DNA of 32,000 bases, taken from the NCBI GenBank assembly GCA_016196885.1, contig JACPWU010000050.1:38794-70793 (forward strand), written 5' to 3'. How positions within the stretch are numbered: the first letter of the stretch is position 1; each line of letters begins with the position of its first letter. Of the stretch, positions 1 to 32,000 are shown piece after piece. The translations under genes were made by a program, and so were the position numbers. Origin of the DNA: Chlamydiota bacterium. Its GTDB lineage: Bacteria; Auribacterota; JACPWU01. The notes under the pieces are model-generated. The model was given only the letters and a program-made list of their open reading frames with translations. It had not been told where the DNA came from and did not search any database.

Positions 1-1335
1 CAAAACATGAACCACGTCTTTCAAAGAAGAACAAAGTAGAGACTTACAGGCATCCTTCAACTTTTCGTAAATCAAAGGTCCTGCCTCTCCATAAAAATAG
101 GCCTTTTTCACCTTTCCTGAAAGAAGAGGCTTTAAAAGTTCAAAATCCCCCCCCTTGAAACGTCCTCCTGCTAACCAAAGAATGGGTTTTGGAAAAACCT
201 CTAAGGCTGATCGTACCGCATCCACACTGGTCGCCTTAGAATCATTCACCCAACGGGCCCCTTCCCACTTCGCAAATATCTCTTGACGATGTTCCAAACC
301 TGAAAAAGAGGAAACGGTACGACGAATGGTTTCTAAAGAAATCCCGCATAAAGAGGCAGCAGTCACTGCAAACATCACATTTTCTAAATTGTGCTTGCCA
401 GGAAGAGCAATGTCTTCCACGGGCATGATTTCATGAATGTAATCGTGACTTAATGAAGTCCCTTTAACCCCTCCAACTCCCCTTAAATAAGGGGAGGGCT
501 GCTCCCCTCTTATGTTAAGAGGGGTTGGGGGAGTTAATGAATTTTTTCCATCATTGAAGCTTTTCATCCTCACACATAAAATCCTATTTTTAACAAAACA
601 TCCTTTCTCTTCCACCCCTTTAGAATTTATAAAAAGAGTCTTCACATGGGATGACGCAAAAGAAGCGCAAGAACGATTGACCAGGGCCCAATCTTCTTCA
701 TTTTGATTGCGAAAAATATGGGCCTTGGCCGACCCATACGCTTCCATAGAAGGGTAACGATCTAAATGATTGGCTGTCACATTTAATAAGAGACTGACCC
801 ATGGCTTCAAATTTCCAATCGCCTCCAATTGAAAAGAACTCACCTCTAATACCCAAATTTCTGTCAGGGGATTCTCAAGCACAGCCCTCGATAAACTCAA
901 GCCGATATTCCCAGCCAAAGTCGCCTTAAGACCTGCGTCGCTTAAAATTTTCCAAATCAAAGTGGCCGTCGTACTTTTTCCATTGCTTCCCGTCACAGCA
1001 ATGATTTTGCCGGATAAAAATTGACTTGCCCATTCCAACTCCCCCAAAACGGGAACCCCTCTAGCTGACAAATTTTTCACGAGCGGCATATCCAAGGGAA
1101 TCCCTGGACTTAAAATTGCAAAATCTACCTCTCGACAAAAATTTTCAGAATGAATCCCCAATTCTACTTCCACTCCTACCGTAGGAAGCTTCTCAGCCCT
1201 GTGAATCACCTCTTCACCACAGGAAGAATCTGTCACACGCACAGAAGCGCCCAATGATTTCAGGAGCAAACTCGCGCCCAAACCCGACTCGCCTAAACCA
1301 ATGACCAATGCTTTTTTACCAATCAAAGATTGCAT
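1..1335 (-). CDS. murD: UDP-N-acetylmuramoylalanine--D-glutamate ligase MurD; C-terminal end lies beyond the left edge
   Basis: Absent from the ORF track because there is no stop inside the window. My minus-strand translation from ATG 1335 gives MQSLIGKKALVIGLGESGLGASLLL (GxGxxG), IIAVTGSNGKSTT (Mur ligase P-loop) and ALPGKHNLENV. I checked every in-frame triplet from 1 to 600 and found no stop. It follows mraY as in the canonical dcw order. It carries a 24-codon repeat insertion at 465-536. Confidence 0.85.
   Translation of the reverse strand, partial: MQSLIGKKALVIGLGESGLGASLLLKSLGASVRVTDSSCGEEVIHRAEKLPTVGVEVELGIHSENFCREVDFAILSPGIPLDMPLVKNLSARGVPVLGELEWASQFLSGKIIAVTGSNGKSTTATLIWKILSDAGLKATLAGNIGLSLSRAVLENPLTEIWVLEVSSFQLEAIGNLKPWVSLLLNVTANHLDRYPSMEAYGSAKAHIFRNQNEEDWALVNRSCASFASSHVKTLFINSKGVEEKGCFVKNRILCVRMKSFNDGKNSLTPPTPLNIRGEQPSPYLRGVGGVKGTSLSHDYIHEIMPVEDIALPGKHNLENVMFAVTAASLCGISLETIRRTVSSFSGLEHRQEIFAKWEGARWVNDSKATSVDAVRSALEVFPKPILWLAGGRFKGGDFELLKPLLSGKVKKAYFYGEAGPLIYEKLKDACKSLLCSSLKDVVHVL
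465..536. mobile_element. 72-nt palindromic element (TAAC...GTTA ends), copy 1, in frame inside murD
   Basis: About 68/72 identical by hand alignment to the reverse complement of 27934-28005. It has two adjacent stem-loops, CCCCTCTTA/TAAGAGGGG and CTCCCCTTA/TAAGGGGAG. It is translated as LTPPTPLNIRGEQPSPYLRGVGGV. Confidence 0.8.
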
Positions 1336-1346
1336 AATTTAATTTC

Positions 1347-1686
1347 AATAATCTTTCGAGATCATCGTAGAGGACGAAAGTTCTCCCCATCATGCTTTTT
1401 TTGTAGTCGCCCGATTTATCCCCCCACCCAATCCAGCTGTTATCTTTAGCACGTTCGTAAGCTTATGACCCGTGCATTGATCGCTAAACAATCCCGCCAC
1501 CTTGGATAGATTGGGTGGGGGGATGAATCGGGCAGCCCCATAAATGGGGCGACTACAAAGAGTCCAAAATCCAAAAATCAAAATGCAAAATGACAATTCA
1601 AAAATTAAATTTTTTCAACGCAACAATATTAGAAACATTTTGGATTTTGGTATGTCATTTTGATGTTTGATGTTTGGATTTTTAAT
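1347..1686. repeat. Composite structured intergenic repeat, copy A (mraY/murD spacer)
   Basis: It shares long identical blocks with 7557-7856: ATCTTTCGAGATCATCGT, a 40-nt block GAAAGTTCTCCCCATCATGCTTTTTTTGTAGTCGCCCGAT, and a 28-nt block GGCAGCCCCATAAATGGGGCGACTACAA. An AT-rich heptamer hairpin follows at 1563-1686. Confidence 0.8.
1418..1524. mobile_element. 107-bp MITE-like element with perfect 16-bp terminal inverted repeats, nested in composite repeat copy A
   Basis: ATCCCCCCACCCAATC at 1418-1433 is the exact reverse complement of GATTGGGTGGGGGGAT at 1509-1524. The homologous position in copy B (7621-7634, CCCGATTCATCGGG) lacks the segment. Confidence 0.7.
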
Positions 1687-2784
1687 TTATCTTAATTTCA
1701 GCACCCCCAAACTCAACAATGCAAAAATCGCCGCCAAAATCCAAAATCGAATCGTCACCTTTGTCTCAGGCCAACCCTTCACCTCAAAATGATGATGGAG
1801 AGGGGCCATCTTAAAAATCCTTTTTCTTCGCAATTTAAAAGAGCCCACCTGGAGCATCACGGAAAGGGCCTCGATCACAAAAACACCTCCCACAATGAAA
1901 AGCATCATCTCTTGTTTAGAAAGAAGCGCAACCACACCCAAGCTCCCGCCCAAGGCCAAAGACCCTGTATCCCCCATAAAAACTTGAGCAGGATAAGCAT
2001 TATACCAAAGAAACCCCAGACCCGCCCCTACGAGGCTAGCGCAAAAAACGGTCAATTCTCCAACCCCTGCGACCGGTTGAAGTTGAAGGTAGGTCGCAAA
2101 TTTGACATTGCCGACGAGATAAGTCAATGCCGAAAAAACCAGGGCAGAAACCGTCACACACCCAATCGCCAAACCATCCAAACCATCCGTCAAATTCACC
2201 GCATTCGACGATCCGACAAAAACACTCAATAAAAATATAAGATAAAAAAATCCCAAATCGAAAGTCCAGTTTTTAAGAAAAGGAAGACTCACATGACTAA
2301 AAAAGGGTTGCAGATGATGTTCATGCCTCATGAAGAGCCAAAGAACAACAGCCAAGAGAATTTGCACCACAAATTTTGTCTTGGCCCTCACACCTAAAGA
2401 CCTTTTATTTTTCAATTTTAAATAATCATCCCAAGCCCCCAAAAACCCAAGACCCGTCACACAAAAGACAGTGATCCACACAAAATGATTGGTTAGATCA
2501 GACCAAAGAAAAACGGAAATTAAAATTGCGAGGAGAATCAAAGCCCCGCCCATGGTGGGCGTTCCTTCTTTACTGCGATGAAGGGCAAAAAGAGGCGGGC
2601 ATTCTTCTTTGCGAATGTTCTGGCCTACTTTGAGAGAATACAATTTTCGAATGAGCCACGGGCCCAAAAAGAGGGTCATCGCAAAAGCTGTCACAGCTGC
2701 AAAGGCCGCCCGGAAGGTGATGTAACGGAAGACGTTAAAGGGGGAAAAAATTTCTCTTAAAGGATATAACAAATGATACAGCAT
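1687..2784 (-). CDS. mraY: Phospho-N-acetylmuramoyl-pentapeptide transferase MraY
   Basis: 365-aa polytopic membrane ORF with MLYHLLYPL...FNVFRYITFRA at the N-terminus, the NAVNLTDGLDGLA motif and the PLHHHFE motif. dcw context. Confidence 0.95.
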   Translation of the reverse strand: MLYHLLYPLREIFSPFNVFRYITFRAAFAAVTAFAMTLFLGPWLIRKLYSLKVGQNIRKEECPPLFALHRSKEGTPTMGGALILLAILISVFLWSDLTNHFVWITVFCVTGLGFLGAWDDYLKLKNKRSLGVRAKTKFVVQILLAVVLWLFMRHEHHLQPFFSHVSLPFLKNWTFDLGFFYLIFLLSVFVGSSNAVNLTDGLDGLAIGCVTVSALVFSALTYLVGNVKFATYLQLQPVAGVGELTVFCASLVGAGLGFLWYNAYPAQVFMGDTGSLALGGSLGVVALLSKQEMMLFIVGGVFVIEALSVMLQVGSFKLRRKRIFKMAPLHHHFEVKGWPETKVTIRFWILAAIFALLSLGVLKLR

Positions 2785-2794
2785 GAAACCTCAA

Positions 2795-4246
2795 TCAAAC
2801 GGGGTGGGTCGCAGGTAATATTTCTTTACGATAATGATGCTGACCCTGAAGTTGGACGACCAAGGCTCGGACGATCCCTTCCATCCCCATGGCCCTGGAT
2901 CCCTTTACCAACACGGCATCTGAATCTCCTAAAATACTCAAATGATGTAAAACCTCTTCATGGCTCTCACACATCACACTGGCCGATTTTGGAAAACCCT
3001 TTTTTCTTACTTCTTCAACCATTAAACTCGACAAAGGCCCCATGCTGATCACAATATCTACCTGTGCCTTTAAAACCTCTGTGGCCAAAGCCCGATGCCA
3101 ATGGGCCTCATCCTCTCCCAAATCCAACATATCGGCGCAAACAAAAATTTTCTTTCCAACAACTTTCATCGCCTTAAAAGTTTCCAGCGCGGCCGCCATA
3201 GATTGAGGATTGGCGTTATAGGCATCATTGACAATAGCAACGCCGCCCACGCGGGTTACATCCCATCGCATGGAAGGCAACTTCAATTGCGAAGCCTTCT
3301 CAAACATCTCATACCAAGGCACTCCCAGGACATGCCCTATGCACAAAGCCCCTAAAACATTATAAACATGATGAAGCCCGATAAATGGAATTTTCATCAT
3401 GCCCAATTCTTTCCCTTCAAAAATCAATGAGAACCGTGTGGCATATCCTTTGAGAAGCTCAATTTTCGAGGCCCTCAACTGCCCCCCTTCATAAATCCCA
3501 AAAGAGAAAAGAGGCCCTTGATAGGTCTTGGCCTTTTTCCGAAGGAGAGAATCATCCTCATTGTAAATTCCAACCCCTCCATTCAACCCCGCGATCAAAT
3601 TCCATTTTTCCTCAAGAACGCCTTCTAAGCCCTTGAGCATTTTCAAATGGGAGGGTCCTACATTTAAAACCACACCCACTGTTGGGGACGCTATAGAAAC
3701 AAGTTTTTCAATCTCTCCCGGGCCGCTTGTTCCCATTTCGACAGAGCAGGTCCGATGCGCGGCTCGAAACTTTAAAAGAGTGAGAGGAACCCCCAAATGA
3801 TTGTTCAAGGTCCCTTCATTTTTAAGATTGGGACCCAAGGGCTCGAGCATGACCGCCGTCATTTCTTTCACCGTTGTTTTTCCGCAAGAGCCTGTAATCC
3901 CAATCACAGGAATCGAAAAGAGACACCGATAGTGACTGGCCAACCTCTGAACCGTTTCAAGTCCATCCTCCACATAACCCACTGCGATTTCGCCTCGACG
4001 AAGCAAGTCCATAGAAGCTCCATCCAGCAGACGACTCATCAAAACACCCTTGGCCCCTTTTGAAACGGCTTCTCGGACAAAATCATTTCCATCAAATTTA
4101 GGGCCCTTCAAGGCAATAAAAAGATCCCCGGCATTTATTTTTCTCGAATCTGTCGAAACCCCTTCAAAAGGGGTAAAAGAGCGCCCAAAAACATGACGGG
4201 CACTTGTATAATTCAAAACTTGTTCAAATGTCAGAAAATCACTCAT
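2795..4246 (-). CDS. murF: UDP-N-acetylmuramoyl-tripeptide--D-alanyl-D-alanine ligase MurF
   Basis: STDSRKINAGDLFIALKG, GITGSCGKTT P-loop and DAYNANP motifs. Located between murE and mraY. Confidence 0.9.
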   Translation of the reverse strand: MSDFLTFEQVLNYTSARHVFGRSFTPFEGVSTDSRKINAGDLFIALKGPKFDGNDFVREAVSKGAKGVLMSRLLDGASMDLLRRGEIAVGYVEDGLETVQRLASHYRCLFSIPVIGITGSCGKTTVKEMTAVMLEPLGPNLKNEGTLNNHLGVPLTLLKFRAAHRTCSVEMGTSGPGEIEKLVSIASPTVGVVLNVGPSHLKMLKGLEGVLEEKWNLIAGLNGGVGIYNEDDSLLRKKAKTYQGPLFSFGIYEGGQLRASKIELLKGYATRFSLIFEGKELGMMKIPFIGLHHVYNVLGALCIGHVLGVPWYEMFEKASQLKLPSMRWDVTRVGGVAIVNDAYNANPQSMAAALETFKAMKVVGKKIFVCADMLDLGEDEAHWHRALATEVLKAQVDIVISMGPLSSLMVEEVRKKGFPKSASVMCESHEEVLHHLSILGDSDAVLVKGSRAMGMEGIVRALVVQLQGQHHYRKEILPATHPV

Positions 4247-4256
4247 TTGTATTAAC

Positions 4257-5738
4257 TCATTCCTGAAGACTGTACGCTACACGCTGTACGCTTTCTTTTA
4301 CCACAGCCACATCATCAAAGGGAATTTGAAAAGCACCGATTTGCTGAAATTTTTCATGCCCCTTTCCTGCAACCAAAACCACATCCCCACGTCTAGCCAA
4401 ATCGAGTGCCCTGTCAATCGCTGTGCGACGATCCGAAATCTTTTCAAAGGGAATTTTTTCCTCTGCCACACCCGCCTCAATTTCGCAAATAATCTTCTCA
4501 GGATCTTCGCTCCGTGGATTGTCCGAAGTGATAATGACAAAATCCGAAAAATGGGCGGCCGAGCACCCCATTTTAGGACGCTTCGAGCGATCTCGATCGC
4601 CCCCACATCCAAAGAGAGTGATCAAGCGCCCCTTCACCAAGGGTCTCAATGTTTCCAAAACATTACGAAGGGCCTCTTCGGTATGCGCGTAATCTACGAT
4701 CACCTGAAAGGGGGCATCCAGAGAAACAAATTCCATTCGGCCGGGAACATTCTTAAAATTTTCCAAACCTTCCTTGATTTTTTCTGGATACATTCCCAAT
4801 ACCCACCCAACTGCAAAGGCAGCCAGGGCATTGTAAACATTAAACCGCCCAATCAAAGGAAGTCTTAACGAAAGACTCCCATTCGGAAACACCACCTCAA
4901 AAGAACTCCCCCCCATATCGGATTCAAGATGACGAGCCTGAATCATGGCCCCTTGAGAAAGTCCATAGCTGATGAGTCGAGCCTTTGACAACGCCTCCAC
5001 CCTTGCACCCCAAGGATCGTCATGATTCACCACTGCGAAACCCTCTGGACTTAATAAATCTCTAAACAAAATCGCCTTGGCGGAAAAATAATTCTCTAAA
5101 TTTTGATGATAATCCAAATGATCCTGAGAAAGATTCGTGAAAACGGCAACATCAAAGGAAATACCGTCCAGCCGCCCTTGCCCAAGGGCATGGCTAGAGG
5201 CTTCTAGCACCACCGATTGAGAACCCTGATCTAACATGTCACGAAAATATTTTTGCAAGTCGAGTGACTCGGGCGTCGTTCTCTCAGCAGGGATCAAACG
5301 CCTTCCCATCTTGTAATAAACCGTTCCTAAAAGACCCGGATGATCCCCTCTTCCCCGTAGAAGAGATTCAATCAAAAAACTCACCGTCGTCTTCCCATTG
5401 GTCCCGGTCACTCCCACCACAGTTAAACCCTCAGCCGGATTTTCATAAAAGGCACAGGCCAACTGGGCCATGGCACGTCTGGCATCCTTCACCACAAAAC
5501 AAGAAACATTTTTAAATCTTATATTTTCATCTTCCACACACAACGCCACCGCACCGCGAGATACGGCATCCTCCGCGAAATCCTTCCCATCCCTCTTCTC
5601 GCCGCGCCAAGCGATAAAAAGATGCCCCGGCTCCACTTTTCTGGAATCGAAACTAATCCCGCTGATGAGAACATGCGGATCTCCGTGGAAGGATAAAATT
5701 TCAAGACCTTTGATTAAAGAAGACAATGATATATGCAT
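4257..5738 (-). CDS. murE: UDP-N-acetylmuramoyl-L-alanyl-D-glutamate--2,6-diaminopimelate ligase MurE
   Basis: FDSRKVEPGHLFIAWRG, GVTGTNGKTT and DNPRSEDP (the DNPR motif typical of mDAP-adding enzymes). The track ORF starts at 5804, but its first 22 codons are a translated heptamer repeat. ATG 5738 (MHISLSSLIKG) is the more likely start. Confidence 0.9.
   Translation of the reverse strand: MHISLSSLIKGLEILSFHGDPHVLISGISFDSRKVEPGHLFIAWRGEKRDGKDFAEDAVSRGAVALCVEDENIRFKNVSCFVVKDARRAMAQLACAFYENPAEGLTVVGVTGTNGKTTVSFLIESLLRGRGDHPGLLGTVYYKMGRRLIPAERTTPESLDLQKYFRDMLDQGSQSVVLEASSHALGQGRLDGISFDVAVFTNLSQDHLDYHQNLENYFSAKAILFRDLLSPEGFAVVNHDDPWGARVEALSKARLISYGLSQGAMIQARHLESDMGGSSFEVVFPNGSLSLRLPLIGRFNVYNALAAFAVGWVLGMYPEKIKEGLENFKNVPGRMEFVSLDAPFQVIVDYAHTEEALRNVLETLRPLVKGRLITLFGCGGDRDRSKRPKMGCSAAHFSDFVIITSDNPRSEDPEKIICEIEAGVAEEKIPFEKISDRRTAIDRALDLARRGDVVLVAGKGHEKFQQIGAFQIPFDDVAVVKESVQRVAYSLQE
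4270..4291. repeat. Single arm of the CGTACAG/CGTTCAG heptamer repeat family, inside the murE 3' end
   Basis: CTGTACGCTACACGCTGTACGC encodes the last residues (QRVAYS) of MurE. It is the same word family as 9350-9426, 10029-10122 and 21117-21146. Confidence 0.6.
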
Positions 5739-5743
5739 AAAAT

Positions 5744-5814
5744 TCCCAATACCAAATTTCCAATGACAATTTAATTTCCAATGATCCAATCTCCAATTGG
5801 ACATTTGTCATTGG
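5744..5814. repeat. CCAATGA/CCAATTGGACATT heptamer-hairpin repeat (ftsI/murE spacer)
   Basis: CCAATGACAA ... TTGTCATTGG forms a 10-bp stem around the palindrome TCCAATTGGA. It shares the core with 8310-8420 and 11529-11645. It overlaps the ftsI stop codon. Confidence 0.7.
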
Positions 5815-7529
5815 TTAGTATTTTCTTCCTCTCTCGCCAACATTCGATCGGGCACAACCTCTAAGTAACGCATCAATGCACTCGCCAACTCTTGAAAAGC
5901 AGGGGCCGCCACCGTCCCTCCATAATGAAAATGCTGAGGCTCATTGACGACCACCAAAATCACCGCCTCTGGATGATCTGCCGGCAAAAAACCAATAAAA
6001 GAAGAAACAAATTTAGAATGAGAATATCCACCCGCCGGATCCGCTTTCTGAGCCGTTCCTGTTTTCCCCGCCACAGAATATCCGTCTACACGGGCATTAT
6101 AACCTGTCCCCTGGGAGCTCACGACCCCTTTCATCGCCTCCACAATTTGATCCACTGTTTCTCGAGAAATCACGCGATCCTGTTTCTCTGTTAGATTTTC
6201 TAAAATCACATTCCCATCTCGATCCACAATTTTCCGAATCAATCGAGGTTTCACCAAAACGCCCCCATTCGCCAATGCACAATAAGCCCTCACCAACTGC
6301 ATGGCTGTCACCGTCATCTCCTGCCCCATCGGAATCATATAAGGCGAGAGCTTAGACCATTTGGAAAGAGGATGCAAGAGTCCCGATACTTCTCCCGGTA
6401 AATCCACTCCCGTCATACGCCCAAATCCAAATTTACTCATATAGTTATAAAGATTTTTCGCACCCAATCTGCATCCTATTTTGGCCATTCCAATGTTGCT
6501 GGACTTCGAAACGATCTCATGCACCGCCAGGGTCCCATAAGGATGAGCATCATGAAGGACATGCCCTCCCCCAATCGAAAAGGAGCCCTTCTCACAATAG
6601 AACCGATCCGAAAGTTTCACCACCCCCTCTTCCAAAGCGGCAGACACAATCAAAGGCTTCAAGGTGGACCCCGGCTCAAAAAAATCCGTCAGGGCTCGGT
6701 CGCGCCGCACATCCAGAGATGTCTTCGACGCTTGATTCACATCATAAGAAGGACGATTGACAAAGGCCAAAATATCTCCGCTTTTAGGATTCATCACAAC
6801 GAGGCTGGCGCTTTGAGGATTAAATTGCTCCATGACTTTATCCAATTGAGCCTCCGCCAATGTCTGAATGGTGGCATCAATCGTCAAAATCAAATCCAAA
6901 CCGTCTTGAGGTTCTACCTCAAAGCGCCTGGATGTCAACACCTCTCGGCCCGTAGCATCCTTCTCCGTCAGTCGCCATCCAGGTTTGCCCCTCAAGTAAC
7001 GATCAAACTTCAGTTCCAGCCCCTCCAAACCCTGATCATCTAATCCCGTAAAACCCAACACATGACCCAACAATTTCCCGCCTGGATAAACACGCCTGGA
7101 CTCCTCCAGCGTATAAATCCCAGGTAATTTGAGGGCAATCACCTCTGACGCTTTATCTGGCTCAATCTTGCGCTTAATCCAAACAAAATGTTTTTCTTTA
7201 GAGAAGCGTTTTAAAATTATTTTTCTATCTACATTCAGGGCCTTTGCCAAAACCTTGGCCACCTTTTCAGGGTCCTTGACTTGGGCAGGAACTGCATAAA
7301 AAGATTTCACAGGAACGCTGATCGCTAAATCCCGACCCTGGCAATCCACAATTTTCCCTCTTTTGGGAGGAAGTGGAATCGTCAAACGCTGCTGTTGGGA
7401 GGCCTTCTCCACAAAAAAATCGTGCCACAGCACCTGAAGAAAAAAAAGGCGAATCACCAAAATCGTCAAGGCACCCAAAAGAAAAATAGCCACTAGTAAA
7501 GAACGAAACTTATGCGTAAATTTGACCAT
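5808..7529 (-). CDS. ftsI: Penicillin-binding protein 3-like transpeptidase FtsI
   Basis: N-terminal TM helix, then STLKP (SxxK), SSN and KTGT motifs. AAGGAG lies 8 nt upstream of ATG 7529. dcw context. Confidence 0.9.
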   Translation of the reverse strand: MVKFTHKFRSLLVAIFLLGALTILVIRLFFLQVLWHDFFVEKASQQQRLTIPLPPKRGKIVDCQGRDLAISVPVKSFYAVPAQVKDPEKVAKVLAKALNVDRKIILKRFSKEKHFVWIKRKIEPDKASEVIALKLPGIYTLEESRRVYPGGKLLGHVLGFTGLDDQGLEGLELKFDRYLRGKPGWRLTEKDATGREVLTSRRFEVEPQDGLDLILTIDATIQTLAEAQLDKVMEQFNPQSASLVVMNPKSGDILAFVNRPSYDVNQASKTSLDVRRDRALTDFFEPGSTLKPLIVSAALEEGVVKLSDRFYCEKGSFSIGGGHVLHDAHPYGTLAVHEIVSKSSNIGMAKIGCRLGAKNLYNYMSKFGFGRMTGVDLPGEVSGLLHPLSKWSKLSPYMIPMGQEMTVTAMQLVRAYCALANGGVLVKPRLIRKIVDRDGNVILENLTEKQDRVISRETVDQIVEAMKGVVSSQGTGYNARVDGYSVAGKTGTAQKADPAGGYSHSKFVSSFIGFLPADHPEAVILVVVNEPQHFHYGGTVAAPAFQELASALMRYLEVVPDRMLAREEENTNQ

Positions 7530-7556
7530 AATGAATCTCCTTAAAATATCAATTTT

Positions 7557-7856
7557 AATGATCTTTCGAGATCATCGTGTGCGATGAAAGTTCTCCCCAT
7601 CATGCTTTTTTTGTAGTCGCCCGATTCATCGGGCAATCCGTGTGCACGGCAGCCCCATAAATGGGGCGACTACAAGGGCGATTTTCATCCTCCTTTGTGC
7701 CGACCTCAGTCGGCATGAATGTTTCATAGCAAAAATCAAAATGCAAAATTCAAAATGACAAATTAAAATTTAAAACAATCATGCAAGACTGAGAGTCAAT
7801 ATATTTTGATTTTTAATACGTCATTTTGATATTTAATTTTTAATTTTTGATTTTTT
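7557..7856. repeat. Composite structured intergenic repeat, copy B (ftsL/ftsI spacer)
   Basis: Same conserved blocks as copy A. The outer stem GTAGTCGCC/GGCGACTAC encloses three short hairpins (CCGA-TTCA-TCGG, CCGT-GTGC-ACGG, CCCCA-TAAA-TGGGG). There is an extra hairpin TGCCGAC-CTCA-GTCGGCA, and an AT-rich heptamer hairpin at 7731-7856. Confidence 0.8.
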
Positions 7857-8288
7857 CTAATCCATTCCCTTCCCTGCCACGCTTAGCAAAGACGCCGAAT
7901 CCAGACTCTCTTTCCCCCAATCAGAACTCATTAAATCATCTTCGTAAAACACAGGTTCCTCATGAAGCTTCACCACTTTCAACACATCTGACATCGCCAA
8001 ACCCAATCCCTCTTCCTCCGCCTTTATCATGATACGACTGGGCATTTTTAACGCCGAGAGATCCGTTTCCAAAGTTCTCTCATGCTTAGAAAGCTCTAAC
8101 GCCATTCTTTCCTTTTCCTTAATTTGATACCCCATCCGAACCACCTGCACGTTTTGCCACACGTAAAAAAGTGCCAAGAAAATTCCAAAAACCAAACAAA
8201 GAAAAGTTCTCACCACCACACTCCATCGCGTGACTCCGGCCTGTCTTCGTCTCGCCTTCAAATAGGCTTGACTGTAATAACGTCTCAT
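7857..8288 (-). CDS. ftsL: FtsL-like cell division protein (single TM plus coiled coil)
   Basis: Sits between rsmH and ftsI. It has one hydrophobic helix (VVVRTFLCLVFGIFLALFYVW) followed by a heptad-like segment. ATG 8288 has AAGGGGGTGA 5-7 nt upstream, and the longer track start at 8330 runs through the repeat. Sequence alone is weakly diagnostic. Confidence 0.6.
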   Translation of the reverse strand: MRRYYSQAYLKARRRQAGVTRWSVVVRTFLCLVFGIFLALFYVWQNVQVVRMGYQIKEKERMALELSKHERTLETDLSALKMPSRIMIKAEEEGLGLAMSDVLKVVKLHEEPVFYEDDLMSSDWGKESLDSASLLSVAGKGMD

Positions 8289-8309
8289 GAAAATCACCCC
8301 CTTTTTTTT

Positions 8310-8420
8310 ATGACCAATGACCCATTTCAAATGTCAAATGAATGGACAATGACCCGATGTTCAATTGGACATTGACTCATTGGAAATTCATTTGTTATTG
8401 GTCATTGGTCATTTGAAATT
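8310..8420. repeat. CCAATGA/TTGGTCA heptamer-hairpin repeat (rsmH/ftsL spacer)
   Basis: ATGACCAATGACCCATTTCAAATGTCAAATGAATGG pairs with CATTCATTTGTTATTGGTCATTGGTCAT. 7-nt periodicity is visible throughout. CAATTGGACATT core. Confidence 0.75.
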
Positions 8421-9330
8421 ATATTTTCTCTATCGCCCTTAACCTGGCACTCCTCGCTCTTCGATTCTCACGCACCTCTTCTGGAGAAGGTCTCAGAGGT
8501 TTACGCGTTAAAATTTTAACCACCCCAGACCCTCCAGATTCATCCCCCCCTTTGACAGAACAGCCTCTAAAAAACCGTTTCACCAAACCGTCCTCTAAAG
8601 AATGAAAAGAAATAACGACCCATCGTCCGCCTGACCTCAAGGCACGAAGCGCCTGAGGCAACACCTCTTCCAAGGCTCCCATCTCATCATTCACATAAAT
8701 TCTTAAGGCTTGAAAAACTCTCGTCGCCGGGTGAATTTTTTGATTTTGATAACGCCGTCCGATTGTTTTCTCAACCAGGTCAGCCAATTGAAAGGAATTC
8801 TGCAAAGGAAGTTGTCTTCGGGATTGAACAATGGCTCTTGCGATTTTGCGGGCATAACGCTCTTCGCCCAGATCAAAAAAAATTCGGCTCAGCTCCTCTT
8901 CACTTGAATCGCGCAACACTTCTCGAGCTGTACATCCCTTGGAAACATCCATTCTCATATCCAAAGGTCCCGAATTGGAAAAACTAAAACCACGCTCAAC
9001 ATCTTCTAATTGATAAGAGGAAAAGCCTAAATCCATCAGGATTGCGTCCACCTGACTTACTTGAAGAGATTTCAAATGGCTTTCTAAATTTCTAAAATTG
9101 CCATGAACCCATCGAATGTCATCATTGAAATCTCTCAAATTTTCCTTCGCAACTTCCAAGGTACGCTCGTCTTGATCCATAGCGATCAAACTCCCCCCTG
9201 GCAAAATTCCTTTTAAAATCTCCCTCGAATGACCTCCCAAACCAACGGTTGCATCCACCACGGTGCTTCCTGGCTTTAAATTCAGAAACTCCAATGCTTC
9301 TCTTAGAAAAACACTAACGTGCGTAAACAA
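8419..9330 (-). CDS. rsmH: 16S rRNA (cytosine1402-N4)-methyltransferase RsmH
   Basis: HVSVFLREALEFL..VVDATVGLGGHS and the DLGFSSYQLE motif. Apparent TTG start at 9330. Second gene of the dcw cluster. Confidence 0.9.
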   Translation of the reverse strand: MFTHVSVFLREALEFLNLKPGSTVVDATVGLGGHSREILKGILPGGSLIAMDQDERTLEVAKENLRDFNDDIRWVHGNFRNLESHLKSLQVSQVDAILMDLGFSSYQLEDVERGFSFSNSGPLDMRMDVSKGCTAREVLRDSSEEELSRIFFDLGEERYARKIARAIVQSRRQLPLQNSFQLADLVEKTIGRRYQNQKIHPATRVFQALRIYVNDEMGALEEVLPQALRALRSGGRWVVISFHSLEDGLVKRFFRGCSVKGGDESGGSGVVKILTRKPLRPSPEEVRENRRARSARLRAIEKI

Positions 9331-9349
9331 TGTTCAAACTCTTTTTAAA

Positions 9350-9426
9350 GCGTACAGCGTTCAGCGGACAGCGGACAGTTTGAAGGAACTTATTTTTCTG
9401 TCCGCTGTACGCTGAACGATGTACGC
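9350..9426. repeat. CGTACAG/CGTTCAG heptamer hairpin (mraZ/rsmH spacer)
   Basis: GCGTACAGCGTTCAGCGGACAGCGGACAG pairs with CTGTCCGCTGTACGCTGAACGATGTACGC around a ~19-nt loop. Confidence 0.75.
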
Positions 9427-9436
9427 CGAACGGTCC

Positions 9437-9886
9437 TTAAATCCCCTGCCCGTCCATCAACAATTTTTCAGCAATCTCTTCATAACTCTTGGTAGATTCA
9501 GCCACAAAATGATCCCAAGCCGTCTGGTCCCAAATCTCAATGCGATTCAGCACCCCGACCAGCACCACATCCTTGCGAATATCGGCATAACTCAAAAGAG
9601 GTTGAGGAATGATAATGCGCCCCTGCTTATCACTCACCACTTCAAAAGCCCCGGAAAAAAACATCCGCGAAAAATGTCTAGACGTACTTTGAGTCATGGG
9701 AAGGTTTTTCAATTTCTGCTCAATCAAGTTCCAATCGGGTTCTGTAAAAACAAAAATGGATTTTTCTAAACCTCTCGTGAGAAAAAATCTCTCCACGTAA
9801 ACCTCTTTAACGGCCTCGCGGAATTTGGAAGGAATCAAAACGCGGTTCTTATGATCTAAGGAGTGACGATACTCACCGTAAAACAT
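9437..9886 (-). CDS. mraZ: Transcriptional regulator MraZ
   Basis: MFYGEYRHSLDHKNRVLIPSKFR and a second half-domain DKQGRIIIP. First gene of the dcw cluster. Confidence 0.9.
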   Translation of the reverse strand: MFYGEYRHSLDHKNRVLIPSKFREAVKEVYVERFFLTRGLEKSIFVFTEPDWNLIEQKLKNLPMTQSTSRHFSRMFFSGAFEVVSDKQGRIIIPQPLLSYADIRKDVVLVGVLNRIEIWDQTAWDHFVAESTKSYEEIAEKLLMDGQGI

Positions 9887-9958
9887 TTGCGGGTCCTTTT
9901 TATCTTATTAAACGCCTTTACCAGCCCCTGTTCCCGCTTCCCCTAAAGAAGAATATAT

Positions 9959-10021
9959 ACCACAATACACCACTTTTCACCACTTTGATATCAGTTTAAG
10001 GCTCTTTTCCCCCACTGTCAA
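9959..10021 (-). promoter_or_regulatory. Putative Pmra sigma-70 promoter with three MraZ-box direct repeats
   Basis: On the minus strand, TTGACA (10021-10016) is followed by a 17-nt spacer and TAAACT (9998-9993). Then GTGGT occurs three times at exact 10-bp spacing (plus-strand ACCAC at 9979-9983, 9969-9973 and 9959-9963). Confidence 0.6.
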
Positions 10022-10028
10022 CGAAAAT

Positions 10029-10122
10029 AGCGTTCAGCATTCAGCGTTCAGCGTTCAGCGTTCAGCGTTCAGAAAAAAACAAGCTCCTTTAAACTGTCGC
10101 TATACGCTGAACGCTGTACGCT
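10029..10122. repeat. Heptamer array hairpin between rnpB and the mraZ promoter
   Basis: AGCGTTC/AGCATTC occurs 6 times in tandem at 10029-10072. The complementary arm CTGTCGC TATACGC TGAACGC TGTACGC lies at 10094-10122. Confidence 0.8.
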
Positions 10123-10168
10123 CTATTTTATTGGGGTATTTTTCAGCTAGATTGAGTATATTATTAAT

Positions 10169-10561
10169 GAAGGGAGAGCCGGATGATCGCTCCGACGTAA
10201 CGTCGGAGAGGAAAGTCCGAACTCCACAGGGTGAAGTGACTTCTCGTAGAAGTCGGTCGAGCGCTTTTTAAATAAAGTTCAAGACCAGGGAAAGTGCCAC
10301 AGAGACAATACTACTTCGATGCAAATCGAAGGAAAGGTGAAAAGAGAAGGGATGTTCGAAAGAGCTACTCTTCTCTCCGATGAGTACAAGCTCTATCGGA
10401 GTGGAAAACCCCACTTGGAGCGAGATCAAATAAAAGACCGTGAGGTACCCGCCTCCCGTTGACTGAATCGACAGGTCTTGGGTAAGATCGCATAAGAGAA
10501 ATGATCATCACGGGCCGTCTAAAAACGGCCTGACAGAATTCGGCTTACAGGCTCTTCCTTC
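10169..10561 (+). ncRNA. rnpB: RNase P RNA, bacterial type A
   Basis: GAGAGGAAAGTCCGAAC (CR-I / P4 5' strand), ACAGAATTCGGCTTACAG (CR-V / P4 3' strand) and AGGGAAAGTGCCACAGAGA. The P1 stem GAAGGGAGAGCC pairs with GGCTCTTCCTTC. Confidence 0.85.
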
Positions 10562-10567
10562 ATTTTT

Positions 10568-10858
10568 TCACCCACCCAACCTTCCATCCCTGAAGAATTG
10601 AAGCGTGTGAATGGTAAAAATTGAGATGCCAATGGAAATTCTTAAAAGCCTGAAAAATTGAATTCGAAAGGTATCTTGTTTGGAACGAAGCATGCCCGCC
10701 ACTCCATCACTGACCAAAAGAACTCCAGCCGCAAATGCCCAATAATCCACAACCACAGGCCCAGATTTTGAAAAAAACGTATGCCACGTAGAGAAACAAC
10801 TCAACGCCGCGATTAAAAATGCAAAGGCCAAAAGATATTTCTTTTCGGCAAAGTCCAT
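10568..10858 (-). CDS. Small hypothetical membrane protein (about 3 TM helices)
   Basis: Hydrophobic ORF. ATG 10858 is preceded by GAAGGAG at 7 nt. The track start at 10909 would overlap the upstream gene by 41 nt. Confidence 0.5.
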   Translation of the reverse strand: MDFAEKKYLLAFAFLIAALSCFSTWHTFFSKSGPVVVDYWAFAAGVLLVSDGVAGMLRSKQDTFRIQFFRLLRISIGISIFTIHTLQFFRDGRLGG

Positions 10859-10868
10859 AAGCACTCCT

Positions 10869-11525
10869 TCAAAATTTTTCATTCCATTCAGGGGATAAAT
10901 ATTTTTCATGCAAAAAGGGCAAGGCTTCCAAAGAGCAAATCATAGAATCTGAATCCTGAAAATTCAAATCAAAAACTTTTGAAAAGGCTTGATGAATTTG
11001 ATAAATTAAATCGTTTCTCTCAATCCCATTTTCTAAATGGATAGATCCTTGATGAAGTAAAAATCCCCTTCTTCTGCGCTGAGCCCCTCCTGCTATTTTT
11101 CGAGATTCTACCACAAGATCTCCCTTCACAGGCGTTTGAAAACAAAAATTTCCCTCTTGACTCTTGCCTTCATAAACTTCAGCGGATACGCCTAAGGAAA
11201 CAAACGCATTTTTCAAAACCCCATGAATCCAGCCATAACTCTCTTGGATATTTTTTAAGAAAGGAACCGATTCCAAAGCAAGGACGAGAGAAAAAGTTAA
11301 ATCATCTCCATGGGGAACAATCCCTCCACCCGTCCAGCGACGCACAAAAGGACGATCTAAAGAGAGATCCCCATTTATCTTTTGAAAATAACCAATGGAA
11401 TAACTAAAGGTTTCCCAATCATAAAAACGCAAAGCAGGAATCTCAGCCAGTAAAAGGCCCTCGTCAACAGCCATGTTCCAGGCAGGATCACGGGGAGGGG
11501 TTTCAAAAACAATTAATTTATACAT
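10869..11525 (-). CDS. Lipoate-protein ligase / octanoyltransferase family protein (BPL_LplA_LipB fold)
   Basis: FVRRWTGGGIVPHGDDLTFS and RKIAGGAQRRRRGFLLHQGSI resemble the LplA/LipM catalytic region. It is adjacent to gcvH, whose product is lipoylated. Start moved to ATG 11525 (MYKLIVFE) because the upstream codons are repeat sequence. Confidence 0.7.
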   Translation of the reverse strand: MYKLIVFETPPRDPAWNMAVDEGLLLAEIPALRFYDWETFSYSIGYFQKINGDLSLDRPFVRRWTGGGIVPHGDDLTFSLVLALESVPFLKNIQESYGWIHGVLKNAFVSLGVSAEVYEGKSQEGNFCFQTPVKGDLVVESRKIAGGAQRRRRGFLLHQGSIHLENGIERNDLIYQIHQAFSKVFDLNFQDSDSMICSLEALPFLHEKYLSPEWNEKF

Positions 11526-11528
11526 AAT

Positions 11529-11645
11529 CTCAAATTTCCAATGACCCATTCCCAATGTCAAATGAATGACCCATGACTCAATATCCAATTGGACATTCGA
11601 TCATTGGAAATTAACTTGTCATTGGCAATTGAGAATTGGAAATGA
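11529..11645. repeat. CCAATGA/CCAATTGGACATT heptamer-hairpin repeat (gcvPB/ligase spacer)
   Basis: Shares CCAATGACCCATT, AATGTCAAATGAATG, CAATTGGACATT and TCATTGGAAATT with 8310-8420. Confidence 0.75.
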
Positions 11646-11651
11646 TCAAAG

Positions 11652-13088
11652 TTACCAAACCAGTCTTAATTCTTTGGCCGCCGCAACTTCATCCAATCGC
11701 CGAACAGGTGTTTCGGTTGGAGCTTGATGAAGTTTTTCGGGAGCGTTTTGGGCCTCCCGGGCAATCTGAACCATCAAATCTGCGTAAGCATCTAAGGTCT
11801 CTCGGGTTTCCGTCTCAGTCGGTTCTATCATCATGGCCTCCTCCACAATCAAAGGAAAATAAACGGTCGGAGGGTGCATTCCAAAATCTAAAAGTCTTTT
11901 CGCAATATCAAGTGCACGAACACCATGCTTCACATAAGGCTTGGCCGAGACCACGAATTCATGCATAAAGGGACCTGGGAAAGGAGTTTCGAAAATTTTC
12001 TTCAATTTCGAAAAAAGATAATTGGCATTGAGAACAGCCGCTTGTCCTGTTTTCTCAAGTCCTTCCTTACCTAAAGCCTTGATATACGTATAGGCTCGAA
12101 CCAAAATCCCCACATTGCCGTAAAAAGACCGTACGCGACCTACAGAATCGGGGAGATTTTCATTCAAAAAATATTCTCCCTCTTTTTTTTCAATCACAGG
12201 TGTGGGTAAAAATTTTGCCAAATGCGCTTTCACCCCGACAGGCCCAGCACCGGGACCTCCACCCCCATGGGGGGTCGAGAAGGTTTTATGCAAATTCAAA
12301 TGAACCATGTCAAATCCCATATCTCCGGGCCTGGCCAAACCCAAGAGTGGATTCAAATTTGCTCCATCATAATAAAGGAGCGCCCCTATTTTATGCATGT
12401 CTTTGGCAACGCGAAGAATATCCCTCTCAAAAAGGCCCAGCGTATTAGGATTGGTCAGCATGAGACAAGCCACATCCGGATTCAGAACCTTTTCCAGGGC
12501 CTCGGAATCAATATGGCCCTTGGCATCCGAAGGAACAGAGACCACGGTGAAGCCCGCCAAATGGGCACTGGAAGGATTGGTCCCGTGTGCAGAATCAGGG
12601 ACAATCACCTGGGTTCTCTTTTGGCCCAACGAATCAAAATAGGCCCGCACGATGAGCATGCCTAAAAATTCACCCTGCGCCCCGGCACAGGACTGGAGAC
12701 AAAATCGGTCCATCCCTGAAATCTCAGAGAGGAGTTTTTCCAATTCATAAAGCAAAGACAAAATCCCTTGAGAAAGATGAGCGGGTTGAAGAGGATGCAC
12801 CTTTGCAAACCCTGATAAAGAGGCAGCTACCTCATTCATTTTCGGATTGTATTTCATGGAACAGGAGCCCAGTGGATAAAAATTGGAATCTATCGAAAAA
12901 TTCAAACGCGACAAATGCGTATAATGTCTGACCACCTCGAGTTCACTTAAAGAGGGAAGGCCATTTTCACTTTCCCTTAAAAATTCTTGGGGGATCACTT
13001 GAATACTTTGAAAAGGGCCTGTGTCTTCCCCGGGCAATGAATAGGCACGACGACCTTCCTTACTTAATTCAAAAAGAGTTTTTTCCAT
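11652..13088 (-). CDS. gcvPB: Glycine dehydrogenase (decarboxylating) subunit 2
   Basis: 478 aa with the NLHKTFSTPHGGGGPG pyridoxal-phosphate lysine motif. Overlaps the gcvPA stop by 20 nt. Confidence 0.95.
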   Translation of the reverse strand: MEKTLFELSKEGRRAYSLPGEDTGPFQSIQVIPQEFLRESENGLPSLSELEVVRHYTHLSRLNFSIDSNFYPLGSCSMKYNPKMNEVAASLSGFAKVHPLQPAHLSQGILSLLYELEKLLSEISGMDRFCLQSCAGAQGEFLGMLIVRAYFDSLGQKRTQVIVPDSAHGTNPSSAHLAGFTVVSVPSDAKGHIDSEALEKVLNPDVACLMLTNPNTLGLFERDILRVAKDMHKIGALLYYDGANLNPLLGLARPGDMGFDMVHLNLHKTFSTPHGGGGPGAGPVGVKAHLAKFLPTPVIEKKEGEYFLNENLPDSVGRVRSFYGNVGILVRAYTYIKALGKEGLEKTGQAAVLNANYLFSKLKKIFETPFPGPFMHEFVVSAKPYVKHGVRALDIAKRLLDFGMHPPTVYFPLIVEEAMMIEPTETETRETLDAYADLMVQIAREAQNAPEKLHQAPTETPVRRLDEVAAAKELRLVW

Positions 13089-14445
13089 GTTCTACCGTCT
13101 CGTTAGCCTCTTGGGCCAGCTTTTCCACAAAGTGTTTTATTTTTTGATCGCTCATCATCTCTGTCACACAAACCAAAAGCGCATCATCCAAATCGGGATA
13201 AAAAGGCTTCAGATGAAGCCCAGGAATAATCTTTTTCTTTTGCATTCTGCGAATCAATTCTTCGGGATTCATGGGAACACGAATCACAAATTCGTTGAAG
13301 AAAGGCTCCGGGAAGGCGAGAGAAAATCCAGGAACACGGGTCATCAGATCGGCCAAATCATGGGCCTTTTTGAGATTGAGAAGTGAAACCTTCTTGAAAC
13401 CTTCAGGACCCATCACGCAAAGATAGAGAGCCCCCATCAAGGCATTCAAAGATTGATTGGTGCAAATGTTGGAGGTGGCCTTCTCCCGCCGAATATGCTG
13501 CTCCCGGGCCTGCAAGGTGAGAACAAATCCCCGCCTACCATCGAGATCCTTCGTCATCCCAACCAGACGGCCAGGCATCTTTCTCACAAATTCCTTCCGA
13601 CATGTCATGAATCCAAAAGAGGGCCCACCAAATTGAAGGACATTTCCAAGACTTTGTCCCTCCCCCACACAAATGTCAGCACCCAACTCTCCAGGAGATT
13701 TCAAAACACCGAGCGCGATCGGATAAGCGACCAAAATAAAAAGAGCCCCATAACGCTTGCACAACTTTCCCGCCTCTTCCATTTTTTCAAGGCAGCCCAA
13801 AAAGTTGGGCCATTGCGCAATAAAGGCCGTCGCCCCTTTTTTGAGTTCATCTTCGAGCTTTTCAAAATCCGTTACCCCCCCACGTCTTGGAATTTCAACA
13901 ATCGCCTCAGCGGTTGCTGTTAAATAGGTTTTAAAAACTTCCCGATATTGAGGGTTCACGGTTTCTGAGACGAGAATTCTATCTCCACTCCCCTGAACTC
14001 TCATGGCCATCAGTGCGGCTTCTGCCACGGCTGAAGAGCCATCGTAAAGAGAGGCATTGGAAACATCGAGACCCGTTAAACGGGCCATCATGGTTTGATA
14101 TTCGAAAATCGCCTGAAGCGTCCCTTGACTCGCCTCCGGCTGATAAGGGGTATACGATGTGGAAAATTCTCCCCGAGAAGCCAAGGCATTTACGACGCTC
14201 GGAATAAAATGATGATAAGCCCCTGCACCCAAGAAACTGTCATAGGATTCTACCGTGCCATTGAGATCTGCCTTGGACTTTAAAAGCTGTAAAACTTCAT
14301 ACTCCGAGAGACCTTTTTCAATCTCGTATTGAGCCCTCTTCACATCTTTTGGAACCAACTGACGGGTTAAATCTTCGAAAGAAGAGAAGCCAATCTCTCG
14401 AAGCATTTCATTCCAATCTTGAGGGGTATGAGGAACAAAATCCAT
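13069..14445 (-). CDS. gcvPA: Glycine dehydrogenase (decarboxylating) subunit 1
   Basis: 458 aa with FLGAGAYHHFIPS and YTPYQPEASQG motifs. The start abuts the gcvH stop (TGAATG). Confidence 0.95.
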   Translation of the reverse strand: MDFVPHTPQDWNEMLREIGFSSFEDLTRQLVPKDVKRAQYEIEKGLSEYEVLQLLKSKADLNGTVESYDSFLGAGAYHHFIPSVVNALASRGEFSTSYTPYQPEASQGTLQAIFEYQTMMARLTGLDVSNASLYDGSSAVAEAALMAMRVQGSGDRILVSETVNPQYREVFKTYLTATAEAIVEIPRRGGVTDFEKLEDELKKGATAFIAQWPNFLGCLEKMEEAGKLCKRYGALFILVAYPIALGVLKSPGELGADICVGEGQSLGNVLQFGGPSFGFMTCRKEFVRKMPGRLVGMTKDLDGRRGFVLTLQAREQHIRREKATSNICTNQSLNALMGALYLCVMGPEGFKKVSLLNLKKAHDLADLMTRVPGFSLAFPEPFFNEFVIRVPMNPEELIRRMQKKKIIPGLHLKPFYPDLDDALLVCVTEMMSDQKIKHFVEKLAQEANETVEHGKNSF

Positions 14446-14832
14446 TCAAGCCTCCACACCAATCAAACGCTGATAATCCTGTGCACTCAAAAGCTCTGTG
14501 GCCAATGAATGGGGATCCAGCTGAAGCACAAAAAACCATCCTGAATCATACGGATCCTTATTCACCACACTGGTGTCTTTTGCCAGAGACTCATTGACAC
14601 GCAGCACCGTCCCCGAAAGAGGTGCATAAATATCCGAAGCTGCTTTCACAGATTCTACAACAGCACAAGAATCCTCCGCCTTCAATTTTTGACCCACTTT
14701 CGGCAACTCCACGAAAACAACATCACCCAATTCATGCTGTGCGAAATCCGTAATTCCGACCACCCCTTCTCCCTTTTCACTGCGCACCCATTCATGCGTT
14801 TTTGAATATTTTAAATCCTTTGGTACATTCAT
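14446..14832 (-). CDS. gcvH: Glycine cleavage system H protein
   Basis: YSKTHEWV and the lipoyl-lysine motif VESVKAASD. The track start at 14844 is a TTG. ATG 14832 follows GAGGGGGATT. Confidence 0.9.
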   Translation of the reverse strand: MNVPKDLKYSKTHEWVRSEKGEGVVGITDFAQHELGDVVFVELPKVGQKLKAEDSCAVVESVKAASDIYAPLSGTVLRVNESLAKDTSVVNKDPYDSGWFFVLQLDPHSLATELLSAQDYQRLIGVEA

Positions 14833-14840
14833 AATCCCCC

Positions 14841-15971
14841 TCAATTTTGGATTTTGGATTTTAAAGAAGACAATCCACCTTTGTAAAACGGCGTCTTCAC
14901 TATTTCTGCCAAGCGCTCCACGCCTCGAATGGAAATATAAATCGGAATCCCTACATGCGCATAAGCAATGTCAATATAGGCTAGACCTATATTTTTACTC
15001 AACGTGGGCGAAAAGGAACCCGAAGTCACAAGACCCATTTCTCTTCCATCCCTCAAGACAGAATGCCCTTGTCTTGGAATGGCCTGATCAATCATTTCAA
15101 ATCCCACCAAGCGGCGTTTCAAACCTTCTTCCCGCTGGCCGATCAAGGCCTGCCGTCCTATAAAATCGCCTTTGTGAAAAGAGATCGTCCACGCAAGCCC
15201 TGCCTCTAAAGGCGTATTTTCCTGGGTCATATCGTGTCCGTAAAGAAGGTATCTCATTTCTAATCTTAAGGTGTCCCGAGCTCCTAACCCCACGGGAATC
15301 ACCTCATGACCGATATCCACCCTAAAAAGCTCATCCCAAAAATCGAGGGCCTTTTCTTTGGGAATAGAAATTTCAAAACCGCTCTCTCCCGTATATCCGG
15401 TTCTTGAAACAAGAAGCTCAACTTCTTTCCATTTCATCTTTTTAAAATGATAATAGCCCATGTCATGAAGTGATGCCCCTAATAATTTTTCCATCAGGAG
15501 ATCTGCCAAGGGCCCCTGCACTGCCAAGAAGGCTGTGCCCTGGGACTCATCCAGAAAAGATACATTCTCACCTTTCGCTTGAGTCTTCAGCCATTTCAGA
15601 TCCTTTTCCACATTGGACGCATTCACCACCAAATAAAACTCATCCATTTTATTTTGATAAACCAAAATGTCGTCTAAAATTTTCCCCTCTTCATTACACA
15701 AAGGGGTGTACAAAATTTTTCCGTTCTTTAATTTTTTTAAATCATGGGTGATCATTTTTTGAAGAAATTCAAAGGCTTGAGGTCCCCTCACCCACAAACG
15801 TCCCATGTGAGAAATGTCAAAAACCCCAACCTTGCGCCTCACGGCCTGATGCTCCTCTAAAATCCCCCGATAATAAATGGGCATGAGAAAACCAGCAAAT
15901 TCGGCCATGCGGGCGTGAAGCGCGACATGTTTGTCATAAAGAGGAGTTTTTCGAAGAGAAACGTGAGACAT
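14841..15971 (-). CDS. gcvT: Aminomethyltransferase (glycine cleavage T protein)
   Basis: LRKTPLYDKHVALHARM..FAGFLMP, GVFDISHMG and SRTGYTGESGFEI. ATG 15971 overlaps the upstream stop (TGATG). GTG 15974 is an alternative start. Confidence 0.9.
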   Translation of the reverse strand: MSHVSLRKTPLYDKHVALHARMAEFAGFLMPIYYRGILEEHQAVRRKVGVFDISHMGRLWVRGPQAFEFLQKMITHDLKKLKNGKILYTPLCNEEGKILDDILVYQNKMDEFYLVVNASNVEKDLKWLKTQAKGENVSFLDESQGTAFLAVQGPLADLLMEKLLGASLHDMGYYHFKKMKWKEVELLVSRTGYTGESGFEISIPKEKALDFWDELFRVDIGHEVIPVGLGARDTLRLEMRYLLYGHDMTQENTPLEAGLAWTISFHKGDFIGRQALIGQREEGLKRRLVGFEMIDQAIPRQGHSVLRDGREMGLVTSGSFSPTLSKNIGLAYIDIAYAHVGIPIYISIRGVERLAEIVKTPFYKGGLSSLKSKIQN

Positions 15972-16729
15972 CACGGAGTCCCTTGTTCTGCAGAATGAGG
16001 AATATCAGCGGTGGAGGAGGCGCCTTCTTCTGGAATAAAAAGCAACCGCGCACAATTTTCACAAGAGATCAATTCTGTTTCTTTCCTCACATTCACCATC
16101 ACTTGAGGAGGAAGAAGCGTATGACAACCCTGACAACTGCGATCGACAATCGGAACAATTGCAATTCCGTGGACATGGGCCAAAATTCGGGTGTAGCGCT
16201 TAAAGAAAACGGGATCCACATCCTTCACGAGGCTTTCTCTTTCTTTCTTTAATGCCTCAAGCCTTTCCTCAATCACTTTCATCTTTCCTTGAATCTCCTC
16301 TTCCTTGCGGCTGAATTGAGATTTAACCTCTTGAAGCTCCGCCTCCACTTTTCTAATCGCTGCGTTTTGCGTATCCAGCGTGACCCATTTCTCTAATATT
16401 TCATCCTCGATGCGGGACATTTCCGTTTTGGCACCAAAGATTTCTTTCTCCAATGCCTTGTATTCTTGATTGGTCTTGACCGCCATCAACTGTGCCTCTT
16501 GTTTTTGACGGACCGTGTTCTTACTCTCAAGATCTATCTCTAACTTTTTATGGGCCACTTGAATTTCTTTGAGCAACGTCTTGGCCGCCTCTACCTCCCT
16601 ATTTTTTGCGTCCACCCATCCCTTTAATTGATTCAACAATTGAGGAAGAGCTTTTTTCTCATCCTCTAATTTAATCATTTCCACATCTTTTTCTTGAACC
16701 GCCAGTAACTTTTTGAGTTCTTCTACCAT
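15971..16729 (-). CDS. Coiled-coil protein with C-terminal C4 zinc ribbon (COG1579/DUF164-like)
   Basis: About 190 aa of heptad-rich charged sequence, followed by CQGCH...(22 aa)...CENC. Confidence 0.65.
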   Translation of the reverse strand: MVEELKKLLAVQEKDVEMIKLEDEKKALPQLLNQLKGWVDAKNREVEAAKTLLKEIQVAHKKLEIDLESKNTVRQKQEAQLMAVKTNQEYKALEKEIFGAKTEMSRIEDEILEKWVTLDTQNAAIRKVEAELQEVKSQFSRKEEEIQGKMKVIEERLEALKKERESLVKDVDPVFFKRYTRILAHVHGIAIVPIVDRSCQGCHTLLPPQVMVNVRKETELISCENCARLLFIPEEGASSTADIPHSAEQGTP

Positions 16730-16798
16730 AAAATGAAATTGCCTTTCATAAGAAGACTTGTCCTATCTAAAAATCACAATTTCCAATCTTTATAATCC

Positions 16799-16872
16799 TG
16801 GGCAACGCTGGGCTCGAACCAGCGACCCCTACCGTGTGAGGATAGTGCTCTAACCAACTGAGCTAGTTGCCC
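16799..16872 (-). tRNA. tRNA-Val (anticodon CAC)
   Basis: The minus strand GGGCAACTAGCTCAGTTGGTTAGAGCACTATCCTCACACGGTAGGGGTCGCTGGTTCGAGCCCAGCGTTGCCCA folds as a cloverleaf. 7-bp acceptor stem, GTTCGAGC T-loop, anticodon loop CT-CAC-AC. No CCA is encoded. Confidence 0.9.
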
Positions 16873-16881
16873 TAAAAAACT

Positions 16882-16940
16882 GTGCATCGTACATAGCACA
16901 TCGCCATTCGTAAAAAAACGAGTAACGACTAACGACGATC
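16882..16940. repeat. Heptamer-periodic tract (GCATCGT / ACGACTA words) between the lipoprotein gene and tRNA-Val
   Basis: GTGCATC GTACATA GCACATC GCCATTC then ACGAGTA ACGACTA ACGACGA. Arm complementarity is only partial. The right arm encodes the lipoprotein C-terminus. Confidence 0.4.
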
Positions 16941-17333
16941 CGCAAGCACCAGTTCATCTAACTTTGCAAGAATAGCCTCTCGAGCATCACTGGCAAAAAC
17001 ATCCGAAGGATATCTTCTTTTCCTCACCAAATAAATCTCGCATTGAGAAGCCCCCAGAGGATAAACATAGATCCCATAGACGGAACCTGTTTCACCCAAA
17101 GAAGCAGGCTGATATCCAAGAACCTCAATCCTCTCTTGCCGATTGCGGTTCACTCTTTCAACAACAAGACCACAGTTTTCAAGAGCCTTTTGTGAAAGCT
17201 CCACCATTTTCTCAAAGCTCTCATCATATAAAATTTCCTGCCCCTCGCCCCGCTTCACATGTTCCAATTCTGAGACCGTGGTGCAACCCGTCAAAACGAT
17301 TAAACACAAAAAGGCACAAATCAATTCTCTCAT
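16929..17333 (-). CDS. Small putative lipoprotein, function unknown
   Basis: MRELICAFLCLIVLTGC has a lipobox (LTGC). AGAAGGGG lies 7 nt upstream of ATG 17333. The track start at 17444 reads through the heptamer hairpin. Confidence 0.6.
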   Translation of the reverse strand: MRELICAFLCLIVLTGCTTVSELEHVKRGEGQEILYDESFEKMVELSQKALENCGLVVERVNRNRQERIEVLGYQPASLGETGSVYGIYVYPLGASQCEIYLVRKRRYPSDVFASDAREAILAKLDELVLADRR

Positions 17334-17381
17334 GCAAAGCCCCTTCTTTAAGATTGAACAAATGAGAGAACATTCTACCAT

Positions 17382-17476
17382 AAAAAGCAGGGAATAGGGT
17401 GTAGGGATTAGGGTATAGGGAACAATGTTCTTAATTAAAATCATTATTTCCCTAAACCCTACACCCTATTCCCTGC
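17382..17476 (-). terminator. TAGGGTA-type heptamer hairpin plus T-run downstream of tRNA-Met (putative intrinsic terminator)
   Basis: GCAGGGAATAGGGTGTAGGGATTAGGGTATAGGGAA pairs with TTCCCTAAACCCTACACCCTATTCCCTGC. On the minus strand the hairpin is followed by TTTTT (17386-17382). Confidence 0.5.
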
Positions 17477-17482
17477 ATTTCA

Positions 17483-17555
17483 TGGGCCCACTAGGATTTG
17501 AACCTAGGACCAATGGATTATGAGTCCACTGCTCTAACCGCTGAGCTATGGGCCC
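17483..17555 (-). tRNA. tRNA with anticodon CAT (elongator Met or lysidine-modified Ile2)
   Basis: The minus strand GGGCCCATAGCTCAGCGGTTAGAGCAGTGGACTCATAATCCATTGGTCCTAGGTTCAAATCCTAGTGGGCCCA folds as a cloverleaf. G1-C72 is paired and there is no GGG/CCC anticodon stem, so it is not an initiator. Confidence 0.85.
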
Positions 17556-17650
17556 GAAAAAAGTAGGGCATAGGGTATAGGGCTCAGGGCTTAGGGAAAA
17601 AATAAATAAACAACCTTACCCCAAACCCTACTCCCTACACCCTATGCCCT
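17556..17650 (-). terminator. TAGGGTA-type heptamer hairpin plus T-run downstream of rpoD (putative intrinsic terminator)
   Basis: GTAGGGCATAGGGTATAGGGCTCAGGGCTTAGGG pairs with CCCCAAACCCTACTCCCTACACCCTATGCCCT. On the minus strand it is followed by TTTTTT (17562-17557), immediately before the tRNA 5' end. Confidence 0.5.
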
Positions 17651-17656
17651 GAATTT

Positions 17657-19291
17657 CTACGCAGAGATATAATCCAAGAATCCCTTGAGCTTCTTAGATC
17701 GAATGGGATGGCGCATCTTCTTCAAGGCTTTTGCCTCGATCTGACGTACACGCTCGCGCGTGACATTAAAAACCTTGCCCACCTCTTCCAGGGTTCTCGG
17801 AGAACCATCGCCCAATCCAAAGCGAAGCCTCAAGACCCGCTTTTCGCGAGGGGTTAAAGTCTCAAGTACATTTTCAATCTGCTCCTTCAAGAGGCTATAC
17901 CCCGTTGCCTCCGCCGGATTGCGAATGGTTTTATCTTCAATGAAATCCCCGAATTGGCTGTCCTCTCCATCCCCAATCGGCGTCTGAAGAGAAATGGGAT
18001 GCTGAGAAATTTTCAGAATGCCGCGTACCTTTTCCACAGGAAGATTCATCTCCTCGGAAATTTCTTCCGGCGTCGGCTCTTTCCCATATTCTTGCACAAG
18101 CTTTTTCGAGACACGTACCAATTTATTGATGGTCTCAATCATGTGAACTGGGATGCGAATGGTTCTGGCCTGATCCGCAATCGAACGCGTGATGGCTTGA
18201 CGAATCCACCACGTGGCGTAAGTGCTGAATTTATAGCCACGCTTGTATTCAAATTTATCCACAGCCTTCATCAAGCCCAGATTTCCTTCTTGAATCAGAT
18301 CCAAAAAGGAAAGCCCGCGATTCGTGTATTTTTTGGCAATGCTGATCACGAGCCGAAGATTGGCCTCGACCATGTCATCTTTGGCGGATCGCATGCGATT
18401 CGTCCAATGCTCTAAGGTCGCAGACTGCTGTTTAAATTCGTCCAGCGTAACGCCTAAAGTTTCTTCAATACGCTTTAATTTTCGGCGTTCATTCTGAACC
18501 CTCGCTCTTCGAAGTTTGGAAGACTCTCCCGGACGAGACAGCTCAATCTCCCGCTCTGCCGCAACAATTTTATCTCTCAAAGAGAGAACCTTATCTACCA
18601 ATTCATCAATGACCTCTTGGCGAAAATAAAACTTCCTGAGCAGTGAATTGAGTTTCCTTCTTTTCTCCTCAAGCTTTTTCAATTTTCGATTGCGAATCCC
18701 TTTGGAGATCCTCTTGCGAACCTCTTTCACGAGGACGAAAACTTCTTTCTCCAAGGTCTCTGCATGATGACACACCCTAGAAAGACCTGAGATATAGCGC
18801 TCTTTATTCGTCACAAATTTATCAATCACGACACGGTCAAACCGCTCCTTGCCGGCCAAAAGCCTTCGAGCAATGATCACACTTTCTTTGGGAATATTTC
18901 CGAAGGTAAAAAGAAAGGAACGGATTTGCTGATCGGCTTCCTCAATTCTCTTGGCCAAATCTACCTCTTGTTCTCGGGTGAGAAGAGGGACTTTGCCCAT
19001 CTGCTTGAGATACATGCGAACAGGGTCGTCCAGCACCTCCGTTTTGGAGGATTCATCCTCTTCCTTCGTCTCTTCCTTGGCCTTCCATTCCTCCTCTGCC
19101 TTTTTCCGTTTGGCATCATCTACAATCTGAACTTCCATGCTTCTTAAAAGAATAAGCATGGACTCAATTTCATCTGGAGAAATCACATTTTCAGGAAGGA
19201 CCTCATTGATATCATCATAGGTCAAGACGCCCTTTTCACCAGCCATTTTAACCAGCTGCTTAATTTTGGTATTTCTCTCTTCTTTGGTCAT
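17657..19291 (-). CDS. rpoD: Primary RNA polymerase sigma factor RpoD
   Basis: [11 protein letters not shown] (region 1.2), [11 protein letters not shown] and [33 protein letters not shown] (region 2), [20 protein letters not shown] (region 4.2). ATG 19291 (MTKEERN) is preferred. ATG 19321 is possible. Confidence 0.95.
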
Positions 19292-19369
19292 GTCTCCAAC
19301 TCCCGCCCTACCCTCTCTCATGACTAAGACACATAAGAAATGAAAAAGATTAAAAGAAAAGTGATGATA

Positions 19370-21109
19370 TTACATTTTCTTAAGCGTTGCAATTTCTTTC
19401 TGAAGTCCTTGCAGCTCAACTAAAATAACGCCGATTTGAGCTGAATTCTTCCCTGATTCTTCAAGCCTTTTTAATTCCTGAGTCAAATTCAGACATTTTT
19501 TATCGTAAGTCCTTAATTTAAAGGTAGTTATATAATCAGAAAGAACTTTTTCTGGATTCTGGAAAGAAAATTTTTCCACCAGAAGACTGCTCAGAATACC
19601 TTGAAATCGAGGATCAGACAGCAAAGAATCGGCACCTTTATTCTCTAACATATTCTGAAGCAATAACTTATAATCTTCAAATTCAAAATCCTCTGGTTTA
19701 ACTTCTCCCCTGACCTTCTCAAAAAGCCTTGAGTCCGACAAAATAAGCTTCAAAAGCCCCTTTTCTAAAGCACAGGGTCCTGGCAATTGGGAAGGATCCT
19801 TTTCTCCAGAACGAAACTCTGACCTCGCTGGCTTGATACCCTTTATTTCTTCCCGCAAAGACTGTTCAGAAATCTTTAGCCTTTGACTTAAAAGCTGAAG
19901 ATAATGATCTTGAAGCACCGCATTTTTAATGCGACTCAGGATCGGCAAAATTTCTCGTGCGATTTTCAGTTTTGAAACCTCATCCTGTGAGGGATGACGA
20001 TTCATGAGAATACCGATTTTAAAATCAATCATGGAGGGAGACTCCTGAATCAGCTTTAGGAAAGCCTCTTTTCCGTTTTTTCGAATCCACGTATCCGGAT
20101 CATCCCCTTCAGGAATCTGTGCAATTTTGACAATCATGTCCTGACCGAGAAAAACTTCTAAGGCCCGAAGAGAGGCCTCGACCCCTGCCCTGTCTCCGTC
20201 GTAAGCAACCACAACGCCTTGGGCAAAGCGCCGTAAGATTCGGACATGATTTTCATTGAAGGCGGTTCCGAGGGAGGCCACCACATTTTCAACACCTGCC
20301 TCATACACATGGATCATGTCCATGTAGCCTTCGACCAAAATCACCCGAGACTCTTGAAGAATGGCCCTTTTGGCCAAATGAAGGCCGTAGAGCAATTGGC
20401 TTTTATTGAATAACGGGGTTTCGGGAGAATTTAAATACTTGGGCATCTGGTCCCCCAGCGCACGGCCTCCAAAGCCCACAACTCTGGCCTGGGCATCCAT
20501 GATGGGGAACATAATCCTTCCTTTGAAGCGGAGATTTTTTCCGCCCCCACCTGGGCCTGTCACACCCACGCGCTCCAAGAGTTTTTCCTCGAGCCCCAAT
20601 CGCTGAAATTCTTTCAGCACCTCCGTCTCCCTCAAAGGGCAATAACCCATTCGAAAGGTTTCAACCATTTTTTTATTCACCCCTCTTGCCTTAAGATAAT
20701 TCCTCGCCTCAGCGGCCTCTTCTGTGAAGAGGGATCTCTGAAAAAAGTGGGCCACCTTTTCTGCAACGTCAAAGAGCTGTTTCTTTTGAAATTCTCCCGA
20801 TCCCTCCTTTACTTTTGAGATGACCACACCCGCCTTTTCTGCCAGGATTTCCACAGCCTCAGGGAAACCGATGTTCTCATATTTCATCAAGAAGCTAAAA
20901 ACATTGCCTCCCGCTCCACAACCGAAGCAGTGAAAAATCCCCTTCTCAGGATTCACCATAAAGGAAGGCGTTTTCTCAGGATGAAAAGGGCACAAGGCCT
21001 TGTAATTGCGCCCAGCCCCTTTGAGCGGCACATATTGTGCAATCAACTGCACAATATCCACCTTGAGCTGGATCTGGGAAAGTGTACTTTCAGGAATTAA
21101 TTCAGACAT
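19370..21109 (-). CDS. dnaG: DNA primase DnaG
   Basis: CPFHPEKTPSFMVNPEKGIFHCFGCGAGGN zinc finger and a Toprim segment VILVEGYMD. ATG 21109 (MSELIPE) fits the family N-terminus. The track start at 21163 reads through a repeat arm. Confidence 0.9.
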   Translation of the reverse strand: MSELIPESTLSQIQLKVDIVQLIAQYVPLKGAGRNYKALCPFHPEKTPSFMVNPEKGIFHCFGCGAGGNVFSFLMKYENIGFPEAVEILAEKAGVVISKVKEGSGEFQKKQLFDVAEKVAHFFQRSLFTEEAAEARNYLKARGVNKKMVETFRMGYCPLRETEVLKEFQRLGLEEKLLERVGVTGPGGGGKNLRFKGRIMFPIMDAQARVVGFGGRALGDQMPKYLNSPETPLFNKSQLLYGLHLAKRAILQESRVILVEGYMDMIHVYEAGVENVVASLGTAFNENHVRILRRFAQGVVVAYDGDRAGVEASLRALEVFLGQDMIVKIAQIPEGDDPDTWIRKNGKEAFLKLIQESPSMIDFKIGILMNRHPSQDEVSKLKIAREILPILSRIKNAVLQDHYLQLLSQRLKISEQSLREEIKGIKPARSEFRSGEKDPSQLPGPCALEKGLLKLILSDSRLFEKVRGEVKPEDFEFEDYKLLLQNMLENKGADSLLSDPRFQGILSSLLVEKFSFQNPEKVLSDYITTFKLRTYDKKCLNLTQELKRLEESGKNSAQIGVILVELQGLQKEIATLKKM

Positions 21110-21116
21110 AGGAAAT

Positions 21117-21146
21117 AGCGTACAGCGTATAGCGTTCAGCGGACAG
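21117..21146. repeat. Single arm of the CGTACAG/CGTTCAG heptamer family (cvpA/dnaG spacer)
   Basis: AGCGTACAGCGTATAGCGTTCAGCGGACAG. No complementary arm is nearby. Confidence 0.6.
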
Positions 21147-21174
21147 AAAAAATCCATCCTCATTGAAACTGTTC

Positions 21175-21738
21175 TTACTGAGGTTCATCAACAACTTCAC
21201 TTACTTTTTCCAATCCTTCTTGGACCTCTTCTTGGGTCTCCAACAATTCTTTTGGCTGGATCTTCTGATCTAGCCATTGATGAATCTCATCCATCTTCTG
21301 AGTGGAGTAAGAGCCAATCACGGACTCTTGAAAGGGTCCTTGGAAAGTTTTTGGATAAAATGTCAGCAAGGCCAGACCCAAAACAGCTGATAAAAGAATG
21401 GCTCTCGTTCCTCCGAAAAGCGAGCCCCCCACTTTATCAATGGGCGATTGAAAAATCATATGGGAAATTTTCTGAACGATTTTTGCAAGAAGAAAAGAGG
21501 CCAGAATCCCAATGAACACAATTCCCCAAAGAGAGACAGGATTGGAAAGATTGATCCCCAACGGAAGCTTGCTGGAAATCAGGGTCCCGACTGAAGATCC
21601 CATCACCAGCGCAAAGACAATGGCCCCCAAAATCCCGCCTGTCAATACCACCTCCGCCAAAATGCCCCGACGCACTCCGACATAAAAGCCCCGGACCGCC
21701 AAGGCCATCATCGCAATGTCTATCCAATTGAATTTCAT
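21175..21738 (-). CDS. cvpA: CvpA-family membrane protein
   Basis: MKFNWIDIAMMALAVRGFYVGVRRGILAEV and four hydrophobic segments, typical of colicin V production protein family members. ATG 21738 is preferred over the TTG at 21753. Confidence 0.7.
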   Translation of the reverse strand: MKFNWIDIAMMALAVRGFYVGVRRGILAEVVLTGGILGAIVFALVMGSSVGTLISSKLPLGINLSNPVSLWGIVFIGILASFLLAKIVQKISHMIFQSPIDKVGGSLFGGTRAILLSAVLGLALLTFYPKTFQGPFQESVIGSYSTQKMDEIHQWLDQKIQPKELLETQEEVQEGLEKVSEVVDEPQ

Positions 21739-21772
21739 AGGTGCATTATACAATAAATTGGATATTTCACCA

Positions 21773-22906
21773 TTATTTCAACCACGGAAGTTGGCAAAAT
21801 TTCATAAAGGGTGTTATTCTTGCCCTATATTTTGCAATTTCGATATCCTTTGTTCCCAAATGAACTTGATAAAATTTTGGAACCGAAGAACGTTCGGAAA
21901 AATAAGATATATGAGGGCTTAGAGAGGATTCACCTGTCTTACATTCAACCGCAAAAAGAGGCTTACGATTTTTGATCACGACAAAATCAATTTCCCTTTT
22001 TTGGGCATCACGAATAAACTGAAGATCCATTTCATCTCCTTCGGTATCTTCAATAAAATGACACATTTTGAGCAAATGGGATGCCACAAGGTTTTCAAAT
22101 CGGGTGCTCAGGTCTTCACATTGGGACCAATCCCACAGGTAAAGTTTTTTCTCCTTTTTTGCCGTGCGCAATCGAGGGAGCCCAAAGGGAGCTATTCGAT
22201 AACAATAATAAATATTTTCTAGGATAAGAATCCAACGGTCCACTGTTTCAAAAGAGACTTGTAAATCTTGTTTCAAATTATTGAGTGAGAGAATGGACCC
22301 CACACGTTCAGGGAGAATATGAATGAGGAGATCCAATTGTGAAACCTCTTTAACTTGTTCCAAGCTTATCAAATCTTCTTGAATCACACGCATCAGGCGC
22401 TCCCTCTGCCATCTTTTATGGTGACGAGTGTTCGCCTTTAAAAAGGGTTCTGGGAAACCTCCGAAGGTCAGCAGTTGATCTAGACATTTTTGATTTGGCT
22501 TCGAATCAAGCTCGGAAAGACTTAAAGGATGTAAACGATAATAGTGATATCTGCCCTGCAAAGAATCTCCTCCACGACGGTAGTAATCGAGTCTGGCTGA
22601 GCCTGTGATGAGAAACCGTTTCGTAGATTTGTGCTGATCGTAGAAACCTTTCACGAGATTTCGCCACCCCCTGTATTTGTGAATTTCATCCAGGACAATT
22701 AATTTTTGATCCGCAGGCAATTCCCCTTTAAGAAGAGACCTTTTGACAGTCGGCACATCCCAGTTGAGGTAGGCAGGATGGGATTCATTGGCATTTCCCA
22801 AAAGATGAAAAGCCACCGTGGTCTTACCTGTTTGCCGAGGGCCACCGATAAAAACCATTTTTTCATTTAAATCTTTTTCAATCGCTGACTCGAGGTAACG
22901 CTGCAT
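21773..22906 (-). CDS. Stand-alone AAA+ ATPase with C-terminal PD-(D/E)xK-like domain (AAA_14 + DUF4143 / COG1373-like)
   Basis: Walker A GGPRQTGKTT and Walker B LIVLDEIH. The C-terminal REIDFVVIKNRKPLFAVECKTGE resembles a restriction-endonuclease-fold motif. Confidence 0.7.
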   Translation of the reverse strand: MQRYLESAIEKDLNEKMVFIGGPRQTGKTTVAFHLLGNANESHPAYLNWDVPTVKRSLLKGELPADQKLIVLDEIHKYRGWRNLVKGFYDQHKSTKRFLITGSARLDYYRRGGDSLQGRYHYYRLHPLSLSELDSKPNQKCLDQLLTFGGFPEPFLKANTRHHKRWQRERLMRVIQEDLISLEQVKEVSQLDLLIHILPERVGSILSLNNLKQDLQVSFETVDRWILILENIYYCYRIAPFGLPRLRTAKKEKKLYLWDWSQCEDLSTRFENLVASHLLKMCHFIEDTEGDEMDLQFIRDAQKREIDFVVIKNRKPLFAVECKTGESSLSPHISYFSERSSVPKFYQVHLGTKDIEIAKYRARITPFMKFCQLPWLK

Positions 22907-22924
22907 AAAAACCCCTGTAAATGA

Positions 22925-22977
22925 TCATGAATAAATTAGACTATATCTTATTTTATACATGAATAAATTAGAGTCAA
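22925..22977 (-). promoter_or_regulatory. Putative promoter of the ATPase gene with two 15-nt direct repeats (candidate operator)
   Basis: Minus strand: TTGACT (22977-22972), 16-nt spacer, TAAAAT (22955-22950). The direct repeat TCTAATTTATTCATG occurs once across the spacer (22957-22973) and once about 10-25 nt downstream of the -10 (22925-22941). Confidence 0.45.
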
Positions 22978-23029
22978 CTAGAAAATAGTTAAGATGGTTT
23001 TGATGGGCTTTAGAAGGCATGAGAGAAGC

Positions 23030-23755
23030 TTACCGAGACAAGTAAAAATTTAAAACAGCCAAACTCGCAAGAGCAGCTGTTTCTACACGCAGCACCAGCG
23101 ATCCCAGACTGACGCATTTCCACTCCCGATCCAAAGCCCCTTGAATTTCTTGAGGTGAAAAATCCCCTTCTGGGCCAATGGCAATGATCACTTTTTTTGC
23201 ATCCGGATAAGATTTGAAGATTTCGTGAAAATCATAACGAGGAGTTCCACCCAAAGAAGCAATTAAACGAAGGTCTGCATCATAAACTGTTTCTAAAAAA
23301 GAAGCCCAAGATTGAGGCTCATGAATTTTGGGAATTTTAACACGTCCGCATTGTTCGGATGCGGAAATGGCAATTCTTTCCCAACGGTCTTTGCAAAAAG
23401 TTTTTTTAACGACGCGATTTGTCAAAAGAGGAAAAATTTCGTCCACTCCCAGTTCTGTCGCTTTTTCAACCAACCAGTCCATTCTCTGGGATTTGGGAAT
23501 GGCTTGGGCTAAAACCATTTTCCATGTTTTTTGGGGGGTGTCCTTTTTTTCAAGAACCTTTGCGGAAATAATGTTTCGAGAAACTTTTTCGAATCGAGCT
23601 AAATACTCACTAGACTGCGGCGTAAAAAATAAAATCTCTTCTCCCTCTTTCATTCTCAACACATGAATCAAATGATGGGAGACTTGCGTGTCTAATTCGA
23701 ACACATCTCCTACCTCAAGATTTTTTTCGATGTAGATTCGGGGAAGGGTGGACAT
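23030..23755 (-). CDS. rsmE: 16S rRNA (uracil1498-N3)-methyltransferase RsmE
   Basis: MSTLPRIYIE..., IAIGPEGDFSPQEI and LGSLVLRVETAALASLAV (SPOUT knot motifs). The track start at 23869 reads through a hairpin repeat. ATG 23755 is preferred. Confidence 0.85.
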   Translation of the reverse strand: MSTLPRIYIEKNLEVGDVFELDTQVSHHLIHVLRMKEGEEILFFTPQSSEYLARFEKVSRNIISAKVLEKKDTPQKTWKMVLAQAIPKSQRMDWLVEKATELGVDEIFPLLTNRVVKKTFCKDRWERIAISASEQCGRVKIPKIHEPQSWASFLETVYDADLRLIASLGGTPRYDFHEIFKSYPDAKKVIIAIGPEGDFSPQEIQGALDREWKCVSLGSLVLRVETAALASLAVLNFYLSR

Positions 23756-23763
23756 ATAAAAAT

Positions 23764-23845
23764 CAGTCGACAGTCCACGGTCCATAGTCCATGAGAGGCA
23801 AATAATTCCTTTAAAACTGTGGACTATCGACGATGGACCATGGAC
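23764..23845. repeat. GTCCATG-type heptamer hairpin (dnaJ/rsmE spacer)
   Basis: CAGTCGA CAGTCCA CGGTCCA TAGTCCA TGAG pairs with CTGTGGACTATCGACGATGGACCATGGAC. T-runs lie on both sides. It ends 9 nt before the rsmE ATG. Confidence 0.75.
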
Positions 23846-23887
23846 TTTTTTGTCTCCATGACTAAACATTTATTCATAACAAGAAGC

Positions 23888-25048
23888 TCAGAATTTGAAA
23901 AGCTTCTTCACTGTGTCTACAAAAGACTTATACATCGGAAGAGAATTAGGTTCTGGAATTTCTGAAAAACGTTTCAAAAGATTTTTTTGTTCTTCCGTCA
24001 GACGAACAGGAATTTCCACCATGACCCGCACCAATTGATCCCCATGGCCATATCCGCCTAAATCTTTAATCCCTTTTCCCTTCAGCCGAAAAATCTTATG
24101 GGTTTGAGTGCCAGGCGGGATTTTGAGCATGGCAGCCCCTTCAAGAGTGGGCACCTGAATTTCACCCCCTAAGGCTGCCATATAAAAAGGGACTGGAACT
24201 TCGCAAAGGACATCATTGCCTTCCCTTGTGAAAAATTCATCCTCTTCCACATGGATTAAAATGTAAAGGGAGCCGCTTCTTCCTCCCCTGACACCTCCAT
24301 TTCCTTCTCCGCTCATTTTGAGACGGGAACCTGTTTCTACGCCGGGGGGAACTTTGACAGAGACTTTTCGATGGGCTCTGGAACGCCCCTCTCCTCTGCA
24401 GTTCTTGCAAGGATGAGCGACAAATTGGCCGCGCCCACGGCAGCGAGGACAGGTTTGGCTGATGCTAAAAAAGCCCTGACTGCGATGAACTTGTCCAGAT
24501 CCATGACATTGGGGACAGGTCTCTCGATGCGACCCTATTTCTACCCCCTCCCCTTTGCAATCGGAACATTTCTCTAGATGTTCAAATGCTATTTCTTTCT
24601 TGCAGCCGAAAACGGCCTCGCGAAGGGGGAGCACCAACTCGTATTGCAAATCTTCACCGTCTTCTCCATGGCTTTCCCCTCTTTGACGCCGAGATCCAAA
24701 GCTGAAAAAATCATCAAAAATCCCGCCTCCTCCTCCCCGGCCAAATTCACCCATAAAGGTGCGAAGGGCCTCTTCCAAATCAATCCCAAAGCCTCCGCCA
24801 CCCCCTCCCGACGCACGCCCTGCTCCCACTCCGGCATGGCCAAAGCGGTCGTATTGAGCCCGCTTTTCTGAATCACTTAAAATTTCATAAGCCTCCGAGA
24901 TTTCTTTAAATTTTTCCTCGGCCGCTTTATCCCCTGGATTGCGATCGGGATGATATTTTAAGGCCAATTGGCGATAGGCCTTTTTAAGCTCATCAGGAGA
25001 GGCGCTTCGGTTAACACCCAAAAGTTCATAATAATCTTGTTTAGACAT
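23888..25048 (-). CDS. dnaJ: Molecular chaperone DnaJ
   Basis: J domain (DYYELLGV...HPDRNPGD), G/F-rich linker and four CxxCxGxG zinc-finger repeats. Confidence 0.95.
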
Positions 25049-25140
25049 AAATCATACCTTCTTTAAAATATGAATAGATGATTAAAGCTAAATTTAAATT
25101 TAAAAGCAAGGGATAAGGAACAATACCACCTTTTAACCCC

Positions 25141-25170
25141 TTGACTGCGAATCAGATAAAATGATATACT
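25141..25170 (+). promoter_or_regulatory. Putative sigma-70 promoter of the pseudopilin operon
   Basis: TTGACT (25141-25146), 18-nt spacer, TATACT (25165-25170), in the dnaJ-divergent spacer. Confidence 0.45.
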
Positions 25171-25287
25171 TTGAGGGTGAAAGAGGATCCCCTCTGAGAG
25201 GATGGTTTTATGCTGTTTTTTGATGATTCTCTCAATAGCGCCGGGGGGAAGCCGAACCTATTCTTCAGAGGAGGAATAGGTTTTTTT

Positions 25288-25875
25288 ATGGCAAAAAAAT
25301 TGAACTCCAAAAAGTTTTCCTTCCTCGATGGCGAAATGCGTTTTTACAAACGCGGCTTCACCGTGATTGAAATGCTGGTCGTCATTTCTGTCATCGCTAT
25401 TTTGGCAAGCATCATTCTTCCGGCTTTGAACAGCGCCCAAAAAAAAGCCAAAATCACTAAAACTCAAAGTATGATTGATTCCATCACCACAGCCTTCAAA
25501 CAATATCGAACCGACTTTGGAGCCTATCCCTTAGACGATACCATTCCCAATGTTTCAGGAGGATCCCCCACCTCAGCCGAGTGCATTTATTATTATTCGG
25601 CGGCCAGTTTCGTCGCAGGAGAAAATGCGGATGAGATCACAGCTGGACCTTACATGGAATACCGCCAAAAGGATGAAGGGACTTCGACCCAAAGCGCAGA
25701 CATGGATGGGGATGGTGCCAGCGATGATTCAATTTTTCCAGTAGTGGATGCCTGGGGAAATTCGCTCATTTATATTGAGCCCGGAACCCATAATACGAAC
25801 TCTTTCGATATATATTCTTATGGACCCGACGGAGCCGATGACAGTGGAGGCGACGATGACATTGTTAATTGGTGA
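25288..25875 (+). CDS. GspG/PulG-like major pseudopilin
   Basis: Prepilin motif KRG/FTVIEMLVVISVIAILASIILP, then NSAQKKAKITKTQSMIDSI and a C-terminal DAWGNSLIY...YSYGPDGADDSGGDDDIVNW typical of T2SS G proteins. The start is uncertain. ATG 25288 has AGGAGGA at -12, ATG 25210 has GAGAGGA at -8, and ATG 25336 would give the canonical short leader MRFYKRG. Confidence 0.8.
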   Translation: MAKKLNSKKFSFLDGEMRFYKRGFTVIEMLVVISVIAILASIILPALNSAQKKAKITKTQSMIDSITTAFKQYRTDFGAYPLDDTIPNVSGGSPTSAECIYYYSAASFVAGENADEITAGPYMEYRQKDEGTSTQSADMDGDGASDDSIFPVVDAWGNSLIYIEPGTHNTNSFDIYSYGPDGADDSGGDDDIVNW

Positions 25876-26602
25876 CAAAAAGAAAGCGATCAGAAAAAAA
25901 ATAACTCCCCCAAGCCCTAACTCCCCAGGCCCCTCTTTGAAAAAAAGAGGGGGGACCCTCCCTTTCAGTTTAATCCCACAGGGACTAGAAAATCTTGAGG
26001 GGAGTTGGAGGGGTTATGAGAGTGATCTATTTTCTTTTGAAACTTCTAAAAAAAAATCATCCGGGCTAACCCTGATCGAACTTTTGCTCGTCATTTCTAT
26101 CATGGGCCTTCTTGTTTTTTTAGCGCTCCCAACGCTTTCAAAGTTTGGAAGTAACATACGACTCAAAAGTGCATCAGAACAGGTATCCAGTCTCTTTCGG
26201 ATGGCTCGGCTCTTGGCTACCACAAAAAATATCACGACTTCTGTTTTTATTTACACCCGAGAGGCGGAGCTTCCTAATCATATTTTCATTACAGGTGCAG
26301 GAGGACAATTGGAAAAGGTTTGGGTGGCTCCCTCTTTGATTGAAATTCCGGATGTTTCAGGCAACATCGGTCTTCAAACCGCCTCCTTCACTTCTTTCGG
26401 AACCACGAGCGCCATCTCGCTTCATCTTATTCAAAAGGGCACACTCATCAATGGAAATCCTTATGATGCGAGCGGGACATACGGAAGCTTGAGCAAAGCC
26501 GAACGGGTCAAATGTCAAACCGTCACCACAGACAATAACACCGGCCGGGCCAGAGTTTACGCTTATGGGAGGAATGCGCCATGGGCAAGTACGGATCTTT
26601 AA
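25856..26602 (+). CDS. GspH/FimT-like minor pseudopilin with an unusually long (~70 aa) leader
   Basis: SSG/LTLIELLLVISIMGLLVFLALP, then SASEQVSSLFRMARLLA. There is no ATG/GTG/TTG in frame between the repeat and the cleavage motif. ATG 25856 has GGAGG at -5. The track start at 25748 lies deep inside the upstream gene. Confidence 0.65.
   Translation: MTLLIGDKKKAIRKKITPPSPNSPGPSLKKRGGTLPFSLIPQGLENLEGSWRGYESDLFSFETSKKKSSGLTLIELLLVISIMGLLVFLALPTLSKFGSNIRLKSASEQVSSLFRMARLLATTKNITTSVFIYTREAELPNHIFITGAGGQLEKVWVAPSLIEIPDVSGNIGLQTASFTSFGTTSAISLHLIQKGTLINGNPYDASGTYGSLSKAERVKCQTVTTDNNTGRARVYAYGRNAPWASTDL
25902..26016. mobile_element. 115-nt variant of the TAAC...GTTA palindromic element inside the GspH-like leader
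   Basis: The left end TAACTCCCCCAAGCCC and right end GAGGGGAGTTGGAGGGGTTA match the 72-nt element. The interior differs and has a CCCCTCTT-TGAAAAAA-AGAGGGG hairpin. Confidence 0.6.
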
Positions 26603-27114
26603 AAGCAGGGTCATGGATCATGGGTCATGGGTTAACAAAAAAAGAAAGTTTCATGTTTCATGTTTCATGTTTCATGTTACTCACAACTCACGACTCACGA
26701 CTCACGACTAAAAAAGGCTTTACCCTTTTCGAAATCGTCATCGCCTTAGGAATCCTGGCCATTGGTATCTTAGGAATTCTGGCGCTTTTTCCTGTGGGGC
26801 TGGATGCTCAAAAAAGGGCGATGGATTATGGCAACATGGCCAATTTGGCAGAATGGAAAATGGCTGACATTTATTATCGAAGCCATCTCTCAGGATTTGA
26901 TAACAGTTTGACCGCGGCTCTAGATTATCCAACCAGTGGACCGGATCCTGCGCCTTTCACACAAAATTCAAAATATTTATGGCATTATTCGGTTTCTCAA
27001 CCTTTTGTGAGCACCCTTCCTGATTTTTACCGCGTGGATTTAGAAATTTATTCGGTCGAAGATACGTCAAACTCCATCGAAAAGGTGGTGAATTATTTTG
27101 AAAAACCAAACTAA
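26581..27114 (+). CDS. GspI/PilV-like minor pseudopilin
   Basis: KKG/FTLFEIVIALGILAIGILGILALFPVGL. ATG 26581 is preceded by GGGAGGA at 8 nt. Internal in-frame ATGs at 26653 and 26674 lie inside a heptamer array. Confidence 0.7.
   Translation: MGKYGSLKAGSWIMGHGLTKKESFMFHVSCFMLLTTHDSRLTTKKGFTLFEIVIALGILAIGILGILALFPVGLDAQKRAMDYGNMANLAEWKMADIYYRSHLSGFDNSLTAALDYPTSGPDPAPFTQNSKYLWHYSVSQPFVSTLPDFYRVDLEIYSVEDTSNSIEKVVNYFEKPN
26608..26710. repeat. Three consecutive heptamer arrays inside the GspI-like leader
   Basis: GGGTCAT GGATCAT GGGTCAT, then GTTTCAT x4 perfect (26649-26676), then GTTACTC ACAACTC ACGACTC ACGACTC ACGACTA in the same 7-nt register. Confidence 0.85.
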
Positions 27115-27913
27115 AATAACTGTCGTGCGTCGTGGGCCATCTATCATCCATCATCCATCATCTACTCATGGCTTTTCCATGATCGAACTTCTCGCCGCTA
27201 TGTCTGTTTTTATCATCATGGCTTTTGCCCTGTATGTCGTTTTCGATCGCGTTAATCTCGTGTGGAAACATGGAGAGTACAAGGCAGATCAATATCAGAA
27301 TGCCCGAAATGTTTTGGACATGATGGCTCGAGAATTAACTTCCGCTGTGATTGCTGTCGGAGGACCTAATGCCTTTTCAAACAATGTTTATGGCCCTGCC
27401 TATTTATGGAGTGTTGATGGCCAGGGAGGAAGTGATTACGACCAAGATCAAATCTTTTTCATTTTTGCCAGGGACAACGCACTTCGTGAAGTAGGTTACT
27501 ACATCAACGACCAAACCACAGGTGTGGGAAACACAACGGCCGCAGATGATGTTTTGATGCGGGCCTACACCAGTGATACAAACACCGATTTTGACATCAC
27601 CTCGACTGGCACTTCTTTTGGTTCTTACGACGACACAGGTTTTAAAATCACGGATCTCAACTTTAATTTTATTTATCAGAACGGTGGCAATTATACCCGC
27701 ACCGATGTCTGGGACAGTCGAATGGATTATACCAGCGCTTCAAGCACTTCTACGACCGTTGATGATGGAAAATTGCCTGATTTTATCGAGATTTCGATTC
27801 GCGTCGTAGACCAAGAAATTTTGGAAAAAGATGGGATCTCTCCGCCTCAAAAAGATCGCAAGGAATTTAAAATCATGGTCCCGATGAATCAGAGGAGTTT
27901 TAGAAATGAATAG
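27098..27913 (+). CDS. GspJ/PulJ-like minor pseudopilin
   Basis: HG/FSMIELLAAMSVFIIMAFALYVVF, then QYQNARNVLDMMARELTSA. TTG start at 27098 with AAGGTGG upstream. Overlaps the previous stop by 17 nt. Confidence 0.7.
   Translation: MKNQTKITVVRRGPSIIHHPSSTHGFSMIELLAAMSVFIIMAFALYVVFDRVNLVWKHGEYKADQYQNARNVLDMMARELTSAVIAVGGPNAFSNNVYGPAYLWSVDGQGGSDYDQDQIFFIFARDNALREVGYYINDQTTGVGNTTAADDVLMRAYTSDTNTDFDITSTGTSFGSYDDTGFKITDLNFNFIYQNGGNYTRTDVWDSRMDYTSASSTSTTVDDGKLPDFIEISIRVVDQEILEKDGISPPQKDRKEFKIMVPMNQRSFRNE
27120..27170. repeat. Heptamer array inside the GspJ-like leader
   Basis: CTGTCGT GCGTCGT GGGCCAT CTATCAT CCATCAT CCATCAT CTACTCA, translated as TVVRRGPSIIHHPSSTH. Confidence 0.7.
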
Positions 27914-30911
27914 AATCAATACTCAAAATGAATTAACTCCCCCAACCCCTCTTAACCTAAGAGGGGAGAACCTCTCCCCTTATTTAAGGGGAGTTGGAGG
28001 GGTTACATCTTTTCAAACAGGCGCCGCCCTCATCTTAGCTCTCGGCATCCTCGCTCTCATCACGGTGCTCGCCATTTCTTTCGCGACGCTCATGCGCTTT
28101 GAAGAAAAGAGTGCGCGGCAATCGCTTTATCTCATTGAAGCACGGCAAATGGCGGCCGCGGGACTCCAATACGCGATTGCCATTTTGGAAAAGGATTTAA
28201 CGGAGGATGAGGGCGGAACCACTTCCACCTCGTTAGGCGGTCCGTCGCTGTATGATTCCCTCGATGAAGAATGGGCAACGCTTTTTACGGGGAGTGACAC
28301 TGATTTAGATGGGGACGGCAACAACGATTCCAAATGGATTTACATTCATGAAGATGCTGACGGGACGGGGCCTGTGATTGGACGATATGCAGTTTTGATT
28401 CAAGACGAGGCAGGCAAAGTAAACTTGAATGTGGCTGGGAATGGCTCTCAAAACGAGGGATGGTCCCCTTATGAACTCGACATGTCGGCCCTCCCTGACA
28501 TTGGCTCCACAAAAGCCGATGCCATTCTGGATTATCGCAGGGGAACAGATATTGTGAATGGGGCAGATGCCTCTGAACTTCCTCTTGAGGGAGATGACAA
28601 TGACAATAACATTTCTTTAAGCGCAGATGGGATTGACAACAATGCCACTGCGGGGGCTGACGAAATCAACGAAGGGGCCAATGATCCAACCGAGTTTGAC
28701 CCTGAGATCCCTTATGAGGATGACCGCCCCTTTGCGTCATTGGAGGAACTTTCAAAAGTGAATGGCATTGGCTCGGATACCATTAACAACATCAGAGATG
28801 AGGCAACCGTCAATAGTCTTGACACAAATCAATATTGGAATGGCTCTTCCTGGCTCAGAAAAATCAATTTAAACCATCTTCTTTCTACATCCCAACTTTA
28901 CAGTCTGACTCTCACCACCACGAATGAAAAATATCGCCTTTCGGCGAACATGATAGACTACGCGGATCGAGATATTTATCCGACTTTCACCACGACGACG
29001 GTGAGTGCACCTGACGCAAGCAACTCCTACATGGGCGTGGAAGGCCTGCAAATCAATGAGATCATGAATAATCCTTCTTCCACCTCTATCGCCCGCACAG
29101 AGGCCCAAAGCACCTTGTCAGGTCAGGGGGCGTGGAATCAACAGAGCGGCTATGACGAGGGCAATAGCACAGATGATATAGGTCAATGGAGCTGGCCCTG
29201 GGACAATGGCCCTTATTGGATTTCGGTAGACGAAACCAATGGTTCCAATATCACGATTGATGGTCAGGCGATCAGCGATCCTTCCAGTTTCACACGCGTG
29301 ATTATTTCTGGAGAAGCGATTGATCTTTCCATCACCGATGCCCAAGAGTCCACTCCCCCCCAACAGTTGGCGACCTTCACACAGATCAACATTATGAGTG
29401 GAAAATATATCGAGATCATTAACATCAGCCAAAGAGCGATCACGATTGATTGCACGGGAAGCGATGCCTGGAAACTGGCCCTGGGAGGCACGGTCAATTT
29501 TCCGACGCTCAATCGAGATGGTTTACCAGGAACCGTAAGCGGAGCAACTTATTCTCTTTCTTTAGACGCGACAGGATCAACTGCGAGTGACATCACCCTC
29601 TCAGGTCTTCAATCCAGTACCAGCCCCCCAACCTATGATTATCTCATCATCGCAGACAGCGCTCACGCCCTGGATGAACTCTACGGCGGTGACGGAGACG
29701 GAGCCTGGAGTGGTTCTGGATCAGAACCGGGTCATGTGATTACGAATGGAGACTTGGCAAATGAATTAGCTTCTTCAGGAGTGGATTTGGCTCTGGTTAA
29801 TTCTAACGATGAAGTGATCGCTTATGTTCCCGCAAGTGCCACGAATTATCACATTGCGGCCTACGGAGGCCCCAGTACGGCTGGACAAAGTATGTCACGA
29901 GTTTCTGCGGTGGATGAAACAGGCAGTTGGAACAGTTGGACCTATTCTCCAGGTACCGACAATGACAACGCGAACAACGATATCACTTCTTCAGGTGCTC
30001 GCTATTGGTCCATCAAAGACCGCCCTTACTCAACCATCGGAGAATTGAGCGATGTCTTTCTTGGAACATCCCATAACGGAACCTACAATATCGAAAGCAG
30101 CAGTGCCAGCAGCTTCTTCGACAAAATCACCATCGCAGCCAAAAGATTAGAAGCTGAAGACGCCGACAGCATTCTCTGGTCGAGTTGGGAATCTGCGAGT
30201 GACAATGACGGCACCACCCGTTACATCGCAGGAAGCAACACAGCCAGCGCCACCTGGACTTGGACATTTGATATCACAGATAGCAGTGATATCACAAATC
30301 CCTTCAGGCTTCGCGAAAATACAGGCTTTGACGTTCTGGTTTATAGCCAATTCGCAAGGGATTTCCAATCTCCGAGTGGTGAAGACCGCTTTGTGAGGCC
30401 AAACCACAGCGTCGCCGTTGACTCCGAGACTGTCACCAGCAATCGCATCAGTATCCCCATCATAGGAAACGGAAGCGACACTCCCAAACTGGATTATATT
30501 GTCCTAACCCCAGAGCCCTATACTTATGGACGAATCAACATCAACACGGCTTCTCAAGATGCACTCATGAGTTTACCGGGGATCGCGTCTTCACTATCGA
30601 GCAACATTATTTCTTATCGCGAAACCGATCCCTTCAATCAAATTCAGGAAATCACGAGTGCTTCAAGTGTCGGAGAATCTACTTTCGAACCCATTTCCAA
30701 TCTCATCACGGTCCGAAGCGATGTGTATCGCATCATCATACGTTCCGAGCGCATCATGGACATTGACGGCGACGGGATTGAAAACGATCCCAGTGATTCA
30801 TCCGTTTCTACGGCCAGTCTTGACACCATCGTAGACCGCAATCCGACTCTGCGATTTCCGGGAACCTCCAACCGCTATCGGATTGAGTTTCAGAAATACA
30901 GATATGAATAG
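27906..30911 (+). CDS. Giant (1001 aa) GspK-like minor pseudopilin with large inserted modules
   Basis: GAGGAG lies 9 nt upstream of ATG 27906. It has an N-terminal hydrophobic segment GAALILALGILALITVLAISFA. GspK-like hallmarks are GRYAVLIQDEAGKVNLNVAG and the C-terminal GRININTASQDALMSLPGIASSLSSNIISYRE...VRSDVYRIIIRSE. About 550 aa of insert lies between them. Confidence 0.75.
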   Translation: MNRINTQNELTPPTPLNLRGENLSPYLRGVGGVTSFQTGAALILALGILALITVLAISFATLMRFEEKSARQSLYLIEARQMAAAGLQYAIAILEKDLTEDEGGTTSTSLGGPSLYDSLDEEWATLFTGSDTDLDGDGNNDSKWIYIHEDADGTGPVIGRYAVLIQDEAGKVNLNVAGNGSQNEGWSPYELDMSALPDIGSTKADAILDYRRGTDIVNGADASELPLEGDDNDNNISLSADGIDNNATAGADEINEGANDPTEFDPEIPYEDDRPFASLEELSKVNGIGSDTINNIRDEATVNSLDTNQYWNGSSWLRKINLNHLLSTSQLYSLTLTTTNEKYRLSANMIDYADRDIYPTFTTTTVSAPDASNSYMGVEGLQINEIMNNPSSTSIARTEAQSTLSGQGAWNQQSGYDEGNSTDDIGQWSWPWDNGPYWISVDETNGSNITIDGQAISDPSSFTRVIISGEAIDLSITDAQESTPPQQLATFTQINIMSGKYIEIINISQRAITIDCTGSDAWKLALGGTVNFPTLNRDGLPGTVSGATYSLSLDATGSTASDITLSGLQSSTSPPTYDYLIIADSAHALDELYGGDGDGAWSGSGSEPGHVITNGDLANELASSGVDLALVNSNDEVIAYVPASATNYHIAAYGGPSTAGQSMSRVSAVDETGSWNSWTYSPGTDNDNANNDITSSGARYWSIKDRPYSTIGELSDVFLGTSHNGTYNIESSSASSFFDKITIAAKRLEAEDADSILWSSWESASDNDGTTRYIAGSNTASATWTWTFDITDSSDITNPFRLRENTGFDVLVYSQFARDFQSPSGEDRFVRPNHSVAVDSETVTSNRISIPIIGNGSDTPKLDYIVLTPEPYTYGRININTASQDALMSLPGIASSLSSNIISYRETDPFNQIQEITSASSVGESTFEPISNLITVRSDVYRIIIRSERIMDIDGDGIENDPSDSSVSTASLDTIVDRNPTLRFPGTSNRYRIEFQKYRYE
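27934..28005. mobile_element. 72-nt palindromic element, copy 2, in frame in the GspK-like N-terminus
   Basis: TAACTCCCCCAACCCCTCTTAACCTAAGAGGGGAGAACCTCTCCCCTTATTTAAGGGGAGTTGGAGGGGTTA. It is translated as LTPPTPLNLRGENLSPYLRGVGGV, in the same phase as in murD. Confidence 0.8.
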
Positions 30912-30965
30912 ACAAGCGAGGGTTACTATGTTGTATACCCCCACCGGGTGCCTTACATTTTGAAC

Positions 30966-32000
30966 CTATATTTCCGCATCGGACAATATTTCATCTTTAC
31001 TCAATGCCTTTCGATAAATTCTCATCTCATCCAGGATTCCATAAAACGCATACGTGGTCGAAGTCCCCCCGTTGCCGAGATAAAGGGAAAGAGGGGTCAC
31101 ATCCAATTCTTTTGATTGCGACTTGCTCGCAGCAAGTGTGCCATTCATATATAAGCTCATCGTCCCCGTTTTGGAATCATACACACCCGCCACATGAGAC
31201 CAGACGTTTCCTTTCATAGAGGCGCTACAAGTAATCCATGAACCTCCCTTATGAGTGGTATCTGTAAAGAAGGACACATTGCCTTTATAAATATAGATCC
31301 CCCAAGTCCCTCCACTCCTTTGCAGGATATACTGTTGGTTCTTTGCAGCCATATTCGTAGGGTAAACCCAGGCTTCAACGGTCAGGGCGTCTTCAGCATC
31401 CAACGTTGCAGAATCAGGTACACAGACATAACCCGATCCGTTAAACGAAAGCCCATTTGCGCTGTATCCCGCTACCGATGTCACACCACTCAATTTTCCA
31501 TTATTCTCACAGTGAGATGGGTCCGTCGCTGTCCCGTCATCAAAATTGTAATGCAACACCTCATCAGGGATTCCTTTCTCCATATCACCTTGAATCATCT
31601 CTTGGCTCAAGGCCATATTGTAGATTCTAAGCTCGTCTATTCGGCCATTGTATGCATAGGTCGGACCAGTTCCGTAGGAACCGACATAAAGATTATCAAG
31701 GGTCGAGCCCAAATGGCCCTTCTGGATTTTAGAACTTTTCAAGGTGCCATCCACATAAAGAACCATGACCCCAGCATTTTTATCATAGGTACCTGCAACA
31801 TGGGTCCAGCGATTGGCTTGAATCGAACTTGATAAAACGAGACGGCTGCCCCCATCGTCTTTGGTATCCGTGTAGAAGTAGAGCTTGCTGCTGGCCATAT
31901 AAAATCCCCAGGTCTCGCTTGATTTCTGCATAAGATATTGACGGGTGCTTGAACTGACACTGGATGGATTAATCCATGCCTCCAGGGTGACTGCGCTTGT
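30966..32000 (-). CDS. Multi-LamG (Laminin_G_3 / concanavalin-A-like lectin) repeat protein; N-terminus beyond the right edge
   Basis: Two full ~175-aa repeats plus part of a third. Each has the pattern LHYNFDDG..., ALTVEAWVYP / AVTLEAWINP, W(S/T)HVAG(V/T)YD, LY(M/V)(N/D)GTL and D(E)(M/L)RIY(R/N)(K/M)ALS. I checked that the frame stays open from 31931 to 32000. Confidence 0.75.
   Translation of the reverse strand, partial: TSAVTLEAWINPSSVSSSTRQYLMQKSSETWGFYMASSKLYFYTDTKDDGGSRLVLSSSIQANRWTHVAGTYDKNAGVMVLYVDGTLKSSKIQKGHLGSTLDNLYVGSYGTGPTYAYNGRIDELRIYNMALSQEMIQGDMEKGIPDEVLHYNFDDGTATDPSHCENNGKLSGVTSVAGYSANGLSFNGSGYVCVPDSATLDAEDALTVEAWVYPTNMAAKNQQYILQRSGGTWGIYIYKGNVSFFTDTTHKGGSWITCSASMKGNVWSHVAGVYDSKTGTMSLYMNGTLAASKSQSKELDVTPLSLYLGNGGTSTTYAFYGILDEMRIYRKALSKDEILSDAEI

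Follow-up and report, generated by a model that had tools for sequence, protein, structure and literature searches.

Why does murD, a presumably essential gene of cell-wall synthesis, carry a 72-nt palindrome within its reading frame, and is that insert a passenger, a protein module, a functional hairpin or an artefact? The question is raised by a 32,000-nt stretch of DNA (the window) from a Chlamydiae-labelled groundwater metagenome-assembled genome (MAG), in which a reading made from the sequence alone had singled out the repeat. The answer favored here is that the 72-nt segment very probably belongs with REP dimers (REPINs), RPEs and MITEs among the small, non-autonomous palindromic repeats, and is most likely carried as a neutral or slightly costly passenger. 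The relevant features are as follows.

1–1335, minus strand (read from 1335 down to 1 and off the window edge): first 445 codons of murD, host of copy 1
457–573, minus strand: stretch of MurD without counterpart in orthologues, a 39-column gap at about residues 259–297
465–536, minus strand: copy 1, a 72-nt TAAC...GTTA element forming murD codons 267–290, LTPPTPLNIRGEQPSPYLRGVGGV (nhmmer E=3.4e-19)
477–497 (CTCCCCTTA/TAAGGGGAG) and 502–524 (CCCCTCTTA/TAAGAGGGG): internal hairpins of copy 1, spanning 477–524, with a short unpaired linker between them
25856–26602, plus strand: GspH-like pseudopilin gene with an N_methyl motif at residues 65–90, host of copy 3
25902–26016, plus strand: copy 3, a variant of 115 nt with unchanged termini (nhmmer E=3.7e-7)
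27906–30911, plus strand: GspK-like large pseudopilin gene (1001 aa; HHH_3 and T2SSK matches), host of copy 2
27934–28005, plus strand: copy 2, a 72-nt element forming GspK-like codons 10–33, LTPPTPLNLRGENLSPYLRGVGGV
27946–27968 and 27974–27993: internal hairpins of copy 2, spanning 27946–27993

The sequence-only reading had described copies 1 and 2 as near copies in opposite orientation, and an ungapped comparison of positions 465–536 (plus strand) with the reverse complement of 27934–28005 confirms this, with the same base at 68 of 72 positions; the similarity reaches 81 nt at 93%. The length and architecture also hold as proposed: both copies measure exactly 72 nt between TAAC...GTTA ends and, folded as single strands, form a closing stem and two hairpins in a Y shape (−21.2 to −21.4 kcal/mol; z-scores of −3.8 to −4.1 for the two copies, and about −4 on both strands). 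There are bulged or mismatched bases in the closing stem. Like a MITE, the element has terminal inverted repeats, 22-nt arms with 18 matching positions and four mismatches, of which two are G-T wobbles. The arm occurs three times in the window (up to three mismatches allowed) against 0.00 expected from 100 shuffles. Each half of the element consists of a TAAC tag, an 8-nt spacer and a 9–10-bp hairpin (CCCCTCTTAA..TTAAGAGGGG), and the inverted orientation of the two halves produces the Y-shaped fold. Copy 3, absent from the earlier reading, was found both by the arm search and by nhmmer; its 5' arm is partly duplicated and hairpin 1 is altered, and the GspH-like frame stays open through it. In about 42 kb of the source genome, nhmmer found these three copies and no others, all of them within genes and translated. 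The window also holds a separate GTAG-tagged REP dimer at 7610–7675.

Is the insert in murD real? A chimeric assembly at a repeat could have produced it, or the gene might be a decaying pseudogene backed by another copy. Repeats do break assemblies here: the NCBI contig JACOUD010000050.1, which carries copy 1 identically (L026, 1022–1093), stops inside another repeat at window position 1557, and in a metagenome-assembled genome a second murD is possible. Against this, that contig has a different end point and is 100% identical to the window over 1557 nt, the insert region included, and both flanks of the insert are collinear MurD sequence in a single frame. The protein (P0001, 490 aa in full) scores 314 bits against the NCBIfam TIGR01087 murD equivalog, where the cut-off is 212, with the query truncated at the window edge; it matches MurD-like_N, Mur_ligase_M and Mur_ligase_C in Pfam, and MurD structures in the PDB at E=9e-67. 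All 47 columns that are invariant over 80 aligned MurD sequences are kept, including the P-loop GSNGKST, H190, K204, the H315–N319 motif and D365-S366-K367. The gene lies in an intact dcw cluster (mraZ, rsmH, ftsL, ftsI, murE, murF, mraY, murD, ftsW, murG and so on); in the sister genome, mraY and murD overlap. The insert is real and no product of assembly, and artefact or decay is a highly improbable explanation.

Across the element, the murD frame is open, as the earlier reading had it, and the translation runs ...SFNDGKNS-LTPPTPLNIRGEQPSPYLRGVGGV-KGTSLSHDYIHE..., with the element at a codon boundary. The insert is missing from 14 of 14 aligned MurD orthologues, including that of the sister genome (P0008). 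A lineage-specific insert had been expected at this position and is found, but at a length of 24–25 residues it had been expected too short: the alignment gap is 39 columns, made up of SFNDGKNS, the element and KGTSLSH, so the inserted DNA in murD may exceed the 72-nt core. The PDB structure 3lk7, a MurD, aligns with both flanks but not with the insert, the alignment being broken between residues 222 and 302. In the AlphaFold model (mean pLDDT 90), confidence falls below 50 only at residues 261–296, which correspond to the insert, and these form the tip of a beta-hairpin of the central domain, between strands 252–257 and 299–305 and just before GKHNLEN. The model thus agrees with the earlier placement of the site on a surface hairpin upstream of that motif, and it renders the insert as a disordered tip on an otherwise confident structure. 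The insert is predicted to occupy a permissive surface position, in a disordered loop, and the MurD enzyme appears to tolerate it.

The other two hosts belong to the pseudopilins. The GspK-like gene starts at an ATG that overlaps the preceding ORF's stop and has AGGAG 8 nt before it; copy 2 precedes the G|AALILAL motif and transmembrane helix, and there is no in-frame start codon between copy 2 and the conserved GAALILALG of this gene. Its closest orthologue (P0126) begins MNRKAG-AALILALG, without the insert. The ATG of the GspH-like gene overlaps the upstream T2SSG stop by 20 nt, an arrangement identical to that of the sister genome (L070), where the leader before the motif is 12 aa (MTLPIGEYNKKG|FTLIEL) versus 67 aa before G|LTLIEL here; by BLASTP comparison, the copy 3 insert is missing from that orthologue. 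In all three hosts the extra sequence is longer than the core of the element (39 versus 24 residues in MurD, 33 versus 24 in the GspK-like and 55 versus 38 in the GspH-like protein), which leaves the element boundaries uncertain. Copies 2 and 3 both lie within prepilin leader peptides, of 39 aa and 67 aa respectively, upstream of a G|F/L/A-TLIE-type motif, which is a permissive position. Prepilin peptidase would cleave off these leaders, and since leaders are normally cleaved, the mature pseudopilins would be unaffected. In the source genome, prepilin leader peptides thus seem to offer repeats a permissive place to land. The comparison originally drawn with the coding insertions of Rickettsia is well founded: a palindromic repeat occurs in frame in several unrelated genes (murD, GspK-like and GspH-like), is absent from the orthologues of each, and sits at permissive positions.

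Why, then, do unrelated proteins share a peptide? Five of the six frames of the 72-mer are closed by the stops that the terminal TAA/TTA triplets and the internal TAAs place in them, and a single frame is open. Only one orientation and phase therefore leaves a host gene open, and the intragenic copies that survive encode the same L-TPPTPL...RGVGGV peptide. Copies 1 and 2 indeed share orientation and codon phase in their hosts, and their peptides are identical at 21 of 24 residues. The sequence-only reading was right about the phase and the peptide, but these give no argument for selection, the frame being forced; the common peptide is the outcome of a survivorship filter, not of selection for the peptide. 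All four differences between the two copies fall on unpaired bases, in the linker and the hairpin loop, and this counts in favor of the nucleic acid rather than the peptide being under constraint.

It is accordingly very unlikely that the 24-residue peptide is a selected protein module, a flexible linker or interaction motif recruited into MurD and the pseudopilins. Nearly the same peptide in unrelated proteins, the recurrence of TPPTPL, in the one open frame, in other phyla (in TrmD and PriA-like genes), and a Pro/Gly-rich make-up that would suit a surface loop all speak for such a module. They are outweighed by the forced frame, by the conversion of four nucleotide differences into three amino-acid changes, by the predicted disorder of the region and by the position of two of the three copies in leaders expected to be cleaved. 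Moreover, copies in other genomes are mostly intergenic, often with the frame closed by stops, and when 1.84 billion representative proteins were scanned by profile, the GspK-like protein itself was the sole one to contain the peptide. (A word-indexed protein search with a 48-aa tandem of both peptides returned six candidates and did not recover MurD itself.) Of the original proposal that this is mobile DNA tolerated or selected as a peptide, tolerance in a surface loop stands and selection does not, while mobility is presumed.

How far does the element extend beyond its host? Tagged hairpins built in the same way, their 22-nt arms nearly identical, are present in Patescibacteria (including Saccharibacteria), Nitrospirota and Desulfuromonadales, that is, in at least four distant phyla when the source lineage is counted. 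The family is thus not restricted to the source lineage. Every copy has the TAAC tag (GTTA on the other strand), half-elements (the tag and hairpin 1) and full inverted dimers both occur, and in a Patescibacteria subfamily the palindrome extends to CCTAAC...GTTAGG. Outside the source genome most copies are intergenic, and stops close the frame in many; the TPPTPL frame is used in TrmD of two Saccharibacteria contigs, in a PriA-like gene and in a Patescibacteria membrane protein. There are no matches to the element in PLSDB or phage records (blastn), nor in IMG/VR (pattern search). REP-type families are usually regarded as lineage-specific and vertically inherited. Against that view, an architecture shared across phyla with near-identical arms is notable.

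Could the element be kept for what it does as a nucleic acid, with the peptide as a by-product? As a hairpin it might modulate translation, transcript stability or processing within operons, or it might bind a host protein, and similar roles have been proposed for REP and BIME elements. The stems are invariant between the two window copies, and pairing is preserved through the stem changes of the subfamilies (CCCCTCTTAA/TTAAGAGGGG, CTCCTCTT/AAGAGGAG, CCCCCCTTAA/TTAAGGGGGG) and by compensatory pairs in hairpin 2. In the 5' half of the copies, which was fixed by how they were found, covariation would carry no meaning. The stems pair Shine-Dalgarno-like GAGGGG/GGGGAG with CCCCTC, and two copies lie within about 30–50 nt of start codons. 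The sister genome, furthermore, still has, at the identical site of its GspK-like gene, a half-decayed copy whose 5' half is about 94% identical, above the roughly 70% of the flanking codons. However, conserved stems are equally expected if a transposase recognizes the hairpins or if the copies are young, and the copies occupy varied positions, in the middle of murD, in the leaders of the pseudopilins and between genes in other genomes. No Rfam family scored above noise with the window copies or the Patescibacteria variant. Terminator function was considered and set aside, as there are only weak alternative hairpins, without proper T tails. On balance, a role as nucleic acid is unlikely.

A second possibility at the DNA level is that the element serves site-specific recombination, as an attC-like site of integrons (RYYYAAC...GTTRRRY) or as the target of another recombinase. 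The TAAC...GTTA ends, and more so the CCTAAC...GTTAGG of Patescibacteria, resemble the R''/R' boxes of attC, and the bulged or mismatched bases of the closing stem are reminiscent of it as well. The window copies, however, read CATTAAC/GTTAAAG and AATTAAC/GTTACAT and do not fit RYYYAAC/GTTRRRY, and they have two internal hairpins rather than a single bulged stem. Copies of the element lie inside housekeeping genes or kilobases apart, with neither cassette arrays nor an integrase (intI) nearby, and not in a cassette position. The chance that the element is such a site is close to negligible.

If it is a passenger repeat, how would it move? The element may spread in trans as folded single-stranded DNA, possibly by means of an HUH/Y1 (RAYT-like) transposase, which is a guess. 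Within murD it is translated as a Pro/Gly-rich loop. The window holds no transposase or integrase, Y1_Tnp included, no empty site was found in a close relative, and no autonomous partner element was found in the loci compared. The ORF at 30966–31931, beside the GspK-like gene, encodes a LamG-type protein and not a transposase. In a tblastn search of the window and all 71 loci, two Y1_Tnp query proteins hit only the two loci they came from (L029 and L070), and the Y1_Tnp+Bac_DnaA_C genes of both are not flanked by copies of the element, so that an association with RAYTs was rejected. No convincing target-site duplication was seen; TA...TA is a possible one but forms part of the tag. Copy 1 is bordered by an 8-nt direct repeat, TTCATTAA, and with nothing comparable at copies 2 and 3 or at the copies in other genomes, this repeat was treated as chance or microhomology. 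For the half-copy at the same site of the sister GspK-like gene, gene conversion, functional constraint or targeting of a specific site is a better fit than strict neutrality.

It is possible, though still a tentative step, to go beyond the passenger reading and regard the TAAC element of this PVC/Chlamydiae-labelled MAG and the other phyla as a previously undescribed REPIN-like mobile family that moves between phyla, is adapted to survive inside genes and perhaps targets sites. Length variants divisible by three would keep the one stop-free frame as a flexible Pro/Gly-rich linker, which would let the element colonize murD, trmD, priA and pilin leaders. The hosts would be small, gene-dense genomes of uncultivated groundwater bacteria, and site targeting may be suggested by same-site copies in two diverged GspK-like genes and in two TrmD genes.

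How does the element compare with the known classes of small repeats? With MITEs (ERIC/RU, QMITE1 of Coxiella, Anabaena MITEb/e; PMC10969869, PMC2759123, PMC5896051) it shares its short length, terminal inverted repeats, an open frame and in-frame fusion to its hosts, and in-frame MITE fusions are described as "not unusual" (PMC10969869). It is shorter than most MITEs, however, and no convincing target-site duplication or parent insertion sequence was found. The IS200/IS605-derived PATEs have two subterminal hairpins and no target-site duplication, and the same apparently holds for the element, a combination compatible with transposition of a single strand by a Y1 HUH enzyme. Here, on the other hand, the element is symmetric whereas the ends of IS200/IS605 are asymmetric, there is no conserved flanking target tetranucleotide separable from the element, and Y1_Tnp genes are only weakly associated, being present at 2 of 71 loci.

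The resemblance to REP sequences and REPINs (Di Nocera et al. 2013, PMC3733652; Bertels and Rainey 2011, PMC3116915) lies in the unit itself, an imperfect palindrome of 20–40 bp that combines a tetranucleotide tag with a short hairpin and occurs singly or paired in inverted orientation across a short spacer. Such dimers are found inside ORFs, and clusters with extra hairpins resemble BIMEs. The tag is TAAC, in contrast to GTAG or CGTC (PMC3733652), an 8-nt spacer separates tag from hairpin, and no RAYT gene flanked by copies was found in the window or the 71 loci. REPs and REPINs have high copy numbers and are predominantly extragenic, whereas within about 42 kb of the source genome three of three copies are intragenic, the copies in other genomes being mostly intergenic. 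REP families are also usually lineage-specific, unlike an element with near-identical arms in different phyla.

Closest in its manner of insertion are the Rickettsia palindromic elements, or RPEs (Ogata et al. 2000, 2002; summarized in PMC10969869 and PMC3733652). These too are small palindromes inserted in frame into unrelated housekeeping genes, with a peptide specific to the family, at positions compatible with the fold and with no transposase of their own. They are about 100–150 bp long versus 72 nt here, and reside in Rickettsia and not in a Chlamydiae-labelled MAG. The present element is TAAC-tagged, is likened to RPEs by description, and is found in distant phyla as well, there mainly between genes. 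In-frame intragenic REP dimers encoding 20–30 aa are known from several phyla and are reported as most abundant in Opitutus terrae and R. conorii (PMC3733652). The suggestion that such an insertion was new for this kind of genome is thus right in part: in-frame palindromic repeats are already documented in Rickettsia and Opitutus (PMC3733652, PMC10969869), and what is new, by the literature searched, is the TAAC family, as LTPPTPL and three DNA strings of the element gave no literature matches. The locus offers a clean and checkable case, outside the classic Rickettsia example, of selfish palindromic DNA translated within a presumably essential gene. It explains why such inserts share a peptide, the stop codons of the tag filtering out all frames but one, and it carries a lesson for annotation, namely that inserts of this kind should not be taken for pseudogenization or misassembly.

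Three copies of one palindromic element were found in the window, and a reading frame passes through each of them. The features concerned are:

1335 to 1, minus strand, running past the window edge: murD, host of copy 1
465-536: copy 1
25902-26016: copy 3, a 115-nt variant, inside a GspH-like pseudopilin gene
26581-27114 and 27098-27913: two further pseudopilin genes, with heptamer arrays in their leaders
27906-30911: GspK-like gene (1001 aa, HHH_3 and T2SSK hits), host of copy 2
27934-28005: copy 2

Copy 1, read on the plus strand, matches the reverse complement of copy 2 at 68 of 72 positions in a gapless alignment, and the similarity reaches 81 nt at 93% when extended. Both copies are exactly 72 nt long, start with TAAC and end with GTTA, and on either strand fold into a closing stem with two adjacent hairpins (about -21 kcal/mol with DNA parameters; z-scores -3.8 to -4.1). 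Allowing up to 3 mismatches, the window has three occurrences of the 22-nt terminal arm, where 100 shuffles give an expectation of 0.00. Translation of murD runs through copy 1 (codons 267-290) without a stop, giving ...SFNDGKNS-LTPPTPLNIRGEQPSPYLRGVGGV-KGTSLSHDYIHE..., and copy 2, in the same orientation and phase, forms codons 10-33 of the GspK-like ORF and encodes the nearly identical peptide LTPPTPLNLRGENLSPYLRGVGGV. The sequence-only reading had described the inverted near copy, the length, ends and paired stem-loops, the open murD frame and the shared phase and peptide, and this description is present in full.

NCBI's annotation of the encoded protein (P0001, 490 aa) is MurD of 'MAG: Chlamydiae bacterium'; even truncated, it exceeds the curated murD equivalog cut-off. 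When it was aligned with 14 orthologues (40-61% identity), P0001 alone of the 15 sequences occupied a 39-column gap; the segment is absent from all 14. MurD of the sister genome GCA_016196915.1 (P0008) is among the proteins without it, and mraY and murD overlap in that genome, where the window has a 350-nt repeat-filled spacer. Alignment to solved MurD structures spans P0001 residues 6-222 and 302-482, skipping what lies between. The AlphaFold model (80 sequences; mean pLDDT 90, pTM 0.87) is confident as a whole, and its sole low-confidence stretch, residues 261-296, flanked by strands 252-257 and 299-305, is predicted to be the tip of a beta-hairpin right before the GKHNLEN motif, which agrees with the surface loop proposed earlier. 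P0001 also retains the 47 columns invariant among the 80 MurD sequences. A different contig, JACOUD010000050.1 (39,139 nt), ends at window position 1557, within another repeat, and is 100% identical to the window over the common 1557 nt, insert included. Given the evidence from orthologues, structure, invariant columns and this second contig, misassembly or pseudogenisation of murD is unlikely, though the source genome may hold a second murD elsewhere.

In the GspK-like protein, the element lies at the extreme N-terminus. The closest orthologue (P0126, 53% identity) begins MNRKAG-AALILALG and the window protein MNRINTQNE-(24 aa)-TSFQTG-AALILALG. Copy 2 is translated, as part of a short N-terminal leader, since there is no in-frame ATG, GTG or TTG between it and the conserved GAALILALG, and ATG 27906 overlaps the stop codon of the preceding ORF and follows a good ribosome-binding site. 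Copy 3 gave a first impression of being intergenic, which was ruled out because the GspH-like gene starts at ATG 25856; this start overlaps the stop codon of T2SSG by 20 nt, an arrangement identical to that in the syntenic sister-genome locus, L070. The orthologous leader is 12 aa long, MTLPIGEYNKKG followed by FTLIEL, versus 67 aa in the window, MTLLIGDKKKAIRKK-(element)-ESDLFSFETSKKKSSG followed by LTLIEL. Two of the three copies thus sit in prepilin-type leaders, which, judging from the motifs, prepilin peptidase would normally cut off. A profile built from 14 copies (nhmmer) found no fourth copy in the window or the 10 kb past murD, so that read-through copies make up 3/3 in the roughly 42 kb searched. 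A run of nine A (26046-26054) lies just 5' of the cleavage motif of the GspH-like protein; with ten, an out-of-frame TTG (about 26038) would yield a conventional short leader, MKLLKKKSSG followed by LTLIEL, and the run may be a site of slippage, or its length may be ambiguous in the sequencing.

Why do unrelated genes carry the same peptide? The earlier reading had taken the shared phase and peptide to argue for mobile DNA tolerated or selected as a peptide insert; as evidence of selection on the peptide they do not hold, because the frame is forced. Five of the six frames of the 72-mer contain stops, four of them closed by the TAA/TTA triplets of the two tags alone, and the lone open frame is TPPTPL...RGVGGV; open passage across both arms additionally needs a length divisible by 3. 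Shared phase and peptide are therefore the expected product of a survivorship filter. Other observations agree with such a filter. Copies 1 and 2 differ at four positions, every one of them unpaired: three lie in the inter-hairpin linker and one in a hairpin loop. Unpaired positions make up about 16 of the 72 (chance probability about 0.002), and the four differences alter 3 of 24 residues. When 1.84 billion representative proteins were searched exhaustively with a profile, the peptide matched only the GspK-like protein itself, the other matches being translated CRISPR arrays, taken as noise, and the insert segment of MurD is predicted to be disordered in the AlphaFold model.

The element belongs to a wider family. 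A pattern scan for the arm TAACYCCYCCAACYCCYCTYAA found 24 loci in a set of one genome per species and 43 in JGI metagenomes; about 2 chance matches would be expected (our own estimate from information content, assuming uniform base composition). Nearly all matches also have the second, complementary arm of the hairpin, a part outside the search pattern. Carriers include contigs labelled Patescibacteria (up to 488 kb), Saccharibacteria, Uhrbacteria and Buchananbacteria, Nitrospirota/Thermodesulfovibrionia (76-82 kb) and Desulfuromonadales (102-106 kb). The unit consists of a TAAC tag, an 8-nt spacer and a hairpin, CCCCTCTTAA-loop-TTAAGAGGGG. It is found singly, doubled in inverted orientation around a linker that varies (the Y-shaped dimer of 72-98 nt), or clustered together with additional hairpins. 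Stems vary between subfamilies by paired changes, CTCCTCTT/AAGAGGAG in Patescibacteria and CCCCCCTTAA/TTAAGGGGGG in others, and compensatory pairs are seen in hairpin 2. Copies in other genomes are mostly intergenic; the intragenic in-frame ones use the TPPTPL frame every time:

L007 1940-1975 and L064 693-728: TrmD, same site in two Saccharibacteria contigs
L024 (= L055) about 2357-2457 and L002 1947-2048: a PriA-like gene and a polytopic membrane protein, Patescibacteria

The half-element in TrmD encodes LTPPTPLKLRGE, which forms extra loop residues in an alignment to PDB TrmD; the PriA-like gene matches NCBIfam primosomal protein N' at E=9e-27, under the curated cut-off. The open frame is not a fixed property of the family, since the TPPTPL frame is open in 6 of 10 distinct Patescibacteria copies and closed in 4.

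How the element moves is a matter of reasoned guesswork. There are no transposase or integrase genes in the window. In L070, a RAYT-like gene (Y1_Tnp+Bac_DnaA_C, 13272-14240) lies directly 3' of the GspK-like gene, where the window has a LamG-type ORF, and a second is found in L029, another of the 71 loci; neither is flanked by element copies, and the remaining loci have no such gene. No target-site duplication is evident save a possible TA within the tags, TTCATTAA flanks copy 1 alone, and the element is absent from the plasmid, phage and viral collections searched. For these reasons, trans-mobilisation as folded single-stranded DNA via an HUH enzyme stays a guess. In L029, an element copy with an extra TCCCCCTTAACCTAAGGGGGA hairpin lies just 5' of cas2 (100-240) and is duplicated (1420-1550) across an apparent CRISPR array, whose region holds an ORF with a repeated translated motif; the RAYT-like gene is 1.5 kb off, with part of its 5' end present in a second copy.

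A purely neutral passenger does not fit two observations. The host proteins have 39, 33 and 55 extra residues (MurD, GspK-like, GspH-like) versus 24, 24 and 38 in the core, an excess that also leaves the element boundaries uncertain. Furthermore, L070 has a half-decayed copy (10029-10090) in its GspK-like gene, at exactly the position of copy 2, with a 5' half about 94% identical to the window copy among neighbouring codons at about 70%. Site-specific targeting, gene conversion or hairpin constraint could account for this copy.

Other repeats abound in the window. Heptamers of differing sequence (including AGCGTTC, AGCGTAC, CAAAATC, AGGGTAT, TAGGGCA and TCATTGG) make up at least 20 tandem arrays, at 1563-1611, 7729-7855, 8388-8413, 9349-9432, 10029-10122, 17389-17468, 17564-17644, 21115-21146 and elsewhere, many as inverted pairs that form 30-50-nt intergenic hairpins. 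Such hairpin arrays lie on both sides of a tRNA (17483-17555) and of a bacterial class A RNase P RNA (10171-10563, 188 bits). The heptamer arrays are similar to cyanobacterial STRR repeats, which are also built of 7-nt units. Further arrays (GGGTCAT, GTTTCAT, ACTCACG, CATCCAT) at 26608-26709 and 27138-27162 fall in the leader-coding parts of the two further pseudopilin genes; compared with the sister genome, these leaders have about 25 and 9 extra aa. Because 7 is not divisible by 3, gaining or losing a unit would shift the frame, and these could be phase-variable (contingency) loci. Inside the dcw cluster, murD and ftsI are each preceded by a repeat module of about 300 nt (1336-1686 and 7530-7856, respectively), and the two share an 80-nt block at 90% identity. 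It contains a canonical GTAG-tagged REP dimer (7610-7675, GTAGTCGCCCGATTCATCGGGC...GCCCCATAAATGGGGCGACTAC), interrupted in the murD copy by a nested palindrome, CCCCCCACCCAATC...GATTGGGTGGGGGG (1398-1544). JACOUD010000050.1 terminates within this module, and the sister genome, with its mraY/murD overlap, is without that spacer. At another loop, the MurD orthologue P0003 (55% identity; L025 1113-1205) has an in-frame insert of a different sequence, PMLHRGGVSPGIVAKGASPNTLGRGSTRVR (about 29 aa), with palindromes CCACGCCCCGATGT/ACATCGGGGCGGGG, which suggests that palindromic coding inserts recur in MurD of this lineage. On JACOUD010000050.1, the gene 3' of murG, at L026 3996-6221, encodes a 741-aa fusion that joins MurC (Mur ligase domains) to MurB (FAD_binding_4, MurB_C). 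The MurC-Ddl fusion is typical of Chlamydia; the fusion here is not of that kind, ddl being a separate gene on this contig.

The main reading, a palindromic repeat inserted in frame and tolerated in murD, is supported, and the finding is real; the phenomenon is not new in principle. A full-text literature search for the element's sequence gave no match. In-frame palindromic insertions are established for the Rickettsia palindromic elements (RPEs), the extreme case in a review of prokaryotic MITEs that calls in-frame fusions of intragenic MITEs 'not unusual' (PMC10969869). Di Nocera et al. found REPs within ORFs in several species, with peak numbers in Opitutus terrae and R. conorii, over half of them as dimers or groups encoding 20-30 aa, and warned that N-terminal intragenic REPs are often annotation errors (PMC3733652); this source of error was checked for copies 2 and 3 and excluded. 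REP singlets and REPIN dimers have the same anatomy as the element, but the described REP superfamilies are tagged GTAG or CGTC and the element TAAC. RPEs and intragenic REPs are alike to it in behaviour, the RPEs being compared by description. Beside these systems, novelty lies in the element family itself, in its occurrence across several phyla, Patescibacteria (Candidate Phyla Radiation) among them, and in prepilin leaders serving as landing sites.

Follow-up and report, generated by a model that had tools for sequence, protein, structure and literature searches.

What are the heptanucleotide arrays that occupy so many of the gaps between genes in this stretch of DNA, how did they arise, and do they have a role in the transcripts? 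The window (the whole stretch analysed, 32,000 nucleotides) belongs to a groundwater metagenome-assembled genome (MAG) labelled “Chlamydiae bacterium”, a member of the PVC group closest to Ca. Auribacterota. The RsmH and RpoD encoded here occur unchanged in the NCBI MAG with that label, and the next named relatives are Ca. Theseobacter and Ca. Aureabacteria/Auribacterota, which confirms the opinion of an earlier note, made from the sequence alone, that the host is not a cyanobacterium. The gene map given there, with an mraZ-led dcw cluster and a split gcvP, is also correct.

We examined these 32 kb of the host genome together with about 33 kb of a syntenic sister MAG. Our reading, to which we assign a probability of roughly 55%, is that the elements are STRR-type heptanucleotide arrays set as inverted pairs, i.e., quasi-palindromic intergenic repeats of a PVC-superphylum bacterium acting as intercistronic or terminal stem-loops. 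Heptamer-repeat hairpins are already known as a kind, in Xanthomonas and in cyanobacteria; what is noted here is their very high density and an apparently concerted, pair-preserving evolution.

A Period of Seven Nucleotides in the Spacers

Period 7 is the sole strong periodicity in the window. Tandem Repeats Finder (TRF) returned 40 rows, 24 of them with period 7 and six with period 14, and a scan of 35-nt windows found identities of at least 80% at lags 7 and 14 only. With genes trimmed to orthologue-supported starts, the window has 20 spacers that reach or exceed 20 nt, together 2733 nt. Their lag-7 identity was 0.380, where 300 dinucleotide shuffles gave 0.267 ± 0.009 (z 13.1), with harmonics at lags 14 (0.338) and 21 (0.319), whereas the genes of the window gave 0.252, i.e., no period-7 signal; the enrichment that the earlier note had proposed to look for by autocorrelation is present across these 32 kb. 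A stringent count, requiring 17 or more matches out of 21 at lag 7, leaves 13 tracts in the window (4.1 per 10 kb). This is about 100 times the 0.04 per 10 kb measured over 744 kb from 46 unrelated rsmH loci, a comparison in which period 7 alone was enriched.

Tracts occur in 13 of the 20 spacers, so that the earlier wording, “nearly every intergenic spacer”, holds for most of them and is too strong for the rest, at least five (16730–16798, 19322–19369, 22907–23029, 25049–25209 and 30912–30965) being tract-free. The STRR-like heptamer architecture itself stands, with TRF rows at or near each site described. Two of the tracts listed there (5744–5814 and 11529–11645) are only weakly periodic and fit better as copies of one element of about 110 nt. 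The words are diverse, with at least eight unrelated families in 32 kb and different words in the sister, and some arrays are perfect by TRF, namely (AGCGTTC)6.3, (GTTTCAT)4.4 and (ACTCACG)4.4.

Inverted Pairs and Their Place in the Operons

A complementary stretch lies within 150 nt of 10 of the 13 window tracts and of all 10 sister tracts, vs. 9 of 175 in the control, and long hairpins are predicted in 10 of 16 regions (z −3.3 to −10.7, stems of 25–45 bp). TRF, folding and this partner count agree with the earlier description of an array followed by its complement. The order of unit variants is mirrored between the arms, which are inverted copies of one another. Single arrays or half elements stay unpaired at 4270–4292, 5742–5807, 21117–21146 and 27138–27162 (fold z about 0). 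In eight of ten co-directional spacers the stem begins no more than 9 nt past the upstream stop or RNA-gene end, and several tracts end 0–9 nt ahead of the SD-less start codons of murE, lipB, rsmE and dnaG. The tracts had been suspected of creating false N-terminal extensions, and the ORFs of murE, lipB, rsmE, dnaG, ftsL, pp3 and a 171-aa product do exceed their sister orthologues in length.

The A-rich family is represented twice in the window and twice in the sister. One is a CAAAATS/TCAAAAW hairpin (1563–1686; TRF; −30.7 kcal/mol, z −4.17) in the mraY–murD spacer, about 4 nt past the mraY stop; its window paralogue lies directly past the ftsL stop (7731–7856; TRF; z −3.65), as the distal part of a composite spacer of about 330 nt (7551–7858) paralogous to 1341–1692, and is also present in the sister ftsL–ftsI spacer (L050, 11336–11440).

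Between the CCAATGA/TTGGTCA hairpin of the rsmH–ftsL spacer (8310–8418; −39.9 kcal/mol, z −4.72), found in three Logan assemblies, and ftsL itself comes a Shine-Dalgarno-like run, GGGGG. A second full element fills the gcvPB–lipB spacer (11529–11646; −42.8 kcal/mol, z −3.94), and the two are 80% identical over 109 ungapped nt (8314–8422 vs. 11538–11646). The ftsI–murE spacer is filled by a half copy running from the left arm to the apex CCAATTGG (5742–5807), 71–77% identical over 66 nt to 8308–8373 and 11532–11597, which does not fold alone (z −0.14).

A third family includes the GCGKWCA hairpin of the mraZ–rsmH spacer (9346–9432; −49.5 kcal/mol, z −9.04), whose loop carries AGTTTGAAGGA and which has the inner stem GCGGA/TCCGC in common with a sister hairpin of similar loop at the same site. 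The hairpin at 10029–10122, built from (AGCGTTC)x6.3 and (ACGCTGA)x2.7 around the loop motif AGTTTAAAGGA (TRF score 81; z −6.45 on one strand, −5.92 on the other), sits between the mraZ promoter with its MraZ boxes and rnpB. A single (CTGTACG)x3.3 array without a partner supplies the final 12 codons of murE (4270–4292; TRF; z −0.28) and is of the same family as 9403–9426 and 10098–10121, while a half element abutting the dnaG start (21117–21146; TRF; z −0.20), a single GCGTWCA array with a family-type loop, is 76% identical to 10043–10093. The dnaJ–rsmE spacer has a GTCCATG/TGGACYA hairpin with AGTTTTAAAGGA in its loop (23764–23845; z −3.27).

Three RNA genes that the earlier note had missed are flanked by tracts. 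The RNase P RNA gene rnpB (10171–10563, plus strand; Rfam RF00010, 188.5 bits) has a hairpin 49 nt upstream; tRNA-Val (16799–16872, minus strand) has upstream of it, towards the 171-aa ORF, a weak GCATCGT/AACGACT tract (16882–16940; TRF 16917–16936; z only −2.14). tRNA-Met (17483–17555, minus strand) has a heptamer hairpin on either side, the two being paralogues, and the sister shows the same arrangement. In the window these are a TAGGGTA/CCCTAWA hairpin just downstream, followed on the minus strand by U5 (17387–17476; −56.3 kcal/mol, z −10.65), and a minus-strand TAGGGYA hairpin 6 nt past the rpoD stop and 7 nt before the tRNA, followed by U6 (17563–17650; −59.2 kcal/mol, z −8.71).

Copies, Loops and Conservation Between Species

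Whole elements, arms and loop together, recur in other spacers of the window and in the sister. Furthermore, a loop core AGTTT(N)AAGGA is found in three window hairpins with different arms and in the loop of the rpoD hairpin of the relative L059; it has four matches in the window (0.93 expected), three of them in loops. At 1402–1558 an insertion is nested inside another palindrome. Judging from these resemblances, the tracts are for the most part copied composite elements and not only products of local slippage, which the earlier note had named among its possibilities.

Four relatives, whose RpoD is only 79–83% identical to that of the window, have a heptamer hairpin between rpoD and tRNA-Met. 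The hairpins of L059 and L180 are orthologous to 17563–17650 and align with it in register, unit by unit: every unit has gone from TAAGT to TAGGG, with compensation on the opposite arm. In the three-species alignment 10 of 24 pairs have changed on both sides and 90% of cells are paired; none of 500 shuffles reached the observed value, and slid controls gave at most 3. A run of U5–U8 follows the hairpin in the window, L059 and L180. By this comparative evidence, the rpoD–tRNA-Met hairpin, at least, is kept as a structure across species, although arm-to-arm conversion alone, without selection on the RNA, could be the mechanical source of the unit-wide compensatory change.

Window and sister both have tracts in the spacers after mraZ, between ftsL and ftsI and on either side of tRNA-Met. 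Several window hairpins, however, are missing from the orthologous sister spacer, e.g., between dnaJ and rsmE, which there abut; the dcw clusters of the relatives L002 and L055 have no hairpins, so most copies would be dispensable. Most copies other than the rpoD–tRNA-Met hairpin are probably recent and only weakly selected.

Origin, Possible Role and Alternatives

It is probable that the elements have their origin in the DNA itself and form intercistronic or terminator-like stem-loops once transcribed. Arrays would grow by replication slippage in 7-nt steps, and the perfect arrays fit recent slippage. Template switching or conversion from arm to arm, together with homogenisation of units, would then spread a unit variant into both arms, so that a word could be completely replaced while pairing is retained, as the TAAGT to TAGGG change may exemplify. 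Since the stems start so close to stop codons within co-directional operons, the tracts are presumably transcribed, and the mRNA would fold into stem-loops of 25–45 bp. REP/BIME elements are thought to be mRNA 3′-end stabilisers or weak terminators. In a similar manner, the heptamer stem-loops may serve as partial terminators, 3′ exonuclease barriers or RNase III processing sites, punctuating polycistronic transcripts and flanking tRNA and RNase P RNA genes. Against such a role, the two strands fold equally well, and a consensus terminator scan gave nothing special at the tracts.

It is also conceivable, though we consider it unlikely, that the elements have no role in RNA and are simply selfish or neutral DNA: slippage-prone quasi-palindromes would gather where they do no harm, in stop-to-start gaps, and owe the upkeep of their hairpin form to arm conversion alone. 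No strand bias in folding was detected (the sense strand is favoured in 11 of 20 hairpins), nor a U excess 3′ of the stem on the sense strand (31 vs. 36), as this explanation would have it. It is equally in line with spacers that differ in presence or absence between sister species, with the few or zero tracts of close relatives, with half elements and single arrays, with arrays running into the 3′ end of murE or into cleaved prepilin leaders, and with the Xanthomonas repeats, for which no function was found (PMC4692102). Against it stand the persistence of the rpoD–tRNA-Met hairpin at one position in four species despite word turnover, the U-run behind it in three of them and the spacers occupied in both window and sister.

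The retention of variant-unit order and loop core in dispersed copies, the nested insertion and the breaking of assembly graphs at copies would also suit MITE- or REPIN-like elements, non-autonomous and mobilised by a distant RAYT or an IS200/IS605-type HUH enzyme, with the arrays being secondary in their arms. However, no target-site duplications were seen, nor terminal inverted repeats apart from the arrays, nor a transposase gene in the 32-kb window or the sister contig of about 33 kb, and arm length changes in whole units; we regard this origin as improbable.

Phase variation, in which the number of 7-nt units would alter the reading frame or the spacing of promoter, ribosome-binding site and start, perhaps at two pseudopilin genes only, is very doubtful. 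Seven is not a multiple of three, and arrays do lie in the leader-coding 5′ ends of both genes. On the plus strand, three abutting arrays, (GGGTCAT)3.6, (GTTTCAT)4.4 and (ACTCACG)4.4, lie between pp2 and the prepilin motif of pp3 (26608–26709; TRF; z −3.36), the last two within the leader-coding part (N_methyl at ORF residues 44–67), and in the sister, too, the leader region of the pp3 orthologue contains a heptamer array, built from another word. Similarly, a single (CATCCAT)x3.6 array lies in the leader-coding part of pp4 (27138–27162, plus strand; TRF; z 0.0; N_methyl at residues 23–46). Nevertheless, (GTTTCAT)4 provides an ATG in all three frames of pp3, and both arrays are free of stops whichever frame is read; therefore slippage would not switch the gene off. 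Moreover, most tracts border housekeeping genes (dcw, gcv, rpoD), and no copy-number differences appeared among three sequencing runs for the six tracts they cover, the pilin arrays lying outside.

Hardly more credible is the binding of single-stranded arrays by a heptamer-binding protein (cold-shock, S1 or CsrA-like) that controls translation initiation, a mechanism put forward for the TAACTGA repeats of Beggiatoaceae. The tracts ending at SD-less starts recall the equal placement described by MacGregor (2015; PMC4679880), where CspB is reported to bind one heptamer per protein, but the number of unrelated words, and the other words of the sister, do not fit a single sequence specificity; most arrays would be double-stranded with their complementary partners, and a normal GGGGG ribosome-binding site follows other hairpins. 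Finally, the chance that the tracts stem from assembly or binning is negligible, and for six of them this is ruled out: short-read contigs do end within the repeats, but independent Logan assemblies of SRR12113387, SRR12113416 and SRR12113417 (100% identical to the window over 7703–10069 and 17484–24729, 99.9% over 17510–20003) reproduce these six base for base, which answers the doubt raised in the earlier note, the sister tracts were recovered in two runs, and the flanking genes are syntenic and intact.

Comparison With Known Systems

Stem-loops of inverted heptamer arrays, as we read the elements of the window, have a counterpart in the Xanthomonas GGGAATC repeats, with 186 patterns and 70 convergent pairs, 89–93% intergenic and mostly transcribed (Rehm et al., 2015; PMC4692102). 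Common to both are tandem 7-nt units, typically about four per array there; a position outside genes in about 90% of cases, chiefly where the neighbours are co-directional, and nearer the upstream ORF; the arrangement, in about three quarters of cases, as two opposite-strand arrays capable of forming a stem-loop or cruciform; and the occupation of the same gene pairs in related species with variable length and sequence. Xanthomonas, however, uses a single G-rich word, GGGANTN, whose quadruplex potential has been studied, whereas among the window families only TAGGGTA is rich in G-runs, and its 186 patterns are spread over a genome of about 5 Mb vs. some four tracts per 10 kb here. Composite copies with conserved loops and compensated word turnover are documented, by comparison, in the window set.

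The TAACTGA direct repeats of marine Beggiatoaceae, some Cyanobacteria and Bacteroidetes (MacGregor, 2015; PMC4679880) likewise form intergenic arrays of 2–6 units within a few nt of starts that have no canonical ribosome-binding site, and their phylogenetic distribution is patchy, but they consist of one word in direct orientation, with one inverted case in 170; the doubled unit was not found in the window. REP/BIME and REPIN sequences of enterobacteria and pseudomonads (PMC3116915) are, in turn, imperfect palindromes dispersed in operon spacers, co-transcribed and copied within the genome. They differ in being 20–40 nt long, without internal 7-nt tandem structure, and in being tied to a RAYT transposase, none of which was seen in the window or sister DNA examined.

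The heptamer repeats of Nostoc and Calothrix, the cyanobacterial STRR, were reportedly described by Mazel and co-workers in 1990. The TTGGTCA/GAC(C/T)AAT-type unit is the one presumably named STRR2 after that work. As in the window, there are several heptamer families per genome, intergenic and often abutting starts, and the A-rich units of the window resemble TTCAAAA; the window host, however, is not a heterocystous cyanobacterium. In Nostoc 7120, TTCAAAA and GAC(C/T)AAT x8 repeats are on record (bioRxiv 10.1101/2022.06.06.494920), and the TTGGTCA x2 at 8398–8411, which the earlier note had equated with an STRR unit, is indeed a cyclic permutation of the reverse complement of the latter. Exact matches are few (3 of about 24 words), and inverted pairing is the rule in the window vs. 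few pairs reported in Nostoc. Paired, multi-word heptamer arrays were found by a metagenome scan in many bacteria, Planctomycetota included.

Period-7 signal and integrity of the tracts

The earlier note had depicted nearly every intergenic spacer of the window as a hairpin built from degenerate tandem heptanucleotides. Genes were mapped with Pfam, Rfam and ARAGORN, the ORF starts being trimmed to those supported by orthologues. In the 20 spacers so delimited (minimum length 20 nt; 2733 nt in total), the lag-7 identity is 0.380, against 0.267±0.009 in dinucleotide shuffles (z 13) and 0.252 in genes and RNA genes, with harmonics at lags 14 and 21; the enrichment over shuffled sequence that was anticipated is thus present in the window spacers and not in the genes. 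When 35-nt windows were scanned, lags 7 and 14 were the only ones to reach 80% self-identity. Tandem Repeats Finder (TRF) returned 40 rows for the window, 24 of period 7 and six of period 14, and every position previously reported has a row at it or beside it. A stringent definition retains 13 tracts, i.e., 4.1 per 10 kb, compared with 0.04 per 10 kb in 46 unrelated loci (744 kb); period 7 is the only one enriched in the window relative to these loci.

The density is extreme in the essential cell-division and housekeeping region, where the tracts make up about 40% of spacer bases. The bias towards spacers stands, but their occupation was overstated, since 13 of the 20 carry a tract. Moreover, four sites are unpaired single arrays or half elements (4270-4292, 5742-5807, 21117-21146 and 27138-27162), the first of them coding for the final 12 codons of murE. 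Altogether, the description was judged correct with some details exaggerated, and the signal is statistically overwhelming.

An assembly artefact, the other objection foreseen, is not borne out. Independent Logan assemblies from three runs (SRR12113387, SRR12113416 and SRR12113417) fully cover six tracts: three contigs (L001, L053 and L054) are 100% identical to window 7703-10069, a fourth (L057) is 100% identical to 17484-24729, and a fifth (L058) is 99.9% identical, with two mismatches, both in tRNA. No copy-number variation was found at the six covered tracts across the three runs. The Logan contig ends fall within repeats, as expected of sequence that recurs in the genome. In practical terms, the tracts break short-read assemblies and yield false N-terminal extensions in gene calls. 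The tRNA-Met of L058 (about 2440-2494, against window 17510-17555) differs by one anticodon-stem pair that has changed in a compensatory manner; it is probably another tRNA-Met copy that was linked to this contig in the assembly graph.

Pairing and position of the hairpins

That an array is followed by a complementary array, so that the transcript can fold into a hairpin, is supported both by the partnering of the tracts and by their folding. A complementary stretch lies within 150 nt of 10 of the 13 tracts in the window, against 9 of 175 in the control, and long hairpins of 25-45 pairs were obtained in 10 of the 16 regions folded, with z-scores of -3.3 to -10.7. The arms are mirror copies of one another. 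Their placement is tight: in eight of ten co-directional spacers, the stem starts no more than 9 nt past the stop codon (or the end of the RNA gene) upstream, and stems frequently end 0-21 nt from the next start.

A GGG every 7 nt is confined to the two TAGGGTA hairpins (17387-17650), the other families being devoid of G runs. These hairpins carry four to five such runs on each strand, so that a G-quadruplex could compete with them. The 3′ arm of one TAGGGTA hairpin could also pair, across the tRNA-Met gene, with the other hairpin's 5′ arm.

Host and relatives

An NCBI MAG labelled "Chlamydiae bacterium" encodes RsmH and RpoD proteins identical to those of the window, and the named organisms that come next by RpoD are Ca. 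Theseobacter exili, at 66%, and Ca. Aureabacteria/Auribacterota, at 61-63%. By these protein matches, which agree with the earlier exclusion of a cyanobacterium, the host is an uncultured lineage of the PVC superphylum.

A sister MAG from the same samples (GCA_016196915.1, contig JACPWT010000023, loci L050 and L056) is syntenic across the entire window, with protein identities of 60-86%. It carries 2.3-4.1 period-7 tracts per 10 kb, all of them paired and mostly made of different words. The density falls to 0.8 per 10 kb in a third species (L049 and L059) and to zero in the dcw (cell-division cluster) loci of more distant relatives (L002, L055 and L003). Positions occupied in both window and sister are those after mraZ, between ftsL and ftsI, on both flanks of tRNA-Met and in the pp3 (pseudopilin) leader region; between dnaJ and rsmE the window has a hairpin, and in the sister the genes abut. 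The two organisms have one element and a habitat in common.

An AAA_14/DUF4143 ATPase gene of the window (21773-22906) is missing from the syntenic sister contig, and the spacer beside it (22925-22975) holds a two-copy direct repeat, CATGAATAAATTAGA, without heptamers. The sister also has a duplication that comprises the 3′ end of tRNA-Val and its AAGTTAA array, the two copies being separated by about 245 nt (L050 100-160 and 345-412, corresponding to L056 12805-13117); it looks like an integration scar at the tRNA.

The hairpin between rpoD and tRNA-Met

A heptamer hairpin lies between rpoD and tRNA-Met in the window, in the sister, in the third species and in L180, a locus of the same genome as L002, which is elsewhere poor in tracts. 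The hairpins of the window, the third species and L180 align unit by unit, the L180 series GTGGTAA GTGATAA GTCATAA... corresponding to ..TTCAG GGCATAG GGTGTAG... in the window. In the change from TAAGT to TAGGG, the same two positions are altered in each unit, and each unit of the opposite arm carries the complementary changes. In the consensus structure of the three species, 90% of cells are paired and both sides have changed in 10 of 24 pairs; none of 500 shuffles reaches the observed value, and slid controls give at most 3.

The units have thus evolved in concert while the stem was preserved, and the hairpin is shown to be retained as a structure across species. It constitutes a clean natural case of concerted and compensatory evolution, which could shed light on the joint evolution of arrays and hairpins and on the 7-nt length of the unit.

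Copies, composites and a shared loop core

Some arrays are perfect, e.g., (AGCGTTC)6.3 and (GTTTCAT)4.4 in the TRF output, and show recent expansion by 7-nt steps. Other tracts are copies of whole elements. An ungapped alignment of the two CCAATGA hairpins (8314-8422 and 11538-11646) shows 80% identity over 109 nt, and a half copy exists at 5740-5805. Composite spacers that are paralogues of each other lie between mraY and murD (1341-1692) and between ftsI and ftsL (7551-7858). An A-rich hairpin (TCAAAATCCAAAAATCAAAATGCAAAATGAC...) has two copies in the window and two more in the sister, where one copy sits in the orthologous ftsL-ftsI spacer; a viral scan gave no match to the core of this hairpin. 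Furthermore, the loop core AGTTT(N)AAGGA is common to the hairpins at 9346-9432, 10029-10122 and 23764-23845 despite their different arm words. It has four matches in the window, three of them in loops, against 0.93 expected; the rpoD hairpin of the third species also has it, and the loop of the half element at 21110-21174 is related to it. Given the perfect arrays on one side and the duplicated elements and shared loops on the other, the tracts are more than products of local slippage: slippage and whole-element copying both operate. Between the two composite spacers, individual blocks are 75-100% identical, including an 80-nt block (90% identical) directly upstream of the murD and ftsI starts.

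As regards MITEs, no separate terminal inverted repeat or target-site duplication was seen by eye, the copies per family are few and the arms are themselves the inverted repeats. REP/REPIN families of short palindromes are linked to a RAYT transposase gene; no transposase of any kind was found in the 32 kb window or in the sister contig stretches. A gathering-threshold Rfam search of the window returned only rnpB and tRNA, with no family for the tracts, and an E-value search of 1-1700 gave only sub-threshold matches to chance miRNA models. CRISPR arrays and SARP/OmpR-type heptad operators were considered and rejected, as the units are contiguous, without unique spacers or 11-nt phasing.

Other elements of the region

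Coding sequences at 445-545 (murD), about 25940-26016 (the pseudopilin gene pp2) and about 27950-28010 (gspK-like) contain an in-frame palindrome of 85 nt (CCCCTCCAACTCCCC...GGGGTTGGGGGAGTTA) that resembles the Rickettsia palindromic elements. The corresponding MurD insertion of 29-39 aa (…TPPTPLNIRGEQPSPYLRGVGGV…) is missing from the third-species orthologue (L049), and a near-identical peptide occurs by the N-terminus of the gspK-like protein. A 65-nt palindrome, TTGTAGTCGCCC...GGGGCGACTACAA, is found at 7612-7676 and 1402-1558, the latter copy enclosing another palindrome, some 100 nt long (CCCCCCACCCAATC...GATTGGGTGGGGGG); none of the retrieved relatives has the 65-nt palindrome.

On the minus strand, at 9950-10021, three GTGGTG boxes spaced by 10 nt stand downstream of a promoter-like TTGACA-17-TAAACT, and a promoter scan found a good promoter for mraZ. 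The boxes, also present in the sister (L050 9044-9075) and in L055, are likely the MraZ operator. The RNase P RNA gene (10171-10563, plus strand) is divergent from mraZ; its end is separated by 4 nt from the stop codon of a convergent ORF (113 aa, membrane-like) that is conserved in the sister. In the pp3 prepilin leader (26648-26709), (GTTTCAT)4 gives ATG in all three frames, and both this array and (ACTCACG)4 are free of stops in every frame, so that slippage by one unit still leaves an in-frame start.

Distribution in metagenomes

A metagenome scan with (AGCGTTC)3.5 returned at least 120 stretches with a G+C content of 0.36-0.72. In the loci among the matches listed, additional period-7 tracts amount to 1.9 per 10 kb, at least 29 of them have three or more tracts, and in the first 80 a complementary partner accompanies 57 of 152 tracts. 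Only one locus could be placed taxonomically (L080, Planctomycetota), and it has paired arrays of several words. From the scan and this locus it follows that the architecture is widespread and under-described beyond this MAG. A heptamer vocabulary common to bacteria was rejected: beyond the query word, the window and the metagenome loci share one related word, and most words are restricted to a lineage.

The metagenome contig richest in heptamers (L090, JGI Ga0209066_10000983; G+C 0.48), for which no named relatives were found, is denser than the window. At 2769-3130 and 12654-14555 it bears about 20 abutting arrays built from many different words, (GCGTAGG)4/(CCCTACG)8 being one pair among them.

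Possible role and mechanism

The reading that we favour, with a probability of roughly 0.55, is that the elements originate at the DNA level and have consequences at the RNA level, with selection maintaining the rpoD hairpin and probably some few more; their function we infer as follows. They would be co-transcribed with the operons and form stable stem-loops acting in the manner of REP/BIME, either intercistronic or terminal, whether by terminating transcription in part, by blocking exonucleases or by serving as substrates of RNase III. The complementarity of the arms would be maintained by template switching from arm to arm and homogenisation of units. Intrinsic terminators combine a short G+C-rich stem and a small loop with an immediately adjoining U tract on the transcribed strand. 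Runs of U5-U8 follow the hairpins at 17563-17650 (that of rpoD), 17387-17476 and 23764-23845, as well as the rpoD hairpins of the third species (L059) and of L180. A terminator consensus scan found none at the tracts, and is uninformative for them because the hairpin loops exceed its limit.

That the tracts are purely neutral or selfish DNA is distinctly less probable, even with several observations in its favour. Folding energies and G·U counts show no bias between sense and antisense (11 against 9 hairpins), the sense strand has no excess of U-tails past the outer stem (a result due in part to the pairing of flanking A and U runs with each other), and many copies are dispensable between species. 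It is quite improbable that heptamer-array hairpins represent a general, fast-evolving transcript punctuation in several phyla, i.e., terminator or processing stem-loops made and remodelled by 7-nt slippage and arm-to-arm conversion, with the AGTTT(N)AAGGA core recognised by a dedicated factor, and spreading within and between co-occurring genomes.

Comparison with known heptamer systems

The STRR units of heterocystous cyanobacteria are CCCCA(A/G)T, TT(G/T)GTCA and CAACAGT. The earlier note took TTGGTCA (8398-8411) to be identical to one STRR unit; the Nostoc heptamer GAC(C/T)AAT is equivalent to TTGGTCA by permutation and reverse complement. Doubled units of the TTGGTCA class occur in the window, and the sister has doubled CAACAGT-class units; no doubled CCCCAGT was found. 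Three matches to about ten known words compare with roughly 0.2 expected under equal likelihood of words, an assumption that does not hold. The multi-word character is common to STRR, the Nostoc heptamers and the window. STRR form a few word families dispersed through the genome; tandem heptanucleotides of several families are seen here within the 32 kb window and about 33 kb of the sister. The host of STRR is a cyanobacterium, unlike the PVC lineage of the window. STRR-like heptamer repeats are hence extended to the PVC superphylum; our literature search found no paper joining heptamer repeats to PVC phyla.

The TAACTGA repeats of Beggiatoaceae have the same placement beside start codons (MacGregor, 2015, PMC4679880), although no doubled TAACTGA-class unit was found in the window, sister or third species. 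As summarized in that paper, Mrázek et al. (2007) reported heptamers as the most abundant class of long SSRs and suggested polymerase-related slippage.

Among published cases, the Xanthomonas GGGAATC repeat comes closest, with 186 patterns, 70 convergent inverted pairs and 89-93% intergenic location, nearer to the upstream ORF, mostly transcribed and without known function (Rehm et al., 2015, PMC4692102). Tandem units of 7 nt (two or more; 24 TRF rows), complementary arrays on opposite strands (10 of 13 tracts), the intergenic bias and the nearness to the upstream ORF all recur here, whereas the quadruplex-capable G-run word (GGGANTN) is not matched save for the GGG of the two TAGGGTA hairpins. 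Since such elements, and their lack of a known function, have been described before, the case is instructive, and no new system has been discovered; what sets it apart is its density, its composite copies and its concerted compensatory turnover.

Follow-up and report, generated by a model that had tools for sequence, protein, structure and literature searches.

Each of the two composite elements of about 330 nt in the dcw operon of this Chlamydiota-labelled genome is probably a mosaic of small DNA repeats that built up in the gap between two cistrons, and not a dedicated RNA element. At the core of each composite lie two different REP units with GTAG tags, inverted head to head as a heterodimer of REPIN/BIME-like form. 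The elements were studied in a window of 32,000 nt (contig JACPWU010000050.1, positions 38,794 to 70,793), in which both copies were found where the original prediction had placed them; they extend over 1337-1686 (copy A) and 7530-7856 (copy B).

The long identical blocks on which that prediction rested were detected again: the copies share an exact block of 40 nt (1376-1416 and 7586-7626; 0 matches in 100 shuffles), one of 28 nt (1531-1558 and 7648-7675, 100% identity) and, in addition to those predicted, one of 18 nt (1351-1368 and 7561-7578). A repeat search further paired 1341-1420 with 7551-7630 (80 nt, 90% identity) and, in the AT-rich arms, 1565-1609 with 7730-7774 (82%) and 1637-1692 with 7803-7858 (75%). 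Alignment of the copies gave an identical module order, as had been claimed, and the location in stop-to-start gaps was also borne out, both copies lying between minus-strand genes, mraY/murD and ftsL/ftsI, in gaps 6.2 kb apart and in the same orientation relative to the operon. The composite sequence is reproduced by independent assemblies, namely NCBI contig JACOUD010000081.1 and two Logan contigs. Contigs from three assemblies terminate within the elements, which is compatible with repeats, yet two copies alone could cause such breaks. Neither a blastn search of PLSDB plasmids with one composite copy nor one of INPHARED phages with the other gave a match. The modules are as follows, with the strand given for the REP units.

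Copy A, between the mraY stop (1687) and the murD ATG (1335, occupying 1335-1333), both minus-strand genes:
1341-1402: left block, 90% identical to 7551-7612 and abutting the murD start, with a TTCG hairpin (1347-1364), a variable patch (1369-1377), GAAAGTTCTCCCCATCATGC (1376-1395) and a run of seven Ts (1396-1402)
1403-1420, plus strand: 5' part of REP b, GTAGTCGCCCGATTTATC, with GTAG tag, left stem and loop, split by the nested insertion
1420-1522: nested palindromic insertion of 103 nt, inside the REP b hairpin
1523-1533, plus strand: 3' part of REP b, ATGAATCGGGC, completing the CCCGAT/ATCGGG stem
1535-1556, minus strand: REP a, GTAGTCGCCCCATTTATGGGGC, 22/22 against the consensus with 6/6 stem pairs
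1563-1682: AT-rich heptamer hairpin, arms 1566-1616 and 1632-1682, inverted period-7 arrays of the form (CAAAATN)n
Copy B, between the ftsL stop (7857) and the ftsI ATG (7529), both minus-strand genes:
7551-7612: left block, with a TTCG hairpin (7557-7574), variable patch, GAAAGTTCTCCCCATCATGC block and run of seven Ts
7613-7634, plus strand: REP b, GTAGTCGCCCGATTCATCGGGC, intact, 22/22 against the consensus with 6/6 pairs
7635-7651: REP-dimer spacer of 17 nt with a small hairpin, CCGTGTGCACGG, from the alignment of dimers
7652-7673, minus strand: REP a, GTAGTCGCCCCATTTATGGGGC, from comparison with the consensus
7676-7729: copy B-specific spacer with a hairpin, GCCGACCTCAGTCGGC (7694-7719), from the alignment of the copies
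7730-7849: AT-rich heptamer hairpin, arms 7730-7775 and 7804-7849, 78% complementary

The original prediction had described a multi-helix junction closed by GTAGTCGCC/GGCGACTAC and containing CCCCA-TAAA-TGGGG; the structure stands, and its identity is that of two inverted GTAG-tagged REP units. All four units of the window follow one plan, with a GTAG tag, two or three unpaired bases, a 7-bp stem, GCCCSAT/ATSGGGC (S being G or C), and a TY loop, either TC or TT. REP a reads GTAGTCGCCCCATTTATGGGGC and REP b GTAGTCGCCCGATTYATCGGGC; the GTAG tags start at 1403 and 7613 on the plus strand and at 1556 and 7673 on the minus strand, and face outward in both dimers. There are two such dimers in the 32 kb of the window, and both sit between co-directional dcw genes. 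In copy B, REP a and REP b together have a single long hairpin as their minimum-energy fold (-22.4 kcal/mol as DNA, z -6.0; -42 as RNA, z -7.4). The dimer of copy A has a spacer of 1 nt and one of its units is split by the nested palindrome of 103 nt; this REP b matches the REP consensus GTAGTYGCCCNATTYATNGGGC at 19/22 positions, with the rest of its hairpin at 1523-1533. The final Ts of the T run that ends the left block are part of the REP consensus TTTGTAG. The GTAG tag does not vary among 16 distinct units taken from 10 loci, and among units both-side changes occur in 4/6 stem pairs, a value reached by 0/500 shuffles in a set pre-filtered for pairing; in the list without that filter, 34/41 units are fully paired. 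A literature search for GTAGTCGCC returned unrelated primer sequences only.

The same units occur far from this operon. Among the matches listed, the 21-mer CCCCATAAATGGGGCGACTAC is present in at least five MAG contigs, labelled Actinomycetota, Nitrospinota (two), Doudnabacteria and Peregrinibacteria, although such labels are possibly wrong for short contigs such as L005 (4.3 kb). Four of the five carry the full a-spacer-b dimer, the exception being L004 with a single REP a, and the GC content of these loci spans 38-58%, or 37-61% with the RAYT loci included. The a-spacer-b layout is present in L001, L002, L003, L005 and L009, and the spacer of copy B agrees with the dimers of these five loci in length and position. 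REP a of copy A is identical to units in L001-L005 and L009, the REP b unit of copy B also flanks a RAYT gene in L005, and the dimer of L003 begins 14 nt past a stop codon. In all five RAYT loci fetched (L005, L009, L013, L014, L015), the RAYT (Y1/HUH transposase) gene has REPs of this form on its flanks. The ORF at L005:1695-2195 matches Pfam Y1_Tnp at 1e-10, NCBIfam REP_Tyr_transpos is the best-scoring family in 10/10 homologues, and the best PDB match is 4ER8, TnpA_REP (1.2e-6); the NCBIfam RAYT model score lies under the curated cut-off (71 vs 80 bits). A tblastn search of the 32-kb window found no RAYT gene, only REP-derived tails being matched. As to viral contigs, REP a had 0 matches and REP b was found in two, so that carriage by phages is not prominent. 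RAYTs were also observed inside operons, between trpB and trpA and between gcvT and gcvH, and one RAYT subclade has a REP-like 22-mer within the RAYT ORF.

The suggestion in the original prediction that the element might be a recently mobile composite repeat is supported for the REP core, whose units recur in genomes unrelated to this one and lie beside RAYT genes. That prediction had also named, as an outcome that would speak against it, a plain MITE with copies at random positions and no covariation; the REP core does have copies at unrelated positions, but its stems covary across lineages.

These features place the dimers among known systems with some departures. According to Di Nocera et al. 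2013 (PMC3733652), published GTAG REPs have stems of mostly 6-9 bp and often TY loops, prefer head-to-head dimers and include the PVC superphylum. The unpaired 5' GTAG, perfect short stem (7 bp) and TY loop of the window units resemble the GTAG REP families and the E. coli REP/BIME with TnpA_REP (PDB 4ER8; PMC3479197, PMC8266576); as in the Y/Z REPs of E. coli BIMEs, the dimer joins two different units, inverted and with GTAG outside, and, as with GTAG REPs, the units are extragenic and between co-directional genes. Recognition of GTAG and single-stranded DNA has been reported from in vitro work, and RAYTs of the E. coli, S. maltophilia and Marinomonas systems bind and cleave single-stranded DNA (PMC8266576). 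The flanking of a Y1/HUH RAYT gene by the window's REP units in related loci is that of a 'REPtron'. On the other hand, the window REP sequence matches none of those family descriptions that are accessible in PMC3733652, a source that covers 24 published families. Its hosts are uncultivated (Chlamydiota-labelled, CPR, Nitrospinota, WOR-3, Zixibacteria), unlike those of known GTAG REPs; its stem lacks the bulge of E. coli REPs, and the score of the NCBIfam RAYT model stays under the cut-off. With the REPIN-RAYT systems of Pseudomonas and enterobacteria (Bertels & Rainey 2011, PMC3116915; 10.1101/2021.07.10.451892) the dimers share inverted REPs less than 130 nt apart that form one long hairpin, a non-autonomous character and, in the related loci, one RAYT gene with these REPs on either side. 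Published REPIN-RAYT pairs are described as lineage-specific and vertically inherited, whereas here near-identical 22-mers are found in uncultivated bacteria carrying the labels of at least five phyla, in loci of 37-61% GC; the REP-like 22-mer inside the RAYT ORF of one subclade is a second difference from these systems.

The AT-rich heptamer hairpin, which the original prediction had correctly seen to close both copies, belongs to a numerous class of inverted period-7 arrays located just past stop codons in this genome: TRF gave a period of 7 or 14 and the arms are inverted in both copies. The hairpin of copy A begins 4 nt past the stop codon of mraY, and that of copy B 7 nt past the stop codon of ftsL; the inverted repeat of copy A is 76% complementary, with a predicted energy of -31 to -33 kcal/mol on either strand, and the two hairpins have an exact stretch of 20 nt in common. 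Across the window, 23/31 tandem arrays have period 7 or 14 (including 1563-1611, 1659-1676, 7729-7769 and 7805-7855), and inverted heptamer hairpins after stop codons fall into several families. Intergenic period-7 arrays of several families are also known as cyanobacterial STRRs and as the TAACTGA repeats of Beggiatoaceae (MacGregor 2015, PMC4679880); the latter are direct repeats, mostly just upstream of start codons (PMC4679880), whereas the window arrays are mostly two inverted arrays forming a long hairpin just past a stop codon. PMC3733652 describes GTAG-15 dimers of Anabaena variabilis that lie inside long palindromes, and REP units of Pseudomonas joined to stem-loops unrelated to them. 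The present composites are like these in setting a REP dimer beside a second, unrelated repeat within a composite structured repeat, and differ from them in their partners, the AT-rich heptamer hairpin and a 60-nt block, and in there being two composite copies only.

That 60-nt left block, which contains 20 nt of the 40-nt exact block, has no explanation in REP biology. Two copies only were found in the window with 3 mismatches allowed, blastn-short against loci L001-L009 added none to these two, and a 20-mer scan of JGI metagenomes and IMG/VR gave 0 matches. The 7-bp TTCG hairpin that had been predicted for both copies is present with 7 bp in copy B and has one mismatch in copy A. The second short hairpin, said to differ in sequence between the copies while still able to pair, fared worse: the 9-nt variable patch (GTAGAGGAC vs GTGTGCGAT), which in copy B forms CATCG-TGTG-CGATG, has different partners in each copy, and therefore no conserved helix is shown. 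The Shine-Dalgarno sequence AAGGAG and the ATG of ftsI lie outside the copy B repeat, at 7529-7545. A hammerhead or other small ribozyme was considered for the left block because it contains GAUGA and GAAA motifs, and was rejected, there being no match to an Rfam ribozyme model at E<=10 and the required helices being absent.

Some sequence is particular to one copy. The arms of the nested insertion in copy A are exact inverted copies, with terminal inverted repeats CCCCCCACCCAATC (1420-1433) and GATTGGGTGGGGGG (1509-1522), and the insertion lengthens the REP stem to arms of 36 nt. It is found neither in copy B nor in any other REP dimer examined, its terminal repeat does not recur in the window beyond its own two arms, and an NCBI contig end coincides with its outer edge, at window position 1419. 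The copy B-specific spacer has no counterpart in copy A and no match elsewhere by blastn-short; it received a terminator-like flag in the consensus scan, on the plus strand only. The spacers between modules are unequal: where copy A has about 7 nt, copy B has 55 nt. Two assemblies of one population differ by a 22-nt insertion or deletion exactly at the REP a border, and this was discounted as evidence of RAYT activity because slippage between 4-nt TTGT direct repeats explains it equally well.

By analogy with characterised REP systems, the REP units would be recognised as single-stranded DNA hairpins with their GTAG tag, and a RAYT/TnpA_REP tyrosine (HUH) transposase, presumably encoded elsewhere in the genome, would cut and rejoin them in trans. 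The AT-rich hairpin would come from the genome-wide class of inverted heptamer arrays directly after stop codons, and the left block may be a third repeat, so far seen only beside these two REP dimers, which was either copied jointly with the REP dimer from gap to gap or forms part of a larger mobile unit in this genome. Copy A would later have acquired the 103-nt palindrome inside one REP hairpin. A side effect would be very stable hairpins in the dcw mRNA, at the ftsL/ftsI and mraY/murD junctions, which, if they act as E. coli REPs do, should impede 3'-5' decay and uncouple or lower the expression of the downstream cistron.

It is possible, at somewhat less than an even chance, that the two copies go back to a single local event, a segmental duplication or a gene conversion, that took in the whole intergenic cassette and involved no transposase, the left block then being a former spacer or leader sequence that hitch-hiked. 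The three modules common to both copies, in the same order and orientation, would be explained in this way, as would the presence of the left block in these two copies only; identity falls per module, from 100% in the REPs through 90% in the left block to 75-82% in the AT arms. The similarity of the AT arms needs no joint duplication, because other heptamer-hairpin families of the window, which lack REPs, also have several copies (65-92% identity), and the difference between the inter-module spacers of the two copies also speaks against duplication of an intact cassette. The duplication is in any case compatible with the mosaic of repeats that we favour and does not exclude it. A more far-reaching interpretation, which we regard as fairly unlikely, is that the REPIN-RAYT system is unusually conserved and horizontally mobile, and that the REP dimer, fused with the 60-nt block and perhaps the heptamer hairpin, acts as a larger composite mobile unit that targets intercistronic gaps and reshapes the expression of an essential operon.

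The original prediction had offered, as one of its alternatives, a cis-regulatory or processing RNA, and we consider it improbable that the composite as a whole, with its roughly 330 nt, acts in cis as a structured RNA of the dcw mRNA. Such an RNA, which may have arisen from co-opted repeats, would serve in processing, stability or attenuation and would have been selected to set the ftsL:ftsI and mraY:murD expression ratios. Such an element would fit the common orientation of both copies in intercistronic gaps of one essential operon, and the left block, lying immediately before start codons, could affect translation; folding predictions for the RNA give high stabilities (-98 and -74 kcal/mol, z about -7), and a role of REP hairpins at the RNA level has been proposed for other bacteria (PMC3733652). 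Whichever strand is taken, the composites fold much more stably than shuffled sequence (z -5.8 to -9.0). But both strands fold about equally, with neither folding energy nor G-U content of the modules showing a clear strand asymmetry. Rfam (Rfam 15) gave nothing relevant at the gathering score in the whole window and no match at that score in either element, and at E<=10 the two elements drew only weak, mostly eukaryotic miRNA and snoRNA matches, far below gathering scores, on the AT-rich hairpins and other segments; the statement that no named RNA family is recognisable was thus correct, and the element belongs instead to a named class of DNA repeat. Scans of both gaps for promoters and terminators found no mRNA-strand site inside the shared blocks, the consensus scan found no intrinsic terminator on the minus strand in either gap, and the mRNA sequence after the REP dimer is A7, not U7. 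The variable patch keeps no common helix, and the REP modules are found in unrelated contexts in many genomes. Nor do three relatives, at about 75% identity in MraY, keep the element where the orthologous genes meet. They have ftsL/ftsI gaps of 29 nt (L010) and 100 nt (L012) and mraY/murD gaps of 182 nt (L010) and 108 nt (L012) or a 4-nt overlap (L016), and blastn-short found in the gaps of all three neither REPs nor left block, their sequence being unrelated. Because these gaps lack it, the element is best seen as a lineage-specific insertion.

Least probable of all, and very unlikely, is that the left block encodes or regulates a short upstream ORF on the mRNA strand (MMGRTF(VLY/IAH)DDLER(L/S)LKL..., 20-25 codons), which would couple translation to murD or ftsI, with termination followed by reinitiation across the structured spacer. 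Each copy does have an ORF that begins with ATGATG; in copy A it stops 17 nt into murD, and in copy B it stops on the Shine-Dalgarno sequence of ftsI (TAAGGAG). No Shine-Dalgarno sequence is visible for murD, and the overlap of mraY and murD in one relative suggests coupling as the ancestral state, but the ORF has no Shine-Dalgarno sequence of its own, is represented by two sequences with no known homologues, and all five nucleotide differences in the variable patch (5/5) alter amino acids and so give no sign of purifying selection.

Considering the mosaic of repeats as the preferred reading, these gaps should be annotated as REP/REPIN-type repeats and not as a candidate riboswitch or small RNA, and such repeats would account for the assembly breaks at these points in this population. 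GTAG-REP/RAYT systems reach poorly studied lineages, represented by Chlamydiota-labelled, CPR, Nitrospinota, WOR-3 and Zixibacteria MAGs, and the REP sequence is remarkably constant there, which, if the labels hold, bears on whether inheritance is always vertical; a horizontally mobile REPIN-RAYT system, if true, would contradict the published view of lineage-specific, vertical inheritance. For the organism itself, an essential operon in which coupling is normally tight tolerates, in two of its gaps, very stable hairpins amounting to 330 nt. In relatives, mraY and murD overlap by 4 nt and the ftsL/ftsI gap measures 29 nt, and these dcw gaps offer a natural test case for the effects of REP insertion on polycistronic expression.

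The genes of the dcw cluster, which also carry Pfam labels, lie on the minus strand as follows.

Caption: Genes of the dcw cluster in the window
9886-9437, minus strand, mraZ
9330-8419, minus strand, rsmH
8330-7857, minus strand, ftsL
7529-5808, minus strand, ftsI
between ftsI and mraY, minus strand, murE and murF
2784-1687, minus strand, mraY
from 1335, minus strand, murD

The original prediction, that a composite of ~330 nt stands twice in the gaps of this cluster, was borne out by the blocks shared between 1337-1686 (copy A, mraY/murD gap) and 7530-7856 (copy B, ftsL/ftsI gap), and alignment of the gaps confirmed that the modules follow one another in the same order. An 80-nt block (1341-1420 vs 7551-7630) is 90% identical, exact matches extend over 40 nt (1376-1416 = 7586-7626), 28 nt (1531-1558 = 7648-7675) and 18 nt (1351-1368 = 7561-7578), and the AT-rich arms in both gaps are 75-82% identical. 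The exact blocks had 0 matches in shuffled sequence, with none expected by chance, and either strand folds much better than shuffles (z -5.8 to -9.0). The composite sequence was found again in independent assemblies, the window sequence being matched by the NCBI MAG GCA_016178005.1 (contig JACOUD010000081.1) and by two Logan contigs. The proposed 7-bp TTCG hairpin has its 7 bp in copy B only. A second hairpin, said to differ between the copies while still pairing, is weaker than proposed: the variable patch of 9 nt (GTAGAGGAC in one copy, GTGTGCGAT in the other) has different partners and forms different hairpins in the two copies, and is thus no evidence of a conserved helix. A Logan contig from another sample (L007) is identical over 6 kb except at the apex of the AT hairpin of copy A, where window 1590-1640 and L007 5937-5975 differ by ~10 substitutions and 6 indels, all apical and just before the contig end; either the strain differs in the loop alone, or a third hairpin of similar sequence has been joined on as a chimera.

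The core of each composite, taken earlier for a multi-helix junction, is a head-to-head heterodimer of GTAG-tagged REPs (REP a and REP b), similar to a REPIN or BIME. Read from the outside in, the plus strand shows GTAGTCGCC-CGATTCATCG-GGC and the minus strand GTAGTCGCC-CCATTTATGG-GGC; in each unit an unpaired GTAG is followed by 2-3 bases and a perfect 7-bp stem with a TC or TT loop. The tag is invariant in 16/16 distinct units, while the stem varies (CCCGAT/ATCGGG, CCCAAT/ATTGGG, CCCCAT/ATGGGG, TCCGAT/ATCGGA, CTCGAT/ATCGAG), with both sides changed in four of the six pairs, a value reached in 0/500 shuffles for a set pre-filtered for pairing; without that filter, full pairing is seen in 34 of 41 units. 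The dimer of copy B folds into one long hairpin, at -22.4 kcal/mol (z -6.0) for DNA and -42 kcal/mol (z -7.4) for RNA. GTAG REPs, as characterized in PMC3733652, have stems mostly of 6-9 bp and loops that are often TY, favour head-to-head dimers of identical or different units, occur in the PVC superphylum and flank RAYT genes, and the units here agree with this description. The dimers also conform to the published REPIN definition of two inverted REPs <130 nt apart. For the core, the mobile-repeat reading is supported; the reading of the composite as a structured RNA element is unsupported. In the NCBI assembly of the same population (L006), a further 22 nt (GTTATGAAAGCGAGGCTTATTT, 11228-11249) stand precisely where REP a has its outer border (window 1557/1558), the 11.4-kb overlap being otherwise identical; a similar sequence forms the 5' flank of REP a in L009, a RAYT locus described below, and slippage between TTGT repeats could also explain the difference.

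A search for the 21-mer CCCCATAAATGGGGCGACTAC in one genome per species found it on at least 5 contigs, labelled Actinomycetota, Nitrospinota (two), Doudnabacteria and Peregrinibacteria. Four of the five matching contigs listed have the same a-spacer-b doublet, in intergenic DNA, and L004 a single REP a unit. On the Peregrinibacteria-labelled contig (L005), several units surround a 166-aa ORF that matches Pfam Y1_Tnp (1e-10) and whose best NCBIfam family is REP_Tyr_transpos, with 71 bits against a curated cut-off of 80; the same family was best in 10/10 homologues tested. Such homologues are numerous in metagenomes, several being named "REP element-mobilizing transposase RayT" by JGI, and among solved structures E. 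coli TnpA_REP (4ER8, 1.2e-6) ranks first, with IS200-type transposases behind. Units of the form GTAGYYGCCCNATTYATNGGGC flank all five RAYT genes examined: that of L005, an 83% identical one in a "Chlamydiae bacterium" MAG (L009), those of a JGI metagenome (L013) and a MAG labelled WOR-3 (L014), and that of L015, the protein cluster of which is labelled Zixibacteria by NCBI. Adjacent WGS prefixes (JACOUC vs JACOUD) suggest that L009 and the window MAG belong to the same submission.

Within the RAYT ORFs of one subclade, a REP-like 22-mer (GTAG plus hairpin) lies in frame and encodes VVA(Q/R)FI(G/E) (L009 4115-4136; L013 2618-2639; L014 2633-2654; L005 2081-2060, minus strand). Its hairpin covaries (GCTCAAT/ATTGAGC in L014), and the 22-mer may serve in autoregulation or be where the REP arose. 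RAYT genes also sit within conserved operons (trpB/trpA; gcvT/gcvH; carboxyltransferase/biotin carboxylase), co-oriented with their neighbours and with REP dimers on both sides (L009 4001-4480, L013 2501-2926, L015 2501-2914). In other genomes, REP dimers lie beside or inside CCCCTCC...GGAGGGG-type palindromes (L002 2440-2660, L003 6470-6510, L004 2960-3000), that of L002 apparently nested in the loop, which suggests that small palindromic repeats of different kinds nest in one another repeatedly.

Neither the REPs nor the left block (~60 nt, 1341-1402 and 7551-7612) were found in three relatives whose MraY is ~75% identical, and their spacers are shorter and unrelated in sequence. The ftsL/ftsI and mraY/murD gaps are 327 and 351 nt in the window, 29 and 182 nt in L010, and 100 and 108 nt in L012, whose mraY/murD gap carries another heptamer hairpin; in L016, a locus covering the mraY/murD junction, these genes overlap by 4 nt. 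The composite is an insertion and no conserved operon component. The closest named MraY homologues are labelled Chlamydiae/Chlamydiota, then Omnitrophica, and the dcw cluster of two relatives has ftsQ and then RNase HII at its end, ftsA and ftsZ being absent, which fits the Chlamydiae/Chlamydiota label. Immediately upstream of mraZ there is a class A RNase P RNA (10171-10563, plus strand). ARAGORN places a tRNA-Val (CAC) at 16799-16872, minus strand, which is missing from the Rfam gathering-score list, where tRNA-Met (17483-17555) is the sole tRNA.

The left block is a part of the composite for which REP biology does not account. It has no third copy in the window, the fetched loci, JGI metagenomes, IMG/VR, PLSDB plasmids or INPHARED phages, matches no Rfam family, lacks promoter and terminator signatures and, the TTCG hairpin aside, keeps no helix between the copies. 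A short ORF (MMGRTF...) spans it on the mRNA strand, its peptide showing no sign of selection between the two copies.

In the AT-rich hairpin, two period-7 arrays stand in inverted orientation. Of the 31 tandem arrays of the window, 23 have a period of 7 or 14, and four families (AGCGTWC, TAGGGNN, CCAATGA, CAAAATN) form hairpins starting a few nt past the stops in many gaps, so the AT-rich hairpin reflects a general trait of this genome. A similar CAAAATG array lies ~100 nt from the REP cluster of L009. Belonging to at least four sequence families and mostly inverted, the arrays form long hairpins after stops and around tRNA-Met (for example 4268-4294, 5737-5805, 8308-8424, 9346-9430, 10029-10125, 11532-11646, 17378-17485, 17563-17656 and 21108-21167); they also occur inside ORFs (26608-26709 and 27138-27162) and, at lower density, in L009 and L012, two related loci. 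Cyanobacterial STRRs and the TAACTGA repeats of Beggiatoa are similar, but the arrays of the window are inverted. Within its REP b hairpin, copy A contains a palindrome of 103 nt, bounded by terminal inverted repeats of 14 nt. An 81-nt palindromic element of G/C runs has two copies, 93% identical and each in frame in coding sequence (465-545 in murD, minus strand; 27925-28005 at the start of a 1001-aa ORF, plus strand), and a partial arm at 25995-26016. Both in MurD and N-terminally in the product of the 1001-aa ORF it encodes ...LTPPTPLN(I/L)RGE..SPYLRGVGGV..., and it is akin to the RPEs of Rickettsia, which are palindromes inserted in frame, and to intragenic REPs as reported in PMC3733652. 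In one metagenome scan, its 22-nt arm gave one partial copy, 3' of a gene on the Hainich groundwater contig L019.

The REP sequence is nearly constant over loci of 37-61% GC, with RAYT identity down to ~54%, and this constancy is the unusual aspect of the system. Published REPINs are described, with emphasis, as lineage-specific and vertically inherited (PMC3116915; preprint 10.1101/2021.07.10.451892), whereas the REPs here recur across this range. Mis-binning of MAGs could have inflated the apparent taxonomic spread, but the variation in base composition points to hosts that are genuinely different.

Within this analysis, the basis for a mobile REP dimer is the unit anatomy, its recurrence in other genomes, the RAYT association, the covariation of the stems and the absence from the orthologous gaps. 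By analogy with characterized enzymes (PMC8266576), a RAYT from elsewhere in the genome would recognise the single-stranded hairpin with its GTAG tag and cleave nearby, which would let dimers spread; the RAYT enzymes described in that source cut at CT. The composite may have spread in one piece, or one gap may have received it as a local copy of the other. REPIN/BIME-like elements have hardly been described so far in this lineage, and the genome is rich in other small palindromic repeats besides the REP dimers. On polycistronic mRNA in E. coli, REP hairpins are a barrier to 3'-5' exonucleases and can reduce expression of the downstream cistron. The hairpins of the window stand where relatives have a tight junction, and on the dcw mRNA they might likewise block 3'-5' exonucleases and reduce expression of the downstream cistron.

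What the first reader, a model, noticed from the sequence alone, without database searches (positions are those of the whole stretch)
25141..30911. Orphan GspG-H-I-J-K-like pseudopilin operon with no ATPase, platform, secretin or prepilin peptidase nearby
Five co-directional genes with overlapping stops and starts (overlaps of 20, 22, 17 and 8 nt) encode proteins with class III (prepilin) signal motifs in canonical T2SS order. They are a G-like major subunit, followed by H-, I-, J- and K-like minor subunits. The locus is flanked by dnaJ (divergent) and a LamG-repeat gene (convergent), so the fibre-tip module is uncoupled from any assembly machinery in this window. Combined with the giant K subunit, this looks like a specialised surface fibre or adhesion module rather than a classical secretion pseudopilus. 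It is the only accessory system in the window, and its function cannot be read from known families.
Basis: partly seen in the sequence, partly recalled or inferred. Interest (0 to 1): 0.7.

Follow-up and report, generated by a model that had tools for sequence, protein, structure and literature searches.

The report
Pilus subunit operon with giant tip protein
This is the filament-subunit operon of a type IV pilus / type II secretion-like machine from an uncultured PVC-group bacterium: one major pilin, four tip pilins, the last a 1001-residue protein with sugar-binding-like modules. It is an interesting variant, not a new kind of system, because related genomes encode the same cassette next to ordinary pilus motor genes.

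Summary
Five co-directional genes (G 25288/25336-25875, H 25856-26602, I 26581-27114, J 27098-27913, K 27906-30911) overlap by 20, 22, 17 and 8 nt. G, H, I and J carry G|(F/L)xxxE prepilin motifs; K lacks Glu5, as GspK/PilK proteins do. No pilus or secretion assembly gene lies elsewhere in the window.

The same dnaJ|G-H-I-J-K arrangement recurs in four close relatives, so no machine sits just outside the cassette there. The cassette is not functionally orphan, though. In four Auribacterota/UBP3 genomes the homologous cassette directly follows pilB/gspE-pilT-pilB/gspE-pilC/gspF. In a fifth genome it precedes pilM and a secretin.

I read it as the filament module of a retractile PVC-type type IV filament whose motor genes lie elsewhere in this genome. 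I could not verify that. K models as a GspK scaffold whose alpha-domain carries a ~510-570 residue insert of CBM-like and lamin-tail-like beta-sandwiches. That makes it a modular tip pilin, probably the adhesin, since no PilY1 gene is present.

It is a new variant of a known kind, of modest interest. As a side observation, genome-wide heptamer arrays and a 75-nt hairpin element lie in frame inside the leader-peptide coding regions.

The parts
25141..25170 (+). Sigma-70-like promoter candidate upstream of G (TTGACT, 18 nt, TATACT, extended TG)
   Evidence: This is a consensus match only. The count of such sites in the region is not above the shuffled expectation.
25254..25283 (+). 13-bp hairpin followed by a T-run, immediately before ATG25288. 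Its 3' arm contains the GGAGGA ribosome-binding site.
   Evidence: (I7). A regulatory role (attenuator or RBS sequestration) is inferred, not tested.
25288..25875 (+). G: GspG-type major pilin/pseudopilin. The leader is MAKK...FYKRG|FTVIEM (alternative start ATG25336). The C-terminus carries the GspG-type motif DIYSYGPDGADDSGGDDDIVNW.
   Evidence: Pfam T2SSG 52.4 bits and N_methyl 29.1 bits. TIGR01710 scores 82.0, below the 88.85 cutoff. Best PDB sequence hit is GspG 5wda. It is 64-65% identical to the orthologues in L001, L014 and L015.
25856..26602 (+). H: GspH/FimT-like minor pilin with a 68-residue leader (...KKKSSG|LTLIELL)
   Evidence: N_methyl 24.1 bits. Best NCBIfam hits are Verru_Chthon D and GspH, over the N-terminus only. 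Six of 7 orthologues hit PF12019 GspH. SD motif GGAGG lies upstream.
26581..27114 (+). I: GspI/PilV-like minor pilin with a 46-residue leader (...TTKKG|FTLFEIV)
   Evidence: N_methyl 23.9 bits. Best NCBIfam hits are Verru_Chthon B, PilV and GspI, over the N-terminus only. The globular part matches nothing.
27098..27913 (+). J: GspJ/PilW-like minor pilin with a 25-residue leader (...SSTHG|FSMIELL)
   Evidence: TIGR02532 scores 16.6 against a cutoff of 16.3. Best NCBIfam hits are Verru_Chthon C and GspJ, over the N-terminus only. The globular part matches nothing.
27906..30911 (+). K: 1001-residue GspK/PilK-type tip pilin. Leader residues 1-38, mature N-terminus AALIL (no Glu5), helix alpha1 at residues 39-103.
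   Evidence: NF037980 GspK 69.7 bits (residues 37-302 align to model positions 1-206); T2SSK and HHH_3 also match. AlphaFold model: pLDDT 78.7, pTM 0.77. Top fold hits are XcpX/GspK: 6utu_C, 9a1f_T, 5vtm_X, 3ci0_K.
28548..28694 (+). K residues 215-263: disordered acidic Asp/Asn-rich segment (family consensus DGIDNDGDGxIDE). Possibly binds calcium.
   Evidence: pLDDT below 50. Fourteen acidic and no basic residues. Conserved Asp columns in A1. Calcium binding is inferred from the motif only.
28986..30515 (+). K residues 361-870: beta-rich insert between the two helix-hairpin-helix parts of the GspK alpha-domain. It forms several beta-sandwich modules.
   Evidence: Secondary structure of both models. 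Foldseek hits: CBM86 6sgf, MiXBM 7ehg, CBM6 2cdp, CBM35, and the lamin-tail Ig fold 1ifr. Probabilities 0.9-1.0 but E about 1e-2 and TM about 0.5. More distant homologues carry Pfam LTD PF00932.
30516..30908 (+). K residues 871-1001: second helix-hairpin-helix unit (T2SSK/HHH_3/ComEA-like), then the C-terminal beta-strands that complete the pilin sheet.
   Evidence: HHH_3 70.7 bits and T2SSK 23.6 bits at residues 876-936. TIGR00426 58.4 bits, above the 53.1 cutoff. Strands 940-951, 965-977 and 992-1000 in the model.
25903..26015 (+). Copy of a dispersed ~75-nt palindromic element (this copy carries an internal insert), lying in frame inside the H leader-peptide coding region
   Evidence: (D4, D5).
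27935..28004 (+). Copy of the same 75-nt palindromic element, lying in frame inside the K leader-peptide coding region. Predicted RNA hairpin of -41 kcal/mol.
   Evidence: z = -4.45. A third copy lies in non-coding DNA at 466-535 on the minus strand.
26608..26709 (+). Three adjacent heptamer tandem arrays (GGGTCAT x3.6, GTTTCAT x4.4, ACTCACG x4.4) inside the I leader-peptide coding region
   Evidence: The sibling L014 I leader lacks them.
27138..27162 (+). Heptamer tandem array (CATCCAT x3.6) inside the J leader-peptide coding region

Best explanation
The locus is the filament-subunit operon of a PVC-type type IV filament machine. That machine is a hybrid between a type IVa pilus and a type II secretion system.

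G is the polymerising GspG-type major subunit. H, I, J and K form the initiation/tip complex that primes assembly and caps the fibre. K lacks Glu5, so it is the apical subunit.

K is a modular pilin. It keeps the GspK scaffold: helix alpha1, the pilin beta-sheet, a helix-hairpin-helix alpha-domain, and a C-terminal beta-strand supplied in cis. About 510-570 residues of CBM-like and lamin-tail-like beta-sandwich modules are inserted into the alpha-domain. The cassette has no PilY1/PilC-type adhesin gene, so K most likely supplies the adhesive function itself, perhaps by binding glycans.

The prepilin peptidase, extension ATPase, PilT, platform, PilM-type alignment proteins and secretin are expected to be encoded elsewhere in this genome.

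Shown here: gene structure, motifs, the K fold, conserved synteny, and linkage of homologous cassettes to motor genes in other genomes. Inferred: tip location, adhesion, retraction, and the presence of the machine in this genome.
For: Gene structure and motifs:
- Prepilin motifs and family hits are as given.
- Translationally coupled starts with SD motifs are conserved in L014.

Conservation:
- All five ORFs are intact and conserved across at least five genomes: G 64-65% identical, H 51-55%, I 57-69%, J about 55%, K 47-51%.
- K alone has more than 100 invariant residues in the alignment. This implies purifying selection, and therefore a working assembly system.

Linkage to motor genes in relatives:
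- L005 and L004 read T2SSE+MshEN ATPase, PilT-family ATPase (TIGR01420 454 bits, above the 319 cutoff), a second T2SSE ATPase, T2SSF platform, then G-G-H-I-J-K. L009 and L010 have the same ORF pattern.
- L003 reads cassette, then PilM (TIGR01175 161.7 bits, above the 133 cutoff; best match the Amuc_1101 family), then an AMIN/TPR secretin.

K structure:
- The model is confident (pLDDT 78.7, pTM 0.77).
- GspK/XcpX are the top fold matches. The insert matches CBM6/35/86, MiXBM and LTD folds.

Literature:
- PilK/GspK homologues of systems lacking PilY1 carry large insertions and donate the C-terminal beta-strand in cis (PMC13533445).
- Modular pilins with grafted lectin modules bind glycans (PMC9934059).
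- Auribacterota MAGs are reported to encode type IV pili (PMC9324843).
Against: - No assembly gene was found for this genome. The rest of the 70.8-kb contig and the other contigs could not be read.
- Searches with a relative's PilM and PilC returned no hit attributable to this MAG or its sibling among the best 120. The PilC list was saturated and the MAG may be incomplete, so this result is inconclusive.
- None of the five proteins reaches the NCBIfam equivalog cutoffs for GspG, H, I, J or K.
- The I and J globular domains match nothing known.
- The CBM/LTD fold matches are weak: E about 1e-2, TM about 0.5, 12-17% identity. They indicate a fold class, not a ligand.
- The 46- and 68-residue leaders of I and H are far longer than typical prepilin leaders, and their processing is untested.
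Confidence: 0.6

Rival explanations
1. It is a classical type II secretion pseudopilus. G-H-I-J-K would form a short periplasmic piston that pushes folded exoproteins through a secretin. Candidates include the many LamG/ConA-like proteins of such genomes.
For: - G is GspG-type, with the C-terminal GspG motif.
- K has the GspK alpha-domain, and GspK/XcpX are the top fold hits.
- In relatives the adjacent ATPase and platform pass the GspE and GspF equivalog cutoffs narrowly: TIGR02533 633 and 646.6 bits against 630.25, and TIGR02120 424.2 against 424.
- A LamG-repeat gene lies next to K.
Against: - The relatives' clusters contain a PilT-family retraction ATPase (454 bits, cutoff 319).
- The same ATPases score slightly higher on the PilB model than on GspE (660 and 667 bits, cutoff 675.65).
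- L003 has PilM and an AMIN-domain secretin. No GspC, GspL or GspM was seen.
- A cap of about 100 kDa with three or so beta-sandwich modules fits an exposed adhesin better than a periplasmic piston (inference).
- The LamG neighbour is not conserved. L014 has a transposase there; L001 and L015 have LPS genes.
Confidence: 0.2
2. It is a DNA-uptake (competence) pilus whose tip subunit K binds DNA through its ComEA-like helix-hairpin-helix units.
For: - K passes the ComEA HhH-repeat model TIGR00426 (58.4 bits, cutoff 53.1).
- The family profile matches ComEA structures (8dfk, E 7.5e-11) better than XcpX (1e-4).
- Tip minor pilins are the DNA receptors in several competence pili (own knowledge; PMC13533445 mentions the Thermus and Vibrio competence T4aP).
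Against: - K is strongly acidic (pI 4.1). Both HhH segments are net negative: 3 basic against 10 acidic residues, and 3 against 6.
- HhH units are an intrinsic part of the GspK alpha-domain. T2SSK covers the same residues (877-936) as HHH_3.
- No comEC or other competence gene lies in the window or in the relatives' flanks.
Confidence: 0.07
3. It is a truly orphan or decaying cassette, no longer assembled by any machine.
For: - No assembly gene lies within 25 kb upstream in the window or within 10 kb in four close relatives.
- No PilM or PilC attributable to this MAG was recovered.
- Repeat elements have invaded the leader-coding regions.
Against: - All five ORFs, including 1001 codons of K, are intact with SD motifs and coupled starts. 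They are conserved at 47-69% identity across at least five genomes.
- Every repeat insertion preserves the reading frame.
Confidence: 0.05

Closest known systems
T2SS minor pseudopilin complex GspH-I-J-K with major pseudopilin GspG (E. coli GspIJK, PDB 3CI0; P. aeruginosa XcpVWX, 5VTM/6UTU)
   Same: - Same G-H-I-J-K gene order.
- G has the GspG-type head and C-terminal motif.
- K lacks Glu5 and has a helix-hairpin-helix alpha-domain inside the pilin fold.
- K supplies the C-terminal beta-strand in cis.
- GspK/XcpX are the top fold hits.
   Different: - All five proteins fall below the NCBIfam equivalog cutoffs.
- K is three times longer, with about 510-570 residues of beta-sandwich modules inserted in the alpha-domain.
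- Related clusters carry PilT, PilM and an AMIN secretin rather than GspC, L and M.
- The leaders are 25-68 residues long.
Type IVa pilus minor-pilin operons with a tip adhesin (P. aeruginosa fimU-pilVWXY1E, Neisseria pilHIJK plus PilC, M. xanthus minor pilins plus PilY1; PMC7541494, PMC13533445)
   Same: - An H-I-J-K-type priming/tip complex is encoded apart from the motor genes.
- Related clusters contain PilB, PilT, PilC, PilM and a secretin.
- A large adhesive component is expected at the tip.
   Different: - No separate PilY1/PilC beta-propeller protein is present.
- The bulky module is built into K, which keeps its own C-terminal strand.
- The major subunit is GspG-type, not PilA-type.
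Modular (grafted-domain) pilins and PilK-like proteins with large insertions (S. sanguinis PilB/PilC, PMC9934059; C. crescentus CpaL and the Thermus/Vibrio competence PilK homologues, PMC13533445)
   Same: - The design principle is the same: a pilin moiety plus Ig-like or lectin-like modules displayed at the filament tip.
- The insertion lies between the pilin sheet and the donor C-terminal strand.
   Different: - No sequence relationship was found.
- Here the modules sit inside a GspK alpha-domain, flanked by its two HhH units.
- No ligand is known.
Verru_Chthon cassette proteins A-D (NCBIfam TIGR02600, TIGR02598, TIGR02599, TIGR02596)
   Same: - They are the best or near-best NCBIfam hits for H (D), I (B) and J (C), and a hit for K (A).
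- The concept is the same: a PVC-group cassette of three prepilin-type proteins plus one protein of more than 1000 residues.
   Different: - Only the N-terminal 40-65 residues align.
- Scores are far below the cutoffs: 35 against 70, 30 against 51, 36 against 256, and 35 against 332.
- That cassette is itself uncharacterised, and no paper in the library mentions it.
Akkermansia Amuc_1098-1102 type IV pilus-like cluster (NCBIfam Amuc_1101 and Amuc_1098 families)
   Same: The PilM and secretin next to the homologous cassette in L003 have these families as their best matches. This places the machine among PVC-type pili.
   Different: - Scores are well below the cutoffs (296 against 650, and 262 against 750).
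- These genes are not in the window.

Membership tests
Type IV pilin / pseudopilin superfamily (class III signal peptide) | N-terminal leader ending in Gly, then a hydrophobic helix with Glu at +5 (Pfam N_methyl PF07963 / TIGR02532) | tested here: met
   - G scores 29.1 bits, H 24.1 and I 23.9, all above the Pfam cutoff of 21.2.
- J scores 20.3 on Pfam (below cutoff) but 16.6 on TIGR02532 against a cutoff of 16.3.
- K has G|AALIL without Glu5, as expected for the K subunit.
Type IV pilin / pseudopilin superfamily (class III signal peptide) | Cleavage and N-methylation by a prepilin peptidase encoded in the same genome | not testable with these tools
   The rest of the genome could not be read. 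The 46- and 68-residue leaders of I and H are unusually long.
T2SS major pseudopilin GspG (TIGR01710 / PF08334) | Score above the curated cutoff; GspG head with the C-terminal SxGxDG...NW motif | tested here: inconclusive
   Pfam T2SSG scores 52.4 bits against a cutoff of 21, which is met. TIGR01710 scores 82.0 against 88.85, which is not met. The match comes in two stretches around an insertion of about 65 residues. The C-terminal motif is present.
T2SS minor pseudopilins GspH, GspI, GspJ (TIGR01708, TIGR01707, TIGR01711) | Score above the equivalog cutoff over the globular domain | tested here: not met
   - H scores 27.5 against 80, I 16.9 against 44.35, and J 19.6 against 64.85. All matches cover the N-terminus only.
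- Six of 7 H orthologues hit Pfam GspH PF12019 (best E 6.5e-7), but the window's H does not.
- I and J have no globular match.
T2SS minor pseudopilin GspK (NF037980 / PF03934) | Score above the cutoff; no Glu5; alpha-domain inserted in the pilin fold; C-terminal strand in cis | tested here: inconclusive
   - NF037980 scores 69.7 against 130, and PF03934 scores 23.6 against 24.2. Both fall below their cutoffs.
- Glu5 is absent.
- XcpX/GspK are the top fold hits at probability 1.0, but over only about 125 columns.
- Terminal strand 992-1000 is present in the model.
Classical T2SS (Gsp) system | Co-occurrence with GspC, D, E, F, L, M and absence of a retraction ATPase | tested here: not met
   None of these genes is in the window. 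Homologous cassettes in relatives sit beside PilT (TIGR01420 454 bits, above 319) and PilM. No GspC, L or M was seen.
Type IVa pilus system | PilB, PilT, PilC, PilM-N-O-P and a PilQ secretin, plus a minor-pilin set | tested here: inconclusive
   The feature is met only in relatives. PilB-like, PilT and PilC lie next to the cassette in L004, L005, L009 and L010. PilM and a secretin lie next to it in L003. The PilB model scores 660-667 bits, just under its 675.65 cutoff. This genome could not be checked.
Type IVa pilus system | A separate PilY1/PilC tip adhesin gene within the minor-pilin operon | tested here: not met
   No such gene lies in the cassette or its flanks.
Verru_Chthon cassette (TIGR02596, TIGR02598, TIGR02599, TIGR02600) | Scores above the subfamily cutoffs for all four proteins | tested here: not met
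   Scores are 35.3 against 70, 30.3 against 51.4, 36.3 against 256.5, and 34.6 against 332.3. All matches cover the N-terminus only.
Modular pilins (pilin moiety plus grafted functional module) | A class III signal peptide protein whose extra length forms independent folded domains | tested here: met
   The K model shows a pilin helix and sheet plus a beta-sandwich insert at residues 361-870, with pLDDT mostly 75-93. The insert has CBM and LTD fold hits.
ComEA-type DNA-binding (HhH)2 domain (TIGR00426) | Score above the cutoff, and a basic DNA-binding surface | tested here: inconclusive
   The score of 58.4 exceeds the 53.1 cutoff. However, the segment is net acidic (3 K+R against 6 D+E) and the protein's pI is 4.1. 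DNA binding was not tested.

The most novel reading that the evidence does not exclude
In this clade the apical K subunit may have taken over the PilY1 adhesin role. Glycan-binding-type beta-sandwich modules would be built into the GspK alpha-domain, giving a retractile, self-capped adhesive pilus that an uncultured PVC/Auribacterota-like bacterium uses to grip polysaccharide particles or other cells.

In addition, expression of individual tip subunits may be phase-variable. The mechanism would be slippage of the 7-nt tandem arrays, together with a 75-nt hairpin element, which have colonised the dispensable leader-peptide coding regions.
Probability: 0.2. Interest if true: 0.5.

Novelty: new variant of a known kind. 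Interest (0 to 1): 0.3.

Why it matters
- It adds a concrete, well-modelled example to the emerging rule that type IV filaments lacking a PilY1-type adhesin build the adhesin into their K subunit. Here the modules sit inside the GspK alpha-domain, a position not described for CpaL or the competence-pilus K homologues.
- Such giant K proteins are common in metagenomes. The search found 348 clusters at 50% identity with E <= 1e-10, most of them 650-1700 residues long. None has been studied.
- It corrects the 'orphan' reading. Comparative context links the cassette to PilB/PilT/PilC/PilM/secretin machines.
- The in-frame repeats within prepilin leaders suggest that leader peptides tolerate insertions. 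They offer a testable route to phase variation.

Tried and rejected
- Fetching the source contig by exact protein look-up failed for K, DnaJ and P0001. K is identical to MBI1884500.1/MBI3267037.1, on a 70.8-kb contig of a MAG labelled 'Chlamydiae/Chlamydiota bacterium'.
- I tried to find the machine in the same genome by searching with a relative's PilM (accessions) and PilC. No hit carried an MBI accession, a Chlamydiae label or a matching contig length. The PilC list saturated at 54-60% identity. The result is inconclusive.
- An Rfam search of the operon's leader regions found only sub-threshold miRNA-like hits to the palindromic element. A riboswitch such as c-di-GMP is rejected.
- Profile searches of H, I and J against PDB sequences found only the shared N-terminal helix.
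- A functional link to the LamG neighbour is rejected because that neighbour is not conserved in relatives.
- Membership of the Verru_Chthon cassette families is rejected on score.
- A literature search for 'Verru_Chthon' found nothing.

Full report
**1. What is there**

The window is ordinary chromosome. It carries mraY, murF, murE, ftsI, rsmH, an lplA-like gene, gcvPB, gcvPA, gcvT, rpoD, dnaG, cvpA, an AAA_14/DUF4143 ATPase, rsmE and dnaJ, all on the minus strand. The last five gene names are backed by the syntenic, Pfam-annotated genes of L014.

Five plus-strand ORFs follow, from about 25.2 to 30.9 kb. Beyond them lies a convergent LamG-repeat gene that runs off the end of the window. None of the other large ORFs is a type II/IV secretion ATPase, platform, secretin or prepilin peptidase.

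**2. Gene starts and overlaps**

Shine-Dalgarno-like motifs lie 7-12 nt upstream of ATG25856, ATG26581, TTG27098 and ATG27906.

In the sibling locus L014 a gene caller chose homologous overlapping starts, with overlaps of 20, 22, 20 and 8 nt. The first residues of H and I are recognisably conserved: MTLLIG against MTLPIG, and MGKYGSLKAGSW against MVKYEFIKETARSW.

G most likely starts at ATG25288, which has GGAGGA upstream, or else at ATG25336.

**3. Identity of the proteins**

- **Prepilin motifs.** G, H, I and J carry G|(F/L)xxxE motifs. N_methyl and TIGR02532 scores are at or above their cutoffs, except that J is marginal on Pfam.
- **G** is GspG-type. It scores 52 bits on PF08334 and 82.0 on TIGR01710 (cutoff 88.85). 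Its best PDB sequence matches are GspG, including the C-terminal SxGPDG...NW motif.
- **K** begins G|AALIL, so it lacks Glu5. It matches the GspK model over residues 37-302, and it matches T2SSK and HHH_3 at residues 876-936.
- **H** is GspH-like through its orthologues: 6 of 7 hit PF12019.
- **I and J** can be labelled only by position, size and N-terminal best hits. Their globular parts match nothing in Pfam or among PDB sequences.
- **Verru_Chthon cassette.** The best NCBIfam hits of H, I and J, and one hit of K, are the proteins D, B, C and A of this cassette. Only the N-termini align, and the scores are far below the cutoffs.

**4. Source and relatives**

K is 100% identical to MBI1884500.1/MBI3267037.1, from a MAG labelled 'Chlamydiae/Chlamydiota bacterium', on a 70.8-kb contig. 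The closest species-level relatives in the GTDB set are unnamed MAGs and MAGs labelled Candidatus Auribacterota. The phylum label is therefore doubtful.

Close relatives (K 45-53% identical) keep the same chromosomal position:
- L014 has rpoD-dnaG-cvpA-rsmE-dnaJ on the minus strand, then G-H-I-J-K.
- L001, L015 and L002 have dnaJ, then an extra K paralogue. In L001 and L015 G-H-I-J-K follows; the L002 contig ends inside that K gene.
- None has an assembly gene within 10 kb. The downstream neighbours differ: a transposase in one case, LPS genes in others. The LamG gene is therefore not part of the module.

**5. The cassette is not functionally orphan**

More distant homologous cassettes are informative. 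Their H is 24-28% identical over the full length and their K is 24-37% identical.
- In L005 and L004 the order is a T2SSE+MshEN ATPase, a PilT-family ATPase, a second T2SSE+MshEN ATPase and a T2SSF platform, then G, G, H, I, J, K. L004 has a two-component/sigma-54 regulator pair between platform and pilins. L009 and L010 show the same ORF pattern.
- On NCBIfam the ATPases sit between PilB (660 and 667 bits, cutoff 675.65) and GspE (633 and 646.6 bits, cutoff 630.25). The small ATPase is clearly PilT family (454 bits, cutoff 319). The platform just reaches GspF (424.2 bits, cutoff 424).
- In L003 the cassette is followed by a GH2-like gene, a PilM (best match the Amuc_1101 family) and an AMIN/TPR secretin (best match the Amuc_1098 family).

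Different relatives thus link the cassette to both halves of a retractile, PVC-type type IV filament machine. A published analysis of Auribacterota MAGs also reports type IV pili (PMC9324843).

**6. The giant K**

An AlphaFold model built from 24 homologues is confident: pLDDT 78.7, pTM 0.77. Its layout is:

| Residues | Feature |
|---|---|
| 1-38 | disordered leader |
| 39-103 | long helix alpha1 |
| 142-167 | beta-strands |
| about 200-212 | helical unit |
| 215-263 | disordered Asp/Asn-rich stretch |
| 279-296 | first helix-hairpin-helix (HhH) unit |
| 361-870 | beta-rich block |
| 884-930 | second helix-hairpin-helix unit |
| 940-1000 | three long strands ending at the C-terminus |

Foldseek places XcpX/GspK first (6utu_C, 9a1f_T, 5vtm_X, 3ci0_K; probability about 1). 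It matches the insert to the lamin-tail Ig fold and to CBM6/35/36/86 and MiXBM beta-sandwiches. This holds for the whole model and for a separate model of residues 355-875. These insert matches are weak (E about 1e-2, TM about 0.5) and indicate a fold class only. More distant homologues carry Pfam LTD.

An exhaustive search found 348 clusters at 50% identity with E <= 1e-10. Most are 650-1700 residues long and share only the N-terminal 37-400 region and the HhH unit. Only about a dozen align over the full length. Giant K proteins with variable middles are therefore common, but this architecture is rare.

**7. Mechanism**

Recent work shows that the K subunit nucleates the I-J-K tip complex through a C-terminal beta-strand. 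GspK supplies this strand in cis; PilC/PilY1 supplies it in trans. In systems lacking a tip adhesin, the K homologue carries a large insertion; CpaL and the Thermus and Vibrio competence pili are examples (PMC13533445). Modular pilins with grafted Ig and lectin modules bind glycans at the pilus tip (PMC9934059).

The K here fits that pattern. The cassette has no PilY1 gene, K keeps its own terminal strand, and it has a large beta-sandwich insert. I therefore propose a self-capped adhesive pilus, probably retractile. The fold, the motifs and the gene linkage are shown. Tip location, adhesion and retraction are inferred.

**8. Rivals**

- **Classical T2SS piston.** The GspG and GspK features, and the borderline GspE and GspF scores in relatives, favour it. 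PilT, PilM, the AMIN secretin, the absence of GspC/L/M and the bulk of K argue against it.
- **DNA-uptake pilus.** K passes the ComEA HhH model (58.4 bits, cutoff 53.1), and the family profile matches ComEA structures better than XcpX. Against this, K has pI 4.1 and both HhH segments are net acidic.
- **Decay.** Intact, conserved, translationally coupled ORFs in at least five genomes contradict it.

**9. What could not be settled**

I could not read the rest of the source contig or genome. Searches with a relative's PilM and PilC did not return any protein attributable to this MAG or its sibling. The listing limit of 120, the saturation by conserved PilC sequences and possible MAG incompleteness make this uninformative. 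The presence of the assembly machine in this genome is therefore an expectation, not a result.

**10. Side observations**

- **Heptamer arrays.** The window is peppered with 7-nt tandem arrays in almost every intergenic spacer. They often occur as complementary pairs, and they flank the RNase P RNA and a tRNA gene. The sibling L014 has them; the distant L005 does not.
- **Arrays inside the operon.** In the pilin operon, which has no spacers, the arrays lie in frame inside the leader-coding parts of I and J.
- **Palindromic element.** A 75-nt element forms an RNA hairpin of -41 kcal/mol (z = -4.5). One copy lies in non-coding DNA at 466-535, and two lie in frame in the H and K leaders.
- **Leader lengths.** The repeat insertions account for the unusually long H and I leaders: H 68 residues, I 46, against 12 and 23 in L014. 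J has 25 and K 38. Leader peptides seem to be a tolerated landing site. Slippage of 7-nt units would frameshift the gene, which suggests phase variation. This is untested.

**11. Verdict**

The locus is a new variant of a known kind of system: a type IV filament subunit cassette with a modular GspK-type tip pilin. It is of modest interest.

Noticed in passing
window 1563-23845 (many sites, e.g. 9349-9432, 10029-10122, 17389-17468, 17564-17644, 21117-21146); L014 72-1115: Tandem arrays of 7-nt units (3-6 copies) occupy nearly every intergenic spacer, often as complementary pairs. Examples are AGCGTAC with its complement and AGCGTTC with its complement. The arrays flank the RNase P RNA gene and a tRNA gene. 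The sibling genome L014 has them; the distant Auribacterota locus L005 does not. They resemble cyanobacterial STRR heptamer repeats (own knowledge).
   Followed up: partly
window 26608-26709 and 27138-27162: Heptamer arrays lie in frame inside the leader-peptide coding regions of minor pilins I and J (GGGTCAT, GTTTCAT and ACTCACG in I; CATCCAT in J). A change of one unit would shift the reading frame, so phase variation is possible but untested. The L014 orthologues lack these arrays.
   Followed up: partly
window 466-535 (-), 25903-26015 (+), 27935-28004 (+); L014 about 10030-10075: A dispersed ~75-nt palindromic element (TTAACTCCCCCAACCCCTCTTAAC...GGGGAGTTGGAGGGGTTA) folds into an RNA hairpin of about -41 kcal/mol (z about -4). 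One copy is non-coding. Two copies lie in frame in the H and K leader-coding regions. The L014 K leader keeps only the 5' half. No Rfam family matches.
   Followed up: partly
window 25254-25283: A 13-bp hairpin followed by a T-run lies directly before the likely G start, ATG25288. Its 3' arm contains the GGAGGA ribosome-binding site. It could be an attenuator or an RBS-sequestering leader for the operon.
   Followed up: no
window 10171-10563 (+) and 17483-17555 (-): A bacterial class A RNase P RNA (188.5 bits) and a tRNA gene explain two of the ORF-free stretches. Both are bracketed by heptamer arrays.
   Followed up: yes
window 1-1686: About 1.7 kb downstream of mraY has no ORF longer than 70 residues, where murD would be expected in a dcw cluster. 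The stretch holds a copy of the 75-nt element and several heptamer arrays. It may be degraded or may hold unrecognised features.
   Followed up: no
L001 4308-7301, L015 673-3708, L002 7304-9226: Three close relatives carry a second giant K paralogue (about 1000 residues, 46-51% identical to the window's K) between dnaJ and G. The window and L014 lack it.
   Followed up: partly
source MAG label (MBI1884500.1 / MBI3267037.1): NCBI labels the source MAG Chlamydiae/Chlamydiota. The nearest cassette relatives are unnamed MAGs and MAGs labelled Candidatus Auribacterota, including one with the same dnaJ-K arrangement (L002). The phylum assignment looks doubtful.
   Followed up: partly
L006 and L007 (K-like genes of about 1370 residues at 9962-14074 and 9752-13858): In these loci a giant K-like protein has no G-H-I-J prepilin genes upstream. 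It is flanked by very large ORFs (about 1900 residues) and by LamG-like sequences. This is a different genomic context for the K scaffold.
   Followed up: no
window 30966-32000 (-): The convergent LamG-repeat gene (Laminin_G_3, 179 bits, two repeats within the window) continues beyond the window end. This neighbour is not conserved in relatives, so it is probably unrelated to the pilin cassette.
   Followed up: partly

Follow-up and report, generated by a model that had tools for sequence, protein, structure and literature searches.

The open reading frame at 27906..30911 on the forward strand (stop codon included) encodes a GspK/PilX-class minor pilin of 1001 amino acids, three times longer than the 327 of E. 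coli K-12 GspK. It carries three beta-sandwich modules within its alpha-domain, one of them nested in another, and it closes a pilin operon of the G-H-I-J-K type. The window, which is the whole stretch of DNA analysed here, is 32,000 nucleotides long. The domain architecture is very likely right as described. The fuller reading, in which a GspK-class apical subunit uses the three sandwiches as a built-in tip adhesin, is favoured here with moderate confidence.

The ATG at 27906 is the sole start codon 5' of the hydrophobic-helix segment, and is preceded by GAGGAG. The gene and its product divide as follows:

27906..30911 (+): whole gene of the GspK/PilX-class, putatively apical, minor pilin, 1001 aa
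27906..28022 (+): 39-residue prepilin-type leader ending in FQTG, disordered in the model
28023..28214 (+): pilin alpha1 helix, residues 40-103 (AF2 and NCBIfam N-terminal matches)
28215..28481 (+): first half of the pilin beta-sheet, residues 104-192 (AF2 strands 144-148 and 157-167)
28296..28331 (+): DxDxDG loop 1, residues 131-142, in the first half of the pilin sheet
28482..28817 (+): (HhH)2 unit 1, residues 193-304 (hhalign, Pfam HHH)
28551..28694 (+): conserved acidic loop splitting (HhH)2 unit 1, residues 216-263
28818..29021 (+): connecting part of the alpha-domain, residues 305-372 (secondary structure of the model)
29022..29966 (+): lamin-tail (LTD) Ig-like domain, residues 373-687 (Pfam in homologues, excision test, Foldseek)
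29082..29399 (+): nested beta-sandwich of 106 aa, residues 393-498, between LTD strands A and B
30135..30521 (+): second beta-sandwich, residues 744-872, modelled as a CBM6/35-like jelly-roll
30522..30719 (+): (HhH)2 unit 2, residues 873-938, ComEA-like (Pfam HHH_3 and T2SSK)
30720..30908 (+): three C-terminal strands of the pilin sheet, residues 939-1001 (strands 940-951, 965-977 and 992-1000)
30759..30794 (+): DxDxDG loop 2, residues 952-963, among the C-terminal pilin strands

The reading frame and the motifs that a first-pass annotation had quoted from it are all in place: QDEAGKVNLNVAG at residues 166-178, LQINEIM at 381-387, GKYIEIINISQ at 499-509, KRLEAEDADSILW at 746-758, KLDYIVLTPE at 861-870, ININTAS at 877-883 and RSDVYRIIIRSE at 937-948.

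The relationship to GspK, also proposed there, is borne out by several lines of evidence. NCBIfam T2SS_GspK matches with E 3.1e-19, aligning residues 37-302 with positions 1-206 of the 307 in the model, plus a second matched stretch; deleting the insert gives E 8e-20. The score of 70 bits falls short of the equivalog cutoff (130). Pfam T2SSK at residues 877-936 reaches 23.6 bits (GA 24.2). The full-length structure model (pLDDT 79.7, pTM 0.78) has XcpX as its top Foldseek matches in the PDB (6utu_C, 9a1f_T, 5vtm_X), and ETEC GspK (3ci0_K) is found as well. With hhalign, the core aligns to E. coli K-12 GspK over nearly the full length of both (E 1.6e-4); QDEAGKVNLN, within the first half of the sheet, falls opposite RDAQHCFNLN. 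The alpha1 helix is predicted at 37-103 (pLDDT 77-93), and both NCBIfam GspK and Verru_Chthon A match at the N-terminus.

The predicted prepilin-peptidase cut lies between FQTG and AALILALG, which puts Leu rather than Glu at position +5. Glu+5 is invariably missing from PilK/GspK homologues, which are taken as apical (PMC13533445), and by analogy its absence here suggests a place at the top of the filament. As in T2SS GspK, the protein provides its own terminal strand in cis; the role of this strand in GspK has been described (PMC13533445).

Compared with canonical GspK, the alpha-domain holds an insert of some 570 residues (303-875). The split between GspK hallmarks is real and, given that the GspK alignment covers 37-302 and the match resumes in the HHH_3 region from about 876, amounts to about 573 residues rather than the roughly 550 first estimated. 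The acidic DxDxDG loops had been counted among the features of this insert. They are real (3 occurrences with overlaps included, 0.17 expected from shuffles, P(>=2)=0.014) and conserved in the family alignment, but they flank it, in the pilin core. Calcium binding is already a property of canonical GspK, and the loops here would probably stabilise the protein through calcium.

Upstream of the gene lie four smaller pilin genes. In the signals below, a slash marks the predicted cut:

25288..25875 (+): GspG-like major (pseudo)pilin, signal ...YKRG/FTVIE, Glu+5 present
25856..26602 (+): GspH-position minor pilin, signal ...SSG/LTLIE, Pfam N_methyl 3e-5
26581..27114 (+): GspI/PilV-position minor pilin, signal ...KKG/FTLFE, Pfam N_methyl 2.8e-5
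27098..27913 (+): GspJ/PilW-position minor pilin, signal ...THG/FSMIE, Pfam N_methyl 4e-4

All four have the Glu+5 that the 1001-residue protein lacks. The last overlaps the K-like gene by 8 nucleotides. Start codons are uncertain for the first three; the open frames of the G-like and H-position genes begin at 25210 and 25748. The GspG-like protein matches Pfam T2SSG (9.5e-14) and N_methyl, as well as NCBIfam gspG (9e-23, under cutoff). The H, I and J labels follow gene order and weak N-terminal matches, and are provisional: Verru_Chthon D and GspH for the first (top matches, N-terminal only, under cutoff), Verru_Chthon B, PilV and GspI for the second, and Verru_Chthon C and GspJ for the third.

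Genes for filament or secretion machinery are absent from the 32,000-nucleotide window. Together with the GspG-like major pilin, this leaves room for a short endopilus confined to the periplasm, without any exposure at the cell surface. In that case the protein would cap a genuine type II secretion endopilus, with its sandwiches engaging cargo, secretin or peptidoglycan in the periplasm or the secretin vestibule. The T2SSG match, the best family model of the tip protein (T2SS GspK) and the cis terminal strand all fit this, as do the GspD-like secretin and GspF that adjoin the gene in some relatives. Yet the matches to GspK, GspG, GspH, GspI and GspJ all stay under the NCBIfam equivalog cutoffs, and none of the loci examined has GspC, GspL or GspM close to the gene (an E. 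coli GspL query gave 0 matches). Relatives are instead linked to type IV pilus components. The cluster of the closest lineage, in Auribacterota (L003), has a PilT retraction ATPase, above its cutoff, and a PilS/R-like pair, while others have PilM/N and Amuc_1098/1101-type proteins. Binding-type modules occur in no known T2SS GspK. A secretion endopilus is therefore unlikely.

One database holds 39 homologues, and a representative library has 261 at E<=1e-30, of which about 30 align end to end (937-1083 aa). GTDB species genomes yielded 64 loci, and about 60 genomes at species level, from Omnitrophota, Auribacterota and other groups, share the architecture. One relative (L001) has the same G/H/I/J/K-position gene order. 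Pilus or secretion machinery often adjoins these loci: GspF at 18, ATPases at 11, secretin at 14 and PilM/N at 17. The closest named relatives of the RpoD are Auribacterota, which makes the label "Chlamydiae" doubtful. The earlier suggestion of host attachment relied on the organism being chlamydial, and loses that footing.

The alpha-domain consists of two ComEA-like (HhH)2 units with the extra residues lying between them, so the helix-hairpin-helix segments that had been read as parts of the insert are parts of the GspK fold. Unit 1 (Pfam HHH 9e-10 at 276-297) aligns to the C-terminal unit with hhalign at 97.7%, E 2e-12. The loop that splits it is disordered in the model (pLDDT <50) and has the family consensus DGIDNDGDGxxDE. 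The connecting part is formed by a beta-hairpin, KINLNHL and a helix with a near-invariant NxIDYxDRD motif; N323, D351 and D354 are invariant, N348 and D356 nearly so. In one homologue (P0023) Pfam T2SSK_1st matches immediately ahead of the LTD.

Unit 2 raises the idea of a competence pilus tipped with a DNA receptor, in which the (HhH)2 units, and perhaps the LTD, would bind extracellular DNA in the manner of Thermus ComZ. It matches Pfam HHH_3 (1.1e-19) and exceeds the cutoff of the ComEA model TIGR00426 (58.4 against 53.1 bits), its PDB matches include ComEA and EEPD1, and a second such unit exists. Some homologues are named "DNA uptake protein ComE-like" by JGI, and extracellular nucleases such as ExeM have LTDs. 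Nevertheless this is very improbable. With a net charge of -88 and a pI of 4.07, the mature protein is extremely acidic. In the HHH_3 unit just 2 residues are basic and the net charge is -4, and the hairpins show degenerate GIG motifs (PGIA, SVGE). HhH-like units are normal in the GspK alpha-domain, and Pfam T2SSK covers the same stretch. ExeM, for its part, degrades DNA without its LTD.

The first of the inserted modules had been described as an LTD with an internal insert of about 100 residues, and this holds. After strand A (LQINEIM) and the nested module, the LTD picks up again at KYIEIINIS and runs to SW..W...PGTDN. Pfam LTD is over threshold in aligned homologues (42 bits against GA 34.3 in P0015), and in-silico removal of 392-496 restores the match here (E 1.6e-4) and gives 55.7 bits on P0015. 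Foldseek places the region with the Ig domain of human lamin A/C (1ifr, probability 0.99, TM 0.54). Compared with the 109 positions of PF00932, the domain spans about 315 residues, being split by the nested domain and having long extra loops. Bacterial LTDs are without an assigned function (PMC6085458).

The nested sandwich is all-beta (pLDDT ~88-92), carries a W.W.WDNG.Y motif and is the most variable segment of the protein, with a mean identity of 31%. It has no Pfam match, but hhalign relates it to residues 735-872 (86%, E 4.9e-6), so the two sandwiches are related.

The second sandwich runs from a first strand LEAED to a last strand KLDYIVLTP, and models in isolation at pLDDT 70-88. Its top Foldseek matches are nearly all CBM6/35/36/86: MiXBM 7ehg (E 3.7e-4, TM 0.59), CBM6 2cdo/2cdp (E 4-8e-4), and also CBM35, CBM36 and CBM86, at 10-18% identity, rmsd 4-6 A and TM 0.5-0.6. 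The proposed CBM6/35 resemblance stands at the level of fold. In sequence, neither sandwich has a Pfam or PDB profile match to a CBM family, and 744-872 can be assigned to neither CBM6 nor CBM35 on this evidence; the module has no catalytic partner domain. The jelly-roll fold of CBM type is also found in proteins without sugar-binding activity.

Ligand-binding residues could not be identified in the modules. This, and the missing CBM sequence match, would suit modules that bind nothing specific and are structural bulk: a spacer, a shield, or a folding-delay device that times assembly of the tip complex. That seems quite unlikely, as the same three-module arrangement is preserved over the full length in different phyla, at 25-50% identity, with conserved Trp-rich motifs (W.W.WDNG.Y, the invariant W758, W.W.F). 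One relative also has two diverged paralogues side by side, which diversified specificity fits better than inert bulk.

GspK/XcpX (3CI0, 5VTM, 6UTU; NF037980; PF03934, PF21687) is the closest known system. The likeness includes the signal without Glu+5, the long alpha1 helix, an alpha-domain with HhH-like units that interrupts the pilin sheet, three C-terminal strands, acidic calcium-type core loops and the last place after G/H/I/J-type pilins. The sandwiches, and the acidic loop in the first (HhH)2 unit, set the present protein apart.

The PVC-group cassette Verru_Chthon A-D (TIGR02600, TIGR02598, TIGR02599, TIGR02596) similarly has three small prepilin-type proteins and one giant, and D, B, C and A are the best or near-best NCBIfam matches of the H-, I-, J- and K-position proteins. 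These matches span only the N-terminal 60 or so residues and fall far under the cutoffs (for A, 34.6 bits where 332 are required), and the larger relatives tested fail the model too. The 1001-residue protein is therefore not Verru_Chthon A, and belongs to a parallel family.

Large inserted domains are known in other apical minor pilins of the PilK family, in systems without PilY1 (PMC13533445). The systems of Thermus ComZ (PMC6561018) and Caulobacter CpaL (PMC13533445) likewise have no separate PilY1/PilC adhesin, and both proteins give their C-terminal strand in cis. Their insert, a beta-solenoid in ComZ or another adhesin domain, sits between sheet and terminal strand, whereas here an LTD and CBM-like sandwiches sit in the mid-sheet alpha-domain. 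ComZ binds DNA, which looks unlikely for this protein.

Modular pilins, a concept due to Raynaud et al. 2021 (PMC8179133), likewise join generic binding-type domains to a pilin moiety so that the filament displays them, probably at its tip. In S. sanguinis, PilB has a vWA module and PilC an Ig and a ConA-like lectin module, so lectin-type modules are already known there (PMC8179133, PMC9934059). In these small pilins a linker joins the modules to the C-terminus; here the modules lie inside a GspK-class alpha-domain, one of them nested in another. The pilin and LTD combination is known as well: Dataset S1 of PMC8179133 lists IPR012902-IPR001322 in 6 proteins, and LTD with PilX_N in 1. The giant tip pilin is a new variant of this theme.

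As a tip adhesin, the protein would be processed between FQTG and A and become the apical subunit of a type IV filament. By analogy, it may form a tip complex with the pilins at the I and J positions, and with that at H as well, which would prime polymerisation of the GspG-like major pilin. The three sandwiches would then be exposed at the filament's far end, filling the role held elsewhere by PilY1/PilC, CpaL or modular lectin pilins. Any ligand would most plausibly be a glycan or polysaccharide and, given the PilT ATPase in the cluster of related lineages, binding may be coupled to retraction.

The gene that ends the pilin run in this window, here called the K-like gene, is real and conserved. 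Its ORF encodes 1001 residues in the window translation, and all motifs that the first-pass annotation quoted are found approximately where it placed them. Opposite-strand ORFs within the gene are short and were taken as spurious. The same protein has a database entry titled 'MAG: helix-hairpin-helix domain-containing protein [Chlamydiae bacterium]'. A set of 5.8 billion proteins yields 39 homologues; among representatives clustered at 50% identity, 261 reach E<=1e-30, around 30 of which align end to end, with lengths of 937-1083 aa. In GTDB species genomes, 64 loci carry K-like relatives. The features discussed are these, in window coordinates:

17657-19321, minus strand: rpoD
21773-22906, minus strand: AAA_14/DUF4143 ATPase gene, between dnaG and rsmE
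25210-27913, plus strand: ORFs of the four upstream pilins
27906-30911, plus strand: K-like gene
27906-28022, plus strand: leader of the K-like protein
28551-28694, plus strand: acidic loop, residues 216-263 of the K-like protein
30966-32000, minus strand: repeated Laminin_G_3 (ConA-like lectin) protein, convergent with the K-like gene

The window is ordinary chromosome, with dcw genes, a glycine-cleavage system, rpoD, dnaG, rsmE and dnaJ. Four N_methyl prepilin-type genes sit directly upstream of the K-like gene on the same strand. The first has a T2SSG domain and the other three N_methyl only, with weak best matches to GspH/Verru_Chthon-D, PilV/GspI/Verru_Chthon-B and GspJ/Verru_Chthon-C, in that order. 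Each of the four carries a G↓F(T/S)xxE signal that includes Glu+5. The K-like gene is encoded with a major pilin and minor pilins in the H, I and J positions; these three identities are weak assignments, made solely from gene order and faint N-terminal matches, the strongest of them to the Verru_Chthon cassette models B, C and D. The four ORFs reach well 5' of the signal peptides and overlap one another, and their start codons are uncertain. Genes for an ATPase, platform protein or secretin of such a system are absent from the window. Since the Laminin_G_3 frame is open to the window edge, that gene is truncated here and codes for more than the 321 aa of the listed ORF; among the related loci, a similar gene occurs in L008 only.

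The 1001-aa protein has a class III prepilin signal, FQTG↓AALILALGILAL..., with predicted cleavage at FQTG↓AALIL, where position +5 is Leu and not Glu. The lack of Glu+5 is a mark of the apical PilK/GspK class (PMC13533445). The leader before the predicted cleavage is unusually long at 39 residues, and its stretch LTPPTPL..RG..SP is conserved in the homologue P0004. In an AlphaFold2 model of the full protein (28 homologues, pLDDT 79.7, pTM 0.78), a hydrophobic alpha1 helix spans residues 37-103. This 67-residue helix is followed by two strands, a helical region, an all-beta region at 361-875, a helix-hairpin-helix (HhH) region and three C-terminal strands. The modelled order is that of GspK: a pilin fold whose beta-sheet is broken by an alpha-domain and continues with three C-terminal strands.

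A relationship to GspK had been proposed from motifs, and it is borne out. The NCBIfam model T2SS_GspK (NF037980) matches at E 3.1e-19, with residues 37-302 covering positions 1-206 of 307, plus a second stretch. Foldseek against the PDB places XcpX on top (6utu_C at E 7.4e-4, then 9a1f_T and 5vtm_X) and also finds GspK of ETEC, 3ci0_K; these XcpX and GspK chains range from E 7e-4 to 6e-2, with probabilities of 0.92-1.0. A profile of the core, with the insert deleted, aligns with E. coli K-12 GspK (327 aa) at E 1.6e-4, with both sequences covered almost entirely. The gene is also the last in the pilin operon. Equivalog membership in NF037980 calls for at least 130 bits across all 307 model positions, and was not reached: the native protein scores 69.7 bits, and removing the insert changes this little (71.5 bits, E 8e-20). 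Pfam T2SSK, at 23.6 bits over 877-936, narrowly misses its threshold of 24.2. Sequence, fold and gene order thus all make the protein a homologue of GspK, but with a score below 130 bits it is not an NF037980 equivalog. Nor is it Verru_Chthon A (TIGR02600), a 1296-position model that it matches over its N-terminal 62 residues only, with 34.6 bits against a cutoff of 332. The larger relatives tested against TIGR02600 are likewise below cutoff.

The inserted part contains a lamin-tail domain (LTD). In the native protein, Pfam LTD (PF00932, gathering threshold 34.3 bits) does not match. When 392-496 is excised in silico, a match appears with 22.4 bits and E 1.6e-4 over model positions 7-103, still below the threshold of 34.3. 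Homologues whose alignments cover >90% of the length exceed that threshold in the region equivalent to 373-687: P0015 with 42 bits (model 18-107), P0014 with 38.4 and P0023 with 39.2. With the same excision, P0015 reaches 55.7 bits, and its match to the model now starts at position 7. Foldseek finds lamin A/C (1ifr: E 0.013, probability 0.99, target-normalised TM 0.54; also 6rpr, 3gef and 6ghd), with the full-length model as query, so that the matched query range is inferred. On these three independent lines, homologue profiles, excision and fold, residues 373-687 are identified as an LTD that hosts a module of 106 residues. This module separates strand A (LQINEIM) from strand B (KYIEIIN), exactly as first proposed.

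The nested module, 393-498, is predicted as all-beta (pLDDT about 90 in the full-length model). It is related to 735-872 at the profile level (86%, E 4.9e-6), and among close relatives it is the most variable segment, with a mean identity of 31% versus 41-64% elsewhere. The second beta-sandwich, 744-872, reaches pLDDT 70-88 when 688-880 is modelled in isolation. In a Foldseek search with that isolated model, CBM6, CBM35, CBM36, and CBM86 or MiXBM (a xylan-binding module) make up most of the best 50 listed, including the top 16; the best match has E 3.7e-4 and probability 1.0, and TM values are 0.50-0.59. The LEAE(D) first strand and the last strand, which contains D865, are conserved and resemble the calcium-site positions usual in CBM6/35. 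Pfam at E<=10, with CBM6 PF03422 and CBM35 PF16990 included, matches neither sandwich module, nor any of three homologue segments. A 12-member family profile of the second sandwich finds zero PDB sequences at E<=10. The earlier comparison with CBM6/35 therefore holds for the predicted fold, but not for family membership. A non-binding, structural role of the inserted modules may also account for them.

Two other features that had been counted with the insert belong to the pilin itself. The additional HhH-like segments are real, as double HhH, or (HhH)2, units, but they form part of the GspK alpha-domain and are not foreign. Homology to the C-terminal HHH_3 unit (hhalign 97.7%, E 2e-12) marks residues 193-304 as another ComEA-like (HhH)2 unit. 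The 48-residue acidic loop, disordered in the model, divides this unit, which is the first of the two along the protein. The loop is highly conserved in the family, with consensus GDDNxNN..DGIDNDGDGxxDE..EG.D.P.EFDPE.PY.DD; it is degenerate in the 1001-aa protein (DGIDNNATAGADE) and missing from two Auribacterota homologues in the alignment. The DxDxDG loops, placed in the insert by the first-pass annotation, are both in the pilin core. One copy of the pattern D.[DN].[DN]G lies at 131, ahead of the first strand, and another at 952, between C-terminal strands 1 and 2 (3 matches when overlaps are counted, versus 0.17 expected in shuffles, P(>=2)=0.014), and most close relatives keep both. Canonical GspK has two calcium sites and XcpX a third (PMC6211770). 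The putative calcium-type loops are thus not part of what is new.

HhH units raise the idea of a DNA receptor. The ComEA-type model TIGR00426 does pass its cutoff of 53.1, with 58.4 bits for the native protein and 62.4 for the core construct. A basic surface for DNA contacts is however not found: the HHH_3 unit has 2 Arg/Lys versus 6 Asp/Glu (net -4), and the mature protein has a net charge of -88 and a pI of 4.07. This makes a DNA receptor unlikely.

The organism label is also doubtful. The nearest matches to the RpoD of the window are a pair of 'Chlamydiae bacterium' MAG proteins (100% and 83% identity), followed by Candidatus Theseobacter exili and one 'Chlamydiota bacterium' protein (66% each), Aureabacteria/Auribacterota (60-63%) and then Verrucomicrobia. 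The best 120 matches name no classical chlamydial genus or family. With such neighbours, it is doubtful that the organism is a chlamydia, as are arguments about an obligate intracellular lifestyle built on the NCBI label 'Chlamydiae bacterium'.

Full-length relatives in GTDB species genomes are mainly Candidatus Omnitrophota, with others in Auribacterota, UBP3, Aerophobetes, rumen MAGs and MAGs labelled Planctomycetia. Within 8-10 kb on either side of relatives, tblastn finds GspF/PilC at 18 loci, PilB/GspE-type ATPases at 11, a secretin at 14 and PilM/N at 17. A purely periplasmic role in type II secretion is a less probable alternative. GspC/L/M-type assembly genes are absent from the window, E. 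coli GspL has no tblastn match at any locus searched, window included, and the relatives carry PilM/N, PilT and Amuc_1098/1101-like genes rather than GspC/L/M. The Auribacterota locus L003 has PilT (446 bits versus a cutoff of 319), PilB/GspE, GspF and a PilS/R-like pair, all upstream of the pilins and K-like gene. In L004 (12863-18815), from one relative, the K-like gene adjoins an Amuc_1101-like PilM and an Amuc_1098-like secretin, with Akkermansia pilus-cluster families as best or near-best matches. This links the K-like family to PVC-type pilus clusters.

The order of pilin and K-like genes is the same in L003 and in L001, from a close relative. L001 has two K-like paralogues, 4347-7340 (997 aa) and 10001-12898 (965 aa), which are 48% identical and flank the G-H-I-J pilin genes. 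L002 has the same arrangement. Of the two copies, the window carries the downstream one alone. Such pairs may be alternative tips.

Target recognition by pili and pseudopili is often set by what sits at the tip. In well-studied systems, a dedicated adhesin (PilY1/PilC) occupies that place, or else a small pilin that bears a module at its C-terminus. The K-like protein combines the apical class, a terminal strand in cis and three inserted binding-type beta-sandwiches, in an operon that has no PilY1-type gene; the sandwich modules would point outward from the filament. On these anatomical grounds, the protein is most likely a tip adhesin built into a pilin. A glycan would be the best guess for its ligand. 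Comparable cases are modular pilins whose added modules are of the vWA or lectin type (PMC8179133, PMC9934059) and, in systems without PilY1, PilK homologues that carry large insertions (PMC13533445).

A wider joint reading goes further, and as a whole is improbable. It would have a hitherto undescribed, phylum-spanning class of self-contained, retractile type IV pilus tip adhesins in Omnitrophota, Auribacterota and neighbouring uncultivated lineages, with a glycan-binding LTD/CBM array in the GspK alpha-domain for attachment to prey, host or particle. The LTD would be the scaffold for the nested module, a first defined role for a bacterial LTD, and genomes with pairs of diverged paralogues would swap tips to alter specificity.

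Modular tip pilins are already an established concept. Dataset S1 of Raynaud et al. 2021 contains seven pilin and LTD architectures, uncommented (PMC8179133). GspK and a lamin tail domain together were found in no paper in the literature searched. What is new is the graft site inside the GspK alpha-domain, the module nested in an LTD and the breadth of the family. There are four levels of nesting (pilin sheet, alpha-domain, LTD, beta-sandwich), by which the capping subunit is expanded from within, and about 60 species-level genomes, mostly of uncultivated lineages, keep this design.

For some lineages with a K-like gene, a life attached to other cells is suspected. Should the modules bind glycans, the family would be a marker of attachment specificity in the lineages that carry it, would give bacterial lamin-tail domains a testable function, and would be an example of the GspK alpha-domain tolerating very large grafts.
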